Shown: positions 1 through 63,962, numbered from the whole stretch's first letter. The stretch is 63,962 bases of DNA, filler included, from Caldilineae bacterium (GCA_037446815.1; 3 parts of 3 records of this genome joined end to end with filler, not necessarily neighbours in it); one strand, 5' to 3'. A program made the numbers and translations. The notes: generated by a model not told the origin, from the letters alone.

Positions 1-14
1 CGCGGGCGAGGGAG

Positions 15-134
15 CAGTACCCTCACCCCAGCCCTCTCCCGACGGGCGAGGGAGCAATACCCTCACCCCAGCCCTCTCCCGACGGGCGAGGGAGCAGTAC
101 CCTCACCCCAGCCCTCTCCCGACGGGCGAGGGAG
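15..134. repeat. Three tandem 40-bp units of the CCCTCACCCCAGCCCTCTCCC-GAC-GGGCGAGGG hairpin repeat (family A)
   Basis: Units at 15-54, 55-94 and 95-134 are near-identical; the same motif recurs near 1503, 1723, 1966, 14882, 23829, 63681 and 63838. Confidence 0.9.
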
Positions 135-147
135 CGGGCCTGGCCCT

Positions 148-216
148 GTCCCCCTGAGCGAAGCGAAGGGTCTCGGGTTGCGAGATTCTTCGCCGCTTCG
201 CGGCTCAGAATGACAG
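148..216. repeat. Bipartite palindromic repeat (family B, TGTCATTCTGAGC..GAAGAATCTC / GAGACCCTTCGC..GCTCAG..GACA)
   Basis: Two imperfect inverted arms; related copies near 1370, 1590, 1810, 1923, 3883, 14918, 47388, 59160 and 63812. Confidence 0.8.
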
Positions 217-311
217 TTTGCGGCGGGCGCAGGAGCGGGGCCCGAGGCTTTAGCCTGGGCGGCCCGTCTTTTCCTCGCCCCGCGGCCCAAGCCCACACCG
301 CGGCGCGCACG

Positions 312-1229
312 CTACCCGTACACCGGCGTACACCAGTGGCGGTACTTCGGCACTTTGCCGCGCACAATGTCAAAGTACAAATCGTAAATCCGCCGCGTGA
401 TGGGCCCCATCGTGCCGTCGCCAACGGCCCGGTGGTCAATCTCCACGATGGGCTCAATCTGAACGCCGGTGCCGCAGAAGAACGCCTCGTCAGCAACATA
501 CAGTTCGCTACGATCCACGGAGCGGACCTCCGTCTCCACGCCCAACTCGGCAAGGGCGATCTCCATGACCGTGTCGCGCGTGATGCCTTCCAGGATGTCA
601 TCGGTAACCGGCGGGGTGATGAGTTTCCCATTCCGCACGAGGAACAGGTTCTCGGCGCTGCCCTCCGACACATGGCCGTCGCGGGTCAGCACGATGGCCT
701 CATCGCAGCCAGCCATGGCCGCCGCCGTCTTGGACAGGGCCGAATTGATGTAGGAGCCGGTGATCTTGGCGCGCGCCGGGACGGCGTTGTCGTCCACCCT
801 GCGCCAGGGCGACACCATCACCCGCGCGCCGAGTTCGCCCTCTATGTAGCGCCCGAACGGCGTCGCGAACATGGCGAACTCGTCGGTCAGGTTGTGCAGC
901 CGCACGCCGATGATCTCGTCGGCCTTGTAGGCGATGGGGCGAATGTAGCAGTCCTCGCGGTATCCCTCGCGACGCAGCAGTTCCACCAGCAGGCCGCCCA
1001 ACTCCTCCGGCGAATACGGCAGGCGGATGTGGAGGATTTTGCACGAACGGTGCAGCCGCTGGAAATGCTCCAGTATACGGAAGACGAACAGTTGATTCTC
1101 ATCGGGGTTCCAGTAGGCGCGGATTCCCTCAAAGCAGCCCGTGCCGTAGTTGAAGGCGTGGGTCATGATGCTGATCTTGGCATTCTCAATGGGGACAAAA
1201 GCGCCTTTGAAGAACGCGTACCTGGGCAT
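312..1229 (-). CDS. ilvE: Branched-chain amino acid aminotransferase (PLP class IV)
   Basis: Motifs YGTGCFEGIRAY, AKITGSYINS, EGSAENLF, LEGITR, EAFFCGT; GGAGG RBS upstream. Confidence 0.95.
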   Translation of the reverse strand: MPRYAFFKGAFVPIENAKISIMTHAFNYGTGCFEGIRAYWNPDENQLFVFRILEHFQRLHRSCKILHIRLPYSPEELGGLLVELLRREGYREDCYIRPIAYKADEIIGVRLHNLTDEFAMFATPFGRYIEGELGARVMVSPWRRVDDNAVPARAKITGSYINSALSKTAAAMAGCDEAIVLTRDGHVSEGSAENLFLVRNGKLITPPVTDDILEGITRDTVMEIALAELGVETEVRSVDRSELYVADEAFFCGTGVQIEPIVEIDHRAVGDGTMGPITRRIYDLYFDIVRGKVPKYRHWCTPVYG

Positions 1230-1274
1230 CGCCGCCTCCCTCCTGTGTAGTGTATTGGCCGGGTTCCACGGTGT

Positions 1275-1303
1275 ATGTTACCCCAGGGTTGGCGCGCGGT
1301 CAA
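1275..1303 (-). promoter_or_regulatory. Sigma70-type promoter of ilvE
   Basis: TTGACC (1298-1303), 17-nt spacer, TAACAT (1275-1280) on the minus strand. Confidence 0.6.
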
Positions 1304-1323
1304 CTGCGCCCGGCCTGGGACTT

Positions 1324-2000
1324 GGTTCCATCTTGTGTTGGTCTGTCTTGCGCGCAGCCCTTGCGTCTTTGTCATGCTGAGCCGAGGACGAAGCATCTCG
1401 GCTGGGACGTATCCGCGGATGCCACGGATTGCGCAGAGTAGAGCAAGTTGGCAACTTGCTCTACGGGATTCCTCGCCCCCGCCGCTCAGAACGACACCAG
1501 CGCCCCTCGCCCGCCTCGGCGGGAGGGGGTCGGGGTGAGGGCGTTCACGTGCGACGCACTTCCGAAGTGCGTCGCACGTTGTCTCCCCTTGTCATGCTGA
1601 GCCGAGGACGAAGCATCTCGGCTGGGACGTATCCGCGGATGCCACGGATTGCGCAGAGTAGAGCAAGTTGGCAACTTGCTCTACGGGATTCCTCGCCCCC
1701 GCCGCTCAGAACGACACCAGCGCCCCTCGCCCGCCTCGGCGGGAGGGGGTCGGGGTGAGGGCGTTCACGTGCGACGCACTTCCGAAGTGCGTCGCACGTT
1801 GTCTCCCCTTGTCATGCTGAGCCGAAGGCGAAGCATCTCCAGGGTTGTATTCACGGATGGCACGGAAGGGGCAAAGCACACCTACGGGCGACCGGCCGGT
1901 TACCCCTATGTGCCCGCAGGTGGGAGATTCCTCGGCGCTTCGCGCCTCAGCGTGACAGACCGCTCCCTCGCCCTTCGGGAGAGGGCTGGGGTGAGGGGCT
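1324..2000. repeat. Mosaic palindromic repeat array containing an exact 220-bp tandem duplication
   Basis: 1369-1588 equals 1589-1808; contains GTAGAGCAAGTTG-G-CAACTTGCTCTAC (1438-1464, 1658-1684), ACGTGCGACGCACTTC-C-GAAGTGCGTCGCACGT (1547-1579, 1767-1799) and families A, B, D and F. Confidence 0.9.
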
Positions 2001-2012
2001 TCCGCCCACGCC

Positions 2013-2597
2013 CTACGGACGGCGGGGCGTTTCCGCCCGGTCCGTGCGCCGCTGCACCCGCTTGGCCATCAGAATATCCGGCTTGCCGGGGCCGTTGGCG
2101 TCGGGCACCACGCCGACAATCACAAACCCGACCTTCTGGTAGAACTCGTAGGGGTGGCCCTTCAGGTTGCGGATGCGCGCCAGGCGCCCAAAGGTGTCGT
2201 CGTACAGGTCCACCCCGGCCAGGCTCGTCATGCCGTCTTCGTCGTCGGTGCCGACCCACAGGGTCAGCGCGCCGCGCTCCGCAGCCAGCGCCTCCAGATC
2301 GGCCAACAACGCCCGCCCGATGCCCTTGCGCTGGTGGTTCGGATGCACGGCCAGGGGGTGCACCTCCCACACGTTGCCGCCGTATCCGGGGATGCCGCCG
2401 ATCCACCCCAGGACAACGCCCCGCTCCACCGCGATCCGACTGACGCGCCCCTCGGCGAAGGATTCGCGCACCTCGCGCAGGGCCGACTTCAGGTCAGGCC
2501 AGGCGGTCGGCCAATGCTCGCGGAACGCGGCGACAAGCAGCGCCGCTGCTTGCTGGACGGCATCCCAATCATCCGGCTGCAGGTCTGTAATCTCCAT
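2013..2597 (-). CDS. GNAT acetyltransferase, AAC(6')-Ia/Ii-like
   Basis: WEVHPLAV..QRKGIGRAL, VGTDDE, GHPYEFYQKVGF, DANGPGKPDILMAK; start MEITDL. Confidence 0.8.
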   Translation of the reverse strand: MEITDLQPDDWDAVQQAAALLVAAFREHWPTAWPDLKSALREVRESFAEGRVSRIAVERGVVLGWIGGIPGYGGNVWEVHPLAVHPNHQRKGIGRALLADLEALAAERGALTLWVGTDDEDGMTSLAGVDLYDDTFGRLARIRNLKGHPYEFYQKVGFVIVGVVPDANGPGKPDILMAKRVQRRTDRAETPRRP

Positions 2598-3267
2598 CGG
2601 CGGACTCCTTCTGCAACAGGGCAAGCAGATAATCGCGCACTTCGGTCAGCGACGGGAAGACCCGATGCGCCAGGGTCAAGGCTTCCGCGGAGGGCGGCTT
2701 CAAATCGGGAATCAGGATTGCGGTCATACCGGCGGCCCGCGCCGCGCGGATGCCGGCCTCCGAGTCCTCCAGCACGACGCACTCGTGGGCAGGCACGCCG
2801 AGCCGCTTCGCCGCCAGGAGGAAGACATCGGGCGCGGGCTTGCCGAGGGGGACCTCGTCGCCGCAGGCGATGGCGTCAAACCGCCCCGACAGCCCCGTGA
2901 GTTGCAACTTCTGCGCGACAAATCGGCGATGGGTGGAACTGGCGACGGCCTTGCGGATGCCGCGCACGTCCAGAGCGTCCAGGAGCGCGTGAAGACCGGG
3001 CTTCGTGGGGATGCCATCGCGCATGATGGCCTCGTCCAGATACTGCTGCTTGCGCGCGTAGGCGTCGTCCACGGGCAGGGAGGGGCCGAACGCACGGGCC
3101 AGGATGGCTTTGGTGTCCGCCGCCTCCCGCCCGATGAGTTGGAAGTAGAGGCTGTCGGGCAGCGCCAGGCCCCAGTCGGCCAGGGCGCGCCGCCACGCAT
3201 CCCGCGCCATGCGCTCCGAGTCCAGCATCAGCCCGTCCATGTCAAGAATGACGGCGGAATGCCTCAC
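2569..3267 (-). CDS. HAD-family phosphatase (beta-PGM/CbbY-like)
   Basis: DMDGLMLDSE, ASS, GKPAPD and LEDS..GI motifs; GTG start after GGAGGA. Confidence 0.9.
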   Translation of the reverse strand: MRHSAVILDMDGLMLDSERMARDAWRRALADWGLALPDSLYFQLIGREAADTKAILARAFGPSLPVDDAYARKQQYLDEAIMRDGIPTKPGLHALLDALDVRGIRKAVASSTHRRFVAQKLQLTGLSGRFDAIACGDEVPLGKPAPDVFLLAAKRLGVPAHECVVLEDSEAGIRAARAAGMTAILIPDLKPPSAEALTLAHRVFPSLTEVRDYLLALLQKESADGDYRPAAG

Positions 3268-3299
3268 CTCGTCCTCCCAAGCCCAGGAGACACCTGGCG

Positions 3300-3641
3300 C
3301 TATCCCCGCACGAAGTGGGGCATCGCCTCGGGAATCTCCAGCGACAGTTCCACAAATCCACGGTATTCGCCATCCTGGTACCACGGCGCCTGGTAGATCA
3401 GTTTGCGGACGCCGTTCTTCTCAATGGTGTAGACATTAGGCTTGCCCGACCCCAGCAGCCCGCGCAGTTTGGCGCGGGCTGGCTCCGGATGGCAGTCCAG
3501 TACGTTGCGGCCTATGAGCGCGCGCCCGCCGTCGGCTGCGAAAACCTGCGCGGCGCGGTCGTTCATGTCCAGGATGGTGCCATCCCTGTCGCAGACGGTG
3601 ATGGCGCCCGGGAATTCCCTTGTCCAGTCGGGTATCGGCAT
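3300..3641 (-). CDS. Small stand-alone PAS-domain protein
   Basis: AITVCDRDGTILDMN, LIGRNVLDCHP; GAGGAGG RBS before MPIPDW. Confidence 0.8.
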   Translation of the reverse strand: MPIPDWTREFPGAITVCDRDGTILDMNDRAAQVFAADGGRALIGRNVLDCHPEPARAKLRGLLGSGKPNVYTIEKNGVRKLIYQAPWYQDGEYRGFVELSLEIPEAMPHFVRG

Positions 3642-3762
3642 GTGGCCCTCCTCGTGGTGTCGTTTGGCGGCGCCCGGTTGCCGGCGATGCGGGCGCGTAC
3701 CACATGCTATCACAGGCGCCGCCGAACGGGCAAATTGCCGCCGCGCCGACTGTTGCTGCGCC

Positions 3763-4040
3763 GTGTGTGAGGCGCGGAGCGCCGAGGAATCTCCCACCTG
3801 CGGGTATATACGTGCGCGCAATGACGGACGGCGCGTTCACGTGCGACGCACCTCCGAGGTGCGTCGCACGTTGTCTCCCTCCTGTCCTGCTGAGCCGAAG
3901 GCGAAGAATCTCGCAAACCGAGACCCTTCGCTCCGCTCAGGGTGACAAGGCCCCACCGCCTAGCGCGGCGGCTTTAGCCCCGCGCTGTGCCACGCTTGTA
4001 CGGGCGCCCGGCCGGTCGCCCCTACAGGCGCGCAATAACG
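3763..4040. repeat. Mosaic palindromic repeat array (families B, E, D and a GCTTTAGC hairpin)
   Basis: Family E at 3839-3871, family B pair at about 3883-3947, family D GTACGGGCGCCCGGCCGGTCGCCCCTAC at 3998-4025. Confidence 0.85.
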
Positions 4041-4062
4041 GACGGCGCTTGTCGCCCCGCCA

Positions 4063-7000
4063 TCACGGCGTTACGGTGAACGCCGCGCCGCCGCTCCTGC
4101 CGAACGTCTCGGGGAAGTACATCTCGTAGGCCACCGCGGGCATGACGAGGTACTGCCCCGGCACGCTGGCGCGCAGCAGGTACGTGTACTCATACGTGCC
4201 CGCGGGCACCTCCCGCGCGAACAGCGCCACCTTCTCGTCGCGAATCTCCGTGTGCGAGAAGACCCACCAGCCCCAAACGTCGTCCGCGCCAGCCTTGCGG
4301 AACTGCGGCGGCTCCAACAACTGGCTGGTGGTGCGCAGGCTCGTATCCACGGCCTCGGTACCGGCCGGAATCGGATCCTCCACCACAAGGTAGTGCAGCG
4401 CGCTCGGGGCGATGACCGTCAGTTTGACGCGGATGACGTCGCCGACGGCGGCCGTGGCCACCTCGCGGCTCGGGTCGTCGGCCAGCGTGTACTCGCGCAG
4501 GACGATGACGCCGCGGCTCAACGGCCCTACCTGCTCCACGGGCAGGTAGTACTTGAGCGCCGCCGAGTAATACAGCGCGCCTTTCTCCGCCTGTCCGCCG
4601 GCCAGCGGCGATCGTTCCACGATGATGCGGTTGCCTACATCCTTGAGCAGGCTCTTCAGCGGGATGCGCACCACCTGCGGGGTGTCTACGTTTTCGGGCC
4701 GCACGTCGCCCGCCAGCACCCGCTTGCCGTTGACGCCCACCTGGTACCGATACTCGCCTTCCAGTTCGCCGGTCATGGCGGCGTAGTCCGTCAGGGCCAG
4801 GAGCGCCCATGCGTTCTCCTGGGTCGTGCCCCAGCGCCCGTCCTGTCGCGCGGCCATGAGCCAGCGGACTGCGTTGGGCAGCAGGGCGTTGTCCGGCGCA
4901 AGGCGCACCAGCGCCCGCAGGACGATGGCCGTGCTGCGCACGTCGGTGTTCATCAGGAAGCGGTCGGTCTGGGCTTCTTCCCAGTGGGCGCCCGTGGCGC
5001 TGACGATGGCCTGGCCGCTGAGTTCGGCGACCAGCGCGCGCACCTGGCCGGCATGGGCATCGCCCGCCGCCTGCAGCGCCATCGCCAGGTACGCCTTCCC
5101 GTAGTGCCCGAGCAGGTGCCGCTTTTCAAAGAGCGCCACGGATCGCGCCGTGTCCCCCTCGCCCAATTCGCCCAGCACATACAGCATGAAGGCGTGCTGA
5201 TTCGCGTCCGTCGCGTCCGCGATGTCCGCGACGTTGAGATTGGATTTGAGGTACTGTGTGCCGCGGTCCATCACCGACGCGTCCACGCCGAACCCCGCGC
5301 GCCGCGCCTCGTTCAGGCCCAGCAGCACGTAGGCGGTGATGTACGGGTGGCTGGTCTCGGTGTACCACCACCCCCATCCGCCGTCCATGTTCTGCGCGGC
5401 GTACAGTTTCTGCAGCCCCACCGCGACTAGGTCGGGCAGTTTGGCCTCCAACTCCTCGTTGCGGACGCCAAGCCGCTTGTAGGCTTGCCACGCGGCCACG
5501 TTCGGCAGGAAGCGGCTCACCGTCTGCTCGGCGCACTCGTAGGGGAAGTGCTCCAGGTAGCCCAGGGCCTCCCCCATGCCGGCGACAAGGGACGGATCCA
5601 CGCGCACGGTGAGATCGCCCTGCGACGGCTCGTACACATCGGGCAGTTGCACGAGTTCCACGCGCTGCTCGCCGGCCCCAACTTCGCCCGCCGTGGCGAC
5701 GACTTCCGGCGTCGTGAAGTGATGCACCGGCAGCGTGAGTGCGATGGCATCCTCCAGTCCGCCGCCTGTAACGCGCACGGATACGGTCATCTGCTCCTCC
5801 GCGCCAACGGTGCCGCTCCACGTGAGTTTCTGATAGCCCTTCGCGGGAATCTCCACGCTCTCGGAGCGGCCAAAGCCCGACTGTTCGCCGCGGGCGTCCA
5901 TCTGCACCTGCGCCTGGATGCTCTGGTCGGTGTTGTTGTGGACGATGGCGGCCAGTTCGGGCTTGTCGCCGATGACGAAGAACCGCGGCGCAACCACGCG
6001 CGCCAGCAGCGGCTTGGTAACCACGATGTCGGACGTGGACGAGCCGACCTGCGTGTTGGCCGTCGCGCCGTCGGCGATCATGCGCCAGGTCGTGAGCGAG
6101 TCGGGCAGGTTGACCGCAACGGTTGCCCTGCCCTGGGCATCGGTGCGCAGGGCCGGCTCCCAGTAGGCCGTGTCGGGGAAGTAGGTGCGCGCGGTCAGCG
6201 CCCCCTCCGCCCCGCCGCCGCCCTTGCCCTGGGCTGGCGGCTCCGCTTCGCGCTCCGCGACGGCGACGGTCAGGCTGGCGGCCGTCTGGATGCCCAGGCC
6301 GCGCTTGCGGTAGAAGAAGTCCATGATGTCCGGGCCGGGCCGCTGGGCCAGCGCCAACACCGACGCATCCACCAGCGCCAGCGACACCTCGGCAGGGACG
6401 CCTTGCCCGTTGGCGTCCAGCGTCTCCACGGTGAATTGCGCGGTCTCGCGCGGGCCGTAGGCTCCCGAACGCTCCGGCGTAACGCGGATGGTGAGATGCT
6501 TCTCGGCGGCCGAGACCTCAAGCGCCACGTACCCCACACGGAACGCCGCGAACGGCTCCGTTGTGCCCTTGCCCTTCACCAGCACGACCGAGACGTAGGC
6601 ATTCGGAATCAAGTCCTCGGTGATGGGAATCTCCACCTGCTCGCTGTTGCTCCGCAGCACGAGCACCCGATGGGACAGGATGCCTGCCCGCTCCACGGTG
6701 AGGAGCGCCGTTACCGGCCCCTGGAAGGGACTCGGGATGAGGATATGGGCCGTCTCGCCGGGCGCGTAACTCTTCTTATCGGCGATGAGTTCCATGCGGT
6801 TGTTGTTCTCCACGCGCCAGGCCACGTACTCGTCGCCCGCGCCCGAAACCCACAGGTACGTGGCGCTGCGGACTTCGTTGCCGCGCGCGTCGCGCCCCAG
6901 CGCCAGCACCCGGTAACTGCCGCCTTCGGGCGGGACGAACGAGGCCACCGCCGCGCCCTTGTCGTCCGTCGCGATGGTCTGGGTGAACACGGGCGTGTCG

Positions 7001-9918
7001 GTGAAGCGGGTCGTCCAATAGAACCCGCCGTCGGCGCCCTTCTCCTGGACGGTGTACCAGTCGCGCAGGGAGAAGATGACCGTCAACGGTACGCTGGCCA
7101 CAGGCTCACCCTTCGGGTTGACCGTGATGACCGATACCTCTGCAGGCTTGCCCGCCGTGCCGATGTACGACTTGGGCGACAGGCCGATGTAGAACTCGCC
7201 CTTGTGCACGGGGACGGCCGTCCGGCCACTGACTTCCTGGCCGTTCACGTCGGTAACGGTGGCCTCAATGGAGAAGGTCTGGCTCATGGTGAACTTGGAC
7301 AGGTCGGCGGGCACGGTGAAGGCGAAGCGGCCCTCGGCGTCGGTCGTCCCCTCGCCGCTGGCCACCACGCGCGGCCCGGTGTCGTCGTCCGTCCAGTAGT
7401 CCCAATCGTGGAAATCGTACCAGCCCTGGCCCTGCCACTGGAAGGAATAGGGCTGCGCCACCACGTTCCACCGCACCTGGGCATTGGCCACGGGAGCGCC
7501 AAAGTAGTACTTGGCCAGCACGGCAACTTCTATGCGGTCGCCCTGCACGTATTCGGGCTGATGGGTGGTAACCGAAATCTCGTATTCGGGTTTGCGGTAC
7601 TCCGCGACCTGGAACGTTGTCCCGAAAGACGGCGAGATTCCCTTGTATCCGTCGCGGGCCGTCTCGGCCGCCTTTGCGGGAACCGCGTTGATCCAGTAGG
7701 TGCCGGTGGGCGCGTTCTCGTCCAGCGTCAGGCTGCCGTACACGGTTCCCAGGTCGCTCACCTGCAGCGTCTGGCTGTAGAACAGTTGGCCCTGCGGGTC
7801 CGATGCAGTAACCTGGAGCGGGCCAATGTCGGGCAGCGAGTAGTGGGCGTCATCGTCGGCGCGGATGATGCCCTTGAAGTACACCGTCTGCCCGGGGCGG
7901 TAGATGGGCCTGTCCGTGTAGAAATAGCCGACGTAGGGCGCGAGCCACGACTCGCTGGGCAGCGAGAAGTCCCAGGGGTCAAGCCCCATGGACCAGGAAC
8001 TGACCGCCACGGCCAGCGACTCGCCCGACCCGCCCACGACGATGAGCGGGGACCAGACATCGCGCCCCTCGGCGAATTGGCCGCGCCACACGCCCTCCGC
8101 GTTGGTGAGGCCCTCCAGGGCCACGTTGCCGCTGCCATCGTACACCTTCAGCGGGATGGAATCCACCGGCTGGCCGCTCATGAGGTCGGTGGCCCACACC
8201 AGCACGTCCTTGGGGCCGTGCTTCACCACCAGGTTCGTCCGCGTTACGACCAGGGGCATTCCCTGCTGGGCGTAGGCCTTGTCCTGAATATCCGGCGACG
8301 ACAGCGAGAGGTAGTACACCCCAGGCGGGAGCGGACGGGTGGCGTCGGCGGTGATGGGCACGTCCAGGGTCTGGGTCTTGTTGCGCGGGGCGCTCACCAC
8401 CACTTGCCATGAGCGGAGCAGGCTGTCAGCCCTGGGCGCGAATTTGCCGCGGTATTCCCAGTCGTTGCCGTTGAGGCGCACGAACTCGTCCAGCGACAGG
8501 GCGTACAGGCTCAGGCTGATGCGCCCGATGTTGCGGTAGGCGACCGGGATTTTGATCTCGTTGTAGGCGTTGAAGACCGTCGCGTCGCCCCATCGGCCCA
8601 CGAAGTACACGCTGGGGTCCAGGTCCTTGGTGTGGAACGCCAGGACGTAATCTTGGCCGAGGGTGTTGCCATACGGGTCGGCGGCCGAGGCCGGTATCGT
8701 GATGCGGTAGTCGGTGTTCGGCTGGAGTTGCACAGACAGTTGCAGCGAGTCCTCGTATTCGTTCCAGTACGCTTGCCAGCGGGTCCCCTCAGGCTCCACG
8801 CGAAGGGTGGGGGTGATGGTATCCAGGCGCATCGGCCCTGCGAACCAGATTTGCACCCAGTCGTAGGGCGAAACGGCCGTCGGGTCCTTGTCCACGGAAC
8901 TTCTCAACACGCGGGGCTTCGGAACGACGCCGAACTGCCACTCCACGGGCGCAGCGAGCGCCCCGCCGGTGGCCGAGCGCACGCCCGCCGCCACGGATGC
9001 CACATACCCCAAGCCCATGCGCAAGGGAGCGTCGGGCTTGAAGTACAGCGTGCTGTCGCGCCATGAGAACGTGCCCGCGACCGGAGCATTGGTCTCGCTA
9101 TCGCGCAGGGAGAACCCCGCCTCCACCGAGGCCGTGTCCATCGGCTGGTTGAAGGCGACGATGACCTGGGCCGTCGGCGCGACCTTCATGCCCTGGGGCT
9201 CGGTGCCGATGACCTTGGGCGACTCGGTGGTGAACGTCCATGAGTAGTCCTCGGCCAACACGCTTCCGGTGGCGTCTTGCAGGCCGGCGGGCACTACGGC
9301 GCGGTAGGTGGTGGACCCTGCCAATCCCGCTGCGGGGCGGAAGATGTAGATGGACGTGTTGAGCCACTCGCCCGCGCCGTCCACCGGCGGGTCCAGGCGA
9401 AGCGGCTGCGGCAGGTTCTGGGCGCGCTTCAGGTCGGTGAGCGGCACGACGGGGCGGTTGAACACAACGGTGATGGCGATGTCGCGCTCCACCTCGGTTG
9501 CACCGTCCGCAGGCTGCGTCTGGGCCACTTTCAGATTGCCCACGGTCTGGAATCGCAGCACGACCTCATCGGCCAGCGGCAGGCCCGCGCTGGATTTCAC
9601 CCCCTTGCCCAGCACCACGCGATAGACCGTCGCGGGCTGCAGGGGCGCTGCCGGCTGGAAGACCAGTCGGCGATCCTCCACGACCCAGCGGCCTTGGGCG
9701 GCGGGTTCAATGCGCACCTGCCCCTCCAGCGACTTCGGGTCCATGGGCTGGTTGAACTCCACGACCAGGGGAGACTCCACAGCGAGTTCCTCCGAAGGGA
9801 GCGGCGTCTGGCGCATCACCCTGGGAATGGCGGGCGGTTGCTTGGGGCCGCAGGAAATGGCAACAAGCGCCACAAGGATAACGAGGGCCACAGCCGTTAC
9901 ACGACGCAAGGGTTTCAT
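4063..9918 (-). CDS. Alpha-2-macroglobulin family lipoprotein with N-terminal Ig-like (Big_5) repeats
   Basis: Lipobox-like LVAISC; repeated V.FNQPMD Ig domains; TDRPIYRPG, RTYFPDTAYW, PDSLTTW; thioester motif FPYECAEQ; AGGAGG RBS. Confidence 0.93.
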   Translation of the reverse strand: MKPLRRVTAVALVILVALVAISCGPKQPPAIPRVMRQTPLPSEELAVESPLVVEFNQPMDPKSLEGQVRIEPAAQGRWVVEDRRLVFQPAAPLQPATVYRVVLGKGVKSSAGLPLADEVVLRFQTVGNLKVAQTQPADGATEVERDIAITVVFNRPVVPLTDLKRAQNLPQPLRLDPPVDGAGEWLNTSIYIFRPAAGLAGSTTYRAVVPAGLQDATGSVLAEDYSWTFTTESPKVIGTEPQGMKVAPTAQVIVAFNQPMDTASVEAGFSLRDSETNAPVAGTFSWRDSTLYFKPDAPLRMGLGYVASVAAGVRSATGGALAAPVEWQFGVVPKPRVLRSSVDKDPTAVSPYDWVQIWFAGPMRLDTITPTLRVEPEGTRWQAYWNEYEDSLQLSVQLQPNTDYRITIPASAADPYGNTLGQDYVLAFHTKDLDPSVYFVGRWGDATVFNAYNEIKIPVAYRNIGRISLSLYALSLDEFVRLNGNDWEYRGKFAPRADSLLRSWQVVVSAPRNKTQTLDVPITADATRPLPPGVYYLSLSSPDIQDKAYAQQGMPLVVTRTNLVVKHGPKDVLVWATDLMSGQPVDSIPLKVYDGSGNVALEGLTNAEGVWRGQFAEGRDVWSPLIVVGGSGESLAVAVSSWSMGLDPWDFSLPSESWLAPYVGYFYTDRPIYRPGQTVYFKGIIRADDDAHYSLPDIGPLQVTASDPQGQLFYSQTLQVSDLGTVYGSLTLDENAPTGTYWINAVPAKAAETARDGYKGISPSFGTTFQVAEYRKPEYEISVTTHQPEYVQGDRIEVAVLAKYYFGAPVANAQVRWNVVAQPYSFQWQGQGWYDFHDWDYWTDDDTGPRVVASGEGTTDAEGRFAFTVPADLSKFTMSQTFSIEATVTDVNGQEVSGRTAVPVHKGEFYIGLSPKSYIGTAGKPAEVSVITVNPKGEPVASVPLTVIFSLRDWYTVQEKGADGGFYWTTRFTDTPVFTQTIATDDKGAAVASFVPPEGGSYRVLALGRDARGNEVRSATYLWVSGAGDEYVAWRVENNNRMELIADKKSYAPGETAHILIPSPFQGPVTALLTVERAGILSHRVLVLRSNSEQVEIPITEDLIPNAYVSVVLVKGKGTTEPFAAFRVGYVALEVSAAEKHLTIRVTPERSGAYGPRETAQFTVETLDANGQGVPAEVSLALVDASVLALAQRPGPDIMDFFYRKRGLGIQTAASLTVAVAEREAEPPAQGKGGGGAEGALTARTYFPDTAYWEPALRTDAQGRATVAVNLPDSLTTWRMIADGATANTQVGSSTSDIVVTKPLLARVVAPRFFVIGDKPELAAIVHNNTDQSIQAQVQMDARGEQSGFGRSESVEIPAKGYQKLTWSGTVGAEEQMTVSVRVTGGGLEDAIALTLPVHHFTTPEVVATAGEVGAGEQRVELVQLPDVYEPSQGDLTVRVDPSLVAGMGEALGYLEHFPYECAEQTVSRFLPNVAAWQAYKRLGVRNEELEAKLPDLVAVGLQKLYAAQNMDGGWGWWYTETSHPYITAYVLLGLNEARRAGFGVDASVMDRGTQYLKSNLNVADIADATDANQHAFMLYVLGELGEGDTARSVALFEKRHLLGHYGKAYLAMALQAAGDAHAGQVRALVAELSGQAIVSATGAHWEEAQTDRFLMNTDVRSTAIVLRALVRLAPDNALLPNAVRWLMAARQDGRWGTTQENAWALLALTDYAAMTGELEGEYRYQVGVNGKRVLAGDVRPENVDTPQVVRIPLKSLLKDVGNRIIVERSPLAGGQAEKGALYYSAALKYYLPVEQVGPLSRGVIVLREYTLADDPSREVATAAVGDVIRVKLTVIAPSALHYLVVEDPIPAGTEAVDTSLRTTSQLLEPPQFRKAGADDVWGWWVFSHTEIRDEKVALFAREVPAGTYEYTYLLRASVPGQYLVMPAVAYEMYFPETFGRSGGAAFTVTP

Positions 9919-10035
9919 ACCGAGCCTCCTGGACATGAAAAAGCACGCCGAAGCGCGTGGACACTTCATACTCGTAGACGCATGGCGGGCGCGCTGGGTT
10001 CCCGCGCGGCGGGGCAGAATTCCGGCTAGGTTGCC

Positions 10036-10740
10036 CTATTGTCCCGCCCCCGGCTGCGCGTAGCGGAACTCAATCGTCCGGGAATAGATGGGGATCACCA
10101 GAGCGTCCGCGTCGGTGATGTCGGCCTGGAATCCCGGATGGGCGGCCTGGAGCGAGGCCAGCATCCCGCCCTTGCGCGTCAACGCGACTCGCAGCGTGTC
10201 GGGGTCGCCGAGCACCGCGAAGACAAACGGCCGGCTGATGAGGACGCCATCCACGGCGATGCCCGCCTCGGTGCCGACGATGGCCGAGGACACGACCAGC
10301 CGCTGGCCGTTGAGGGCGATGGCCTTCGCGCCGGAGTTCTTGAGTTCGTTGATCAGGTCCTGCAACTCGGTGGCGCTTACCGGGCTGCTGAGGGTGAGCG
10401 TGATGCCCGGTCCAGAAACCTCACTCATGCCAGTGATGAGTTTCAGCCGATTCAGTTCCTCCACCATGACGACCAGAGACCCGCCCTGCTGCCCGAGTTC
10501 AGCCAGTTTGGCCCGCAGGGAATCCACCTCCTCGCGCAACTTCCGGTTGGCGTCCACCAGCCCGCTGATGAGCGCTGCGCGGTCCGTGCTAGAGGCAGCC
10601 ACGCGGGCCGACCGCAGGGCGCTCTCGCTGCGGAACTGGGCGAAGATGAGCAGGCCCACAAGCACGAACAGCAGCGCCACCGGTATGCGCACGAACCAGT
10701 CGTCATGCCAGATTCTACGGAGATACTGCGACACTTGCAT
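10036..10740 (-). CDS. DUF881-family membrane protein
   Basis: N-terminal TM helix, coiled coil, VSGPGITLTL, DLINELKNSGAKAIALNGQR. Confidence 0.85.
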   Translation of the reverse strand: MQVSQYLRRIWHDDWFVRIPVALLFVLVGLLIFAQFRSESALRSARVAASSTDRAALISGLVDANRKLREEVDSLRAKLAELGQQGGSLVVMVEELNRLKLITGMSEVSGPGITLTLSSPVSATELQDLINELKNSGAKAIALNGQRLVVSSAIVGTEAGIAVDGVLISRPFVFAVLGDPDTLRVALTRKGGMLASLQAAHPGFQADITDADALVIPIYSRTIEFRYAQPGAGQ

Positions 10741-11452
10741 AGAGTGCTCCAAACCCGCCGTGATAGGCAGGCACCTCAACATCGGCGACCTGCGCCACAG
10801 TGAAGGCCAGCCCGTAGGCGGCAACGCGGCTGCGCAGGTCCGACAGGAACCGCGGGTTCTTCAGCAGCGCCTCTTGCTGCTCCGGCGGGCCGATGGCGTG
10901 GATGACATAGGGCGGCGACAGGCGCGTGTCGTTGACCATGATGGTGGCCCCCACGCAGTAGATGGATGTGCTGGCCACGATGCGCTCGCCGTTCACGGAG
11001 ATGGCCTCGGCTCCGGCGGCCCACAGCAGGTTGACCACGTCGCGCACGTCGTAGTCGTGCACCAGGTACAACTCCGGGTTCACGGCGGACGGCACGACCT
11101 CGCGATTGCTGTCGTTCAAGACGACCTCAACGCCTGGGCCGTGCAGCGCCACCAGGCCGGCCAACACCTTCTGCCGCGCCAACTCCTGGGCCAGCCCTTG
11201 CAGGCGTTCGGCCGATTGGCCCTGCGCCTGCCGCTCGTCCAGTTGCCGGCGCAGTTCCGCCACCTCTGCCTTGAGGGCGTCCTGCTCGGCTTCCAGTTGC
11301 GCGATGGTGAGCGCCGTGCGATCGCGGGCGTAACTGGTATCCGCCAGCCGCGCCGACGGCGCCGAGCGCCACTGGAGCGCCAGGAGCAGCCCCAGCGCGA
11401 TCCCGACGAGCAGCAGCCCTATGGAGGAGATTCGGTGCCCTTTTCTTTCCAC
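10715..11452 (-). CDS. DUF881-family membrane protein
   Basis: TM helix, coiled coil, GPGVEVVLND, VHDYDVRDVVNLLWAAGAEAISVNGER, PPYVIHAIG. Confidence 0.88.
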   Translation of the reverse strand: MERKGHRISSIGLLLVGIALGLLLALQWRSAPSARLADTSYARDRTALTIAQLEAEQDALKAEVAELRRQLDERQAQGQSAERLQGLAQELARQKVLAGLVALHGPGVEVVLNDSNREVVPSAVNPELYLVHDYDVRDVVNLLWAAGAEAISVNGERIVASTSIYCVGATIMVNDTRLSPPYVIHAIGPPEQQEALLKNPRFLSDLRSRVAAYGLAFTVAQVADVEVPAYHGGFGALYASVAVSP

Positions 11453-11492
11453 AGCCTTGCCCTACGCCATGGTCTTTCTACGCTATATAACG

Positions 11493-11520
11493 CAGAAAAG
11501 CACCTTTCGGTGCCTTTCTG
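11493..11520 (-). terminator. Intrinsic terminator-like hairpin
   Basis: CAGAAAGGCACC-GAAA-GGTGCTTTTCTG just downstream of the 11552 stop. Confidence 0.6.
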
Positions 11521-11551
11521 AAAACACTCTTCTCTTGTGCAAGATCGGTGC

Positions 11552-12076
11552 CTAGCGGGTCAGATTCGTCAGTTGTAGCCGATAGATGCGCTGATTGTCG
11601 GTGATGTCCGTCTCGCCGACGATGGGCACCGCCCGCACCTTGAGCCAGTACTCCATCCGAATGGGAATCTCGGAAAGGCCCTGCAAGCGGATGACCTTGA
11701 CCTCACCGGGGGCCAGTTGTTCAACCGTCGCGGTGCGGACAAGGATGGGCGAAGGCTCGCGGCTGTCCAAGCGCAGTTCGGCGCGGACGACGACGTTGCG
11801 CTCGGTGGCCAGGCCCGTGTTCTCCACCGCGATGAGCAAACTGACCGCCTTCAAGTCATCCAGCGACCGGATGGTGTCCAGCGGCGGGTCAAAATCAATG
11901 GCAAGCACCGCCACGTCGTGCTCAGGCGGCCTGGCCGACATGTCCGGTGCCGCTGCGGTGAAGACATCCAATTGGCGTGTTTCCACTTGAAACTGGGTGC
12001 AACCCGTCAAGAAAACGAGCAGGAGCGTGGAGAGCAAAACCGCCACCCGAAGGCGGCGTAAACCCACTTCTCCCAT
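11552..12076 (-). CDS. Lipoprotein with a CARDB/Ig-like domain
   Basis: Lipobox FLTGC; HDVAV..VENTG..L.PGE..ETDITDN pattern; GGGGAGGG RBS. Confidence 0.7.
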   Translation of the reverse strand: MGEVGLRRLRVAVLLSTLLLVFLTGCTQFQVETRQLDVFTAAAPDMSARPPEHDVAVLAIDFDPPLDTIRSLDDLKAVSLLIAVENTGLATERNVVVRAELRLDSREPSPILVRTATVEQLAPGEVKVIRLQGLSEIPIRMEYWLKVRAVPIVGETDITDNQRIYRLQLTNLTR

Positions 12077-12153
12077 AATTGTCAATCCCTCCCCCACGTG
12101 GCACGATGCCGGTGTGCGGACAAAGCGCAAGATGAACGTTTTGTCACAATGCT

Positions 12154-12182
12154 ATCATACCCCAATTTGGCGCTTTTGTCAA
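12154..12182 (-). promoter_or_regulatory. Sigma70-type promoter
   Basis: TTGACA (12177-12182), 17-nt spacer, TATGAT (12154-12159). Confidence 0.7.
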
Positions 12183-12183
12183 G

Positions 12184-13005
12184 TCAATTTGCGGCCGCCA
12201 GGAACGCGGCGTTGATGGCGTTGTACAGCGCGTGCGCCACCACCGGCCCGAGGATCGACCCCGTGAGGCGGAACATGACCCCCGCCAGAAGCCCAAACGC
12301 AAACGCGAAACCCACCACGTCCACCAGCGTCAGCACATTGGGCACGAAGGGGCCGGCAGGGACATGCCAGAGACCGAACAGCACGGAGATGAGGAGCGTG
12401 GCAAACCACCAGGGATAGCGACGCTGGAGCGTTATCTGCATGTAGCCGCGGAACAGGCTCTCCTCGCCCAAGGCGATGGTCATCAACTCCATGGGCAGAC
12501 TCTGCGCCAGGGCCGCGAACGCGCCCGCTCCCAGGCGCAATTGGCCCGTGGCGATGGCGGGGGCACGCAGGATGGCCTGCAGGACGAGCGCAAGCCCCGC
12601 CCCAAGCAGAACTTGCCGCAGGACGTGGCGTCCGGTGAACCCAAACTCGGCCCCGCCCGAGCGTTCGCCCAGCAGGATGGCCAGCGCCACAAGGGGGAAC
12701 AGGCTGCCGATGCCCGCGGCGGCGAGATGCGGCCCCATGCGAAACGGGGACTTGCCGGTGGCGATCCAGGCCACGGCAGCCGCCCGCGACAACACGACGC
12801 CCGCCCACATCGCCAGCCCCGCCCACGACGGCGCGGGCGATGCGGGCGGCGCGCGCTTTCGGAACAGGGCGTACAAGAGCGGGATGGGCAAAACGAGGGC
12901 GGCGCCGTAGGCCAGGTCGGCGCTGTGCGTGCCCAGCACCGCCAGCCCGAACATCACGCCCGCGTAGCCGAGAGCCACCCCTGCCCAGCGAATCGCCGCC
13001 ATCAT
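12184..13005 (-). CDS. CPBP (CAAX/Abi) intramembrane metalloprotease
   Basis: GEESLFRG, FGLWH and HALYN motifs; multiple hydrophobic helices. Confidence 0.9.
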   Translation of the reverse strand: MMAAIRWAGVALGYAGVMFGLAVLGTHSADLAYGAALVLPIPLLYALFRKRAPPASPAPSWAGLAMWAGVVLSRAAAVAWIATGKSPFRMGPHLAAAGIGSLFPLVALAILLGERSGGAEFGFTGRHVLRQVLLGAGLALVLQAILRAPAIATGQLRLGAGAFAALAQSLPMELMTIALGEESLFRGYMQITLQRRYPWWFATLLISVLFGLWHVPAGPFVPNVLTLVDVVGFAFAFGLLAGVMFRLTGSILGPVVAHALYNAINAAFLAAAN

Positions 13006-13007
13006 CG

Positions 13008-13418
13008 CTACTTTCCGGTGCTCCCGAACCCCTCCTTGGGGCCTATGGGGATATCCTCGTCCGTTTCCACCAATTCCACGTCCATGCGCTGCACCCACAT
13101 CTGGGCCACGCGGTCGCCGGGCAGGATGGTAACCGGCCCCGCCCCCGGCAGCGGCTCCAGGATGGTGCACACCTCGCGCCCGTTGAATTCGGGGTCAACC
13201 AGGCCGACGTGCGCCTCGTACCCGTGGCGCAGCGGGGCGCTGGACCGCGCCTTGACGATGGCTCCGTAGCCGGGCGGGAGTTCCAGCGCGATGCCCAGCG
13301 GCACCCGCGTAGGGCCCTGCAGGGTGAGAGGCCCATCCAGCCGCGCGAATAGGTCGTAGGCCGCCCCTGTCTTTACGGGCCTGCGCCCGCCAGGGAGGAC
13401 CCTGTACCGGACGGCCAC
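13008..13418 (-). CDS. dut: Trimeric dUTPase (divergent)
   Basis: AYDL, ARSS, GLVDPEFNG, GDRVAQ, EGFGSTG; GTG start after GGAGGGG. Confidence 0.8.
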   Translation of the reverse strand: MAVRYRVLPGGRRPVKTGAAYDLFARLDGPLTLQGPTRVPLGIALELPPGYGAIVKARSSAPLRHGYEAHVGLVDPEFNGREVCTILEPLPGAGPVTILPGDRVAQMWVQRMDVELVETDEDIPIGPKEGFGSTGK

Positions 13419-13449
13419 TTCCCCCTCCAGACGCCGCGCGCCGACCAAC

Positions 13450-14340
13450 CTACGCCTCCAACTTTTCCGACGGCGGGCTGCCGTTGGGTCGCTTGTCCAG
13501 TTCGTCATCCTGGGACAGGGTCTCGCCCAGGAGTTTGGACTTCTGATACGCCGCCCAGACCGCCTTGGATAGCACCGTGCGGATGCTCCCCTTGTCCAGT
13601 TGATAGATGGCCTCGGCGCTGGTGCCCCCTGGCGAGGTAACCATGTTGCGCAGTTGGGCCAGGTGCAGGTTGGACTGGCGGGCGAAGAGCACGGACCCCA
13701 GCACCGTCTTGGTCACCAGGGCCTCGGCGATGCGCCGCGAGAACCCCAGATGCACCGCCGCGTCCACCAGCGCCTCCATGATGAGGAACACGTAGGTGGG
13801 ACCGGTTCCGCTGACCGCCGTCGCCATGTCCAGAAACCGCTCCTCGTCCACCTCAATCTCCTCGCCCAGGGCGGTAAGGATGCGGCGGCCCATCTCTCGC
13901 TGTTCGGGCGTAACCTGGGGCGTGGCGAACCAGACCGAGATGCCCTCGCCAATCTGGGCGGGGGTGTTGGGCATGACGCGGATGACGGACGGAGTGCCGA
14001 GGACCTGCGCGATGTAGGCGATCTTTGCGCCCGCCACAATGGACATGATGAGTTGCTCGGGGCGAACGGTGCCCCGCAGTTCGTGTAGCACCATGCGAAG
14101 CCGCTGGGGCTTCACCGATAGCACCACCACGTCGGCATTGCGGGCGGCCTCGCGGTTGTCGGTGGTGCCGTGAATACCGTACTTGGCGATCAGTTCGGCG
14201 GCGCGTTCCTTGCGGGGGCCGCTGGCCCAGATGTTCCCCGCTGCCGTAACGCCGCACCGGAGGATGCCCTGGATCATGGCCTCTGCCATGGTGCCGCTGC
14301 CGATGAACGCCAAACGCTTTTGTTGCAGAGTCTCTTCCAT
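13450..14340 (-). CDS. proC: Pyrroline-5-carboxylate reductase
   Basis: FIGSGTMA, LSVKPQ, RVMPNTP, TAVSGTGP, VTSPGGTS. Confidence 0.96.
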   Translation of the reverse strand: MEETLQQKRLAFIGSGTMAEAMIQGILRCGVTAAGNIWASGPRKERAAELIAKYGIHGTTDNREAARNADVVVLSVKPQRLRMVLHELRGTVRPEQLIMSIVAGAKIAYIAQVLGTPSVIRVMPNTPAQIGEGISVWFATPQVTPEQREMGRRILTALGEEIEVDEERFLDMATAVSGTGPTYVFLIMEALVDAAVHLGFSRRIAEALVTKTVLGSVLFARQSNLHLAQLRNMVTSPGGTSAEAIYQLDKGSIRTVLSKAVWAAYQKSKLLGETLSQDDELDKRPNGSPPSEKLEA

Positions 14341-14366
14341 GTGGAGTTGTCCCTTTCTGTGCTTCT

Positions 14367-14396
14367 AACAAAACGCCTCCCAAGAGGGAGGCCATT
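14367..14396 (-). terminator. Intrinsic terminator inside the proC 5' leader (attenuator)
   Basis: Minus strand AATGGCCTCCC-TCTT-GGGAGGCGTTTTGTT, between the predicted promoter and the proC start. Confidence 0.75.
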
Positions 14397-14438
14397 GTGT
14401 GCGGACGATGCGACGATTCGCGAGCGGATTCCGCCGCG

Positions 14439-14540
14439 CTACCTCCCCACGCGCCGATGCCCCTGAGCCATGCCCAGGGGCCTGGTAGGGATAGGGGTGC
14501 GCTGCTCACGATCACACGGGAATGCACGATTGTTCGTCAT
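14439..14540 (-). CDS. Putative 33-aa proC leader peptide MTNNRAFPCDREQRTPIPTRPLGMAQGHRRVGR
   Basis: ATG after GAGGG, just downstream of the promoter; Pro codons CCG, CCT, CCT, CCC; the stop lies in a segment complementary to the terminator arm. Confidence 0.55.
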   Translation of the reverse strand: MTNNRAFPCDREQRTPIPTRPLGMAQGHRRVGR

Positions 14541-14562
14541 GGCGGAACCCTCGCTGGTGCGT

Positions 14563-14590
14563 ATCTTACTGCAAAAACCCGCGGTGTCAA
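14563..14590 (-). promoter_or_regulatory. Sigma70-type promoter of the proC leader
   Basis: TTGACA (14585-14590), 16-nt spacer, TAAGAT (14563-14568). Confidence 0.65.
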
Positions 14591-14615
14591 GCGGAGATGC
14601 GGGGGAAGTGGCCTT

Positions 14616-14792
14616 GTAGAGCAAGTTGGCAACTTGCTCTACGGTGCCCAATCTGTGCCATTCGCGGGGTACGGGCGACGGGCCGGTCGTCCGTGCACTA
14701 CGGCTCGCGAAGCGAAGCAATCGCACGCCCCGGGGATTGCTTCGGGCACTGCGTGCCCTCGCAATGACAGCCACCAACAGACTCTGGAACCG
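14616..14792. repeat. Mosaic repeat array: GTAG palindrome, family D, GCGAAGCAATC..GATTGCTTC..CCTCGCAATGAC and a right-hand F terminus
   Basis: Palindrome at 14616-14642; D-like copy at 14669-14696; CCAACAGACTCTGGAACC at 14774-14791. Confidence 0.85.
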
Positions 14793-14810
14793 GCTCTCCC
14801 CCGCAGAGGC

Positions 14811-14974
14811 GGTTCCATCTTGTGTTGGTCTGCCCCGCACGCCACCTCCCCGCTCTGCAATGCTGAGCCGCTGGCGATACGCCCTCGCCCTTCGGGAGAG
14901 GGCCGGGGTGAGGGGCGAGATTCTTCGCTCTCCGCCGCTCAGAATGACGGTAGATGCCAACAGACTTTGGAACC
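14811..14974. mobile_element. 164-bp MITE-like element with 18-bp imperfect terminal inverted repeats (family F)
   Basis: Left end GGTTCCATCTTGTGTTGG, right end CCAACAGACTTTGGAACC (14/18 inverted match); a same-length close copy lies at 63767-63930. Confidence 0.7.
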
Positions 14975-14994
14975 GAGCCTACCGCCCCGCACCC

Positions 14995-15024
14995 TTGCCG
15001 CCTGCGCTGGCCCCGTGGTATAAT
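14995..15024 (+). promoter_or_regulatory. Sigma70-type promoter of the MTase-like gene
   Basis: TTGCCG, 18-nt spacer, TATAAT with an extended TG. Confidence 0.65.
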
Positions 15025-15093
15025 ACGCGCGGGCAGGAAAACGCGCGCGGTTGCCTCCGCGCCGCCTTGTCTTCGGCCGTGGAAGGGGGCAGC

Positions 15094-17439
15094 ATGGCCG
15101 CAAAGGTGGATTCCTTCATCCCGCCGCAGGCCCGCACCGGCGCGGGCTTCCTTGAGTCCTATCTGCCGCCCCTGGCAGAGAACGTTCTGGCTGCGTACAT
15201 AGAGGGGCTGACCTCGCCCGGCGACCTGGTGCTAGACCCCTTCTGCCAGTCGCCCGCCGTCGTCCGGGCCGCGGCATCACTGGGCCGACGGGTCATCGCC
15301 AGCAGCGCCAATCCCATAGACGCCTTCGCCGTGCGCCAGACGCTGGCTCCCCCGCCCGAGAAACAACTCAACGCCGCGGCCACCGCCCTCGGCCAGACCC
15401 TGCGCGGCAACGTTCTCCTCCGCGAGCATATCCTGCGGCTGTACCGATGCGCGTGCCCCTCGTGCCGCCGCATGGCCTTTGCCGACTACTTCGTCTGGGA
15501 CCTGGAGCGCAACATGCCGATTGAGAAGTACGTGCGGTGCGCCGCGTGCGGGTTCCAGGGTTCGGCCAGCATCCAGGCCGACGATCTTGCCACCCTGGAG
15601 CAGATTGAGGGCAAGGGGCTGAGTTACTTCTTCGTGCTGGACCGACTCTCGGCGTCGGGCGACCCGGCAAGGCAAGAAGGTGAGGCGGCGCTCAAGTTCT
15701 ACACCAATCGCGCCCGCTATGCCCTCACGCAGATGGTCCTCAAGACCGAGGCGGAGTTCGCCAACACGCCGGAGGAGAGCATCCTCAAATATCTGCTGCT
15801 GGCGTGCATGGTACGGGGTGGCCTGTTCAATCGCCCGCCCGCGGGCAAGGATATGCCGGCCCTCCGCGCGAGCGGCTTGGGCCTGGAGCGCAACGTGTGG
15901 CTCCTCTTTGAAGAGGCGTGGGCCGAGTGGCGCGCCACTCTCCCGGCGCCGCCTGTGGCGGGCTTGAGCCCCCGGGCCGACTCCCAAGGCATAGCCGAGG
16001 TGCTGGCCGGCGGGGCCGCGCACAGCGCCATCGCGCTCCATTGCCCCATCCGCGACCTCGCCCGCATTTTGCCGGTCCAGAGCGTGCGGCTCCTCATCAC
16101 CGGATTGTCCAACATCGGCCAGCGCTATTGGCGGCTCTGCTTCCTGTGGGCGGGCTGGCTGTTCGGGAGGGAAAGCGCGGCGCACCTCAAGCCCCTGCTG
16201 GGCCAACCCATCCCCGACTGGGCGTGGTATGTCCGCACGGTGGGCGGGGCGTTCCAGGCGCTGCGGCCCAAACTGCACCCCCACGGCCACATGGTGCTGC
16301 TGGTTTCGCCACGGCGCAGCACCCAGGCCGAGGCTGCGCTCATGGCCGGTGTGGTGGGGGGATTCCGCCCCGTCGCCCATGTGTACGGGCCGCGAACGGT
16401 GGCGGATGCCGCGCAGGGCGCCGGAGACTACCAAATCGTCCTGGCCAAAGGCGCGGAGATTCTGGAAGGGGTAACGCGCCCCCCCGACGCGGGGTTTCTG
16501 CGCGGCGAAATCAGGGACGAGGCCGAGCGGGGAGCCCAACAGGCGCTGGCCCAGCGGGGCGAACCCTCGCCCGCGGGATGGCTGCGCCACGGGGCATTCA
16601 CCCGCCTTGCCCAGCGCGGCCTCCTCCAGCGCGCCCTGCTGCCCAGAGACGAACGGCATTCCGGCTACGAGGTCATTCAGAAGGCCGTGGAGGAAGCCCT
16701 CGGCAAGGACGCGCAAGATCCCCTGGTGCCCATGGAGTGGGAAGCCCACTTCGCCCCCGACGCCACGCTCCCGATGCTGTGGCTTCGGCGGCCCTCGGAC
16801 GTGGCGGCGCCGCTGGCCGACCGCGTGGAGGCAGCCGTGGCCGAGATTCTGCGCGAGACGCTGATGCTGCGCCGCGAGGACTGCGAGCGCGAAGCGTACC
16901 GCCGATTCCCGAGCCTGCAAACGCCGGAGCAGGACTTGGTGCGCGCGTGCCTGGAATCCTACGCGGAGGAGACATCCCCCGGCTGGGTTCGGCTCCGCGA
17001 CGAAGACCAGCCGGAGCGCGTCCGCCTGGCGGTGGCGGCGTTCATCGCGGACATGGACGCGCTGGGGAAGCGCATGGGGCTTCGGGTCATCGCCGACAGC
17101 CCGCCGTACCACGTGGTGTGGGCCGCCGACGGGACGCGCCATGGGTTCCTCTTCTCGCCCATGGCCGTTGTCCACACGCTGGCGGCGCTTGGCCCGCGCG
17201 ACGAGGACACGACCCGCTACCTGGTGATTCCCGAGGCGCGCGTCGCGCTCCTGCGGCTCAAACTGCGGCGCTCGCCCATCTACGGCCGCTTGCTGGAGCA
17301 AGGCGGGTGGGCCATCATCCGCTGGCCGCTGCTCCAGGCGCTGCTCAAACTCCCCGCGGTGGACATCCACGCGCTGAAACAGGTGGTGGGGCTGGAGCCG
17401 ATCATGGAGCAAGGCGAGGCGCAGATTCCGCTGTTCTGA
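15094..17439 (+). CDS. Degenerate N6/N4 DNA-methyltransferase-like protein with a zinc ribbon
   Basis: GDLVLDPFCQSP...LGRRVIASSANP resembles motif I; CPSC...CAAC zinc ribbon; the expected DPPY position appears to read LLITGLSN. Confidence 0.6.
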   Translation: MAAKVDSFIPPQARTGAGFLESYLPPLAENVLAAYIEGLTSPGDLVLDPFCQSPAVVRAAASLGRRVIASSANPIDAFAVRQTLAPPPEKQLNAAATALGQTLRGNVLLREHILRLYRCACPSCRRMAFADYFVWDLERNMPIEKYVRCAACGFQGSASIQADDLATLEQIEGKGLSYFFVLDRLSASGDPARQEGEAALKFYTNRARYALTQMVLKTEAEFANTPEESILKYLLLACMVRGGLFNRPPAGKDMPALRASGLGLERNVWLLFEEAWAEWRATLPAPPVAGLSPRADSQGIAEVLAGGAAHSAIALHCPIRDLARILPVQSVRLLITGLSNIGQRYWRLCFLWAGWLFGRESAAHLKPLLGQPIPDWAWYVRTVGGAFQALRPKLHPHGHMVLLVSPRRSTQAEAALMAGVVGGFRPVAHVYGPRTVADAAQGAGDYQIVLAKGAEILEGVTRPPDAGFLRGEIRDEAERGAQQALAQRGEPSPAGWLRHGAFTRLAQRGLLQRALLPRDERHSGYEVIQKAVEEALGKDAQDPLVPMEWEAHFAPDATLPMLWLRRPSDVAAPLADRVEAAVAEILRETLMLRREDCEREAYRRFPSLQTPEQDLVRACLESYAEETSPGWVRLRDEDQPERVRLAVAAFIADMDALGKRMGLRVIADSPPYHVVWAADGTRHGFLFSPMAVVHTLAALGPRDEDTTRYLVIPEARVALLRLKLRRSPIYGRLLEQGGWAIIRWPLLQALLKLPAVDIHALKQVVGLEPIMEQGEAQIPLF

Positions 17440-17453
17440 CGGCGCCCCTGGCC

Positions 17454-17486
17454 AAAAAGAAACGCGCTCCCCCGCGGGAAGCGCGC
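17454..17486 (-). terminator. Intrinsic terminator of the tRNA operon (possibly bidirectional)
   Basis: GCGCGCTTCC-CGCG-GGGAGCGCGT followed by TTCTTTTT on the minus strand. Confidence 0.75.
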
Positions 17487-17494
17487 CTGCGAGG

Positions 17495-17567
17495 TGGCGG
17501 CGGAGGGCTTTGAACCCCCGACACAGGGCTTATGAGTCCCCTGCTCTACCTGCTGAGCTACGCCGCC
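17495..17567 (-). tRNA. tRNA-Met (CAT), probably elongator
   Basis: GGCGGCGTAGCTCAGCAGGTAGAGCAGGGGACTCATAAGCCCTGTGTCGGGGGTTCAAAGCCCTCCGCCGCCA folds as a cloverleaf with a paired 1:72; CCA is not fully encoded. Confidence 0.9.
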
Positions 17568-17608
17568 ATAACATACGGCAGGTACAGGGCGCACCTGCCG
17601 CATCCAGG

Positions 17609-17680
<72 letters not shown>

Positions 17681-17693
17681 ACGTTGCAGCCCT

Positions 17694-17722
17694 ATTATAC
17701 GCGAGAACGGCAGGCTCGTCAA
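17694..17722 (-). promoter_or_regulatory. Strong sigma70 promoter of the tRNA pair
   Basis: TTGACG (17717-17722), 17-nt spacer, TATAAT (17694-17699). Confidence 0.85.
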
Positions 17723-17742
17723 ACCCGACCCCTTTGGGATTC

Positions 17743-17935
17743 GGCTCCAACGTGTGCGGGTGTGCGCTGTCATCCCGAGGCGCGAAGCGCCGGGGAACCT
17801 CCCTCCTGCGGGCCCATATTATGTAGGGGCGACCGGCCGGTCGCCCCTACATGCTCGCAATGACGGACGGCGCGGTAACGTGCGCCGTACTTCCGAAGTC
17901 CGTCGCACGTTATTTATTCGCGCAGATTCGCGGAT
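17743..17935. repeat. Mosaic repeat array (degenerate F end, B, perfect D palindrome, E, G)
   Basis: Perfect palindrome ATGTAGGGGCGACCGGCCGGTCGCCCCTACAT at 17821-17852; family E at 17878-17910. Confidence 0.85.
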
Positions 17936-17948
17936 GGCGTCCCGCCCG

Positions 17949-17978
17949 TTGACATCCGACAGGAATCCGGGCTATACT
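17949..17978 (+). promoter_or_regulatory. Sigma70-type promoter
   Basis: TTGACA, 18-nt spacer, TATACT. Confidence 0.7.
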
Positions 17979-18013
17979 GTACGTAGACATCCCACTGGAC
18001 ACGGAGGTGCGAG

Positions 18014-18694
18014 ATGGCGGTCAAACTGACGTATTACGGCCATGCCTGCTTTCTGGTGCAGGGGGGCGGGAGCACGTTGATCGTGGATCCGTTTCTGGAG
18101 GGCAACCCCACCGCGCCCGTGAAGCCCGCGCAGGTAAAGGTAGACTACGTGCTGGTCTCCCACGCCCACGGGGATCACTGGGGCGACACGGAGGCCATCG
18201 CCCGCGCCAACGACGCGCTGGTCATCGCCAATCATGAGATCAGCGTGCACGCGGCCAACCTCGGCCTGCGCTCCCATGGCATGCACATCGGTGGCGGGTA
18301 CAACTTCCCCTTCGGGCGCGTGCAACTGACCCACGCCCTGCACGGCTCGTCGTTCCCCGATGGCTCGTATGGCGGCAACCCGGCGGGCTTCCTGCTGACG
18401 CTGGAGGGCAAGAACATCTACCACGCCTGCGACACCGGGCTGTTCTACGACATGAAGTTGATCGGCGAGAGGGGTATTGACGTGGCGATCCTGCCCATCG
18501 GCGACAACTACACCATGGGGCCGGAGGATGCGCTCAGGGCGGTGCAGTTGATTCAGCCGAAGGTGGTGATTCCCATCCACTACGGGACGTTTGACATCAT
18601 CAAGCAAGACCCGGAGAAGTTCAAGGCGGCAGTGGAAGCCCACACCAGTGCCAAGTGCGTGATTCTCCACCCGGCGGACTCCCTCCAACTGTAG
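18014..18694 (+). CDS. UPF0173 metal-dependent hydrolase (MBL fold)
   Basis: YYGHACF, SHAHGDH, IYHACDT, LPIGDNYTM, PIHYGTF. Confidence 0.9.
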   Translation: MAVKLTYYGHACFLVQGGGSTLIVDPFLEGNPTAPVKPAQVKVDYVLVSHAHGDHWGDTEAIARANDALVIANHEISVHAANLGLRSHGMHIGGGYNFPFGRVQLTHALHGSSFPDGSYGGNPAGFLLTLEGKNIYHACDTGLFYDMKLIGERGIDVAILPIGDNYTMGPEDALRAVQLIQPKVVIPIHYGTFDIIKQDPEKFKAAVEAHTSAKCVILHPADSLQL

Positions 18695-18800
18695 GGGGCT
18701 GCGAAGACAACCGCAGAGGCGAGGCGACGGCCTTCAGGCCGCGTGCCCACCTCTGCGGTTGTGCTTTCTCCGCGACGGCGGCGATGCGCCCTCGGCGGCG

Positions 18801-19313
18801 CTAGAACTGGATGATGGAGCGCACGTCGTAGCCCTTGAGTTTCTCCACGCCGTGCAGGAAGGTCAAGTCAATCAGAAAGGCCACGCCCACGACCTTGCCG
18901 CCCAATTGCTCAATCAGGGTTGCGGCCGCCTTGGCCGAGCCGCCGGTGGCCAGCAGGTCATCCACGAGCAGGACGCGCTGTCCGGGGCGGATGGCATCCT
19001 TGTGCATCTCCAGCGTGTTGGTGCCGTACTCCAGGGTGTAGGAGGCGCTGATGGTCTCGGAGGGCAGTTTATTGGGCTTGCGCACGGGGACGAAGCCCGC
19101 GCCCAGGATGTAGGCCAGCGGCGCGCCGAAGATGAACCCGCGCGACTCAATGGCCGCCACCAGGTCAATCTCCATCCCCCGGTACGGGGCGGCCATGCGA
19201 TCTACCGCCTCTCTGAATGCTTTAGGGTCTCTGATAAGGGTCGTGATGTCCTTGAACAGGATGCCCTTGACGGGAAAGTCGGGGACGTCGCGAATCATCC
19301 GGGCCAGATCCAT
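18801..19313 (-). CDS. apt: Adenine phosphoribosyltransferase
   Basis: PDFPVKGILFKDITT, ESRGFIFG, RKPNKLP, VDDLLATGG. Confidence 0.97.
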   Translation of the reverse strand: MDLARMIRDVPDFPVKGILFKDITTLIRDPKAFREAVDRMAAPYRGMEIDLVAAIESRGFIFGAPLAYILGAGFVPVRKPNKLPSETISASYTLEYGTNTLEMHKDAIRPGQRVLLVDDLLATGGSAKAAATLIEQLGGKVVGVAFLIDLTFLHGVEKLKGYDVRSIIQF

Positions 19314-19410
19314 GGTTCACTCCTCCTTCACAGATGCGGTCGGTATGGGATGGCATGCCGCGGCGCGTTGTCGCCGATGTGCATTTTAGCCAAAAACGAC
19401 CGCTTGCCAA

Positions 19411-19857
19411 ACGGCGCGTGGGTGGCAGGGAAGGGCTGAAACTCACCGCGGAGAACGCGGCGAACGCGGAGAGACACAGAAGAACCTCTGCCTTCTTTGC
19501 GCTCTCCGCGGTGCAGAATCCCATTCGTGCGGATTCGTGTTATTCGTGGAGGCTGTCCCTTTGACCCCGTTCGCGGGATGTCTCCTACGGCGCGTGGGTG
19601 GCAGGGAAGGGCTGAAACTCACCGCGGAGAACGCGGCGAACNNNNNNNNNNNNNNNNNNNNNNNNNNNNNNNNNNNNNNNNNNNNNNNNNNNNNNNNNNN
19701 NNNNNNNNNNNNNNNNNNNNNNNNNNNNNNNNNNNNNNNNNACGGCGCGTGGGTGGCAGGGAAGGGCTGAAACTCACCGCGGAGAACGCGGCGAACGCGG
19801 AGAGACACAGAAGAACCTCTGCCTTCTTTGCGCTCTCCGCGGTGCAGAATCCCATTC
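19411..19857. repeat. Tandem copies (about 176-bp period) of a CACCGCGGAGAACGC..GCTCTCCGCGGTG hairpin repeat (family G) spanning the scaffold gap
   Basis: 19411-19526 matches 19742-19857; a partial copy at 19587-19641 runs into the Ns. Confidence 0.85.
19642..19741. other. Scaffold gap (100 N)
   Basis: Run of Ns flanked on both sides by the same repeat. Confidence 0.99.
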
Positions 19858-19910
19858 TGGTGCGGAACGCGGGGCGCACTTCGGAAGGGCGTCGCGCGGT
19901 GGGTTTTCCG

Positions 19911-19939
19911 TTGCCCGCGGGCGCAGGGTATGGTATAAT
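19911..19939 (+). promoter_or_regulatory. Sigma70-type promoter
   Basis: TTGCCC, 17-nt spacer, TATAAT with an extended TG. Confidence 0.65.
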
Positions 19940-19971
19940 CTGTCAGGCCAACGCTTGTGCGGGAGGTCGCC

Positions 19972-20820
19972 GTGATCGTTGATGCCCATGTGCACGTGCA
20001 CCGCCCCGAAGTTGCGACCTGTCGGGACGCGTACTGCGCGCGCGATACCTATTTCCAACGGCTTTATGCCGCGCCCAAGTCGCGGCTGGCAACCGTGGAA
20101 GATCTGATCCAAGCGATGGACGAAGACGGCGTGGACGTGGCCGTCATCTGCGGGTTCGCCTGGCACGACATGGGCATTTGCGGGGACGACAACGACTACG
20201 TCATGGAGGCCGTCGCCCGCTACCCGAACCGACTCGTGGGACTGGCCGTGCTCAATCCGTGCGCGGGGGACAAGGCCGTGTACGAGATGGAGCGCTGCGC
20301 CAAGGGCGGGCTGCGCGGCCTGGGCGAGTTGATGCCCGACGGCCAGGGGTACACGCTGGCCGACGTGGACGCCATGCGCCCCATCATGGAGGCGGCCCGC
20401 GCGCTCGGCTGGGTCGTGCTGACCCATTCCAACGAGCAGGTGGGACACGATTACGCCGGCAAGGGCAAGACCGGCCCGGAAGTCGTCCTGCGATTCGCCC
20501 AGGCGTTCCCGGATGCGCGCATTGTCTGCGCCCACTGGGGAGGCGGGCTGCTGTTCTACGAACTCATGCCGGAGGTGCGCCAGAGCCTACGCAACGTGTT
20601 CTACGATACTGCCGCGTCGCCCTACCTGTACGACGACCGCATCTACCGCGTCGCGGCGGAGATCGCGCCCGACAAGATTCTGTTCGGCAGCGATTACCCG
20701 CTCCTTCGCGCGCGCACCTACCTGAAGCGGATACGCGCCGCGGGCCTCGTCGCGGAAGCCGAGCGGGCGATCCTGGGGCGGAATGCCGCGCGGGTCTTCG
20801 GCATCGGAGAGACGCCATGA
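19972..20820 (+). CDS. Amidohydrolase_2 family metallohydrolase
   Basis: DAHVH, GLGEL, CAHWGGG, YDTAA, LFGSDYP. Confidence 0.9.
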   Translation: MIVDAHVHVHRPEVATCRDAYCARDTYFQRLYAAPKSRLATVEDLIQAMDEDGVDVAVICGFAWHDMGICGDDNDYVMEAVARYPNRLVGLAVLNPCAGDKAVYEMERCAKGGLRGLGELMPDGQGYTLADVDAMRPIMEAARALGWVVLTHSNEQVGHDYAGKGKTGPEVVLRFAQAFPDARIVCAHWGGGLLFYELMPEVRQSLRNVFYDTAASPYLYDDRIYRVAAEIAPDKILFGSDYPLLRARTYLKRIRAAGLVAEAERAILGRNAARVFGIGETP

Positions 20821-21161
20821 GCGAGAAGACCATCCGAGACTGGCAGCAAGAGGTGGACGAGTGGGTGCGCACTGTCGGCGGCGGGTACTGGTCGCCGCTG
20901 GTGAACCTGGCGCGCATTGCCGAGGAGGTGGGGGAGACCGCGCGGCTGGTGAACCATCTGTACGGCCCGAAGCCCAAAAAGCCCACCGAAGCGCCCCAGG
21001 AACTTGGCATGGAACTGGCCGACATCCTGTTCGCCGTCATCTGCCTGGCGAACTCGCAGGGGATTGACCTGCAGGACAGTTTCGCGCGCGTGATGGACAA
21101 GTACCGCGTGCGCGACAAAGACCGCTATCGCAATGCCCAGCAGCATGTGGAGGGTTCGTAG
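20817..21161 (+). CDS. MazG-like nucleotide pyrophosphohydrolase (YpjD-like)
   Basis: EEVGE..YGPKPKK..ELADILF..CLANSQGIDL; ATGA overlap with the upstream gene. Confidence 0.9.
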   Translation: MSEKTIRDWQQEVDEWVRTVGGGYWSPLVNLARIAEEVGETARLVNHLYGPKPKKPTEAPQELGMELADILFAVICLANSQGIDLQDSFARVMDKYRVRDKDRYRNAQQHVEGS

Positions 21162-21221
21162 CGCCAGGCCCGTGAGCCTGCGTCTGGCGTCGTGTGCGTT
21201 GGAGTCCCACGGAGGTGAGTT

Positions 21222-22964
21222 GTGAGCGCGAACCGAGGGGGGCGCCCGGTTACCACCCGACTGCGCGCGATGGTGTCGGTGCTCGCCCTGCTGGCGGGGC
21301 TGGCACTGCTTGGATATTCCATCGCCACGGTGGTGCGGGGGCCATCGCGCCCGGCGCCCACGCCCACGCCGCGCCCACGCCCATCCATTGCGCTGGATCC
21401 CGCCGAGGGCTACGCGGGCACCTACGTTGCGGTTACGGGCGTGAACTGGCCGCCTGGGGAGACGGTGTACATCTACCTCTCGCCGCCGTTCGCAGAAGAG
21501 GAGACCTATGCATACGACGGGGCGGAAGTGGGGCCAGATGGCGGGTTCATTGCTGCCATCGTCTTCCCGGATGATCCCGATCTGCTGGATCGCGGCGCGG
21601 TAGGCGTGGTGGCCCGCACCCGTGGGCGTCTGGAAGCGCGCGCCCCCTTCCGCGTGCGCCGGCCCACTCCCATCGCCCCAACGCCCACGGCGACACTGCC
21701 GCCCACGCCCACGGCCCAGCCCACGCCGGCGGCCACCGCCACCTACACGCCGGTTTCCCCCACCGCAACGCCGACCCCGACGCCCCAGCCGCCCACCCTG
21801 TTCACGGGCTGGAAGGGCGAGTATTACAGCAACGCCACGCTATCGGGGGAGCCGACCCTGATTCGCGATGATGACACCATAGACTTCCGCTGGACAACCG
21901 GATCGCCCGACCCCGCGATTCCCGCCGACGAGTTCTCGGTGCGCTGGACGAGGGCGCTGACCCTCGTGGCGGGCACGTATCACTTCCGCGTGCGCGCCGA
22001 TGACGGGTGTCGTCTGTGGGTGGATGGCAAGTTGCTGGTGGACGAGTGGCACGACAGCGCCGAGACCATCTACAGCGCCAGCATCTTCCTCGCGCAGGGG
22101 TCGCACCCCGTGGTGCTGGAATACTACGAGAGCGCAGGCGGGGCGACCGTGGCGCTGGGGTGGGAGTACGAGGACGCCTTCCCCAACTGGAAGGCCGAGT
22201 ACTTCTCCAATACGGCCCTGTCGGGCGCGCCTGTACTGGTTCGGGACGACGAGCAGGTGGATTTCGCCTGGGGGTTGGGCGCGCCCGCCCCGGAACTTCC
22301 CGCCGATGGCTTCTCCGCCCGTTGGACGCGCAAGTGGTACTTCCTGCCCGGCAACTACCGCTTCTACGCCAAGGCGTGGGACGGGGTGCGGGTGTGGTTT
22401 GACGATACGCTGGTCATAGACGAGTGGCACGCCGGCACCGACACCACCTACGCGGGCGACGTGCAGGTGAGCGACACAGGCTGGCATACCGTGCGCATCG
22501 CGTACTACAACCAGGCGGGCAAGGCGGAGGTCAAGGTCTCGTGGGAGGCGCTGGTATCCTACGCCGGCTGGAAGGGCGAGTACTTCTCTAACAAGGACCT
22601 CCGCGGCCAGCCGGTGTTCGTGCGGGATGACCCCAGCCTCAACTTTGAGTGGGGATTGGGAACGCCTGGCCCAGGCATCGGGCAGGACAACTTCTCCGTG
22701 CGCTGGACGCGGGAGTTGGAATTCGCGGCGGGAACGTATGAGTTCACCGTGGTTGTGGATGATGGCGTCCGGGTGTGGCTGGATGACTGGAAGGTGCTGG
22801 ATCAGTGGCAAGACGGGATTCGGCGCACGTACACTGCCGTCTTTGAGGGGTTGAGCGCGGGACGCCACACCATCCGCGTGGAGTACTACGAGCACATGGG
22901 CGAGGCGGTGCTGCGGTTCTGGTGGACGAAGCAGACCGCGCAGCAGGGAAGCCAGGCCCGGTGA
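21222..22964 (+). CDS. Membrane-anchored protein with a Pro/Thr linker and three PA14 domains
   Basis: N-terminal TM helix; three repeats of WKGEYF/YSN...FSVRWT...DDGVRVW...EYYE. Confidence 0.85.
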   Translation: MSANRGGRPVTTRLRAMVSVLALLAGLALLGYSIATVVRGPSRPAPTPTPRPRPSIALDPAEGYAGTYVAVTGVNWPPGETVYIYLSPPFAEEETYAYDGAEVGPDGGFIAAIVFPDDPDLLDRGAVGVVARTRGRLEARAPFRVRRPTPIAPTPTATLPPTPTAQPTPAATATYTPVSPTATPTPTPQPPTLFTGWKGEYYSNATLSGEPTLIRDDDTIDFRWTTGSPDPAIPADEFSVRWTRALTLVAGTYHFRVRADDGCRLWVDGKLLVDEWHDSAETIYSASIFLAQGSHPVVLEYYESAGGATVALGWEYEDAFPNWKAEYFSNTALSGAPVLVRDDEQVDFAWGLGAPAPELPADGFSARWTRKWYFLPGNYRFYAKAWDGVRVWFDDTLVIDEWHAGTDTTYAGDVQVSDTGWHTVRIAYYNQAGKAEVKVSWEALVSYAGWKGEYFSNKDLRGQPVFVRDDPSLNFEWGLGTPGPGIGQDNFSVRWTRELEFAAGTYEFTVVVDDGVRVWLDDWKVLDQWQDGIRRTYTAVFEGLSAGRHTIRVEYYEHMGEAVLRFWWTKQTAQQGSQAR

Positions 22965-23003
22965 GGCGAACCGCCGGAGAGGGCGGGCAATCCGAGGTGA
23001 GCC

Positions 23004-23109
23004 ATGCGCAGGGCGTATTGGCGCTTTCTACGACGAGCAGGTGAAAGAGGTTGTCGGCCTGGCGGACAGTGAGCAGCCGCTGTACCTCATGCCGGTCGGG
23101 CGGCCCTAG
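23004..23109 (+). pseudogene. Remnant of a SagB/ThcOx-type nitroreductase gene
   Basis: 23017-23109 reads IGAFYDEQVKEVVGLADSEQPLYLMPVGRP-stop, typical of the family C-terminus; the RBS and ATG at 23004 are out of frame with it. Confidence 0.65.
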
Positions 23110-23161
23110 CCTGCATGCTGGCGCGGCGCCGCTGCTCCCTCGCCCACCGGGTTAGCCGCGC

Positions 23162-23671
23162 TCATCGGAAGGCGAGCGCAACGCCGGCTGCCCACGTGCG
23201 AATCGCTTCCCAGTCGCGGAAGTCCCCGTCGGGGGCCTTCATCGCCCGAATGAGAAGGCGCAGCAAGAACGGCAGGCGCGCGCTGTTCATCACCCCGGCG
23301 AAAAGCCCCACGTCCACGGGCTTCACGTCGGGCGTCCGGGCGCGGAGCGCGTCCAAATATGCCGCGACGGTGCAGCGGTTCTCGTCGGTGTCGTCCTTCA
23401 TCGTCAGGCAGACGACAAAATAGGCGACGGGGACGCGGCTCAATTCCCGCTCATGCTTCTCCACGAACGCGACGACTTCGGGCATGGGTTTGCCCGCGCG
23501 GATGGCGCTGCCCACGATGACGCCGGTGTAGCCCGCCAGGCTGGTAACGGCGCGCACCGGCTTCACGTCCACCTCAAGCCCCTCGCTGCGCAGCGCCTCG
23601 GCGACCGCCTGTGCGACCGTTTCGGTAGAGCCTGCGCGCGTGGCGTAGGCAATCAAGACTCTGCTGTTCAT
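23162..23671 (-). CDS. Flavodoxin-domain protein (HemG/Flavodoxin_5-like)
   Basis: IAYATRAGST, VIVGSAI, GDFRDWEAIRTWA. Confidence 0.85.
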   Translation of the reverse strand: MNSRVLIAYATRAGSTETVAQAVAEALRSEGLEVDVKPVRAVTSLAGYTGVIVGSAIRAGKPMPEVVAFVEKHERELSRVPVAYFVVCLTMKDDTDENRCTVAAYLDALRARTPDVKPVDVGLFAGVMNSARLPFLLRLLIRAMKAPDGDFRDWEAIRTWAAGVALAFR

Positions 23672-23728
23672 GGCTGCTCCTGGGTATGTTGTGTAATAGG
23701 TCTACTCGGTTTGCGCGCCGGAGGTTCA

Positions 23729-23828
23729 NNNNNNNNNNNNNNNNNNNNNNNNNNNNNNNNNNNNNNNNNNNNTTAATTAATTAANNNNNNNNNNNNNNNN
23801 NNNNNNNNNNNNNNNNNNNNNNNNNNNN
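23729..23828. other. Artificial contig linker
   Basis: 44 N, TTAATTAATTAA (stops in all six frames), 44 N. Confidence 0.97.
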
Positions 23829-23901
23829 GGGAGAGGGTTAGGGTGAGGGCCATGCGCGTTGCCATCCTAAACGCCGCGCGGGGCCAAAGCCGCCGCGCTG
23901 T

Positions 23902-24909
23902 TCAGCAAATCCGGGGCAACTGCTCGCCCGTCAACATCTCCACCACCCTGGACACGCCCAGGATGGTCTTCAGAACCACCCGCCCCGCGTGCGCCTGCGT
24001 CGCATAGCCGATGACGCGCGCGTCGCGGCCCAGCGGGTGCGATTGCATGGCCGCCAGCGCCGCATCCGCGCAATCGGCCGCCACGATCGCCACCAGTTTC
24101 CCCTCGTTGGCCACGTACAGCGGGTCCAGGCCAAGCAGTTCGCACGCGCCGCGCACGGCATCGTTCACCGGAACGGCGCTCTCCTCAATCTCCAGGCCGA
24201 CGCCGCCCGCCTGCGCCAGTTCCACCAACGTCGTGGCCAGGCCGCCGCGCGTGGGGTCTCGCATCACGCGCACGCCCCCGCACGCCACCACCGCCTCCGC
24301 CAGGCCGTTCAGCGGCGCGCAGTCGCTCATCAGCGGCGTGCTCAATCCCAGCCCCTCGCGCTGGGCCATCACCGCGATGCCGTGATCGCCCACGGTTCCC
24401 GACACGAGGACAGCATCGCCGGGGCGGATGTTCTGCGGCGACAGCGCGACGCCTTCCGGGATGACGCCGACCCCCGCCGTGTTGATGAACACCCCATCGG
24501 CGGCCCCGCGGTCCACGACCTTCGTATCGCCCGCCACGATAACCACCCCGGCCTCGCGGGCCGCTTGCGCCGCCGAGCGAACGATGCGCCGCAAATCGCC
24601 GAGGGACAGCCCCTCCTCCAGGATGAAGCCGATGCTCAGATACAGCGGGCGCGCGCCCACCATGCTCAAATCGTTGACCGTGCCGCATACCGCCAGTTTG
24701 CCGATGTCGCCGCCCGGGAAGAAGATGGGCCGCACCACATACGAATCGGTGGTGAAGGCCAGGCGGCCGCTCTGCCGCGGCAGGACGGCGGCGTCGCCAA
24801 GGTCATCCAGGAACGGGTTGGACAACTCGCGCTGAAAGACTTCGCGAATCAGGTCATGCGTCAGCCGCCCGCCGCTCCCATGGGCGAGCAGGATGGTCTC
24901 ATCCCCCAT
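23902..24909 (-). CDS. hypE: Hydrogenase maturation protein HypE
   Basis: LAHGSGG, FTTDSYVV, GDTKVV, RDPTRGG, C-terminal PRIC. Confidence 0.97.
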   Translation of the reverse strand: MGDETILLAHGSGGRLTHDLIREVFQRELSNPFLDDLGDAAVLPRQSGRLAFTTDSYVVRPIFFPGGDIGKLAVCGTVNDLSMVGARPLYLSIGFILEEGLSLGDLRRIVRSAAQAAREAGVVIVAGDTKVVDRGAADGVFINTAGVGVIPEGVALSPQNIRPGDAVLVSGTVGDHGIAVMAQREGLGLSTPLMSDCAPLNGLAEAVVACGGVRVMRDPTRGGLATTLVELAQAGGVGLEIEESAVPVNDAVRGACELLGLDPLYVANEGKLVAIVAADCADAALAAMQSHPLGRDARVIGYATQAHAGRVVLKTILGVSRVVEMLTGEQLPRIC

Positions 24910-25996
24910 CGCTCACGCCTCCGAATTGGTAGTAGGCGGCGCAGGCCCCCTCGGCCGACACCATGCACGGCCCCACCGGATGCTCCGGCGAGCACACCTT
25001 GCGGAACAGGGGGCACGCGGGCGGAGGGAGCACGCCCCGCAACACGTCGCCGCAGCGACATCCGGGGGGTTCTCGCGACGGCGCCACCTCAACCGGGAAG
25101 ACGCGCGCGGCATCGTGCGCCTGAAACGCGGCGCGTATCCGCAGCCCGCTGGCCGGTATCACGCCAAGCCCGCGCCATTCAGCATCGGCCACCTCAAACA
25201 CGCGGCCCATCATGTCCAGCGCCGCGCGGTTGCCCTCGGGCAGCACGCTGCGGGAGTAGGCGTTGTCCACCCACGCCTCGCCCGCGGCGACCTGGTCCAC
25301 GAGCATGGAGATGCCGCGCAGGATGTCCAGCGGCTCAAACCCGGCGATGGCGATGGGCGTGCGGTAGTCGCGGGGCAGAAACTGCCAGCCGTCCGTCCCG
25401 ATGATAGTCGTAACGTGCCCCGGCCCCAGAACGCCCGATAGCCGCACCTCGCCCGCGTCCAAAATCGCGCGGGTGGCGGGCGGCGTCAGTTTGTGCAGGC
25501 ACAGCACGTAGTAGTTGCGAATCCCCCGGCTCTGGGCGTCCAGGATAGACGCCGCCACGCCCGGTGCCGTTGTCTCAAACCCCACGCCCAGGAAGATCAC
25601 CGGCCGGTCTGGTGTCCGCTCCGCCAACCGCACGGCGTCCAGCGGCGAATACACAATGCGCACATCGGCCCCCCGCGACTTGGCCTGTTGGAGGCTTTCG
25701 CGGCTGCCCGGGACGCGAACCATGTCGCCGAAGGTCGTGAGGATCACGCCCGGCACGTCGGCCATGGCGATGGCGCGGTCCAGGTCGGCGGCAGCGGTAA
25801 CGCACACCGGGCACCCAGGCCCCGACAGCATCTCCACCGCCGGCGGCAGAACCTGCCGAATGCCGAACCGCAGAATGGCGTGGGTGTGGCCGCCGCAGAA
25901 CTCCATCAGGCGCATCGGCCGGTCTGCCCGCTGATGAATGCGCTCCACCAGCGCGCGGGCGAGGCGAGGATCCCGAAACTCGTCCACGAATCTCAT
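24899..25996 (-). CDS. hypD: Hydrogenase maturation protein HypD
   Basis: MEFCGGHTH, GPGCPVC, GFETT, PGHV, CMVSAEGAC. Confidence 0.97.
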   Translation of the reverse strand: MRFVDEFRDPRLARALVERIHQRADRPMRLMEFCGGHTHAILRFGIRQVLPPAVEMLSGPGCPVCVTAAADLDRAIAMADVPGVILTTFGDMVRVPGSRESLQQAKSRGADVRIVYSPLDAVRLAERTPDRPVIFLGVGFETTAPGVAASILDAQSRGIRNYYVLCLHKLTPPATRAILDAGEVRLSGVLGPGHVTTIIGTDGWQFLPRDYRTPIAIAGFEPLDILRGISMLVDQVAAGEAWVDNAYSRSVLPEGNRAALDMMGRVFEVADAEWRGLGVIPASGLRIRAAFQAHDAARVFPVEVAPSREPPGCRCGDVLRGVLPPPACPLFRKVCSPEHPVGPCMVSAEGACAAYYQFGGVSDGG

Positions 25997-28395
25997 CGGC
26001 CGATCCTCCCGCAATCGCCACCCGCCTCAAGGACGAAATGACCGATGGCCGCCTGCCCGAGCGATACGCCCCCGTCGTTCGTCGGGACCTGGCGGTGCAA
26101 CAGAACCTGCAGCCCGCGCCCGCGCATTTCGCCCACCGCCTGCGCCAGCAGCAGACGATTCTGGAAACATCCCCCGGAAAGCGCCACCGCCCTGATGCCG
26201 GTGCTCTGTGCCAGCAGGGAGCACACGTCGGCGATCAGCGCCGCGAGCGTCCGATGGAATCGCCCACCGACCTCGCCCAGCGTTCGGCCAGCCTGGACAT
26301 CGCGCACGGCCCCCGCCAGGAGCGGCTTCAGGGCCACCTCGCAGGCCGCGCCTATCGGCGGCAACGCGGACGTATCGCCCCAGCATTGCGGGTCGGCGTA
26401 GCGGAAGAAGTAGCCGTATCCCTCGCGCTCGTCGGCGCGGGATGCCATTTCCATCTCAATGGCCGCCTGCGCCTCGTAGGTAACGCGGCCAAGCCCGCCT
26501 GCCATCGCCGCCACCGCATCAAACAGCCTACCGCAGGAAGTGGTGAGCACCGTGTTGAGACCCCGCTCCACCTGCCGCTGCACGGCAAGTTTCTCGGCCT
26601 CGTCCATCTGCGCCAGGAATGGCAGCGCGGGCACCTCGCCGAACAGCGCGTACAGGTAGGCGTACGCGATGCGGCACGGGTTGCGGATGCCCGCATCGCC
26701 GCCGGGGAGCGGGAGCGGTTCCAACCACGCGGCGCGGTGGAACCCCCGCAGGTCGGCGATGAGCCACTCGCCGCCCCAGATGCGCCCGTCCAGGCCAAAC
26801 CCTGTGCCGTCCAGCGCCACGCCGATGACCGGCTCAGTGGTGCCGTTGTCCACCATGCACGACGCGATGTGGGCGTGGTGGTGCTGGACGCCGACGAGGG
26901 GCAGGTGCTCCCGCTCGGCCCGCTCGTGGGCGTAGCGCGTCGCCAGGTAGTCGGGGTGCAGGTCATGCGCAACCGCCTCGGGACGGAGGCGGAACAGGCG
27001 CTCGTACAGGGCCATCGCCGTCTGATAGTGCTCTAGCGTCTCCAGGTTCTCCATGTCACCGATGTGTGGGCTGACGAACGCATACTCGTCGCGGGTGATG
27101 CAGAACGTGTTCTTGAGTTCCGGCCCCGCAGCAAGCACGGAGCGCGCGCGGAAGGGCAAGCGGATGGGATAGGGCGCATATCCCCGCGAGCGGCGCAGCG
27201 GCTGGGGCACCGCTTCCGCGCCCCCTTTGCCGTCGGGCACGCGCGGTGCGAACCAGACGCTGTCGTCGTAGCGGGCATGGATGCCGCGGTTGTGGAACAG
27301 GAACGCATCGGCGAGGCCGCGCAGCCGACGCCATGCCTCCTCGTTGTCCTGCGCAATCGGCTCCTCGGACAGGTTGCCGCTGGTCATCACCAGGGGCCGC
27401 CCCGCGTCGCGCAGCAGGATGTGGTGCAGCGGCGTGTACGGGAGCATCACGCCCAGGTAGCGGTTGTTCGGCGCGACTTCCGCCGCTACCGACGACTCCG
27501 TCCTCCACTCCAGCAGCACAATGGGGCACTGGCGCGAGGTCAGCAGCACTTCCTCATCGGGCGTTACCTCGCAGTGCCGGCGCACCTCGTCCATGTCGGC
27601 CATCATCACGGCCAGCGGCTTCGCGGGGCGGCGCTTGCGCTCCCGCAGCGTGCGAACGGTGACGGCGTTCGTCGCGTCGCAGGCCAGATGAAACCCGCCC
27701 AGTCCCTTCAGGGCGAGGATGCGCCCTTCCCGCAGCAGGCGTGCCGCCTCGGCGATGACCTCGGCGTTGGTGGGGTCGCCCGCAGGGGGCGCGAGGGCTG
27801 CGGCACCATCCGCTGACGCAGGCGCAAGCCACACCCGCGGCCCGCACACCGGGCAGGCGTTGGGCTGGGCGTGGAAGCGGCGATTCAGCGGGTCGTCGTA
27901 CTCGGCCTGGCACTCCGGGCACATCTGGAACGCCGCCATCGTCGTCATGGGGCGGTCGTAGGGCACGTCGGCGATGATGGTGAAGCGCGGCCCGCAGTTG
28001 GTGCAGTTGATGAACGGGTAGCGATAGCGACGGTCGTGGGGGTCAAACAGTTCGCGCAGGCACTCCGGGCACGTGGCGATGTCCGGCGAGATGAGCACAT
28101 ACCCCGCCTCGGCCCTGCTCTCGCGGATTTCAAACCGCTCCCAGCCGTTGGGCGGGATTTGCTCCCTGTGCACGCCCTCAATGCGCGCCACGGGCGGCGC
28201 TTTGGCGACCAGATCGTGGGCGAAAGCGTCCAGCGCGTCGGGCGGGCCTTCCACCTCTATCACCACGCCCGACGAGGTGTTGATGACCCACCCACGCAAC
28301 CCAAGCCCCACGGCCAGGCCGTACACAAAGGGGCGGAACCCCACCCCCTGCACGACGCCCGTTACCTTGAACCGAAAGGCGACAACCGAGGCCAT
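25993..28395 (-). CDS. hypF: Carbamoyltransferase HypF
   Basis: GVVQGVGFRPF, two CxxC zinc fingers, KGLGGFHL, QHHHAH, NDGGVSLGQ. Confidence 0.97.
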   Translation of the reverse strand: MASVVAFRFKVTGVVQGVGFRPFVYGLAVGLGLRGWVINTSSGVVIEVEGPPDALDAFAHDLVAKAPPVARIEGVHREQIPPNGWERFEIRESRAEAGYVLISPDIATCPECLRELFDPHDRRYRYPFINCTNCGPRFTIIADVPYDRPMTTMAAFQMCPECQAEYDDPLNRRFHAQPNACPVCGPRVWLAPASADGAAALAPPAGDPTNAEVIAEAARLLREGRILALKGLGGFHLACDATNAVTVRTLRERKRRPAKPLAVMMADMDEVRRHCEVTPDEEVLLTSRQCPIVLLEWRTESSVAAEVAPNNRYLGVMLPYTPLHHILLRDAGRPLVMTSGNLSEEPIAQDNEEAWRRLRGLADAFLFHNRGIHARYDDSVWFAPRVPDGKGGAEAVPQPLRRSRGYAPYPIRLPFRARSVLAAGPELKNTFCITRDEYAFVSPHIGDMENLETLEHYQTAMALYERLFRLRPEAVAHDLHPDYLATRYAHERAEREHLPLVGVQHHHAHIASCMVDNGTTEPVIGVALDGTGFGLDGRIWGGEWLIADLRGFHRAAWLEPLPLPGGDAGIRNPCRIAYAYLYALFGEVPALPFLAQMDEAEKLAVQRQVERGLNTVLTTSCGRLFDAVAAMAGGLGRVTYEAQAAIEMEMASRADEREGYGYFFRYADPQCWGDTSALPPIGAACEVALKPLLAGAVRDVQAGRTLGEVGGRFHRTLAALIADVCSLLAQSTGIRAVALSGGCFQNRLLLAQAVGEMRGRGLQVLLHRQVPTNDGGVSLGQAAIGHFVLEAGGDCGRIGR

Positions 28396-28416
28396 GTTCG
28401 GGACAGTCCTCTCCCC

Positions 28417-29085
28417 CTACTTCGCCGCCGAGTGATAGGCCCGCCACTGCGCCCAGAGCCACTCGGCCCACGGGCCTATGCCCTCGCCCGTGCGGCAGGA
28501 CACCTCAAAGATCTCGGCGCGCGCGTTCATGCCGCGTATCGCTTCACGCAGCGCCTTCAGGTCAAAATCCACGTAGGGGGCCAGGTCCATCTTGTTGATG
28601 ACAACGGCCTCCACCGCCGTGAAGATGCCCGGGTATTTGTACGGCTTGTCGTGGCCCTCGGGCACGCTGGCGATCATCACCCGCAGCGTCTCGCCCAGGC
28701 GAAACTCCACCGGGCAGATGAGGTTGCCGACGTTCTCCACGATGAGCAGGTCTATCTCGCCCAGCGGCAGCGCGCGCAGTGCCTGGCGAATCATGGGCGC
28801 GTCCAGATGGCACGCCCCGCCCGTGTTAATCTGCACCACGGGAATCCCCGCGGCGGCCACCTTGTCGGCGTCAATGCGCGAGGCCACATCGCCCTCAATC
28901 ACGCCCAGGCGAAGACGGCCATCCAGCGCCCGCGCCGTCTGCAAGATGAGGCTCGTCTTGCCGGCGCCGGGCGACGCCATGAGGTTCACGGTAACGATGC
29001 CGTGCGCCCGTAGTGTCTCGGCATTCTCCAGGGCAATCTGGTCGTTGGCGTTCAGAATGTCGGTTACGACCTCTACCTTCCGCAT
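28417..29085 (-). CDS. hypB: Nickel-insertion GTPase HypB
   Basis: SPGAGKT, GGACHLDA, ENVGNLICP, NKMD. Confidence 0.97.
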   Translation of the reverse strand: MRKVEVVTDILNANDQIALENAETLRAHGIVTVNLMASPGAGKTSLILQTARALDGRLRLGVIEGDVASRIDADKVAAAGIPVVQINTGGACHLDAPMIRQALRALPLGEIDLLIVENVGNLICPVEFRLGETLRVMIASVPEGHDKPYKYPGIFTAVEAVVINKMDLAPYVDFDLKALREAIRGMNARAEIFEVSCRTGEGIGPWAEWLWAQWRAYHSAAK

Positions 29086-29089
29086 CGGT

Positions 29090-29431
29090 TCACTCCACCT
29101 CAATGCTTTCTATGTACGACTCGCGCCCGGCCAGCACCTCGCCGCCCAGCCCGCCGCACTGCGGGCAGCGCCAGTCCACGCCATCGGGCGCGAATTCGCC
29201 GCCGCAGGCATGGCACCGGACGCGTGCGGGGATGCGACGGATGTGGAGCGTCGCGCCCTCCGCTTCCGTCCCGCGGGCCAGGAAGTCAAAGTAGAACTGG
29301 ATGCTCTCGTCCACGAAACTGGTCAGGTCGCCGATGACGAGGTTGACTTGCGCCACGCGATGGGCATCTGCCTTGCGCGCGTGTTCCAAGACGACCCGGA
29401 TAATCTGCTCGGTAACGGGCAACTCGTGCAT
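29090..29431 (-). CDS. hypA: Nickel metallochaperone HypA
   Basis: MHE N-terminus, CHAC...CPQC. Confidence 0.96.
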   Translation of the reverse strand: MHELPVTEQIIRVVLEHARKADAHRVAQVNLVIGDLTSFVDESIQFYFDFLARGTEAEGATLHIRRIPARVRCHACGGEFAPDGVDWRCPQCGGLGGEVLAGRESYIESIEVE

Positions 29432-29437
29432 GTTCCC

Positions 29438-29932
29438 CTACCCTCGCGGCGCGGCCATCGCCATGCCCAGAATCGCGCCGACGGCCTCATCGGCGCGGGC
29501 CTTGCACCCCTCGGTGAGGCCCTCGCCGAAATCAAAATCCTCGCCCCGAACGGAGACCAGCGCCGCCTGCGGGGCTTGGCCACGGGCCGCCCGCGCCACC
29601 GCCAGCATCATCCCCGGGCTCATATGGTGCGTAACCGCCTGGAATCCGTACTCCTCCTGCACGGGAAGCACGCGCACATCGTCCGGTATCACGCCGGTAT
29701 GGGCGTCCACGAAAACCGCCAGGTCGTAGTCGGCCAGCATGGGGGCGATTTCCGGAAGCAATTGGTGCAGCACCACCGTGTCCAGGGGATGGCCGCAATC
29801 GTCCAAGCCGTCTTCGTTCAATTCAAGGGGGCGCAACCCCTGCTTCCGGCGCAGCGCGTTGGCGACGTACAGGGCCACGCCGTCATCCCGCCGGTAGGGG
29901 TTGCCATATCCGATGACCAGGGTTCGTCTCAT
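29438..29932 (-). CDS. Hydrogenase maturation protease (HoxW/HycI-like)
   Basis: VIGYGNPYRRDDG, FVDA, THH. Confidence 0.9.
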   Translation of the reverse strand: MRRTLVIGYGNPYRRDDGVALYVANALRRKQGLRPLELNEDGLDDCGHPLDTVVLHQLLPEIAPMLADYDLAVFVDAHTGVIPDDVRVLPVQEEYGFQAVTHHMSPGMMLAVARAARGQAPQAALVSVRGEDFDFGEGLTEGCKARADEAVGAILGMAMAAPRG

Positions 29933-30019
29933 GAATGCGATTCCAAGCGCGCCACGGGCCGCCCCGAAGGCGCGGTGTTAGTGCAAGGTATTGTATCTCA
30001 TCTCGCGGGCGCGTCAAAA

Positions 30020-30056
30020 GCAGACCTCCGAGGTCGGGGACGCCTCGGAGGTCTGC
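30020..30056. repeat. REP-like hairpin GCAGACCTCCGAGG..CCTCGGAGGTCTGC inside the hydrogenase operon
   Basis: 14-bp perfect inverted arms between the large-subunit and protease genes. Confidence 0.75.
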
Positions 30057-30080
30057 CTACGCGGCCACGTTGGGCCGAAT

Positions 30081-31502
30081 CTAGCCTCGCGTCAGGCGAT
30101 GCATCAACTCGCCCTGGGCGTCGTACATCTCAATCACGATGGGCATCTCGCCGATGGCGTGCGTGGAGCAGGACAGGCACGGGTCGTGGGCGCGGATGGC
30201 CGCTTCCACGCGGTTCAGCATCCCCTCGGTCAGGGTCTTGCCGTCCACGAAGTCCTTGGCCACCATCTCCACCGACTTGCTCATCGCCCAGTTGTTGTGC
30301 CCGGTCGCCACGATGAGGTTGACCTTGGTCAACATCCCATTCGCGTCGGTCTGGTAGTGGTGGAACAGCGTGCCGCGCGGAGCCTCCACGCACCCCACGC
30401 CCTTGCCGGCGAAGGTGCCGCTAGCCGCGACGATGTCCGTGGACAGGATGTCGGGATCCTCCAGAATCTCGCGGACGCGCTCAATGGCGTAGAGGTCTTC
30501 TATCAGGCGGGCATAGTGGAACCACAGCGTGCCTTCCACCGGCTTGCCGCCGTTGATGGTCTTCCAAGTCTTGAATTCCTCGTTCGCCATGGGCGTGTTG
30601 ATCTTGCTCGCGGCGTTCAGGCGGCCCAGCGGGCCTACGCGGTACGTGCCATTGGGCCATCCCATCTTCCGGTAGAAGGGGAACTTGAGGTACGACCAGT
30701 CCTCCACGTGCTCGCCGATGTACGTCAGGTAGTCCTGGGCGTCAAATTCCTCCAGTTTCCTGCCGTCCTTGTCCACCAGCCGCACCTTGCCGTCGTACAG
30801 TTGCAGGCCGCCTTCCTCATCCACCAGCCCCATGTAGCCCGACGAGAAGACCGCAAAGCGGTTCACCAAGTCCATGTTCTTCTCATACCAGCCCTTGGCG
30901 ACGGCGATGCCGACCTTGATGACCTCGGTCATCTCGTCCAACTGGCTCAGGATCGCGTCGCGATCCTTGACGGACAGGGGCGCGTTGACGCCACCGGGGA
31001 CGGCGAAGACGGGATGCACCCGCTTGCCGCCCAGGCGCTTGATGATGTCCTGGCCGAACCCGCGCAGGCGCACCGCTTTCAGCGCCAGGTCGGGGTTCGC
31101 CTGCACGATGCCCACAACGTTGCGGATGGCCGGGTCCGCGTCAAACCCCAGCAACAGGTCAGGCCCCGCCAGTTCAAAGAAGTGCATGGAGTGGGACTGA
31201 ATGAACTGCCCCATGTGCATCAGTTCGCGCAGCAGGTGGGCGGTGCGCGGTGGCTTGAGGCCCGCGACGACATCGCAAGCCTTGGCCGACGCCAGGTGGT
31301 GGCTCACCGGGCAGATGCCGCAGATGCGCGGGGTGATCTGCGTCATCTCAAAGAAGGGCCGCCCCTCGCTGAACTTCTCAAACCCGCGCCACTCGTTTAC
31401 ATGGAAGAAGGCACGCTCCACCTTACCCTCATCGTTCAGGTGGATGGTAACCTTGGCGTGGCCCTCAATTCGCGTTACGGGTTCTATCGTAATCTTCTGC
31501 AT
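30081..31502 (-). CDS. hoxH: [NiFe]-hydrogenase large subunit, group 3 (HoxH/HydL-like)
   Basis: [19 protein letters not shown] (L1), DPCLSCSTH (L2) followed by a cleavable C-terminal tail. Confidence 0.95.
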
Positions 31503-31546
31503 GGTTGCGCTCCTTGTCTAGGGTCAAATCCTGGCCCGGGCAGGCA

Positions 31547-32086
31547 TCAGTCATACTTCAGGTTGTCGCCGGTCAAGACGGGCACGCGGCCTTCCAGCAA
31601 CTCGGCCAGGGCGTAGTAGATGACGTCCGGCGACGGCGGGCACCCGGGGATGTGGATATCCACCTTGACCACCTGGTTGACCGCGCACACCCGCACCGGC
31701 CTACCCAACTCCTCGGAGCAGGGGATTTGGCCATCCACCGTGCTCTCGGTCTCTACGTAGGCGCGCTTCAGCGCCTCGTCCATGTCAAAGAAGTTGCGCA
31801 TGGAAACGATGCCGCCGAACACCGCGCAGTCGCCCAGCGCGATGAGAATCTGGCACCGCTCGCGCATCTGCTTGACCACTTCAATATTCGTGGTGTTGGA
31901 CACCGCGCCCGTGAGAATCCCCACCGTAACGCCCTCTTTCGGCGGGTGCTTCAGGTCGGTGATAGGAGTGGACGTGAGTTCAATTTTGTCCAGCAATTGG
32001 ACGAGCCGCTCGTCCATGTCCAGCACGGACATATGACACCCGGCGCAAGCGGCCAGCCAGTCTGTTGCAACCTTGACTTTCGCCAT
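31547..32086 (-). CDS. hoxY: [NiFe]-hydrogenase short small subunit (HoxY/HydS-like)
   Basis: CAGCHMS, GDCA, PGCPP; a single cluster. Confidence 0.92.
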   Translation of the reverse strand: MAKVKVATDWLAACAGCHMSVLDMDERLVQLLDKIELTSTPITDLKHPPKEGVTVGILTGAVSNTTNIEVVKQMRERCQILIALGDCAVFGGIVSMRNFFDMDEALKRAYVETESTVDGQIPCSEELGRPVRVCAVNQVVKVDIHIPGCPPSPDVIYYALAELLEGRVPVLTGDNLKYD

Positions 32087-32123
32087 GGATTATCCTCCTT
32101 ATACCCATTGTTCCTGCGAGCGG

Positions 32124-33839
32124 CTACAGGGCCTCGGCCAGCCGGGCCAGAACCTCGGCCTCGGCGAGCACACCCTCGGGCGCGGCGACGGCCGACTTGA
32201 CGACCGCCTTCCTGCCGTCCAGCGTCGTGAAGTTCCCATCCTGCTCATACCACAGCGGCGCCGGCAGCACCACATCCGCCGCGTCGGTGGCCGCGCTCTT
32301 GTATGCCGCGTGCACGACGAGGAATGCGGCGCGCCGCGCTTCCTGGACCGCCTTCTCGGGCAACTCGCCGTCGCCCAGCAGCAGGTACAGCACCTTGACG
32401 CCATTGGCGTTGAGGGTGTTCTTCAGCCCCAGTTCCCTGGCCCGATAGCCGTTGGTGCCCTGGAACAGCGAGATGAAGCGGGCCTTGCCCGTGAGGGCCG
32501 CCAGTTTCCGCGCGCCCGCCTTGTCCAGGTCGCCGCCGTAGATCACCACCGGCGCGGTGCTGCCCTGGGCGATCTTCACCGCCTCGGCCACCTGGGCCAT
32601 GGGGAATATCCGATGCGCCAGGGCCGCCATGCCGTTGGGCTTGTCGGAAACCACGAGAAGCCGCGCCCCCTTGTCCAGAGCGCGCTTCACGCGGTAGCCC
32701 AACACCCGATGCGTCGCCAGTGGGTCGCCGCCGACCACCAGCACACAGTCGGCCGTGTCCAGGTCGGCCAGCGCGCCGCCCACGGGCAATTCCAGGTCCG
32801 CCAGCGTCGGCTCCAACGTTCCCACGGTGGCGCGCACCTTTCCCTGGAACACCTTCACGAATTCGCTCAGCGTGTCATTGAGCGCCTTGCCGGTAACGTA
32901 CGCGGCGGTCTTCTTTCCGCCGTTGCCCTTCGCCTTGGCGGCGATGGCGGCCAGCGCCTCGTCCCAGGACACGGGCACCAGGCCGTTGCCCTTGCGCACC
33001 ATGGGCGAGGTGATGCGCTCGCGCGTGTCGTACAGCGGCTCAAAGCGGCCTGCCACGCACAGCACGCCCTGATTGGGCGCGTCCCAATCGCCCTCCACGC
33101 GCAGCACGTGCCCGGCGCGGGTAACCACGCTCGTCCCGCACCCCACGGCGCAGAACGTGCAGGTGCTGGCCGTCCGTTCCACGTGCACCTCGCGCCCCAT
33201 GTAGGCGCTCTTGCGGTCTATCAGCGCGCCGGTGGGGCAGACCTGCAAGCACGTGCCGCAGGACACGCAGGTGGACTCGCCGAACGGCACATCCATGTCG
33301 GCGCTGATCATCGTCTTGGCCCCGCGGAAGCGCACGCCCAGCGTGTGGTTCGCCGCCAAGTCCGAGCACGCGCGGATGCACCGTCGGCACAGGATGCAGC
33401 GGTTGTGGTCCATGATGAAGTACTTGCGCGTGCCGTCCACCGGCATCTTGGCATGGGGCGAAGGGTAGGTCCAGTGATCCAGGCCGTAGCGGTACGCCAG
33501 CGCCTGGAGTTCGCAGTCGCCACTCATCTCGCAGTACATGCAGTAGTGGTTGCGCTCGGAGAACAGCATCTGCAGCACGAACTTGCGCGCCTCCACCGCC
33601 TTGGGAGACTCGGTCTCCACTTCCATCCCCTCGGAGATGGGGAAGGTGCAGGCGGGCTGAAGCGTGCGCTGCTTCGCCACCTCTACGAGACAAACGCGGC
33701 ACGCGCCGATGTTGGCGAGGGCAGGGTGGTGGCACAGGGTGGGGATGTCAAGCCCCGCTTCTTTCGCCGCCTCCAGAACCGTGATTCCCGCCCGCGCTTG
33801 AATCTGCTGTCCGTTGATTTTGATGTTGACGGTTGCCAT
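32124..33839 (-). CDS. NuoG/HoxU/HydA-like FeS subunit with a degenerate molybdopterin-oxidoreductase domain
   Basis: IPTLC..CRVC (2Fe-2S), HYCMYC, CILCRRC, CVSCGTC, CTFCAVGC; the C-terminal Mo-bisPGD-like fold lacks an obvious catalytic ligand. Confidence 0.85.
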   Translation of the reverse strand: MATVNIKINGQQIQARAGITVLEAAKEAGLDIPTLCHHPALANIGACRVCLVEVAKQRTLQPACTFPISEGMEVETESPKAVEARKFVLQMLFSERNHYCMYCEMSGDCELQALAYRYGLDHWTYPSPHAKMPVDGTRKYFIMDHNRCILCRRCIRACSDLAANHTLGVRFRGAKTMISADMDVPFGESTCVSCGTCLQVCPTGALIDRKSAYMGREVHVERTASTCTFCAVGCGTSVVTRAGHVLRVEGDWDAPNQGVLCVAGRFEPLYDTRERITSPMVRKGNGLVPVSWDEALAAIAAKAKGNGGKKTAAYVTGKALNDTLSEFVKVFQGKVRATVGTLEPTLADLELPVGGALADLDTADCVLVVGGDPLATHRVLGYRVKRALDKGARLLVVSDKPNGMAALAHRIFPMAQVAEAVKIAQGSTAPVVIYGGDLDKAGARKLAALTGKARFISLFQGTNGYRARELGLKNTLNANGVKVLYLLLGDGELPEKAVQEARRAAFLVVHAAYKSAATDAADVVLPAPLWYEQDGNFTTLDGRKAVVKSAVAAPEGVLAEAEVLARLAEAL

Positions 33840-33887
33840 CGGGCAAGTCGCCTCCTTTCCGTTGGTTGCGTAGGAATCGCGCCCGCG

Positions 33888-36800
33888 CTATACCGCGACG
33901 GCGTCTTTGTCTGACTGCGTAACGGCTTCAACGCCCATGGTCTCTACCCATTCCAGGTCGCAGCGCAGACACCGCTTGCACTCTTCGCGGGCGGTCTTTT
34001 CGTCAAACCCCAATTCCACCTCGTCAAAGCAGCAGACCCGCTGCTCAACGGGCAGTTCCGGCATCTGGGGCCGCTTGGCGTCGGCGTAGTCGTCCATGTT
34101 GAACACCTGCGGCACATTGTGGTACGCGGTTACGTACTTGGGCCGCTCCACCTTCTGGCCCTTGAGGTACGCGTCCACGGCCACGGCCACCTTGTTGCCC
34201 TGGGCCACGGCCTCCACCACCGTCGCCGGCCCCAGCGCCGCATCGCCCGCCGCGAACACGCCCTCGCGCGTCGTGGCCAGGTCCGGCCCCACGGTAATCG
34301 TGCCGTCGCGGTTGAAACTGATGTCGCCGCAAGAACCCAGGCACTCCACCGCGGCCGCCTGCCCGATGGCCGGAATCAGCAGGTCTATGTCCAGCACGAA
34401 CTCGGACCCCTCTATCGGCATGGGCTTGCGGCGCCCGCTGGCGTCAAACTCGCCCAACTGCTGCGCCTGCAATTCCACGCCGGTAACGTGGTCCGTCCCG
34501 ATGACCCGCACGGGGTTGGTCAAGAAGTGGAACTGGATGCCTTCCAGCGCTGCCGCGTGGACTTCTTCCTCCCATGCGGGCATCTCGCCGCGGGTGCGGC
34601 GGTAGATGAGGTGCACCTTGCTGGCGCCCAGCCGCAGGGCAGTGCGCGCCGCGTCTATCGCCACCGCGCCGCCGCCCACGACGGCCACCCGCTTCCCTTT
34701 CACGTCCGGCTTCTTGCCCAGCGCCACGTCCTTCAGGAAGTTCACGCCGTGGTACACGCCCGGCAAGTCCTCGTTCGGGATGCCCAGTTTGCGGCTCTTG
34801 TGCGTGCCGATGGCCAACACCACCGCGCTGTAGCCCATCCCGTTCAGCAGGTCGTCCATGGTGAAGTCGCGGCCCATCTCCTGGTTCAGGCGAATCTCCA
34901 CCCCGGCCCGCTTGATGTTCTCAATCTCAATGTTCAGGATGTCGCGCGGCAGGCGGTACTCAGGAATGCCCACCGCCATCATACCGCCGGCCACGGGCAG
35001 TTTCTCAAACACCGTAACGGGATAGCCCAACTGGGCCAGGCGCAGCGCCGCCGTCAGGCCCGCCGGGCCCGCCCCGATGACGGCCACCTTCTTGTCCTTG
35101 GGGCCCTCCTTCTTCGGCGGCGTCCACGGGTGATCCTTCTCCTGGTCGGCCATGAACCGCTTCACCTGGCGCAGCGCCACTGGCTCGTCCACATCCCCGC
35201 GGCGGCACTTCTGCTCGCAGAAGGCCGGGCACACGCGCCCGCAGATGAGCGGGAACGGGTTGCGCTCGCGGTGGATGTCCAGCGCCTCCTGATAGCGCCC
35301 CTGCGCGGTCAGCGCCACGAACGCCGGCACGTCCACCCCCGACGGGCATGCGTTGATGCAGCGCGCCCGCACCAGCGCCTTGCAGGTTCCGGCCGGACAT
35401 TCCTTGTCCAGGATGTGCGCACGGAACTCGTCCTCAAAGTAGCGCAGCGCCGCCATCACCGGGCCGGGCGTCAACTGGCCCAACGCGCACAGCGCGCCGG
35501 TCTCCATGCCCTTGGCGATCTCGCGGATGGTGTCCAAATCCTCCAGTGTGCCGTTGCCCTCGGTGATGCGGGTGAGGATTTCCAACATGCGCTTGCCGCC
35601 GACGCGACACGGCACGCACTTCCCGCACGATTCCGCCTGCGCGAAGGTGAGGAAGAACTTGGAGAACTCCACCATGCACGTATCTTCGTCCACGACGATC
35701 ATGCCGCCCGAACCCATGACCGCGCCCACTTCCTTGAGCGAGTCAAAGTCCACCTTGACGTTCAGGTGCTGGGCCGGGATGCACCCGCCAAGCGGGCCAC
35801 CGGTCTGGACGGCCTTGAACTTCTTGCCCTTGGGGATGCCGCCGCCGATGTCAAAGATAATCTCGCCCAGGGTGATGCCCATGGGCACCTCCACCAGGCC
35901 GGTGTTGTTCACCTTGCCAGTCAGCGCGAAGATGGCCGTGCCCGGGCTTCGCTTGGCGCCGATGTTGCTGAACCACTCGGCCCCGTTGACGATGATCTGC
36001 GGGATGTTGGCGTAACTCTTCACGTTGTTCAGGTTGGTGGGCTTGTTCCACAACCCGCAGACGGCGGGGAACGGCGGCCTGGGTCGCGGTTCGCCGCGCC
36101 TGCCCTCAATGGACGCCAGCAGCGCCGTCTCTTCGCCGCAGACGAAGGCGCCCGCGCCCTCCTTGATGTGGAGGTGGAAACTGAAATCCGTCCCCATGAT
36201 GTTGTCGCCCAGCAGGCCGTACTCCTCGGCCTGGGCGATGGCCGTCTTCAGGCGCTTGATGGCCAGCGGATACTCGGCGCGGCAGTAGATGTACCCTTCC
36301 TTCGCGCCCACGGCATAGCCGCAGATGATCATGCCCTCAATGACGCTGTGGGGGTCGCCTTCCAAGATGGAGCGATCCATGAACGCGCCCGGGTCGCCCT
36401 CGTCGGCGTTGCACACCACGTACTTCACATCGCCGGGGGCCTTGGCGGTGAACTCCCACTTGACGCCGGTGAGGAAGCCCGCGCCGCCTCGCCCGCGCAG
36501 TCCAGACCGCTTGACCTCCTCAATGACCTCCTCGCGGGTCATGCTGGTGAGCGCCTTGGACAGCGCCTCGTAGCCGCCGCGCGCGATGTACTCCTCTATC
36601 TTCTCCGGGTCAATCATGCCGCAGTTACGCAGGGCAATGCGGATTTGCTTGCTGTAGAACGGAATCTCTTTGTAGAACGGCAGGGCCTTGTGGGTGTCCG
36701 GCTCCTGGTACGCGAGCCGCTGAACGACACGCCCCTTGACCAGCGTCTCCTCCACGATGGTGGGCACATCGCCGGCCTGCACCTGGCAGTAGAAGATGCC

Positions 36801-36995
36801 TTCGGGATAGACGATCATCACAGGCCCCATGGCGCAGAAGCCGCGGCAACCGGTGTGCACGAGGCGAACCTCGTCCTGCAGGCCGCGCCGCTTGATCTCC
36901 GCCTCCATGGCCGCGATGACCTCTGCCGACCCAGATGCTGTGCACCCGGTTCCGCCGCAAACCAGCACGTTGGCCCTATAGTATGGTTCGGCCAT
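33888..36995 (-). CDS. NuoF/HydB-like FMN/NADH subunit fused to a GltD-like FAD/NAD(P) domain
   Basis: CGGTGC, GRGGAGF, NADEGDPG, CGEETAL, CGKCVPC; then CINACP, CGRVC, GAGPAG, GGGAVA, IYRRT, AGD, CLRC. Confidence 0.9.
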   Translation of the reverse strand: MAEPYYRANVLVCGGTGCTASGSAEVIAAMEAEIKRRGLQDEVRLVHTGCRGFCAMGPVMIVYPEGIFYCQVQAGDVPTIVEETLVKGRVVQRLAYQEPDTHKALPFYKEIPFYSKQIRIALRNCGMIDPEKIEEYIARGGYEALSKALTSMTREEVIEEVKRSGLRGRGGAGFLTGVKWEFTAKAPGDVKYVVCNADEGDPGAFMDRSILEGDPHSVIEGMIICGYAVGAKEGYIYCRAEYPLAIKRLKTAIAQAEEYGLLGDNIMGTDFSFHLHIKEGAGAFVCGEETALLASIEGRRGEPRPRPPFPAVCGLWNKPTNLNNVKSYANIPQIIVNGAEWFSNIGAKRSPGTAIFALTGKVNNTGLVEVPMGITLGEIIFDIGGGIPKGKKFKAVQTGGPLGGCIPAQHLNVKVDFDSLKEVGAVMGSGGMIVVDEDTCMVEFSKFFLTFAQAESCGKCVPCRVGGKRMLEILTRITEGNGTLEDLDTIREIAKGMETGALCALGQLTPGPVMAALRYFEDEFRAHILDKECPAGTCKALVRARCINACPSGVDVPAFVALTAQGRYQEALDIHRERNPFPLICGRVCPAFCEQKCRRGDVDEPVALRQVKRFMADQEKDHPWTPPKKEGPKDKKVAVIGAGPAGLTAALRLAQLGYPVTVFEKLPVAGGMMAVGIPEYRLPRDILNIEIENIKRAGVEIRLNQEMGRDFTMDDLLNGMGYSAVVLAIGTHKSRKLGIPNEDLPGVYHGVNFLKDVALGKKPDVKGKRVAVVGGGAVAIDAARTALRLGASKVHLIYRRTRGEMPAWEEEVHAAALEGIQFHFLTNPVRVIGTDHVTGVELQAQQLGEFDASGRRKPMPIEGSEFVLDIDLLIPAIGQAAAVECLGSCGDISFNRDGTITVGPDLATTREGVFAAGDAALGPATVVEAVAQGNKVAVAVDAYLKGQKVERPKYVTAYHNVPQVFNMDDYADAKRPQMPELPVEQRVCCFDEVELGFDEKTAREECKRCLRCDLEWVETMGVEAVTQSDKDAVAV

Positions 36996-37077
36996 ATCGG
37001 GTTCCTCCTTGTCTTCAGGTCTTCAGTCTACAGTGTACGCATGGGTGGTTCTGATTCGGTCTCAGAATCCGCTGTTC

Positions 37078-37461
37078 CTACTGGATGCCTGTGGACTCCA
37101 GGCGGCCGAGCGCCCATTCCTGGACGACGCGGCCCTTCACCAGGTGTTCCTCAATCAGGCGGGGCACCATGTCCGGGGTTACATTCGCATAGGTAACCCG
37201 TGGCTTGCCCGCCTGCTCAATGTCCACCAGGGGCTCCTTGGCGCACATGCCGATGCACCCCACCGTCTCCACATGCGCCTCAATGTCGCGGCGCTCTAGT
37301 TCCTTGAGGATGGCGTGCATCACGTCGCGGGCGCCGGCGGCAATCCCGCACGTGCCCATCCCGATGATGATGCGGGTGCCGGTTTCGGTGCGGATTCTGA
37401 GGTCTCGCTGCGCCTCCTCCCGAATCTTCTTGAGTTCCTCCAGGCTTTTGATCTTGGGCAT
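37078..37461 (-). CDS. Thioredoxin-like [2Fe-2S] ferredoxin (HndB/HydD-like)
   Basis: GMGTCGIAAGA, GCIGMCAKEP; GAGGAGG RBS. Confidence 0.88.
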   Translation of the reverse strand: MPKIKSLEELKKIREEAQRDLRIRTETGTRIIIGMGTCGIAAGARDVMHAILKELERRDIEAHVETVGCIGMCAKEPLVDIEQAGKPRVTYANVTPDMVPRLIEEHLVKGRVVQEWALGRLESTGIQ

Positions 37462-37512
37462 TCTGCCACCTCCTCGCTTCACCAGGTATCGTTATCGGTA
37501 TGTCGCGCGGAA

Positions 37513-38061
37513 TCACCGTTTGGCGCGGAGACTTTCCTCCCCCTCGCGCAGCGTCTGCCACAGCCACTGTCGCACGGCCGGATGGGTGAGCGGAACCTCG
37601 CCGAGTTCGCGCCGCACGTCTGCCGAGTCCAGGGCGAATTCGGCCTCGCCGACCCGGTGCGTGTACGCCACATCCACGGGCCGCCCCGACAGAAGAATCG
37701 CCATGAGAGCAGACGGCATATCGCCCAGGGGCGCCCGGTCAATGTGGCTGTGGCGGAAGGTAGCCCGGACGCGCGTCCCTTTGCCCGGCGCGGACTCAAT
37801 CGCCAGGTCCCCGTCGCACTGCCGGGCCGCGGCGGCAAACAGGGGAAGCCCCAACCCCACATGGCGCGTCTTCCGCGTCGTGAAGAAGGGGTCCAGAACG
37901 CGCCGCACCGTCTCCTCGTTCATTCCCCGCCCGTTATCGGCCACCTCAATGGTCAATCGGTCTGCTCCCAGGTCTTCGTCAATGCGCACCTCAATGCGGG
38001 TTGCGCCTGCTTCCACGGCATTCTCCATGACATCCAGCACGTGAAGGGAGAGTTCTCGCAC
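37513..38061 (-). CDS. Stand-alone HATPase (histidine-kinase-like) protein
   Basis: MRELSLHVLDVMENA, DNGRGM, DPFFTTR, GLGL. Confidence 0.88.
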   Translation of the reverse strand: MRELSLHVLDVMENAVEAGATRIEVRIDEDLGADRLTIEVADNGRGMNEETVRRVLDPFFTTRKTRHVGLGLPLFAAAARQCDGDLAIESAPGKGTRVRATFRHSHIDRAPLGDMPSALMAILLSGRPVDVAYTHRVGEAEFALDSADVRRELGEVPLTHPAVRQWLWQTLREGEESLRAKR

Positions 38062-38063
38062 GC

Positions 38064-38534
38064 CTACTTCAACTCACGGATGGTGCGGATCATCTGCTCG
38101 GGGGTCAGGCGGCCGTGCACCTTGTCGTTGATAACGGCCACCGGCGACAATCCGCAAGAACCCAGACAATACACCACTTCAAACGTGTACTTGTAGTCGG
38201 GCGTTGTCTCGCCCGCGCGGATGCCCAATTCGCGCTCCACGGCGTCAATAATCTTGGCTGCGCCGCGCACATGGCACGCCGTCCCGTCGCACTGGCGGAT
38301 GATGTACTTTCCGCGCCGCGTCAGGTAGAACTGGGCGTAGAACGTTACTACTCCATAGACTTGGCTGAGGGGTGTGCGGGTGCGCTCCGCGATGTGTTTG
38401 AGCACCTCTGGCGGAAGATAGCCGAAAATCTCCTGAGCCCGTTGCAAGATTGGGATCAGGGCCCCACTTTTTCCGGCGTATTCGTCAATGACTTCGTCCA
38501 GCGGCGCTAGATCCAGGGTTTCAGGTTGGCTCAT
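38064..38534 (-). CDS. NuoE/HydC-like [2Fe-2S] subunit
   Basis: LIPILQ, TFYAQF, CDGTAC, CLGSC. Confidence 0.92.
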   Translation of the reverse strand: MSQPETLDLAPLDEVIDEYAGKSGALIPILQRAQEIFGYLPPEVLKHIAERTRTPLSQVYGVVTFYAQFYLTRRGKYIIRQCDGTACHVRGAAKIIDAVERELGIRAGETTPDYKYTFEVVYCLGSCGLSPVAVINDKVHGRLTPEQMIRTIRELK

Positions 38535-39312
38535 GCGACTTTCCTCCTTGTTGTGGGATTTCGGTTGTGTGCCAGTCCACCGTTACCTTTCGGCCTTCCG
38601 CACCTTGAAAAGCCATGCGGAGTTCACGAACGCTTGGCGCAGCCAGATTGAACAGCGTGCGGTTCTGCATCTCACCGAGACGATGGGCATCGCCGTTCAC
38701 CACCAGCGGCCAACCGCGCAGTTCAGGCCACCGCGAGAAGCCCTCCTGCGGGCGGAACCGCGCCGTAACCTCCAGCGCGTCCGCGCCCAAGGCCGGCGGC
38801 ACCATGCCCAGGTTCGCCAGCAGGCTGAATGCCGGCCGGTCCACGTGCGCCGGTATTGCCAGCCCGCCCATGGCATGAACCCGCGCCACCGCCTGCTCCG
38901 CCGTGATGTCCGCCGAGGTCGCCAGCAGCCGCTCCTCGGTGCGCACCCATTCGCCGTCGGCGTCCACCACGTACTGGGGGCCGAAGAACTCCTCGCGGTT
39001 GGCCAGGGGCGGCAACAGCCCCCAGACTTCCTCTTGCCACGCCAGGCACTGCTCCACCGTGTCAAACAGGCAGAGCATATGCACCTCCTCGCGGGTCTGG
39101 AGTTCCATGCCCGGGAGCACCGCCAATCCCGTCCCGTCGGCTGCGCGTATGACGGCTTCCGCGTTGGCGCAGGCGTTGTGGTCCGTTACCGCGATGAGGC
39201 CAAGCCCCAGGCGGAGCGCCCGCCGAACGATGAGGGGCGGGATCATCTCCACCTCCGCGCACGCCGAAAGCACCGTGTGAATGTGCAAGTCCGCAAGAAT
39301 CGGGCGTAGCAT
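38521..39312 (-). CDS. PHP-domain protein
   Basis: DLHIHT, TDHN, GMEL, PAHVDR, GDAH. Confidence 0.88.
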   Translation of the reverse strand: MLRPILADLHIHTVLSACAEVEMIPPLIVRRALRLGLGLIAVTDHNACANAEAVIRAADGTGLAVLPGMELQTREEVHMLCLFDTVEQCLAWQEEVWGLLPPLANREEFFGPQYVVDADGEWVRTEERLLATSADITAEQAVARVHAMGGLAIPAHVDRPAFSLLANLGMVPPALGADALEVTARFRPQEGFSRWPELRGWPLVVNGDAHRLGEMQNRTLFNLAAPSVRELRMAFQGAEGRKVTVDWHTTEIPQQGGKSHEPT

Positions 39313-39327
39313 CGCGTCCCGTCGCGG

Positions 39328-39684
39328 CTATCCCTGCTCCGGCTCGCCGCGCACGCCGAGGGCCGCCAACTCGCCGACGACGGTAAACGTGGTCTTCGGC
39401 GTCAGGAGCAGGCAGACGCCCTCGCTCTGCGCGCGGGCAACGGTCTCCTCGTCGGGGCGGTTACCCTCGGTGATGATGACGGCCGCCAGGTCCAGCAGGC
39501 TCGCCACGGCCACGACGTTGCTATGCGACTGCAACGTAACCCAGACGTAGCCCTTCTTCGCACGATTCATGGCGCAACTGAGCAAGTCCGAAGCATAGCC
39601 GGCGACAACCCGACGCTCCAGATTCTCAGCGCCCGTCGCGACTTCCAGATTCAGTTCCTGTGCGATTTGCCCCAGCGTAATCAA
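39328..39684 (-). CDS. DRTGG-domain protein
   Basis: GYASDLLS, WVTLQSH.NVVAVA. Confidence 0.85.
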   Translation of the reverse strand: MITLGQIAQELNLEVATGAENLERRVVAGYASDLLSCAMNRAKKGYVWVTLQSHSNVVAVASLLDLAAVIITEGNRPDEETVARAQSEGVCLLLTPKTTFTVVGELAALGVRGEPEQG

Positions 39685-40664
39685 GGTTTCTCCTGTTCTC
39701 TCCCCTGTTCTCTCCCGCCTTCACTCTGCTGAACCGACCCACTGATGACGGGCTGCACTCGGACCACGATTTCTAGCCGCGTGCCCACCCCCACTTGCGA
39801 CTCCAGTTTCATGGCGTCCGAGCACTTCTTGATGTTGGATAGCCCCATGCCGGCGCCAAACCCCAATTCGCGAATCCAGTTCGGCGCGGTGGAAAACCCG
39901 GGCTGCATCGCCTGCTCAATGTCGGGAATACCCGGCCCGTTGTCCGTCGCGACGATGCGGATAACCTCCGGCTGAATCTCCGCGATGAGTTCTCCCCCGC
40001 GGTCTGTGTGAATGATAAGATTCATCTCGGCTTCGTAGGCGGCGATGGCAACCCGCCTCTGCACTTGGGGCGGCGCGCCCAGCCGATCCAGCGCCCGCTT
40101 GATCTTGCTGGAGGCGCTCCCCCCGCCCGTGAAATCCCGCGCCTTGATGCGGTAGCGGAGGATCAGGCCCGTCTGGTCCGACACGATGTCCTCAAAGATA
40201 TGCCGCGCCCGGTATCGGCTGATCTCCTCCGCATGATAGTCCAGGCCGATGGCTTCCAGCAGGCCGCGCGTGATGTCGCCTCCCGTGAGGGTGCCCACCA
40301 GGTTGCCGTCATCGTCCACAACCGGCAGGCGCCCCACCTTGTACTGGGCGAACTTCTTGACCGCCTCCACCACCGACTCGCTGGCCCGCACGGTGATGAC
40401 GGGGGCGGACATCCGCTCTCGCACCGGCGCGTGGATATCGCCGCTCTCCAGCGCCTTGATAAGGTCCTCTATGGAGACGATGCCTACCAGCCGGCCTTGT
40501 TCAAGTACAGGTACCCCCGAGATGCGGTTTACTCGGAGAATCTCTTTCAGTTCGCTCATGGTCGTGTCGGGAGAAACGGTAATGACCGGCGTCGTCATCA
40601 CGCGCTCTATCGGCAGTTCGTAGATCAGTTCCTGTATTCGCGTAATCTGAGGAACCTGCGACAC
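39681..40664 (-). CDS. CBS-pair protein fused to an RsbT-like anti-sigma Ser/Thr kinase (HATPase)
   Basis: Two CBS repeats, then YEAEMN, DNGPGI, GFGAGMGL. Confidence 0.85.
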   Translation of the reverse strand: MSQVPQITRIQELIYELPIERVMTTPVITVSPDTTMSELKEILRVNRISGVPVLEQGRLVGIVSIEDLIKALESGDIHAPVRERMSAPVITVRASESVVEAVKKFAQYKVGRLPVVDDDGNLVGTLTGGDITRGLLEAIGLDYHAEEISRYRARHIFEDIVSDQTGLILRYRIKARDFTGGGSASSKIKRALDRLGAPPQVQRRVAIAAYEAEMNLIIHTDRGGELIAEIQPEVIRIVATDNGPGIPDIEQAMQPGFSTAPNWIRELGFGAGMGLSNIKKCSDAMKLESQVGVGTRLEIVVRVQPVISGSVQQSEGGREQGREQEKP

Positions 40665-40685
40665 AGCCGCTCCCGAGACGGTTCG

Positions 40686-41054
40686 CTAGGATCCCTTCCC
40701 CTGCACATCCAGGTCGCAACTGGCCATCCCAGCCTCAAACAACCTACCGCAGAGTTCAAACATGGAATAGGGTGCCGCGATGAGTGGGATGCCCTTTTCT
40801 TTCGCCAGGGCTATGGTTTCGGGGCCGGGGACCTTCCCACGGACAAAGACGATGGCAGCGATATCGGCCATTTCGGCCGTGCGGACGACTTGCGGATTGA
40901 CGAGGCCGGTCAGGAGCAATGCGTTGGGTTTGGCGAAGGCGAGGACGTCGCTCATGAGGTCGGCGCCGGCGGCGCAGGCAATCTCCAAGTCCAGATTGAC
41001 CCCTTCGGTCAGAACCTTGCCTTCCACCACTTGAATGATGTCGCGTAACTTCAC
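40686..41054 (-). CDS. DRTGG-domain protein
   Basis: ADLMSDVL, LLTGL.NPQVVRTA, FVRGK, CGRL; GTG start after GGAG. Confidence 0.85.
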   Translation of the reverse strand: MKLRDIIQVVEGKVLTEGVNLDLEIACAAGADLMSDVLAFAKPNALLLTGLVNPQVVRTAEMADIAAIVFVRGKVPGPETIALAKEKGIPLIAAPYSMFELCGRLFEAGMASCDLDVQGKGS

Positions 41055-41195
41055 ACTCTTTACTCCAAGGCCAAGAAAAAGGGCAAGGCTCACGGCGAGG
41101 TGGACCTTGCCACGCGGTGGCACATTGCAGCGGTGTGAGCAACGACGAACCTATAGACGGAGTCCATTCTCCCGCATGCCCCTTTGCATTGCGAA

Positions 41196-41233
41196 TTGGG
41201 AATTCTATCACGACCTTGCACATTGTATCACAA
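41196..41233. promoter_or_regulatory. Two tandem Rex-like operators
   Basis: Minus strand TCGTGATAGAATTCCCAA (41196-41213) and TTGTGATACAATGTGCAA (41216-41233), compared with TTGTGA-N6-TCACAA. Confidence 0.5.
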
Positions 41234-41250
41234 AACCCGTTGGGCGTCAA
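41222..41250 (-). promoter_or_regulatory. Sigma70 promoter of the hydrogenase operon
   Basis: TTGACG, 17-nt spacer, TACAAT with an extended TG. Confidence 0.75.
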
Positions 41251-41331
41251 GTTGGACTTATGGAGTTCAAAACATCGGCAAATGCCCGAAACCTCTCATC
41301 TCGCCGTGGAAATACTTCTAGGCCGGGCGCC

Positions 41332-41370
41332 AAAAGAAACTCGGCTTGCCCTCGTCCGGCAAGCCGAGTT
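41332..41370 (-). terminator. Intrinsic terminator
   Basis: AACTCGGCTTGCC-loop-GGCAAGCCGAGTT followed by TCTTTT. Confidence 0.8.
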
Positions 41371-41421
41371 GTCTGAATGCCACAGCGGCGGGTTTCGGCG
41401 CCGCCCTCGGTGCGAGGCCGC

Positions 41422-41805
41422 CTACTTCCCTCCAATGAGCAGAATGCCCGCGGCCACCAGCAGCGTCCCCACCCACTGGCGGAACGCGATCGGCTCGTGG
41501 AACAGCAGCGCCGCGCCTACCACCTGCACCCCTATGACCGCCAACCCCACCGTAACCGGATACGCCACGTGGAGCGGCAGGAACTTCAGCAGCACGGTCA
41601 GCGTGATGACCGTGGCGAGGCCGGCCAGATTCCCCACCACCTGCCACGCGAGGAACCCGCGCCAGTTGCCGCTGGCCGCGGACTGCTTGAAACTGGCGTT
41701 GGCGATGATGTTGAACAGAAGGTTGCAGCCGATGAGGCCCGCCACCTGCACGTTGGCGCGCTCCTGAAGCGCCTCCATCTGCGAGCGAAAGAATCCACGG
41801 AGCAT
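41422..41805 (-). CDS. SMR/DMT-family small membrane protein
   Basis: Four hydrophobic helices, PLHVAYP, FHEPI..QWVG; start codon uncertain. Confidence 0.7.
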   Translation of the reverse strand: MLRGFFRSQMEALQERANVQVAGLIGCNLLFNIIANASFKQSAASGNWRGFLAWQVVGNLAGLATVITLTVLLKFLPLHVAYPVTVGLAVIGVQVVGAALLFHEPIAFRQWVGTLLVAAGILLIGGK

Positions 41806-41920
41806 CTCCCACCTCCCCATGGGCGGCGCGGGCAGTCTCCCCCTGCGCTCGCCCCATGCCTGGTCAGTCCCCGTCCATGCGGGCGTCCCGTCGCGCCTAT
41901 TCTACCCGTCCTCGGCCCCA

Positions 41921-43177
41921 TCACCCAAAACAGACTCCCCCGCGCTTGATGACCGTCCCCACCATATTCGTGCCGAACCGATACGCCAGCATCCGGTACG
42001 TCGGCACGTCCAGGATCAGGATGTCCGCCTCCCTGCCCGCCTCCAGGCTTCCGACCCTGTCGCCCACCCCGATGGCGTGGGCCGCGTTGACCGTCGCGGC
42101 GACGATGGCCTCGGCGGGCGTCAGCCGCATGAAACGACACGCCAGGGCGATGATGAACTGCATGGACTCGCAGGGACATGTACCCGGGTTCAAGTCCGTG
42201 GCCAGGGCCAGCGCGCCGCCCTGGTCAAGGATGGCGCGCGCAGGTGTGTACTCATGGTGCCCCAGGCCGAAGGGCGTGCCCGGCAGCGACACCGCAATCA
42301 CGTCCGACTGCGCCAGCATCCGAATCTCGCCCTCGGACGTGGCCACCAGATGGTCTGCCGAGACTGCGCCCAATTCCACCGCCAGCGCCGTGCCGCCCAG
42401 CGCCTTGAACTCGTCCACGTGGATTTTGAGGCCCAGACCCAACGCTTTCGCGCGCTCCAGGATGCGGCGGCTCTGATCCACCGAGAAGGCCCCATCCTCG
42501 CAAAACACATCGCAAAAGCGCGGGCGGGATTCGGCGGGCAGCGCCGCCACGGCAGGCAACATCTCGTTCACCACCAGGTCAACGAACCCCTCCGTGTTGC
42601 CCTTGTGCTCCGCGGGGACGGCATGCGCGCCGAGGAACGTGGGCACCAGTTCCACCGCCTGCTCGCGGTTCAGGCGCGCGATGGCGTGCAGCATCTTCAC
42701 CTCGTCGGCGGTGGTCAGCCCGTAGCCCGTCTTCGCCTCGGCGGTCGTCGTGCCGTGCGCCAGCATGCGCTCAAGCCGCGGCATGGACTCGCGCACCAGG
42801 TCCTCCACCGAGGCGGCGCGGGTGGCGCGGACCGTGTTCATGATGCCCCCGCCCGCCGCCATGATCTCCATATACGACGCGCCCTTGAGCCGCATCTCAA
42901 ACTCGTCGGCGCGGTGCCCCGCGAACACGCAATGGGTGTGCGGGTCCACGAAGCCGGGCATGACCACGCGCCCGCCCGCGTCCAGCGTCCGCTCGGCCCG
43001 CACCGTGCGCCGCAGTTCGTCCGTGGGGCCAACGGACACAATCCGCCCATCCCGCACGGCCACCGCGCCGCCCGGGATGATGCCCAGGTCGTTCATCTCC
43101 GGGCCGCGCCGGGGTTCCCCGCCGGGAGACAGGGTCAGCAATTCGCTTGCGTTGACGATAAGTAGGTCAGCGTCCAT
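41921..43177 (-). CDS. hutI: Imidazolonepropionase
   Basis: PGFVDPHTH, GGGIMNTV, GTTTAEAKTGYG, ATDLNPG. Confidence 0.95.
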   Translation of the reverse strand: MDADLLIVNASELLTLSPGGEPRRGPEMNDLGIIPGGAVAVRDGRIVSVGPTDELRRTVRAERTLDAGGRVVMPGFVDPHTHCVFAGHRADEFEMRLKGASYMEIMAAGGGIMNTVRATRAASVEDLVRESMPRLERMLAHGTTTAEAKTGYGLTTADEVKMLHAIARLNREQAVELVPTFLGAHAVPAEHKGNTEGFVDLVVNEMLPAVAALPAESRPRFCDVFCEDGAFSVDQSRRILERAKALGLGLKIHVDEFKALGGTALAVELGAVSADHLVATSEGEIRMLAQSDVIAVSLPGTPFGLGHHEYTPARAILDQGGALALATDLNPGTCPCESMQFIIALACRFMRLTPAEAIVAATVNAAHAIGVGDRVGSLEAGREADILILDVPTYRMLAYRFGTNMVGTVIKRGGVCFG

Positions 43178-43202
43178 GAAATCTCCTTGTCGGCAATGAG
43201 GG

Positions 43203-45608
43203 TCAAGGTTTGAGCACCAGCCTGCTCACCGTGGCCTCCTCCACCTGCTCGGGGGTCCACAGCATGGGATGATAGGTTACATCGCGCCAGGGCAAAATCA
43301 TGTCGGCGTAGTGCTTGTGGTACGTGTGCCCGGACTGGCCGGTGGTGTGCATGGATTGCGACCGGCTGAAATCGGCCAGGTCCACAATCTGGCGGTAGGA
43401 CGGCAACACGCTGACCTCGTAAGGGCGCATGATGTTGAACGGCGTGTTGTTCACCACTTCGCCCGCGCCGTTCACGGGCACAGGCCCTCGGTTCAGCAGC
43501 GCCTCAATGGGCGCGATGCCCGACTTGCCCAGCGATTGATTGCGGAAAGTCGCCGTGTGCACGCTCCCCCACTTCCAGCGTGGCATGTCCGGCCCCAGGC
43601 GTTTGGTCAGGTCGTCCACCGCGTCCTTGAGCGCGCGGAGCAGAATATCGTCGCGGGTCTCCGTTTGCGCCGTGCGCTTGTCGTCAAACCACGGCCAGTT
43701 GGGGTCTTCCAGCCCCCTAATCATCGCGACGGTGGTCATGGACGACGAGGCGAAGTACTGTTTGAAGATGCTGGCCCCCATCTCGTCCAGGTACGTGTCG
43801 CGCACTAGGTGCAGGAGCGCCGCCCCGAAGATGGCCGCGCCCGCGCTGTCCTTATCAAAGCGATAGTCCCAACCCTTGAGGATGTCCAGCGCCTGGCGCA
43901 GGTCCGTCGCCTGCGGCTTCAGGTTCAGGAAGTACGGCAGCACCTCCTTCGCCCCCAGCGACAGGGTGTCGGCATGCATGGCCTGGATGTCCTCCGCCGA
44001 CAGTTTCGCCTTGGCCTGAATCATCTCGGTGATACGCGCCGCACGGTAGCCGCTGCCCCACTCCAGCGACACCAGGTACGGGTACTTCTCGTCCACCACG
44101 GCGTGATTCGCCGTAACCACGAACCCCTGGCTTGGGTTGAACAGGTAGGGCATCTCCTCAAACGGCACGTAGCCCAGCCACTCGTATTCGCCGGTGTGGC
44201 CCGGCACGGGCATCAGCCCGTCGCCTTTGGCGCGAATGGGCCACTTGCCGGTGGACTGGTAACCGATGTTCCCCTGCACATCCGCGTACACGAAGTTCTG
44301 CGCCGCGATGTCCCAGTCGCGCAGGGCGTTGCGGAACTCGTCCCAATTGTGTGCCAAGTCCAGTTTCACCACCGCCTGGAACAGCGTGTTCGGCTCCAGG
44401 GCCGTCCAGCGCAGCGCCGTGCCCGTCGGCAGAGGCCCCATCACGTCGTCCACAATAGGCCCGTGGTGGGTGATGCGCACCGTCAACTTCACCGGCTCGC
44501 TCTGCCCGGCAACGCGAATCTCCTCCTCCACAACCTGCATGTCGCGCCATTGGCCCTGGAACTCGTACTGATTCGGGTTATTCGGATTGATTCTCTCCAC
44601 GAACAGGTCTTGCACATCCGGGCCCAGGTTGGTAACGCCCCAGGCGATGTAGCGGTTGTGGCCGATGATGACGCCGGGCGCGCCTGGGAATGAGGCCCCC
44701 ACCACGTCAAAGTCGCCGCCGTGCAGCCCGATCTCGTACCAGATGGACGGCATCTGGATGGACAGGTGCGGGTCGTTGGCCAGGATCGGCGCGCCGGTCG
44801 TGGTGCGGCTGCCCGCGATAACCCAGTTGTTGCTGCCCGCGCCCAGCACCTCGCGGCCCGCAAACCCGTTGACCTGCTCCAGCGTGGCCAGCAGCGACGT
44901 CCCCACATCCTGCCACGCCACGCCCGTGGGCACGATGACGGGGTGGTCGGGGCGATACGCGGGGAGCAACTGCTGCACGGCCTCCTCGCCGAACTTCTTG
45001 AGCAAGACCGCGCGCGCGATTTCCGTGTCCATGTTCCCGCCCAGGTCGTAGGCCATCACCTTGGCCCACGTGAGCGTATGGATAGGCGACCACGGCTCCG
45101 GTTCAAACTTGGCGCCGGTCAGCCCCAGCAGGGTGAACTCTATGCCCAGCCGCCCCTTGCGCTGCTGAATGTACGCCGTTACGCCGTCGGCATAGGCTTG
45201 GAGGATGTCGCGGGTCGTGGAATCCATGCGGCGCAGTTCCTCCTCGGCCACGCGGGCGAATCCCACGGTCCGCAGGAACTTGTCCGATTCCAGCGCGCTC
45301 TTGCCCAGGATTTCGGCCAGCCGCCCCATCCCGATGCGCCGCCAGAACTCCATCTGCCACATGCGGTCCTGGGCGTGGACGTACCCCTGGGCGAAGAAGA
45401 GATCGTGGTTATTCTGCGCGTAGATGTGGGGAATGCCCCACGCGTCCCGCAGGACGCGCACCTCGGCTTGGAGGCCGGGGACGGTGAGCGTGCCGCTCGT
45501 CTGCGGGAAGTTGCGGCGCACCAGGTAGACGCCACCCCCACCGATAACCAGCGCCAGGACAACGAGGAACACCAGGACACCCAGCAGGACTTTCTTCAGG
45601 GTTCTCAT
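43203..45608 (-). CDS. Penicillin acylase / Ntn-hydrolase family protein
   Basis: RDAWGIPHIYA, GSNNWV (nucleophilic Ser), ANDPHL, GQSGH; N-terminal TM helix. Confidence 0.93.
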   Translation of the reverse strand: MRTLKKVLLGVLVFLVVLALVIGGGGVYLVRRNFPQTSGTLTVPGLQAEVRVLRDAWGIPHIYAQNNHDLFFAQGYVHAQDRMWQMEFWRRIGMGRLAEILGKSALESDKFLRTVGFARVAEEELRRMDSTTRDILQAYADGVTAYIQQRKGRLGIEFTLLGLTGAKFEPEPWSPIHTLTWAKVMAYDLGGNMDTEIARAVLLKKFGEEAVQQLLPAYRPDHPVIVPTGVAWQDVGTSLLATLEQVNGFAGREVLGAGSNNWVIAGSRTTTGAPILANDPHLSIQMPSIWYEIGLHGGDFDVVGASFPGAPGVIIGHNRYIAWGVTNLGPDVQDLFVERINPNNPNQYEFQGQWRDMQVVEEEIRVAGQSEPVKLTVRITHHGPIVDDVMGPLPTGTALRWTALEPNTLFQAVVKLDLAHNWDEFRNALRDWDIAAQNFVYADVQGNIGYQSTGKWPIRAKGDGLMPVPGHTGEYEWLGYVPFEEMPYLFNPSQGFVVTANHAVVDEKYPYLVSLEWGSGYRAARITEMIQAKAKLSAEDIQAMHADTLSLGAKEVLPYFLNLKPQATDLRQALDILKGWDYRFDKDSAGAAIFGAALLHLVRDTYLDEMGASIFKQYFASSSMTTVAMIRGLEDPNWPWFDDKRTAQTETRDDILLRALKDAVDDLTKRLGPDMPRWKWGSVHTATFRNQSLGKSGIAPIEALLNRGPVPVNGAGEVVNNTPFNIMRPYEVSVLPSYRQIVDLADFSRSQSMHTTGQSGHTYHKHYADMILPWRDVTYHPMLWTPEQVEEATVSRLVLKP

Positions 45609-45671
45609 CGCAACGCCTCCCTTTGCCGAAAGTTCAAGCCGATGCCGACGCGATACAGACTTGGTGCCGAG

Positions 45672-47012
45672 TTATCCGAACACTTGTCCCGCAACCTCCG
45701 GGGCGTACCGGAGGACGATTTCCTTTGTGATGGCATTCGCCGCGCAGATGTCGCCGTAGACCTCCCCGCTGCGCTTCAGCGTGCGCTCCTGGGTCTCAAA
45801 GTTGGTGTGGTACAGGCCGAACCTCGCCGCGTACCCCTCGGCCCACTCAAAGTTGTCCAGCAGCGACCAGTGGAAGAACCCCCTCACGGGCGCGCCGTCG
45901 CGGATGGCGCGGTGCACCGCGGCGGTGTGGGTAATCATGAAGCGCGGGCGCTGGGCGTCGGTGTTGTCGGGGATGCCCGTCTCCGTAACGATGATGGGCT
46001 TGCCGTACTTGCTCAGGCGCATGAGCAGGCGGTACAACCCGTCCGGACAAATCTCGCCCCATCCGTCCATGCTGTACTCCGCGCCCGGCATGGGGAAGCG
46101 GCGGGCGAAGAACGTCCCCGGCTGGCGCAGGTCAAACGCCACCATGTCGCGGCCGTAGTAGTCAATCCCGATGTAGTCCACGCTGTTCACCGCCTCCGGC
46201 ATCCTATCCCATCGGCCGATGGGCGGGCGGAAGACGCCGTCCATCGCCGCCGCCAGCGCCACGCCGTTCATCATCCAGTCCAGCACTCCCGCCACAAACC
46301 TATCCAGCGGCGAGCGCGGGTTCCAGGGGTCAAAGGGCCGCATGTAGTGCACGAAACTCACCATGGGCGGCTCGGCGATGCGCGCGTGCAGTTCCCGATA
46401 GGCCAGGGCATGGGCGCGCATGAGGTGGCGCAGCACCCGCATGGCCGTGCGGAAACTTTTCTTCCCCGGCGGCCACTGCCCCATAATGTAACTCATCAGC
46501 GCCAGGATCACCGGCTCGTTGATAGTGGCCCAGTAGTGCGCCAGCGCCCCCAGTTCGTCGGCCACCTTCGCCGCGTACCGGCGGAACAGGTCTATCGTCT
46601 GCGGGTTCTCCCAGCCGCCTTTGGCCGCCAGCCATCGCGGGAGCGTGAAGTGGTACAGCGTTACCAGCGGCTCCAGACCCCGCGCGCGCAGCGCCTCCAG
46701 CACCCTGCGGTAATGCGCAATCGCCTCCGGATTCCACTCTCCCTCGGACGGCTCAATGCGGCTCCATTCCAGCGACAGGCGGTGCGCGTTGTTGTTGAGC
46801 GCCTTGGCCAGGTCAAAGTCCTGCTCGTACCGGTTCCACTGGTCGCAAGCCAGGCCGGATTTGGAGCCATCGTGAATCTTTCCCGGAATCTGCTCCCAGT
46901 CCCACCAGTCGTTGTTGGTGTTGTTCCCCTCCACCTGGTGTGAGGCGGTGGATGTGCCCCAGAGGAAGCCTTCGGGGAATTCCAAGCGGGCATCTTTGGT
47001 CTCGCGTGTCAT
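45672..47012 (-). CDS. Glycoside hydrolase family 1 (beta-glucosidase-like)
   Basis: FLWGTSTASHQVEG, TINEP, VTETG, WSLLDNFEW. Confidence 0.94.
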   Translation of the reverse strand: MTRETKDARLEFPEGFLWGTSTASHQVEGNNTNNDWWDWEQIPGKIHDGSKSGLACDQWNRYEQDFDLAKALNNNAHRLSLEWSRIEPSEGEWNPEAIAHYRRVLEALRARGLEPLVTLYHFTLPRWLAAKGGWENPQTIDLFRRYAAKVADELGALAHYWATINEPVILALMSYIMGQWPPGKKSFRTAMRVLRHLMRAHALAYRELHARIAEPPMVSFVHYMRPFDPWNPRSPLDRFVAGVLDWMMNGVALAAAMDGVFRPPIGRWDRMPEAVNSVDYIGIDYYGRDMVAFDLRQPGTFFARRFPMPGAEYSMDGWGEICPDGLYRLLMRLSKYGKPIIVTETGIPDNTDAQRPRFMITHTAAVHRAIRDGAPVRGFFHWSLLDNFEWAEGYAARFGLYHTNFETQERTLKRSGEVYGDICAANAITKEIVLRYAPEVAGQVFG

Positions 47013-47099
47013 CGCTTCCCTCCTAGAAGTGCGTGAGCCTTATTGCGGGCGATGAGGTCCCGATTCCAATGTTGAGTGGACTGCGCCCTACGCAGCGGA

Positions 47100-47127
47100 A
47101 GTATACCACAAGAGGACGGCGCGTCAA
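47100..47127 (-). promoter_or_regulatory. Sigma70 promoter of the GH1 operon
   Basis: TTGACG, 16-nt spacer, TATACT with an extended TG. Confidence 0.7.
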
Positions 47128-47129
47128 GG

Positions 47130-47233
47130 AAAAAGGGCCGCCTCCGCGAACGGGCGCAGCCCTCTTCGTGCCCCCACGGGCGCCCTGGGAAGAAGGGTTT
47201 GGTTTGGTGCAAACAGGTCGCACGGGGGTTGCA
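47130..47233 (-). ncRNA. Candidate ~105-nt small RNA
   Basis: TATACT at 47239-47244, a structured body, and a GC hairpin at 47135-47162 followed by TTTTT. Confidence 0.4.
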
Positions 47234-47422
47234 TACCCAGTATAACGCGCGCCGATGAATTCCCGATGACAAAACCGGCGTCCGCAGATGACAATTCGTA
47301 AAGCAAGCGGCGCGAACTGCGACACGGCGAAGCGCGTCGCGCGTTCGCCAGCCGAGCGCTTCGCCTCCGGCTAGCACGACAGCCAGGTGTCATTCTGAGC
47401 GGCGAAGCCGCGAAGAATCTCG

Positions 47423-47522
47423 NNNNNNNNNNNNNNNNNNNNNNNNNNNNNNNNNNNNNNNNNNNNTTAATTAATTAANNNNNNNNNNNNNNNNNNNNNN
47501 NNNNNNNNNNNNNNNNNNNNNN
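47423..47522. other. Artificial contig linker
   Basis: 44 N, TTAATTAATTAA, 44 N. Confidence 0.97.
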
Positions 47523-47715
47523 TGCGGTTCGCCTACCCCTTGCCCGCGCTGAAGGAATACCGTATCGCCGTGGCGGGCGAGGGGGCGCTGGTGTCGTTCT
47601 GAACGGCGGAGGCCGTGAGGAACCTCGTAGAGCAAGTTGCCAACTTGCTCTACTCTGCCCAATCCGTGACATCCGGGGATATACCGTGGAGAGCAATCGC
47701 CTCGCTCGCAAGGAC
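47523..47715. repeat. Mosaic repeat array (A, B, GTAG palindrome, G), a reverse-oriented relative of 1400-1540
   Basis: GTAGAGCAAGTTGCCAACTTGCTCTAC at 47627-47653 with similar flanks. Confidence 0.85.
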
Positions 47716-47735
47716 GGATGGCGAATCCCCAGCGC

Positions 47736-49604
47736 CTATGGGCCGACGGCGAATGTCCTGTCCATGGTCAAATCGGTCTGGAACTCGCGCACCGCGCCAT
47801 CCGCGCCCCGGATGACGACCCGCAGCGGGGTGCCCCACGTCCCTGGCTGCTTCTGCACGTACAGGCGGTACGGACTTCCCACGGCAGGCGCGGGCAACCG
47901 ATAGCGAAAGACAACCTCCTGCGCCTCGCCGGGCTTGAGCACCAGCAGGCCATCCCACACCGCCAGCCCAGCCTCCGCCTCGGCCAGGTCGCCGTCCTCC
48001 AGCCCCTCGCGGCCCAGCAGTTCGGCCCCGGCGGGCACAAATACGCGCACGTAGTCCCAGTAGCACCGATCCATCATGTCCTGGTACGTGTCGCCGTAGC
48101 GCGACTCGTGCACGCACACGTCCAGGCGGGCCTGCGACGCATGGCTGTAGCGAATTTGGAGCGTCGCCGTGGCATCGGCCAGGTCCACCGTGTACGTGAT
48201 GGCCTGCCGAATCATGGGGTTCACCTTGTTGAACCCCGCATTGCTGTCCACGACGAACAGGTAGTCGCCCTGGGTGGGGACGATGCTGCCGTCCCACTTC
48301 CGTTCGCGGAGCGCGTCCTGCGCGGGCGGCAGGTACAGCAACAGGTGGCGTTCGTCCAGCAGGCGGAGGGCCGTCTGCCCGAGTTCGGCCAAGTCCAGTT
48401 TGGCCGTGTCCTTCAGCAGGCGCTGCATGACCGACTTGGCCAGGACGCCCATGAAGTTCTTGCGGAGGTTCCACCATTTGGGGTCGTCGCTGGTGATGCT
48501 CGGCCCGCCCACCGGCGACGCCCAGTAGTGCTGGATGCGATCCATGAGGTTATCGGCGGTGATGGTGTCGTCGTACTCGTCCAGGCGGATGGGGTCTGCG
48601 GCGGCCACCAGCAGTTGCAGCGCGGGCGTGTCCATGGCAACGACGCCGTGCACCTTTTCGCCGGTGTCTTGTTCGTACAGTTCCCATGCTTTGCGGGCCG
48701 ACGTCGGGAAATCGGCCCACCAGTTGGCGTCGCGCAGTAGGAGAATCTGCGCCCACATGTGGGTCTCCAGCGCGATGGGCGGGATGGGGTGCGGCTTGGT
48801 CAGGTCTATGACCGAATAACTGTCGGCGAACGTGATGGATGTAACCGCGCCTTTGTCCACCTCCACGATCCCCACGCCGCTGATGAACCCGCCCGTGGCG
48901 CGAATTTCGTCGCTGTTCTGGGCGAGAATGAGATACCTGCGCGGTTCCGTGGCCCCTAGCAGTTCCGGCGCGGCCCTCAGGAAATCCGGTGTGGAGGCCA
49001 GGACGGGCAATGCCCGATCCAGCAGAGGCGCGAAACGCGCCAGCCTGGGCGACAGGCGGCGGGTGTCCACCCTGCGCCACGCCTCCAGCGCCCGGCGCAG
49101 GGCCTGCTCCGCGTCCGCCACGGCTTGCGCATTGCCCGACGGGCGCGTTGCCAGGGCAGCCATCGCTGCGCCCATGCCATCGGGCAGGGCCGCCACGGCG
49201 GGCCGCACCTCGCCGTACAGCAGCACGCCGCCGTCCAGCAGGTGCTGCGCCATGTCCATCAGATGGGGCAGCGCGGCCAGGTCGCCCCCGACGCCGGGCA
49301 CCCAGCCGAACCACGCTGCGGCCTGGGCGAGGAATCCCCAGTCGCGACGCGCCGACGCCGCCAGTCGCCGGGCCGCGTCCAGGTGCGCGCCCAGTTCATC
49401 GGCGGCGCCCGCGCGGCTCAACCCGCGAAGCCCCTCTGCTTGCACCGCGCGCCAGTAGGCCGCCTCGGCCCTCGCCTGCCCGATCAGGCCCGGAAGGCGC
49501 GCCACTCGCGGCCCCAGGAAGACAAGGAGCGCGGCCAGAAGCGCGGCGACGACCCAAAACAGCGGTGTGCGATAGAAGCGGCGCGACGTGGCCTCAATGC
49601 TCAT
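47736..49604 (-). CDS. DUF4012-domain membrane-anchored protein
   Basis: YLILAQNSDEIRATGGFI, RDANWWADFPTSA, QKQPG. Confidence 0.85.
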   Translation of the reverse strand: MSIEATSRRFYRTPLFWVVAALLAALLVFLGPRVARLPGLIGQARAEAAYWRAVQAEGLRGLSRAGAADELGAHLDAARRLAASARRDWGFLAQAAAWFGWVPGVGGDLAALPHLMDMAQHLLDGGVLLYGEVRPAVAALPDGMGAAMAALATRPSGNAQAVADAEQALRRALEAWRRVDTRRLSPRLARFAPLLDRALPVLASTPDFLRAAPELLGATEPRRYLILAQNSDEIRATGGFISGVGIVEVDKGAVTSITFADSYSVIDLTKPHPIPPIALETHMWAQILLLRDANWWADFPTSARKAWELYEQDTGEKVHGVVAMDTPALQLLVAAADPIRLDEYDDTITADNLMDRIQHYWASPVGGPSITSDDPKWWNLRKNFMGVLAKSVMQRLLKDTAKLDLAELGQTALRLLDERHLLLYLPPAQDALRERKWDGSIVPTQGDYLFVVDSNAGFNKVNPMIRQAITYTVDLADATATLQIRYSHASQARLDVCVHESRYGDTYQDMMDRCYWDYVRVFVPAGAELLGREGLEDGDLAEAEAGLAVWDGLLVLKPGEAQEVVFRYRLPAPAVGSPYRLYVQKQPGTWGTPLRVVIRGADGAVREFQTDLTMDRTFAVGP

Positions 49605-51130
49605 CGTTGTACCCTCGTGAGAGGCCCCGCGGGTTCCTGTGTGAACCCGGCAGGGACAAGATGCTCGCCCGTTACGAAGATGGGGCGGCGCGCGAGATTG
49701 TCGGCGATGAAGCGGGCCAGCCACTCCTCATGCGGCAGGGCAGCATCTGGCAGCGCAAGGTCGGGGTTGCGGCGCTGCACCTGAGCCCGGTACCAGCCAA
49801 ACTGGAGCAGGCCCACGGAAATCGGCTCGCCCTGGAAGGCGCCGTCCAGCCCCCAACGGGCATACCACAGGGCGAAGGTGTGGCGGTCGCCGTCGGCGAG
49901 GACGATGGCATCGGAGGGGAGCGCGGCGAGCGACGCGTCCACGTACTGCTGGGCCTCGCGGTCGCCGCGCAGATCGCAGGCCGCCCAGTCCATCGCCAGC
50001 GAGAGCGCGGGCAGGGCCACCAGCGCCGCCGCGATGCCCGCCTGTGCCAGCCGCGTGAGGCCCTTTCGCTGCGCCCGCATGCGGTCGGCGATGTCGGCCA
50101 GGCCCGCCGCGATCCACGCCGCGAACACGGCCAGCGCGGGCAAGAGGTACACGTAGGAATCCGTTGTGTCGTAGCCGATGGCGTACACGGTGATGGCTAC
50201 AAACAGCCCCAGCAGTCCCCACGACGCGCGCGTGTCCCGCTCGTGGAGCGCGATGGCCCCCCACAGGCCCAGCGCGATGCCCCAGACCTTGAACTGGCCC
50301 ACCAGCAGCGCGGCCCACGCGCCCATGCGGGAGGGCCATTCGGCGAGGGGCAGCGCGAAGACGTACTGACGGTACGGCGCGGCGGAGACCACCCACCAGA
50401 ACCGCGAGGGCGTGCGCGGGTCGCCCCAGTTGATGGCGGGAGAAGCCGCCGCCCGCAACGGCACGTACAGGTAGAAGCACAGCCCCAGCGCCACAAGTCC
50501 GGCGGCCTCGCCCCAATCCCGCCGCTCGGCGCGACGGCGCTGTTCCCAGGCCCAGACCGCCACGGGAATCAGGCAGGCGGCGATGAGCAGATGATGCGCC
50601 ATGCCCAACCCGAACAGCAGCCAGGCGATCCGCCAGGCGCGTCTGCTTCCCGTGTTGCGCCAGTGGAGGATCGCGGCCAGGAATCCCACCGCGAGCAGGC
50701 TGCCCAGGGCGTACACCTCGGCGATGACCGCCTGCCCCCAGGGTATGGGCGCGAAGGCCCACAGGAGCGCCGCCGACAGCGCCGCCGGCCACCGCGATTC
50801 CCCGATGAGCGCCGCGCACAAACGGAACAGCGCCCAGGCCGCTGCCGCGCCCGCCACGGCCGAGAGGAGCGCCACGCGATGGGCCGGGGTGCCCCAACCC
50901 ACCGCCAGGAACAGCCGTGCCAGCAGGGTGTACAGCGGGTAGCCGGGCGGGTGCGGAATCCCCAGGGTGCGGGCCGCGGCAATCAGGTCGCCGCCGTCGG
51001 CGCCGTCGTGCGCCCACGTAAGGCCGGGCGGGAGCGTCGCCACGTACACGGCCAACGGGACGGCGAAGGCCGCAATCGCCGCCGCCCTCAACGCGCGGGG
51101 GGAGGATGGGCTACGCACGCTGCGTTTCAT
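49601..51130 (-). CDS. DUF2723 (TMEM260-like, GT-C) membrane glycosyltransferase
   Basis: DGGDL, GIPHPPGYPLY, AEVY, INWGDP; multiple TM helices. Confidence 0.85.
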   Translation of the reverse strand: MKRSVRSPSSPRALRAAAIAAFAVPLAVYVATLPPGLTWAHDGADGGDLIAAARTLGIPHPPGYPLYTLLARLFLAVGWGTPAHRVALLSAVAGAAAAWALFRLCAALIGESRWPAALSAALLWAFAPIPWGQAVIAEVYALGSLLAVGFLAAILHWRNTGSRRAWRIAWLLFGLGMAHHLLIAACLIPVAVWAWEQRRRAERRDWGEAAGLVALGLCFYLYVPLRAAASPAINWGDPRTPSRFWWVVSAAPYRQYVFALPLAEWPSRMGAWAALLVGQFKVWGIALGLWGAIALHERDTRASWGLLGLFVAITVYAIGYDTTDSYVYLLPALAVFAAWIAAGLADIADRMRAQRKGLTRLAQAGIAAALVALPALSLAMDWAACDLRGDREAQQYVDASLAALPSDAIVLADGDRHTFALWYARWGLDGAFQGEPISVGLLQFGWYRAQVQRRNPDLALPDAALPHEEWLARFIADNLARRPIFVTGEHLVPAGFTQEPAGPLTRVQR

Positions 51131-52119
51131 CTCCCCAGCGCCCTCCGCAGCAGAAATCGCGCCATGCCCAGCGCGAAGCCGACGCCCAGCGCCGTCGTCC
51201 GCGCCCACAGCAGCATCGGCGACGCCAGCGCCACGGCCAAGTCCTTGCCCGCGGCCCGCCACGCGAACGGGAGGGTCGTCGCCGTCAGCGCCAGGGCCGC
51301 GCCCGCGGGCCACCAGAAGGATACCAGCCCCGCCCCCGCAGGCACGCACAACGCCAACGTCAGGTAGAACAGCACCAACTGCGCGCGCTGCGACAGGGGC
51401 GTGTGCGTGTCGCGCGCCAGTTTGTTGGGGTGGGTTCGCACAATCCTCGCCTTCCAGAAACCGATGCGGAACTTCTTGGACATATACGCCCGCAGCGATT
51501 CCGTGTGGCGGTGGTAGACAATGGCGTCGGGGACGAACACCAGGCGATATCCTCGGTTCGCAAGGCGGAACGAGAAGTCTTGATCTTCGTCAAAGGGGAG
51601 CGTGGGGTCAAACCCGTCGTTGGCCAGAAACACGTCGCGGCGATAGGCGGCGGAATACGTGTCCACGAAGTCAATGTCCTGTAGCGGCGTGAGGAGGCGG
51701 TATTTGTCCTCGTACTCCAACTGGACGAAGCGGGCCATCAGCGACCGTTGGCGCGTGCGGTAGACGCCCCGCGCGCCGGCCACCGACCCATCCGCGAACG
51801 GCGCGGCCAGGCGGGCTATCCAGTCGGGATTGGGCACACAGTCGGCATCGGTGAACAGGAGCAGCGCGCCACGGGCGGCCTCCGCGCCTCGGTTTCGGGC
51901 CGCCGCGCGTCCGGCGTGGGGGATGCGCACAACTCTCGCCCCCGCCGCTTCGGCGATGGCTGCCGTGTCGTCCGCCGAGCCGTCATCCACCACGATGACC
52001 TCGTAGTCGGGCGGGGCTCCCGCCTGGCTGCGCAAGGCGTCCAGGCACGCGGGCAGCGTCGCCGCGGCGTTGCGGGCGGGGACTATGACGGAAACCGCCG
52101 GCGATAAACCTTCGGGCAT
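51127..52119 (-). CDS. GT2 glycosyltransferase with C-terminal TM helices
   Basis: VSVIVPARN, VVDDGSAD, FTDADC, EDQD. Confidence 0.9.
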   Translation of the reverse strand: MPEGLSPAVSVIVPARNAAATLPACLDALRSQAGAPPDYEVIVVDDGSADDTAAIAEAAGARVVRIPHAGRAAARNRGAEAARGALLLFTDADCVPNPDWIARLAAPFADGSVAGARGVYRTRQRSLMARFVQLEYEDKYRLLTPLQDIDFVDTYSAAYRRDVFLANDGFDPTLPFDEDQDFSFRLANRGYRLVFVPDAIVYHRHTESLRAYMSKKFRIGFWKARIVRTHPNKLARDTHTPLSQRAQLVLFYLTLALCVPAGAGLVSFWWPAGAALALTATTLPFAWRAAGKDLAVALASPMLLWARTTALGVGFALGMARFLLRRALGR

Positions 52120-52185
52120 GCGTTCCCTCCGGCCCGTATTATACCCGCGGCGGCCGAGATGCAAAACGCCCCGCGCCGGTCCGTC

Positions 52186-52383
52186 CGAGATGTTCCGCCG
52201 CTCCGCCGCGGAGTAATGACGGGGGCGAGCACGTAGGGGCGACCGGCCGGTCGCCCTTGTGGCGCTGCCCTGACTGCGCCAAGCGCGGCGAAGTGAGGCA
52301 ATCTCGGGGCACAGCAGCCACAGATGGCACGGATTGCGCGGACAGCGTTACGTGCGATGCACCTGGGAGGTGCGTCGCACGTT
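52186..52383. repeat. Mosaic repeat array (B, D, G, E)
   Basis: Family D at 52233-52260; family E at 52350-52382. Confidence 0.8.
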
Positions 52384-52414
52384 TACCTTCGCGCTATTTG
52401 GCCGCGCCTCGCGC

Positions 52415-55126
52415 CTACGCCTTCTGCACCCGCACGGCGGCCACTTTGAATTCCGGAATCTTGGAAACCGGGTCCAGCGCCGCATGGGTCAGCACGTTGC
52501 CCAGCGCCTCCGCGAAGTGGAACGTCATGAACACGACGCCGGGCCTGCACCGCTGCCCCACCGCGGCCCGCGCCTTCACCCGCCCGCGTCGGGATTCCAC
52601 CACAACCCAATCGCCGTCGGCAACGCCCAGGCGGGCCGCGTCCTCGGCGTTGATTTCCACGCGCTCCTCAGGGGCCAGTTTGTTCAGCCCGGCCACGCGG
52701 CGCGTCATGGTGCCGGTATGGTAGTGCTCCAGCCTGCGCCCGGTGGTGAGGATGAGCGGATAGGTCTCGTCCGGCGTCTCGGTGGGCGGCACGTAATCCA
52801 CCGGATTGAACTTGCCCAGGCCGCGCGAGAACTTGCCCACGTGCAGGATGGGCGTGCCCGGATGGTCAAGCGACGGGCACGGCCACTGGATGCCGCCGTT
52901 TTCCAGCCGACTGTGGCGAATGCCGCCGTAGATGGGCGCCAGCGCCGCGACCTCGTCCATGATTTGGGCCGGGGATGCGTAGTCCCAGCCCGCGTAGGGG
53001 CCGTTGGGCGCCTGGCCGAGCGCCTTCAGCGTGCGGCGCGCCAGGTCCACGACGATCTCCCAGTCGGGGCGCGCCTCGCCGGGCGGGTCAATAGCGGGCC
53101 GAATCAACTGGACGCGCCGCTCCGTGTTGGTGAACGTGCCGGATTTCTCGGCGAACGACGCGGCGGGCAGCACCACATCGGCCAGGCGCGCCGTCTCGGA
53201 CAGGAAAATGTCCTGCACCACGAGGAAGTCCAGGCTTTCCAGCGCATGGATCACATGCTGGCTGTCGGGATCGCTCATGACCGGGTTCTCGCCGGTAACG
53301 TAGAGGGCCTTCAGCCGACCCTGCGCGGCGGCATTGAGCATCTCCACGATGGTGAGGCCGGGCTTGTCGCCGAAGGTAGCACCCCACGCCTGGGCGAACT
53401 TCTCGCGGGCCTTCTCGTCGGCGACGCGCTGGTAGCCGGGGAAGAAGTCGGGGAGGCAGCCCATGTCGCACGCGCCCTGCACGTTGTTCTGGCCGCGCAG
53501 CGGGTTGACGCCGCCGCCACGGATGCCCATGTTGCCCGTGAGCATTTGCAGGTTGGCGCACGCTTGCACGCCCTGGTGCCCCGACGTGTGCTGGGTAACG
53601 CCCATGGCGTACACCAGGGCGGCGGGCTTCGCCGTCGCGTACAGGCGCGCCGCCTCGTACAGTTTCGCCACGGGCACGCCGGTGATTTCGCTCACCCGTT
53701 CGGGCGTGTACTTCTCCACCACCGCCCGCCACTCGTCAAACCCTTCGGTGCGGGAAGCGATGAACTCCTTGTCTTCCCAGCCCTCTTTCAGGATGATATG
53801 CGCCAGGCCGTTGACCAGGGCGATGTTGCCGCCGGGCTCAATGGGCAGGTGGATGTCGGCCCGCTGCGCCAGGTCGGTCCTGCGCGGGTCCACGACGATG
53901 AGCCTGGCCCCCTCCCGCACCGCCTTGCGGATATTGAGGCCGATAATTGGGTGCTGTTCCGTCGTGTTGGAGCCGATGATGAGGAAGGCTTTCGCCTCCT
54001 TCATGTCCTCAATGGAGTTGGTCATGGCTCCGGAGCCGAATGCTGTGACCAGACCGGTCACGGTGCTACTGTGTCAGAGACGCGCACAATGGTCTACATT
54101 GTGCGTCCCCAGCACCCCCCTTGCATACTTTTGGAGCAGGTAGTTTTCCTCGTTGGTGCACTTGGCCGATGTGAGGAGCGCGACGGCGTCGGGGCCGCTG
54201 TCCCGCACAATGGCGGCCAGCCGCTCGGCCACGAGGTCCAGCGCCTCGTCCCAGGTAGCCTCCACGAAGGCGCCATCCTTCTTGATAAGCGGCTTCTTCA
54301 GGCGCTCGGAGTGATTGATGAACTCGTACCCGAACCTGCCCTTGACGCAGGTGCGGCCTCGGTTCACGGGGTTCTCCGGGTCGCCGCGGACGCCGACGAC
54401 GGTGTTGCCGCGCGTCTGGAGAATCAGGCCGCAGCCCACGCCACAGTAGGGGCAAATGGTCTTGGTCTCTGCCGTGGGCAGGCCGTAGCGCAGCCACGCC
54501 GCCGGATACAGCGCACCCACGGGGCATTTCTCCACGCACTGCCCGCACGACTCGCACGTGGATGTGGCCACGGGGCGATCCAGCACCGTCGCGATCTTGG
54601 TGCGGAAGCCGCGGTAGGCGAAGTTGATGGCGCCCAGTTGCTGAACCTCGTCGCAGGTGCGCACGCACTTGCCGCACAAGATGCAGCGGTCCAGGTCGCG
54701 GTGGTAGAACGGGTTGGAGTCGTCAATCGGGTAGGCGTGCTTTTCGCCGCGGAAGCGGTTGGTGCGAACGCCCACGTAGGCCGCCACGCGCTGGAGGTCG
54801 CAGCGGTTGTTCTGGGGGCAGGTCAGGCAATCCTCCGGGTGGTCCGAGAGGAGCAGTTCCACGACATTGCGGCGCGTTTTGTCAATGATGGGGCTGGAGG
54901 TGCGTACTACCATGCCGTCGGTGGCGGGCGTGGTGCACGAGGGCAACATGGGCCTGCGGTCGCCCTGCACTTCCACCAGGCACAGGCGGCACGCGCCGAA
55001 GGGGAGCAAGTCCTCGTCGGCGCACAGGGTGGGGATGTACACGCCGGCCTTCCGCGCGGCGTCTAGGATGGTGGCTCCGTCCTCAACGCTTACCGTCTTG
55101 CCGTCAATGGTCAGCGAAATGGTCAT
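52415..55126 (-). CDS. fdhF: Selenocysteine-containing formate dehydrogenase alpha subunit (HylA-FdhF type, 903 aa)
   Basis: ORFs 54074-55180 and 52415-54061 are in frame across TGA 54074-54076, giving DHCARL-U-HSSTVTGL; also CPYCGVGC, LRGQNNVQG, PEFK. Confidence 0.93.
54045..54061 (-). promoter_or_regulatory. Bacterial SECIS hairpin
   Basis: GTGACC-GGTCT-GGTCAC, with the loop starting 18 nt after UGA; same GGUCUG loop register as E. coli fdhF. Confidence 0.85.
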
Positions 55127-55157
55127 GTCTGCGTCTCCTTCCGTCCGAGAACCGTGG

Positions 55158-57017
55158 CTATTCCACGAGGACCGCGTCAAAGTTGCACACCTGGCGGCAT
55201 GTGTCGCAGCGGGTGCACAGGGCCGGATCTATGACATGCACCTTCTTGCGCTCGCCGCTGATGGCGCCCACAGGGCAGTTGCGGGCGCACAGGGTGCAGC
55301 CGGTGCACTTCTCCTCGGAAATGCGGTACGTGATGAGGGCCTTGCACACCTTGGCCGGGCAGCGATGCTCCTTGATGTGCGCCTCGTACTCGTCGCGGAA
55401 ATAGCGGATGGTGCTCAACACCGGGTTTGGCGCGGTCTGGCCCAGCCCGCACAGCGACCCGAGTTTCACCGTCTCGCCGAGTTCCAGGAGCAGGTCAATG
55501 TCTTCCATCTTCCCCTGGCCGGCCACGATGCGCTCCAGGATTTCCAACATGCGCTTGGTTCCCAGGCGACATGGGATGCACTTCCCGCACGATTCGCTCT
55601 GGGTGAAGTTCAGGAAGAAGCGCGCCACGTCCACCATGCACGTGGAGTCGTCCATGACGACGAGGCCGCCGGAGCCCATGATGGAACCCGCCTTCGTGAG
55701 CGTCTCGTAGTCAATCGGCCAATCCAGGTGCTCGCTGGACAGGCAACCGCCAGATGGGCCACCCGTCTGCGCGGCTTTGAACTGCCTGCCGTTGGCGATG
55801 CCGCCCCCCACGCCGAAGATGACTTCGCGCAGGGTCATCCCAAAGGGCACTTCTATCAGGCTGCTGTGCACCACCTTGCCGGTGAGGGCGAAGGTCTTGG
55901 TGCCTTTGCTCTTCTCGGTGCCCACGGCGGCGAACCAATCGGCGCCGTTGAGGATAATCGGAGGGATGTTGTTGAGCGTCTCCACGTTGTTGATGTTGGT
56001 CGGCTGTCCCCACAGGCCCTTCTGGGCGGGGAATGGCGGGCGCGGGCGAGGCATGCCGCGTTTGCCTTCAATGGACGCCATCAGCGCCGTCTCTTCGCCG
56101 CACACGAATGCCCCCGCGCCTTCCTTGATGGTAACGTCAAAACTGAAGTCGGTGCCGAAGATGTGTTCGCCCAGGAGGCCCAGGGCCCGCGCCTGCTCCA
56201 GCGCCTTGCGCAGCCGCACGATGGCCAGTGGGTACTCGGCGCGGCAGTAGATGTAGCCGTGGTCGGCGCCGATGGCGTAGGCCGCGATGAGCAATCCCTC
56301 CAGGACGCTGTGCGGGTCGCCCTCCAGGACGCTGCGGTTCATGAACGCACCCGGGTCGCCCTCGTCGGCGTTGCAGATGACGTACTTGTGCTCGCCCGGC
56401 GATTGGCGGCAGAAGCCCCACTTCATGCCCGTGGGGAACCCGGCGCCGCCCCTGCCGCGCAATCCCGATCGCTTCACCTCGTCAATCACCGCCTCGGGGG
56501 TCATCTCAAACAGCGCTTTGGCCAGCGCGGCATACCCGTCGCGGACGATGTATTCGGCCACCGATTCGGGGTCAATGAAGCCGCAGTTGCGGAGAACCGT
56601 GCGCCGCTGCGTGGCGAAGAACGGCAACTGCTTCCACGATGGAACGCCATCATACGGCTCGTCGCCGATGACCGCGAAGGCCAAATCTTTGCGCACGTTG
56701 TCGTGAAGCAGGTGCTCTTCAAGAATCGTCGGGATGCTCTTGGGGGTTACCTTGGCGTAGCAGATACGAGGCGCGCCCGGCTTGACGATGTCCACCAGCG
56801 GCTCTTCAAAGCACATGCCGATGCAGCCCACGGGGACAATCTCGGCGGACACGGGCATGTCGGCCAGTTTCTCGCGCAGGGCCGCCAGGACGTCCAGGCC
56901 GCCGGCGGCGATCCCGCACGTGCCCAGCCCGACGAGAATGCGGGTCTTGTCGGGCGGCCGTGTCCGCGCGACCTCGCTCTCGGCCCATGCGCGCAGGGAA
57001 GCGTAATCGCTATGCAT
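55158..57017 (-). CDS. NuoF/HylB-like FMN/NADH subunit with a C-terminal 2x[4Fe-4S] domain
   Basis: GTCGIAAG, GRGGAGF, NADEGDPG, CGEETAL, CGKCIPC, CTGCTLC, CTRCDTC. Confidence 0.92.
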   Translation of the reverse strand: MHSDYASLRAWAESEVARTRPPDKTRILVGLGTCGIAAGGLDVLAALREKLADMPVSAEIVPVGCIGMCFEEPLVDIVKPGAPRICYAKVTPKSIPTILEEHLLHDNVRKDLAFAVIGDEPYDGVPSWKQLPFFATQRRTVLRNCGFIDPESVAEYIVRDGYAALAKALFEMTPEAVIDEVKRSGLRGRGGAGFPTGMKWGFCRQSPGEHKYVICNADEGDPGAFMNRSVLEGDPHSVLEGLLIAAYAIGADHGYIYCRAEYPLAIVRLRKALEQARALGLLGEHIFGTDFSFDVTIKEGAGAFVCGEETALMASIEGKRGMPRPRPPFPAQKGLWGQPTNINNVETLNNIPPIILNGADWFAAVGTEKSKGTKTFALTGKVVHSSLIEVPFGMTLREVIFGVGGGIANGRQFKAAQTGGPSGGCLSSEHLDWPIDYETLTKAGSIMGSGGLVVMDDSTCMVDVARFFLNFTQSESCGKCIPCRLGTKRMLEILERIVAGQGKMEDIDLLLELGETVKLGSLCGLGQTAPNPVLSTIRYFRDEYEAHIKEHRCPAKVCKALITYRISEEKCTGCTLCARNCPVGAISGERKKVHVIDPALCTRCDTCRQVCNFDAVLVE

Positions 57018-57477
57018 GTTCTTCCTCCGCAGTCTTGCGTATGAGGCGGCGCGCCTTGTCCGGACTCAAGTTGCCATAGGTGCGCCCGTCCACGACCATC
57101 ACGGGCGCCAGGCTACATGCACCGAAACAGGCGATTTTCTCCACCGTGAACAGGCCATCGGGGGTGGTGTCCTCGCCACTCCCCAAGCGCAGTTCGCTCT
57201 CCACCGCCGTAACGATGAGCGGCGACCCACGCACATGGCATGCGGTGCCCCGGCATATCTTCACGTTGTGCTTGCCCATGGGCCGCAGCCGAAACTGGGC
57301 GTAGAACGACAGGACGCCAAAGACCTCGCTGGCGGGGATGCGCAGTTTGTCGGCGATGGCGTAGATGGCGTCCTCGGAGACGTATCCTTCGGCCTCCTGG
57401 GCCTTTTGCAGGAGGGGGATGAGGTCTCCCTTGCCGGTTACGGGCGCTTGCAGGACCTCTCGGAGTTTATCGTTCAA
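57010..57477 (-). CDS. NuoE/HylC-like [2Fe-2S] subunit
   Basis: LIPLLQ, CRGTAC, CFGAC; TTG start after AAGGAGG. Confidence 0.9.
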   Translation of the reverse strand: MNDKLREVLQAPVTGKGDLIPLLQKAQEAEGYVSEDAIYAIADKLRIPASEVFGVLSFYAQFRLRPMGKHNVKICRGTACHVRGSPLIVTAVESELRLGSGEDTTPDGLFTVEKIACFGACSLAPVMVVDGRTYGNLSPDKARRLIRKTAEEEHA

Positions 57478-57647
57478 CGTGGCCTCCTTTCGGGCGCGGT
57501 TTCGCGGCGCGAGCGCCGGATGGTCGGATGCGACACGCTGGGGATTGCTGGAGAGGCACCGAGAGGGCGTGGATGGCTCTCGGGCATCATGTCGGCTACA
57601 TTGCACAACATGGCGGCTTCTCTCCAACAGGATGATGAAGTGAGCGC

Positions 57648-57676
57648 ATTATACGACGGAATGCCCGCCCCGTCAA
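57648..57676 (-). promoter_or_regulatory. Sigma70 promoter of the fdh operon
   Basis: TTGACG, 17-nt spacer, TATAAT. Confidence 0.8.
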
Positions 57677-57725
57677 GGATTGTGCAGCGAGGTGCGGTTG
57701 CGAAGGGCGTCGGCGGCGCGGTCGT

Positions 57726-57752
57726 GTAGGGCGACCGGCCGGTCGCCCGCAC
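57726..57752. repeat. GTAG-type palindrome (family D)
   Basis: GTAGGGCGACCGGCCGGTCGCCCGCAC. Confidence 0.75.
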
Positions 57753-57914
57753 ATGCGCGCAACCGCGACGAATTTCGTTGGGCAAATTGCCAATTTGCCC
57801 AACTTTGCCCCATCCGCGCTATTCGTAGATGACGGCCCCCGTTCCCCAACCCGCCCTGTGGGGCGCAGGCGGGGCCCGCCCGATTGTCCTCCCCGACGCT
57901 TGGCGGCGAATCCT

Positions 57915-58829
57915 CTACGGCGCGGGCGGCGTTGGCAGCGCGATGAGCGGCGTGAGGCCCTCGCTGGGCAGGATGCCCCAACTGACCCCGGTCAACTGCT
58001 TGATAAACTCCAGTTGCAGCACCTGCGGGTACTTCTCCAGCGCCTTGCCGCGCTCCTCAATGGCCTGGGCATCGCCGCGGGCGCGCTCAATCTCGGCTTG
58101 GGCGTCGCCTTTAGCGCGTTCAATCTCGGCTTGCGCTTCGCCTTTGGCCAACTCCACGGTCTTCTCGGCCTGATAGGTGGCGGCCTGGGCCTGGTAGCGG
58201 GCGGTCTCTATCTGCTCCTGGGCGATCTGCTGCTGCTCAATGGCGGCGATGTAATCGTCGTCAAAGGCGATTTTGCGGAGGGCGAAACTGTCCAGGATTA
58301 CGCCCTTCTCGGCGAACAACGTGTGAAGCCGCTGCCCGATGTCGGCCTCCACGTTGAAGACGTCGCCGCTGTACAGTTGCTGGGCGGGATAGCGTTGCAT
58401 GGTCAGGCGCACCACGCTGCGCGAGTGGAACTTCACGACGCGCTCCGTAACCATGGTCATGTTCTCGCCCACCTTGGCATAGACGTCGCGGATGTTCTCC
58501 TTCGGCACGTAGAAGCGCACGCTGAAGGTTACGGTGATGGGCTGGCCGTCGGAGGTCTGGGCGTCCACGAAGACATCGCGGAAGTCGGCGCGGCTTTCCC
58601 CGGGCTCGCGCGAGGTCTCATAGACCATGCCGCGCGTGCTGAAGCAGTTGAATTGCTGCGCGATGGGGATGCGCAGGTGGAAGCCCGGGCCGGCGACGCC
58701 GGTTACCTCGCCGAACGTGGTTACGGCGCACGCCTCGCCAGCATCCACCACGCGGGCGAACCCGGTGGACGCCAGGATGATCACCAGCACGAGCAACACG
58801 ATGGCGAGTGGGCCGAGTCTGCGGGACAT
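57915..58829 (-). CDS. SPFH/prohibitin (band 7) family protein
   Basis: N-terminal TM helix, GPGFH..P, TSDGQ, 11-aa AKG.AQAEIER coiled-coil repeats; AAGGAGG RBS. Confidence 0.9.
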   Translation of the reverse strand: MSRRLGPLAIVLLVLVIILASTGFARVVDAGEACAVTTFGEVTGVAGPGFHLRIPIAQQFNCFSTRGMVYETSREPGESRADFRDVFVDAQTSDGQPITVTFSVRFYVPKENIRDVYAKVGENMTMVTERVVKFHSRSVVRLTMQRYPAQQLYSGDVFNVEADIGQRLHTLFAEKGVILDSFALRKIAFDDDYIAAIEQQQIAQEQIETARYQAQAATYQAEKTVELAKGEAQAEIERAKGDAQAEIERARGDAQAIEERGKALEKYPQVLQLEFIKQLTGVSWGILPSEGLTPLIALPTPPAP

Positions 58830-58919
58830 TTTTCCTCCTTCGGTGGGCACGGTGGTAACGAATCGGATGTTGGGTTTCTTTTGCATAGGCTGCCTCGCTG
58901 TACAGGGACTTTGGGGCCA

Positions 58920-58948
58920 ATTGTAGCAGGTGCGAGGCAGGGCGGCAA
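58920..58948 (-). promoter_or_regulatory. Sigma70-type promoter of the SPFH gene
   Basis: TTGCCG, 17-nt spacer, TACAAT. Confidence 0.6.
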
Positions 58949-58968
58949 ATGCCGGGGTGTCTGGACTA

Positions 58969-59108
58969 GGTTTCATCTTGTGTTGGTGAGACGCATGGGC
59001 ACTCTCCTCGTGTGTCGTTGCGAGCGAAGCGAAGCAACCTCACGCTCCAGAGATTGCTTCGGGCGCTCCGCGCCCTCGCAATGACAAATACCAACAGACT
59101 TTGGAACC
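58969..59108. mobile_element. 140-bp family F MITE-like element with different internal cargo
   Basis: GGTTTCATCTTGTGTTGG ... CCAACAGACTTTGGAACC enclosing GCGAAGCAACCT..GATTGCTTC..CCTCGCAATGAC. Confidence 0.65.
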
Positions 59109-59119
59109 GAATCGGCGTC

Positions 59120-59265
59120 TGGTATCCGCGGATAGCACGGATTGGCGCGGACAGGGGCGGGAGATTCTTCGCGGCTTCGCCGCTCAGAATGGCGGGGCCG
59201 TTGGTTACGTGCGACGCACTTCGGAAGTGCGTCGCACGTTGTGGCCCCATCTGTCATGATGAGCG
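59120..59265. repeat. Mosaic repeat array (G, B, E)
   Basis: Family E palindrome at 59207-59239; family B arm at about 59160-59190. Confidence 0.8.
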
Positions 59266-59609
59266 GGCAGCGTGCCCGGCGCGCCGCGACATGAGGCAAA
59301 GCCCAATTGGTGCAAATTCCTTGTTCCAGAACCCAAAATGTGTGATATAATGGGTGCAGGGCTCTTGACGAACCTTCGGGCCACGGTCATTGACCCGTCC
59401 GCGCCCGCGGGGTATTGGGGCGGCGACCCCGATACCGCAGGGAGCGCGGCGTGGAGTCGGTTTCGCGCCCGCGTCGGCGCCATTGCGGCAGGGGTCGCTT
59501 CTGAGGAAGCCGCGTATCATGGACTCTGCGAGGGCGTTCGCGCCCGCCGCACTGATGGGCCTTCTCCGGTGTTCTCTCGCACATCACTCGCTTGAACGAA
59601 GGCAAGGGT

Positions 59610-60953
59610 ATGACCCGAGATCGCGCGACGCACAACATGCCTGAAGCCCCGTCCTTGCCTTGCGCTGCGCCGGCGGGGCGGGTCGCGCGCGTGAGGGTGG
59701 GGATCGCGGCTGCGACCCTGGCGGCGGGCTTGGCGCTGGCTGCGTGTCGCGGTGCGACGGCCCCTGTGCCCACGCAGACGCCTGTGGCCGTCCCTACGGC
59801 CAGCGCCGTGGCGACTTCCCCGGCCCCCCAGACTTCGCCCACGCCTGCCGCGTCTCCCATGACGCTCTACGTCTGGGTGTCGTCGGACTTCGCGGCTGCG
59901 GTCGGGGCCAACGGCGCGGCTGTGCAAGGGTTCAACGAGATGTATCCGGGCGTTCGCGTGCACGTCGCCGTCAAGGAAGCCTACGGCAAGGGCGGCCTGA
60001 CGGATTTGCTGGCGGGCGCCAGTCGGGTGGCCCCGCTATACTTGCCCGACCTGGTCTTGACGACCGAGGACAGCCTGGCGGAGATCGCCGCGCTCGGCTT
60101 GCTTCAGCCCGCCGACGCGCTCCTGCCCACCGCGCGCGATGCGCTCTTCCCCAACATTGGGAGCGCGGCCCGTCTGGGCATCCCCTTTGCGATGGATTTC
60201 CCGCTCCTGGCCTATCGCCCGCCCATCACGTTGCCCCTGTCGTGGGATGCCATTGCGGCCGGCGGGGGGCGCTATGCGTTCGCCGCGGGCAACGAGGACG
60301 CGTCGGTGCAGGCGCTGCTGGTACAGTACCTTGCGTTGGGCGGCTCGCTGGTGGACGCTGAAGGCGAGCCGTCGCTGGATAGCCGCCTCCTGACCCGTGC
60401 GCTGGAAATCTACCGCGATTTGGACACGTGGGGGGTTCTCGCCCCGGAAGCGGCATCGCTGGACAACGTGGGCGAGGTGTGGGACCTGTACGAAGCGGGG
60501 CGCGTCAACTTCGCCGCCGTCTTGGTGTCGCAGGTTCGGCGGAACGCGGCGGCCCTGGGCGACACGGCGCTGTTGGCGTTTCCCGCGCCCGACGGTCGCC
60601 CCGCCACCCTGGCGCGCGTGTGGGCGTGGGCGGTTGTGTCGCGCGCCCCGGAAAGGCAGCAGGCCGCCGCCCGATTCCTGGAGTGGGTCCTTCAGCCCGC
60701 GCAGCAATCGGCCTGGTGCGATGCCGCGGGGTTTGTGCCCACGCAGCCGTCGGCCTGGCCTCTTGCGCGACTATCCCCGACGCACAGCGAGTTCCTGTTG
60801 AGCCTGGCGCAGGCGGCGACTCCGTATCCCCCCGCGCTGCGGACCGGCGCCGTTTCGTCGGCGCTGCGCACGGCGCTTGCGCAGGTCCTTGCAGGGCAAC
60901 TCTCTCCGCGCCAGGCCGCCGACCAGGCTTTGGCCAAGATCCGTCAACAGTGA
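59610..60953 (+). CDS. Extracellular solute-binding lipoprotein (sugar ABC family 1-like)
   Basis: Lipobox LAAC, Pro/Thr linker, PDLV, GIPFAMD, AAARFLEWV; start codon uncertain. Confidence 0.75.
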   Translation: MTRDRATHNMPEAPSLPCAAPAGRVARVRVGIAAATLAAGLALAACRGATAPVPTQTPVAVPTASAVATSPAPQTSPTPAASPMTLYVWVSSDFAAAVGANGAAVQGFNEMYPGVRVHVAVKEAYGKGGLTDLLAGASRVAPLYLPDLVLTTEDSLAEIAALGLLQPADALLPTARDALFPNIGSAARLGIPFAMDFPLLAYRPPITLPLSWDAIAAGGGRYAFAAGNEDASVQALLVQYLALGGSLVDAEGEPSLDSRLLTRALEIYRDLDTWGVLAPEAASLDNVGEVWDLYEAGRVNFAAVLVSQVRRNAAALGDTALLAFPAPDGRPATLARVWAWAVVSRAPERQQAAARFLEWVLQPAQQSAWCDAAGFVPTQPSAWPLARLSPTHSEFLLSLAQAATPYPPALRTGAVSSALRTALAQVLAGQLSPRQAADQALAKIRQQ

Positions 60954-60960
60954 GGTGGAC

Positions 60961-62337
60961 GTGGCGTACCCATTGGGCTTCGTGCGCAACATACCGGAGA
61001 ACCCCGTGGAGACTCGCCACCGCGAGGATGCCGCCGCGCTGATGCGGGCGGCGCTGGAAGCGGTGGACCCGCGCCTCGCCATCCACAGGATGCTGCGCCT
61101 CTCGGAGGGTGTGCTCCACGTGCGGGGCAAGACCTACGACTTGGGGCGCTATCGCAGGGTCGTGGTTGTGGGGGCGGGCAAGGCGGCTCCCGCGATGGCG
61201 TCGGCGGTGGAGGAGATTCTGGGCGACCGCATCGCCGAGGGCCTGGTGATCGCCAAGCGCGGGCAGCTGGCCGGCTACGTGGGTCATCGCATTCAGGTTG
61301 TGGAGGGGAGCCATCCCACGCCCGACGAAGCCGGTCTTCAGGGCGCGCAGCGGATCGCGGACATGCTGGAACCGCTGGGGCCGCACGATTTGGTTATCGG
61401 CCTGTTCTCCGGAGGCGGCTCGGCGCTCCTCACGCTTCCCGCCCATGGCATCCGCCTGGCCGATTTGCAGGAACTGACCCAGGCCCTGCTGAAATCGGGC
61501 GCAACCATCAATGAAATCAACTGCGTGCGGAAGCACCTGTCGCTGGTCAAGGGCGGGCAACTGGCCAGGCTGGCCCATCCGGCCACGGTCATCTCGCTCA
61601 TCCTGTCCGACGTGGTGGGCAGCCCGCTGGATGTCGTCGCCTCCGGCCCGACGGTTCCCGACCCCACCACCTTTGAGGATGCGTGGCGCATCCTGGAACG
61701 GTACAACCTCATCCGGGGGCTGAACCCCAACATCCGCGGGCGATTGCAGGCCGGGATGGCAGGCGCCGTTCCCGAGACGCCCAAGGAAGGCGATGCGGCG
61801 TTTCGCAATGTGCACAACGTCATCATCGGCAGCAACGAACTCGCGGCGGCGGCAGCGGTGGCCGAGGCGCGCAACCGGGGGTACAACACGCTTCTGCTCA
61901 CCACGTACCTGGAGGGCGAGGCGCGGCACGTGGCGCGGGCGCTGGCCGCCATCGCCAAGGAGTGCGCGCACAGCGGCAATCCCGCGGCGCCGCCCGCGTG
62001 CATCGTGGCCGGCGGCGAAACGACCGTTACCGTAACCGGCAGCGGCGCAGGCGGGCGTAATCAGGAACTGGCCCTGGCAGCCGCCATCGCACTGGAAGGC
62101 TGGCAGGATGTGGCGTTGGCGACCCTGGCGACCGATGGCGGCGACGGCCCCACCGACACGGCAGGCGCCTTCGTAACCGGCGAGACCGTGGCGCGCGCCC
62201 GCGCTCTGGGCCTCGCGGCCAGGGACTACTTGACTAACAACGATTCGTATGCCTTCTTCCAGGCGCTAGGAGATCACGTGATGACCGGCCCCACGGGAAC
62301 AAACGTGAACGACCTCGCGTTTGTCCTGGTGGGTTGA
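60961..62337 (+). CDS. Glycerate 2-kinase (MOFRL/GckA/TtuD family)
   Basis: GAGKAA, SGGGSAL, VKGGQLA, SDVVG, GGETTV, GGRNQE, TGTNVND. Confidence 0.93.
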   Translation: MAYPLGFVRNIPENPVETRHREDAAALMRAALEAVDPRLAIHRMLRLSEGVLHVRGKTYDLGRYRRVVVVGAGKAAPAMASAVEEILGDRIAEGLVIAKRGQLAGYVGHRIQVVEGSHPTPDEAGLQGAQRIADMLEPLGPHDLVIGLFSGGGSALLTLPAHGIRLADLQELTQALLKSGATINEINCVRKHLSLVKGGQLARLAHPATVISLILSDVVGSPLDVVASGPTVPDPTTFEDAWRILERYNLIRGLNPNIRGRLQAGMAGAVPETPKEGDAAFRNVHNVIIGSNELAAAAAVAEARNRGYNTLLLTTYLEGEARHVARALAAIAKECAHSGNPAAPPACIVAGGETTVTVTGSGAGGRNQELALAAAIALEGWQDVALATLATDGGDGPTDTAGAFVTGETVARARALGLAARDYLTNNDSYAFFQALGDHVMTGPTGTNVNDLAFVLVG

Positions 62338-62366
62338 AATACCCGACGCACCGAGGAGGAACCGTT

Positions 62367-63644
62367 ATGTTTGAGACAGCCCTCAAGGCTGATGCCAGGC
62401 GGCGTATCCGACAGATCGGCAGGGCGGACCTCGTCGCCGGCATCCCCACCTACCGCAACGCCAAGACCATCGCCGCGCTGGTGCAACAGGTGTCCATGGG
62501 CCTCGCGGCGCATTATCCCGATTTGCGGATGGTGCTGGTGGTGGCCGATGGGGGATCCACCGACGACACGGTAGAGGCGGCCTCGGCCCCGCCCATGCCC
62601 GACACCGTCAGGCGCATCGTAACGGGCTACCACGGCGTTACAGGGCGTGGCAGCGCCGTGCGCGCCATATTCCAAATGGCGACGGCGCTGGAGGCCGACG
62701 CATGCATCGTCCTGGACGGCGACCTGAAGGCCATGCCGCCCTGGTGGGTACAGGCGCTCGCGGGCCCGGTCCTGTCGGGCGACTACGAGTACGTTACGCC
62801 CTACTACACCTATCCGCGCACGGAAAGCGGGCCCATAGACCTCCTCGCCTACCCGCTGCTTCGGGCGCTGGTGGGCCGGGATGTGCGCCAGCCCACCGCC
62901 GACGTGTTTGGCGTGTCCGGGGAACTGGCGGGGCATTTCGCCGACAAGGACGTGTGGGAGACCGAGGTGGCGCGGGCCGGCGTGGGCGTGTGGATGACAG
63001 CCATCGCCATCCAGGAGGGGCGGCGCATCGGGCAGGCGGCCCTCGGCACCCGCCGACATGAGTCGCGGGAACCGTCCACAACCACAGACCAGGCGTTCTC
63101 GCAGATGGTTGGCACGCTGTTCCGCATGGCCTATATCCTCCGCAAGACGTGGCTCACGTTCCCGCAGGTGCAACCCACGCCCATCGTCGGCAGCGTCCCG
63201 CTTCAACAGGCGGATCGGGGCATCCTTACCGAGATGTACTTGAGCGAGCGATTCCGCCAGGCATCCAAGCGCCACCGCCGCCTGTGGCAGGTGGCCCTCA
63301 CACCCGAGCACCTGGACGAGATACGCGACATCCTCGACCGGCCGAACGAGGGGTTCTGCTTCCCCGACGACCTGTGGGCGCGGTGCGTGTACGACTTCAT
63401 CGTCGTGTACAACAAGGGCGAGGCCGACCCCGACCGGGTGGTGGAGGCTCTTATCCCCCTCTGCTGCGCGCGGCAACTGGCCTTCCTGCAGGAAACGCAG
63501 GGGATGTCGGTTGAGGAGAGCGAGCGCGTCGTGGCGCGGCAGGCGGACGCCTTCATCCGCCAGCGCCCGTACCTCCGCGAGCGCTGGGAGGTGTACGTGC
63601 CCTGGGCGACCGGCCCCAACGCCTCGCCGGCCAGAGGCTCGTAG
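62367..63644 (+). CDS. Glucosyl/mannosyl-glycerate synthase-like glycosyltransferase
   Basis: GIPTYRN, ADGGSTDDT, GRGSA, DGDL, VTPYY, VRQP, W.TEVAR.GV; GAGGAGG RBS. Confidence 0.7.
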   Translation: MFETALKADARRRIRQIGRADLVAGIPTYRNAKTIAALVQQVSMGLAAHYPDLRMVLVVADGGSTDDTVEAASAPPMPDTVRRIVTGYHGVTGRGSAVRAIFQMATALEADACIVLDGDLKAMPPWWVQALAGPVLSGDYEYVTPYYTYPRTESGPIDLLAYPLLRALVGRDVRQPTADVFGVSGELAGHFADKDVWETEVARAGVGVWMTAIAIQEGRRIGQAALGTRRHESREPSTTTDQAFSQMVGTLFRMAYILRKTWLTFPQVQPTPIVGSVPLQQADRGILTEMYLSERFRQASKRHRRLWQVALTPEHLDEIRDILDRPNEGFCFPDDLWARCVYDFIVVYNKGEADPDRVVEALIPLCCARQLAFLQETQGMSVEESERVVARQADAFIRQRPYLRERWEVYVPWATGPNASPARGS

Positions 63645-63766
63645 CGGGGTTAGAGCCGCCGCGCGGGGGGCACCCCCAGTTCCCTCGCCCACCGGGAGAG
63701 GGTGAGGGTGAGGGCCGCGCGGGGGAAAACCTCACCCCCGGCCTTCAGCCTCCCGCGGTGCGACTC

Positions 63767-63930
63767 GGTTCCATCTTGTGGTGGTCTGCCCCGCGCGCCG
63801 CCTGTCCACTCTGTCATGCTGAGCCGAAGGCGATACGCCCTCGCCCTTCGGGAGAGGGCTGGGGTGAGGGGCGAGATTCTTCGCTCTCCGCCGCTCAGAA
63901 TGACGGTAGATGCCAACAGACTTCGGAACC
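63767..63930. mobile_element. 164-bp family F MITE-like element
   Basis: Close copy of 14811-14974; TTGACA follows at 63952. Confidence 0.7.
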
Positions 63931-63962
63931 GCCCCCGCGGTGAGGCGGGGCTTGACACTCGG

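Follow-up and report, generated by a model that had tools for sequence, protein, structure and literature searches.

We investigated a stretch of DNA of 63,962 nucleotides from a Caldilineae bacterium (GCA_037446815.1; the whole stretch is called the window below), in which ends of a short repeat, family F, stand upstream of several genes. Gene 312-1229 is a class IV aminotransferase (Pfam PF01063, E = 1.9e-47) and gene 57915-58886 an SPFH gene (Pfam PF01145, E = 1.3e-27), in agreement with an earlier reading made from the sequence alone, which had named them ilvE and SPFH; its name for ORF 15094-17439 (MTase-like) found no support, the ORF matching no Pfam family at E ≤ 1e-5. The organisms concerned are uncultured, no RNA run containing the locus was listed, and all promoters are consensus predictions from sequence.

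Family F termini and their neighbouring promoters

The sequence-only reading had described an 18-bp terminus (about CCAACA-N6-GGAACC) at a fixed gap before -35 hexamers. With up to three mismatches this pattern was not enriched (69 matches in the window vs. 56.6 expected); the eight matches with no or one mismatch (six exact, two with one mismatch: 1324-, 14774+, 14811-, 14957+, 58969-, 59091+, 63767-, and 63913+, strand as signed) are real repeat ends. The 18-mer forms the inner portion of a terminal inverted repeat of 23 bp, which includes a further GAGTC-like 5 nt and ends in GAGTC, i.e., in a terminal C; the two F ends share only a 14-of-18 core and the GAGTC-like 5-mer. Family F is a MITE making 8-bp target duplications, ∼100 bp long in related genomes and 150-174 bp in the window: it is short, non-coding, and multi-copy, it has inverted repeats and target duplications, and there is an autonomous element with the same ends. 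The features are:

1275..1318, minus strand: target side of the ilvE-type case, with the 8-nt duplication position (1311-1318), a 7-nt spacer, and the predicted ilvE-type promoter (-35 TTGACC 1298-1303, 17-nt spacer, -10 TAACAT 1275-1280), which would drive gene 312-1229
1319..1341, minus strand: solo F inverted repeat facing the ilvE-type promoter (18-mer 1324-1341, 5 nt 1319-1323), exact pattern match
14707..14796, plus strand: right part of an older F copy with C-type interior, inverted repeat 14774-14796, exact terminus
14806..14979, plus strand: complete F copy B, inverted repeats 14806-14828 and 14957-14979, exact termini
14980..15024, plus strand: target side of copy B, with the 8-nt position (14980-14987), a 7-nt spacer, and a predicted promoter (-35 TTGCCG 14995-15000, 18-nt spacer, -10 TATAAT 15019-15024) upstream of ORF 15094-17439
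17694..17760, minus strand: degenerate F-type terminus (17743-17760, three mismatches, with GAATC 17738-17742), a gap of 20 nt, and a predicted promoter (-35 TTGACG 17717-17722, 17 nt, -10 TATAAT 17694-17699) upstream of tRNA-Met 17607-17680
57671..57713, minus strand: weak candidate terminus 57696-57713 (three mismatches, gap 19, -35 TTGACG 57671-57676)
58920..58963, minus strand: target side of copy C, with the duplication position, a spacer, and a predicted promoter (-35 TTGCCG 58943-58948, -10 TACAAT 58920-58925), which would drive the SPFH gene 57915-58886
58964..59113, plus strand: complete F copy C, 150 bp including the 5-nt ends
63762..63935, plus strand: complete F copy D, as read from the sequence
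63952..63957, plus strand: TTGACA, candidate -35 after copy D, its -10 position lying beyond the window

Copy B is 93% identical to 63766-63931 (repeat family D6), and 14707..14796 belongs with 59024-59109 to repeat family D17 (86%). The flanking 8-mers match at 7/8 positions both in copy C and in copy D (63754-63761 vs. 63936-63943). The termini 14774+ and 14811- face each other, with 9 nt between the element ends, and two further good termini adjoin other repeats, without a promoter. The copy at 1319..1341 has lost its opposite end amid other repeats, and the interior of copy B houses other small repeat modules.

Four of the eight good termini sit 20-21 nt before a -35 hexamer; counted from where the element really ends, the distance is 15-16 nt. 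The gap is 20 nt at 1324 (to TTGACC 1303-1298, then 17 nt, TAACAT), at 14974 (to TTGCCG 14995-15000, then 18 nt, TATAAT), and at 58969 (to TTGCCG 58948-58943, then 17 nt, TACAAT), and 21 nt at 63930 in copy D (to TTGACA), all as previously read. The tRNA case held as well, with its degenerate terminus 20 nt before TTGACG-17-TATAAT. A proposed fdh case is plausible (TTGACG-17-TATAAT, 19 nt from 57696), its terminus being possibly an eroded F copy to judge by the sequence; a PAS case (3754) was dropped, since 5 of the 12 specified positions mismatch. The gaps had been thought to share no sequence, which is incorrect: the inverted repeat extends into the gap by 5 GAGTC-like nt, and the target duplication takes up the 8 nt after these. 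Three of the 15 strict promoter-like sites in the window have a good terminus at gap 20 (∼0.003 pairs expected by chance), and no other repeat family in the window has a fixed promoter distance. The palindrome 14616-14642 and the hairpin repeat 17878-17912 were rejected as fixed-distance repeats, ending 25 and 36 nt before a -35 box, respectively. In these genomes, several repeat families crowd the intergenic regions as far as the promoters.

Distance to promoters in related genomes

The distance histogram called for by the sequence-only reading was drawn for the window and its relatives, and it is not flat, with a peak at 19-21 nt. Together with two relatives (G054 and G097, 80-81% DNA identity to the window), the window gave 184 pattern matches, from which 137 termini were accepted, with 123 distinct flanks. 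A strict promoter rule returned 41 calls, of which 25 lay at 19-21 nt, including 16 at precisely 20, and a relaxed rule 57 calls, 38 of them at 19-21 nt, vs. shuffle expectations of 0.01 and 0.10, respectively; the reverse-complement flanks of this set gave no promoter call at 19-21 nt. The peak is also visible without a promoter model: TTG begins at position 20 in 27/123 flanks (background: 1.7 per position), and TAnnnT follows 16-18 nt after TTG in 33/40 cases with TTG at 19-21 vs. 6/64 elsewhere. Left and right termini are both used, as had been claimed (promoter-facing: 24/72 and 21/51). A long open frame was present in 38/38 promoter-facing flanks vs. 75/84 other flanks; this downstream-ORF test of promoter function was discarded as uninformative in 65% G+C DNA. 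A 14-base pattern used in the first scan of the collection was likewise discarded as too loose (at least 115 matches, mostly chance); two of its Chloroflexota matches (L023 and L039) nevertheless served as the starting point.

G054 has 54 termini, G097 57, and a further genome, G002, 105. Among the 64 distinct paired elements of G054, G097, and the window, the modal size is 91 bp between outer 18-mer edges (30/64); 35 have a promoter-facing end, and a promoter call at 17-23 nt is absent from 29. Their flanking 8-mers match at ≥7/8 positions in 15 and at ≥5/8 in 29, vs. ≥5/8 in 2/64 and never above 5 at a control offset; the promoter bias is shown by 8 of the 15 elements with a ≥7/8 duplication. 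Some paired elements are located elsewhere, one of them having a gene's ribosome-binding site as its duplication. In G077, 6/17 termini lie at 19-20 nt. In G002 (labelled Caldilineales), the duplication is 8/8 in 30 and 7/8 in 4 of the 48 paired elements, a promoter lies at 6-14 nt in 33/48, and 21/24 strict calls fall at 8-13 nt (vs. 0.125 in shuffles).

G054 and G097 retain the ilvE-type, 15094-ORF, and SPFH promoters without any F element at these places (homology on the target side of copy B begins at 14992), and these promoters therefore predate the insertions. The comparison of empty and filled sites, also suggested beforehand, left a single clean polymorphic site between the two relatives: at one G054 insertion, the corresponding G097 site is empty and still has the promoter. 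The pair L215/L272 was rejected as a common insertion with internal deletion, and L249 and L253 as insertions common to both genomes; the empty-site search for L191 returned no match, and L205 and L193-left proved to be complex sites. One of the two explanations offered by the sequence-only reading, insertion on the upstream border of promoters, is thus supported by the peak in independent genomes, the 8-bp duplications, and the promoters conserved without the element.

The full-length element and its relation to known elements

The search for a transposase gene with the same termini succeeded. A full-length insertion sequence of 1521 bp has the same ends as F and holds a 427-aa ORF; it shares only the ∼23-nt ends with the MITE. 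Flanks of 80 metagenomic full-length copies (n = 116) gave 22/42 promoter calls at 8-13 nt, and TTG begins at position 10 in 15/116 (background: 2.2). A matching 8-bp duplication is present in only 8/43 metagenomic copies with both flanks, the other 35 resembling the control; chimeric assembly may be behind the missing duplications. The G065 copy of the transposase scores 24.4 bits on Pfam PF00872 (cut-off 21) and two other F-type transposases 27.9 and 37.9 bits, and PF00872 is precomputed for most of 120 homologues among the matches listed; metagenomic relatives number more than 1,600 at E ≤ 1e-5. All 16 sequences compared have D170, D233, and E353, and they conserve C254-x2-H257, the catalytic assignment being by position only; C254-x2-H257 is consistent with the C/D(2)H signature that PMC3942029 gives for Mutator. 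No F-type transposase was found in the window, nor in G054, G097, G077, or G002 at E ≤ 1e-30 (400-genome sample, taken to include them); from the sequences we infer that the window's copies owe their movement to transposases of this family. The full-length copies are mostly in a 5-bp register and the window copies in a 15-bp register, and the two registers form no separate clades in a FastTree tree of 86 transposases.

Promoter homing itself has already been described, and F belongs to a recognisable class rather than embodying a new principle; its novelty lies in the transposase lineage, in the existence of a MITE form, and in a second register. Publications on bacterial transposition aimed at promoters go back to 2009 or earlier (Brochet et al., cited in PMC3942029). 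Insertion 13-17 bp before sigma-A -35 boxes, with 8-9-bp direct repeats, is on record for TnGBS ICEs, ISLre2, and the ISKra4 group (Guerillot 2014, PMC3942029), contrary to the earlier statement that no described element behaves in this way. For TnGBS/ISLre2 these authors propose that the RNA polymerase initiation complex is contacted, and the mechanism is still at the proposal stage. The published distance agrees with the window, G054/G097, and G077 (element end at 15-16 bp), but not with G002 and most full-length copies (∼5 bp).

The ISKra4 group is like F in its Mutator-like DDE transposase, terminal-C inverted repeats (18-39 bp), 8-9-bp duplications, and insertion upstream of the -35; it uses both orientations when its two repeats are nearly complementary, and p-MULT 4, which contains it, is reported from Chloroflexi among other phyla (PMC3942029). 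It differs in that most F-type copies insert ∼10 bp nearer the -35, that the window F copies are all non-coding MITEs, and that F-type transposases fall in Pfam PF00872 rather than UPF0236. The NCBIfam ISKra4 model matched 0/16 F-type transposases vs. 7/7 control ISKra4 proteins from Anaerolineae, the ISLre2 model matched 1/16 (E = 6.5e-5), and profile comparison of F-type with ISKra4 returned remote homology only (88%, E = 2.9e-6); by sequence, the F-type transposase thus appears to lie outside p-MULT 3 and the ISKra4 group of p-MULT 4, the ISAzba1 and ISMich2 groups not being among the models compared. TnGBS/ISLre2 elements are like F in inserting 15-17 bp upstream of the -35 box, and unlike it in their single orientation, their occurrence mainly in Firmicutes, and their including large conjugative elements (PMC3942029). 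For the promoter-targeting elements the paper also describes a signature motif in which an Asp is conserved between domains N1 and N2. The best family-model matches were IS256 and ISH6 (p-MULT 1 and 2; 16/16 members, best E = 5e-13 and 1e-14), which also have 8-9-bp repeats, at scores far under the curated cut-offs (38 bits vs. 150 and 240), so that 38 bits vs. 150 leaves F-type transposases outside the strict IS256 family (NCBIfam NF033543). The NCBIfam IS256_N_4Cys model (N-terminal four-cysteine zinc-binding domain) matched 13/16 F-type members. IS256 insertion is reported to be random, and ISH6 targets AANATNTT (PMC3942029). An analogy with Ty3 is drawn by the same authors (PMC3942029). 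Ty3, like F, integrates at a set distance from a signal for transcription start, sparing genes, but it is a eukaryotic retrotransposon whose integrase is tethered by Pol III factors, and the likeness is in logic only. Other eukaryotic elements are also tethered to the transcription machinery.

Proposed target choice by the F-type transposase

Family F is very probably a promoter-homing MITE of a Mutator-superfamily insertion sequence, inserted at a fixed distance upstream of -35 boxes. The driver would be the ∼1.5-kb insertion sequence with F's 23-bp ends, whose 427-aa Mutator-superfamily DDE transposase, carrying a putative N-terminal four-cysteine zinc ribbon, would be supplied in trans and cut F targets with an 8-bp stagger, with a strong preference for sites at a fixed distance upstream of a sigma-70-type -35 hexamer. 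The element end would come to lie 15-16 bp before the -35 box in the window's lineage and ∼5 bp before it in most other members, where the duplicated 8-mer would end in the -35's TTG; the promoter would be left intact and no gene disrupted. Because the elements would home upstream of promoters, intergenic regions could fill with repeats without gene loss. Part of the promoter bias could arise after insertion, because selection would remove insertions within genes.

The manner of promoter recognition can only be inferred. The transposase may sense promoters by docking on promoter-bound RNA polymerase or sigma, which has close to an even chance. It is also distinctly possible, though we would not expect it, that at the sensing step the transposase reads the DNA directly, recognising a TTGACA-like hexamer and cutting at a fixed offset, with RNA polymerase uninvolved and selection clearing insertions at non-promoter hexamers within genes. 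Near the cut, TT(G) is the sole strong signal in the flanks, with a mirror signal CAA at the opposite end, and the enzyme would touch the hexamer, because the duplicated 8-mer of the common register ends in TTG; on the other hand, 33/40 of the TTGs at 19-21 have a -10 ∼23 nt further on, past the enzyme's likely reach, and docking on one face of a larger complex would account equally well for two registers separated by ∼10 bp. The pairing of TTG with a -10 could equally come from selection against insertions in genes.

Selection acting on random intergenic insertions, with survival only just outside a promoter, would suit intergenic DNA packed with repeat families up to its promoters. It is nonetheless extremely unlikely, because selection yields a minimum distance rather than a peak, as the sequence-only reading had rightly argued: 38/57 calls fall in 3/76 positions (binomial, 1e-39). 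Elements with near-perfect duplications are, moreover, equally biased (8/15 in G054, G097, and the window), and in G002 34/48 have 7-8/8 duplications and 33/48 a promoter-facing end. The other explanation in that reading, in which the terminus serves as an activator or UP-like site whose well-placed copies boost promoter output and are kept, is very improbable and is not needed, with nothing specific in its favour. With the genome at 65% G+C, the terminus is comparatively A/T-rich, and it ends near -50, but the two ends, alike only in the core and 5-mer, face promoters equally often, related copies lie in a register 10 bp closer, and the same promoters are conserved in relatives without the element; we know of no protein that binds the F terminus. 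Chance juxtaposition in a repeat-rich, promoter-poor window would accord with the unenriched three-mismatch pattern, but three to four pairs were seen vs. 0.003 expected and the pattern recurs in four additional genomes as well as in metagenomic copies, which refutes it and leaves it a negligible probability.

Taken jointly, a large, unnamed Mutator-like lineage outside the ISLre2/ISKra4 models, with homing that is independent or ancestral and docking in two registers, is a tentative proposal falling somewhat short of an even chance. If it is true, the registers would lie one helical turn apart (element end ∼5 or ∼15 bp upstream of the -35), and the enzyme would therefore dock on a face of the promoter complex rather than on a fixed DNA word; F-type MITEs would then be natural markers of active promoters in uncultured Chloroflexota. 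Family F adds a second, distantly related enzyme set with the promoter-homing habit, together with hundreds of natural insertion events and a ∼10-bp register shift between populations, and such register variation can separate RNA polymerase docking from direct DNA reading. In uncultured Anaerolineae, the element ends point to likely promoters.

Family F ends and promoters in the window

The sequence-only reading had placed the terminus of family F (a MITE with an 18-mer of about CCAACA-N6-GGAACC near each end) at a fixed gap, counted from the 18-mer to the -35 hexamer, upstream of several promoters. In the window, where G+C is 63-70%, the 18-mer pattern with three mismatches or fewer is not enriched (69 matches vs 56.6 expected); the repeat ends are the eight matches with zero or one mismatch. 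The copies and ends are as follows:

F copy B, 14811-14974: good termini paired as inverted repeats
F copy C, 58969-59108: good termini paired as inverted repeats
F copy D, 63767-63930: good termini paired as inverted repeats
Solo F end, 1324
Older partial F copy, ends at 14791

A -35-like hexamer lies 20 or 21 nt beyond four of the eight good ends, which bears out the fixed gap, and a -10-like hexamer follows 17-18 nt past it in three of these four, the fourth running off the window. The remaining four ends face one another or adjoin other repeats. Only 15 strict promoter-like sites exist in the window, and three of them have a good terminus at gap 20 (approximately 0.003 expected). Among the weaker cases, tRNA-Met is in the correct register but its terminus is degenerate, fdh is plausible, and PAS fails, with mismatches at 5 of 12 specified positions. 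As for the gene names, the ilvE-type aminotransferase and SPFH were confirmed, and the "MTase-like" ORF has no Pfam match.

Several other repeats accompany these copies. Upstream of one promoter, two F-family elements are separated by 9 nt (14797-14805), an arrangement compatible with two hits in succession on that promoter. Directly next to the solo F end, at 1369-1808, a 220-bp unit composed of several small repeat modules is perfectly duplicated in tandem (1369-1588 and 1589-1808). Three 40-bp tandem units occupy 3-135, and their reverse complement recurs in F copies B and D and at 1962-2018. N runs occur at 19642-19741, 23729-23828, and 47423-47522, and a TTAATTAATTAA linker is flanked by two of them; the window is thus a scaffold of joined contigs, and distances across these points are meaningless.

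Distances and empty sites in other genomes

The exact pattern was present in 28 of 400 Anaerolineae genomes scanned, with many copies in five. Termini number 105 in a MAG labelled Caldilineales (G002) and, at one mismatch, 54 and 57 in two further genomes, G054 and G097, respectively. The latter two are ∼95% identical to each other, and over a 2.4-kb gene they share 80-81% identity with the window. From 184 pattern matches (two mismatches or fewer) in G054, G097, and the window, we left out 47 with an interior unlike the family, and removal of 14 duplicates or orthologues from the resulting 137 termini yielded 123 distinct flanks. A strict rule predicted a promoter no more than 75 nt away in 41 of the 123 flanks (25 at 19-21 nt, including 16 at exactly 20); a relaxed rule predicted one in 57 flanks (38 at 19-21 nt). 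Shuffled flanks gave 0.01 (strict) and 0.10 (relaxed) at 19-21 nt, and reverse-complemented flanks gave none. Without any promoter model, 27 of the 123 flanks have a TTG beginning at position 20 and nine have one beginning at 21 (elsewhere, 1.7 per position), and TAnnnT is found 16-18 nt past TTG in 33 of 40 cases when TTG is at 19-21 vs 6 of 64 when it is elsewhere. An end faces a promoter in 35 of the 64 paired elements and neither end does in 29, and both end types face promoters (24/72 and 21/51). In another genome, G077, 6 of 17 termini are at gap 19-20. The fixed terminus-to-promoter distance is real and sharp, in the window and in other genomes.

This distance had been read either as insertion of the element at the upstream edge of promoter-bound RNA polymerase or as an activator or UP-like site near -65 that the element spreads. 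The -35 and -10 of the ilvE-type, 15094 ORF, and SPFH promoters are kept in G054 and G097, where the F element is absent, and the homology of the window to these genomes ends just upstream of the -35 box at all three. Furthermore, for one insertion in G054 the corresponding G097 site is empty and retains the promoter. On these alignments, the promoters predate the element. The promoter-targeting reading is right; the promoter may be sensed through bound RNA polymerase or by direct reading of its DNA.

Other empty-site candidates were shared or complex sites. One G097 locus (L252, contig C152) aligns to both strands of G054, with the order mirrored, and the contig looks like a palindromic mis-assembly. 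Another (L296, contig C71, about 61334-61843) has ∼500 bp extra relative to its G054 counterpart (L193), and the two aligned pieces share 8 nt where they join, which may mark a further insertion that duplicated 8 bp.

Element ends and target duplication

In all the genomes that supplied copies, a conserved GAGTC-like 5-mer comes directly after the 18-mer, and an 8-bp target duplication comes next; the element therefore truly ends 5 nt past the 18-mer. Of the 20 nt previously counted as gap, the first 5 belong to the inverted repeat and the next 8 to the duplication, which leaves 7 nt of untouched target. Among 48 distinct paired elements in G002, the flanking 8-mers are identical (8/8) in 30 and match at 7/8 in four, and at a control offset the match never exceeds 4/8. 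In G054, G097, and the window, they match at 7/8 or better in 15 of 64 paired elements and at 5/8 or better in 29, the latter level being reached at a control offset in 2 of 64. The duplicated 8-mer has no consensus in these flanks, and copy B has no recognisable duplication. In an insertion common to G054 (L201) and G097 (L223), the F copy sits on a ribosome-binding site; the 8 bp duplicated there are GAGGAGTA, with an ATG immediately after them, and the gene thereby retains its ribosome-binding site.

The MITE core is a hairpin. G+C-rich hairpin repeats occur in the window at 1547-1581, 1767-1801, 3839-3873, 17878-17912, 19867-19901, and 59207-59241, and the core of the 91-bp F-type MITE in G054 and G097 belongs to the family of the first of these; because the hairpin is common to both, the core of the MITE is related to the free hairpin repeats.

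Transposase, second register, and known promoter-targeting elements

An element with coding capacity between F termini, which the sequence-only reading had suggested seeking, was found in G065, where a 427-aa ORF lies between two termini 1.5 kb apart; this insertion sequence, the presumed driver of the family, and the MITE have only their ends in common. The protein matches Pfam PF00872 (Mutator family) just over the gathering score, and its matches to the NCBIfam IS256 and ISH6 models, far under the cut-offs, are common to all 16 aligned family members. None of these 16 matched the ISKra4 model and one matched ISLre2 weakly; seven ISKra4 proteins of the same class, used as a control, all match the ISKra4 model. 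Profile alignment of the F-type and ISKra4 groups spans 222 columns, the N-terminal zinc ribbon among them, at 88% probability. Residues D170, D233, and E353 never vary among the aligned members, and C254-x2-H257 is conserved, as would fit the Mutator signature described in PMC3942029. The family is large: homologues numbered 1698 (E ≤ 1e-5) among 8000 proteins scored, mostly on IS-sized contigs. Copies of the transposase occur in 14 of the 400 Anaerolineae genomes; none was found in G054, G097, G077, or G002 in this search, or in the window.

Eighty metagenomic full-length copies provided 116 distinct flanks, and the relaxed rule predicted a promoter no more than 40 nt away in 42 of these (22 at 8-13 nt and five at 19-23 nt). 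In 15 flanks a TTG begins at position 10 (background 2.2), and a -10 element follows TTG at 8-12 in 19 of 34 cases vs 4 of 48 for TTG elsewhere. Matching duplications are limited to 8 of the 43 copies for which both flanks are available; chimeric assembly is a possible cause of the unmatched ones. The G002 register is ∼8-10 nt closer than that of the window: 21 of 24 strict calls are at 8-13 nt (shuffles 0.125) and 36 of 43 relaxed calls at 8-14 nt. At one end type in another genome, G230, CAA is at the duplication start or within one base of it in six of seven flanks, the mirror image of a duplication that has the TTG of a -35 box as its last bases. Both registers were also seen by eye in full-length copies within genomes, and they do not form clades on the transposase tree.

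Such behaviour had been thought undescribed and is already known from TnGBS/ISLre2 and ISKra4-group elements. As set out in PMC3942029, TnGBS/ISLre2 and 13 ISKra4-group insertion sequences insert 13-17 bp upstream of the sigma-A -35 box; p-MULT elements produce 8- or 9-bp direct repeats, and their inverted repeats, 18-39 bp long, terminate in C; elements with nearly complementary repeats use both orientations; IS256 insertion is random; the ISH6 target is AANATNTT; and the authors propose that the elements contact the RNA polymerase initiation complex (Guerillot et al. 2014). The family in the window is like these elements, as described there, in every testable behaviour, but unlike them in transposase family. 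Among titles and the beginnings of abstracts, we found no promoter targeting for any PF00872-type lineage and no MITE with such a habit. The new points are a further Mutator-like lineage with the promoter-targeting habit, its MITE form, and the second register. Bona fide ISKra4-family transposases are common in Anaerolineae, exceeding the curated cut-off in 12 of 151 genomes, so two promoter-homing Mutator-like families may coexist there.
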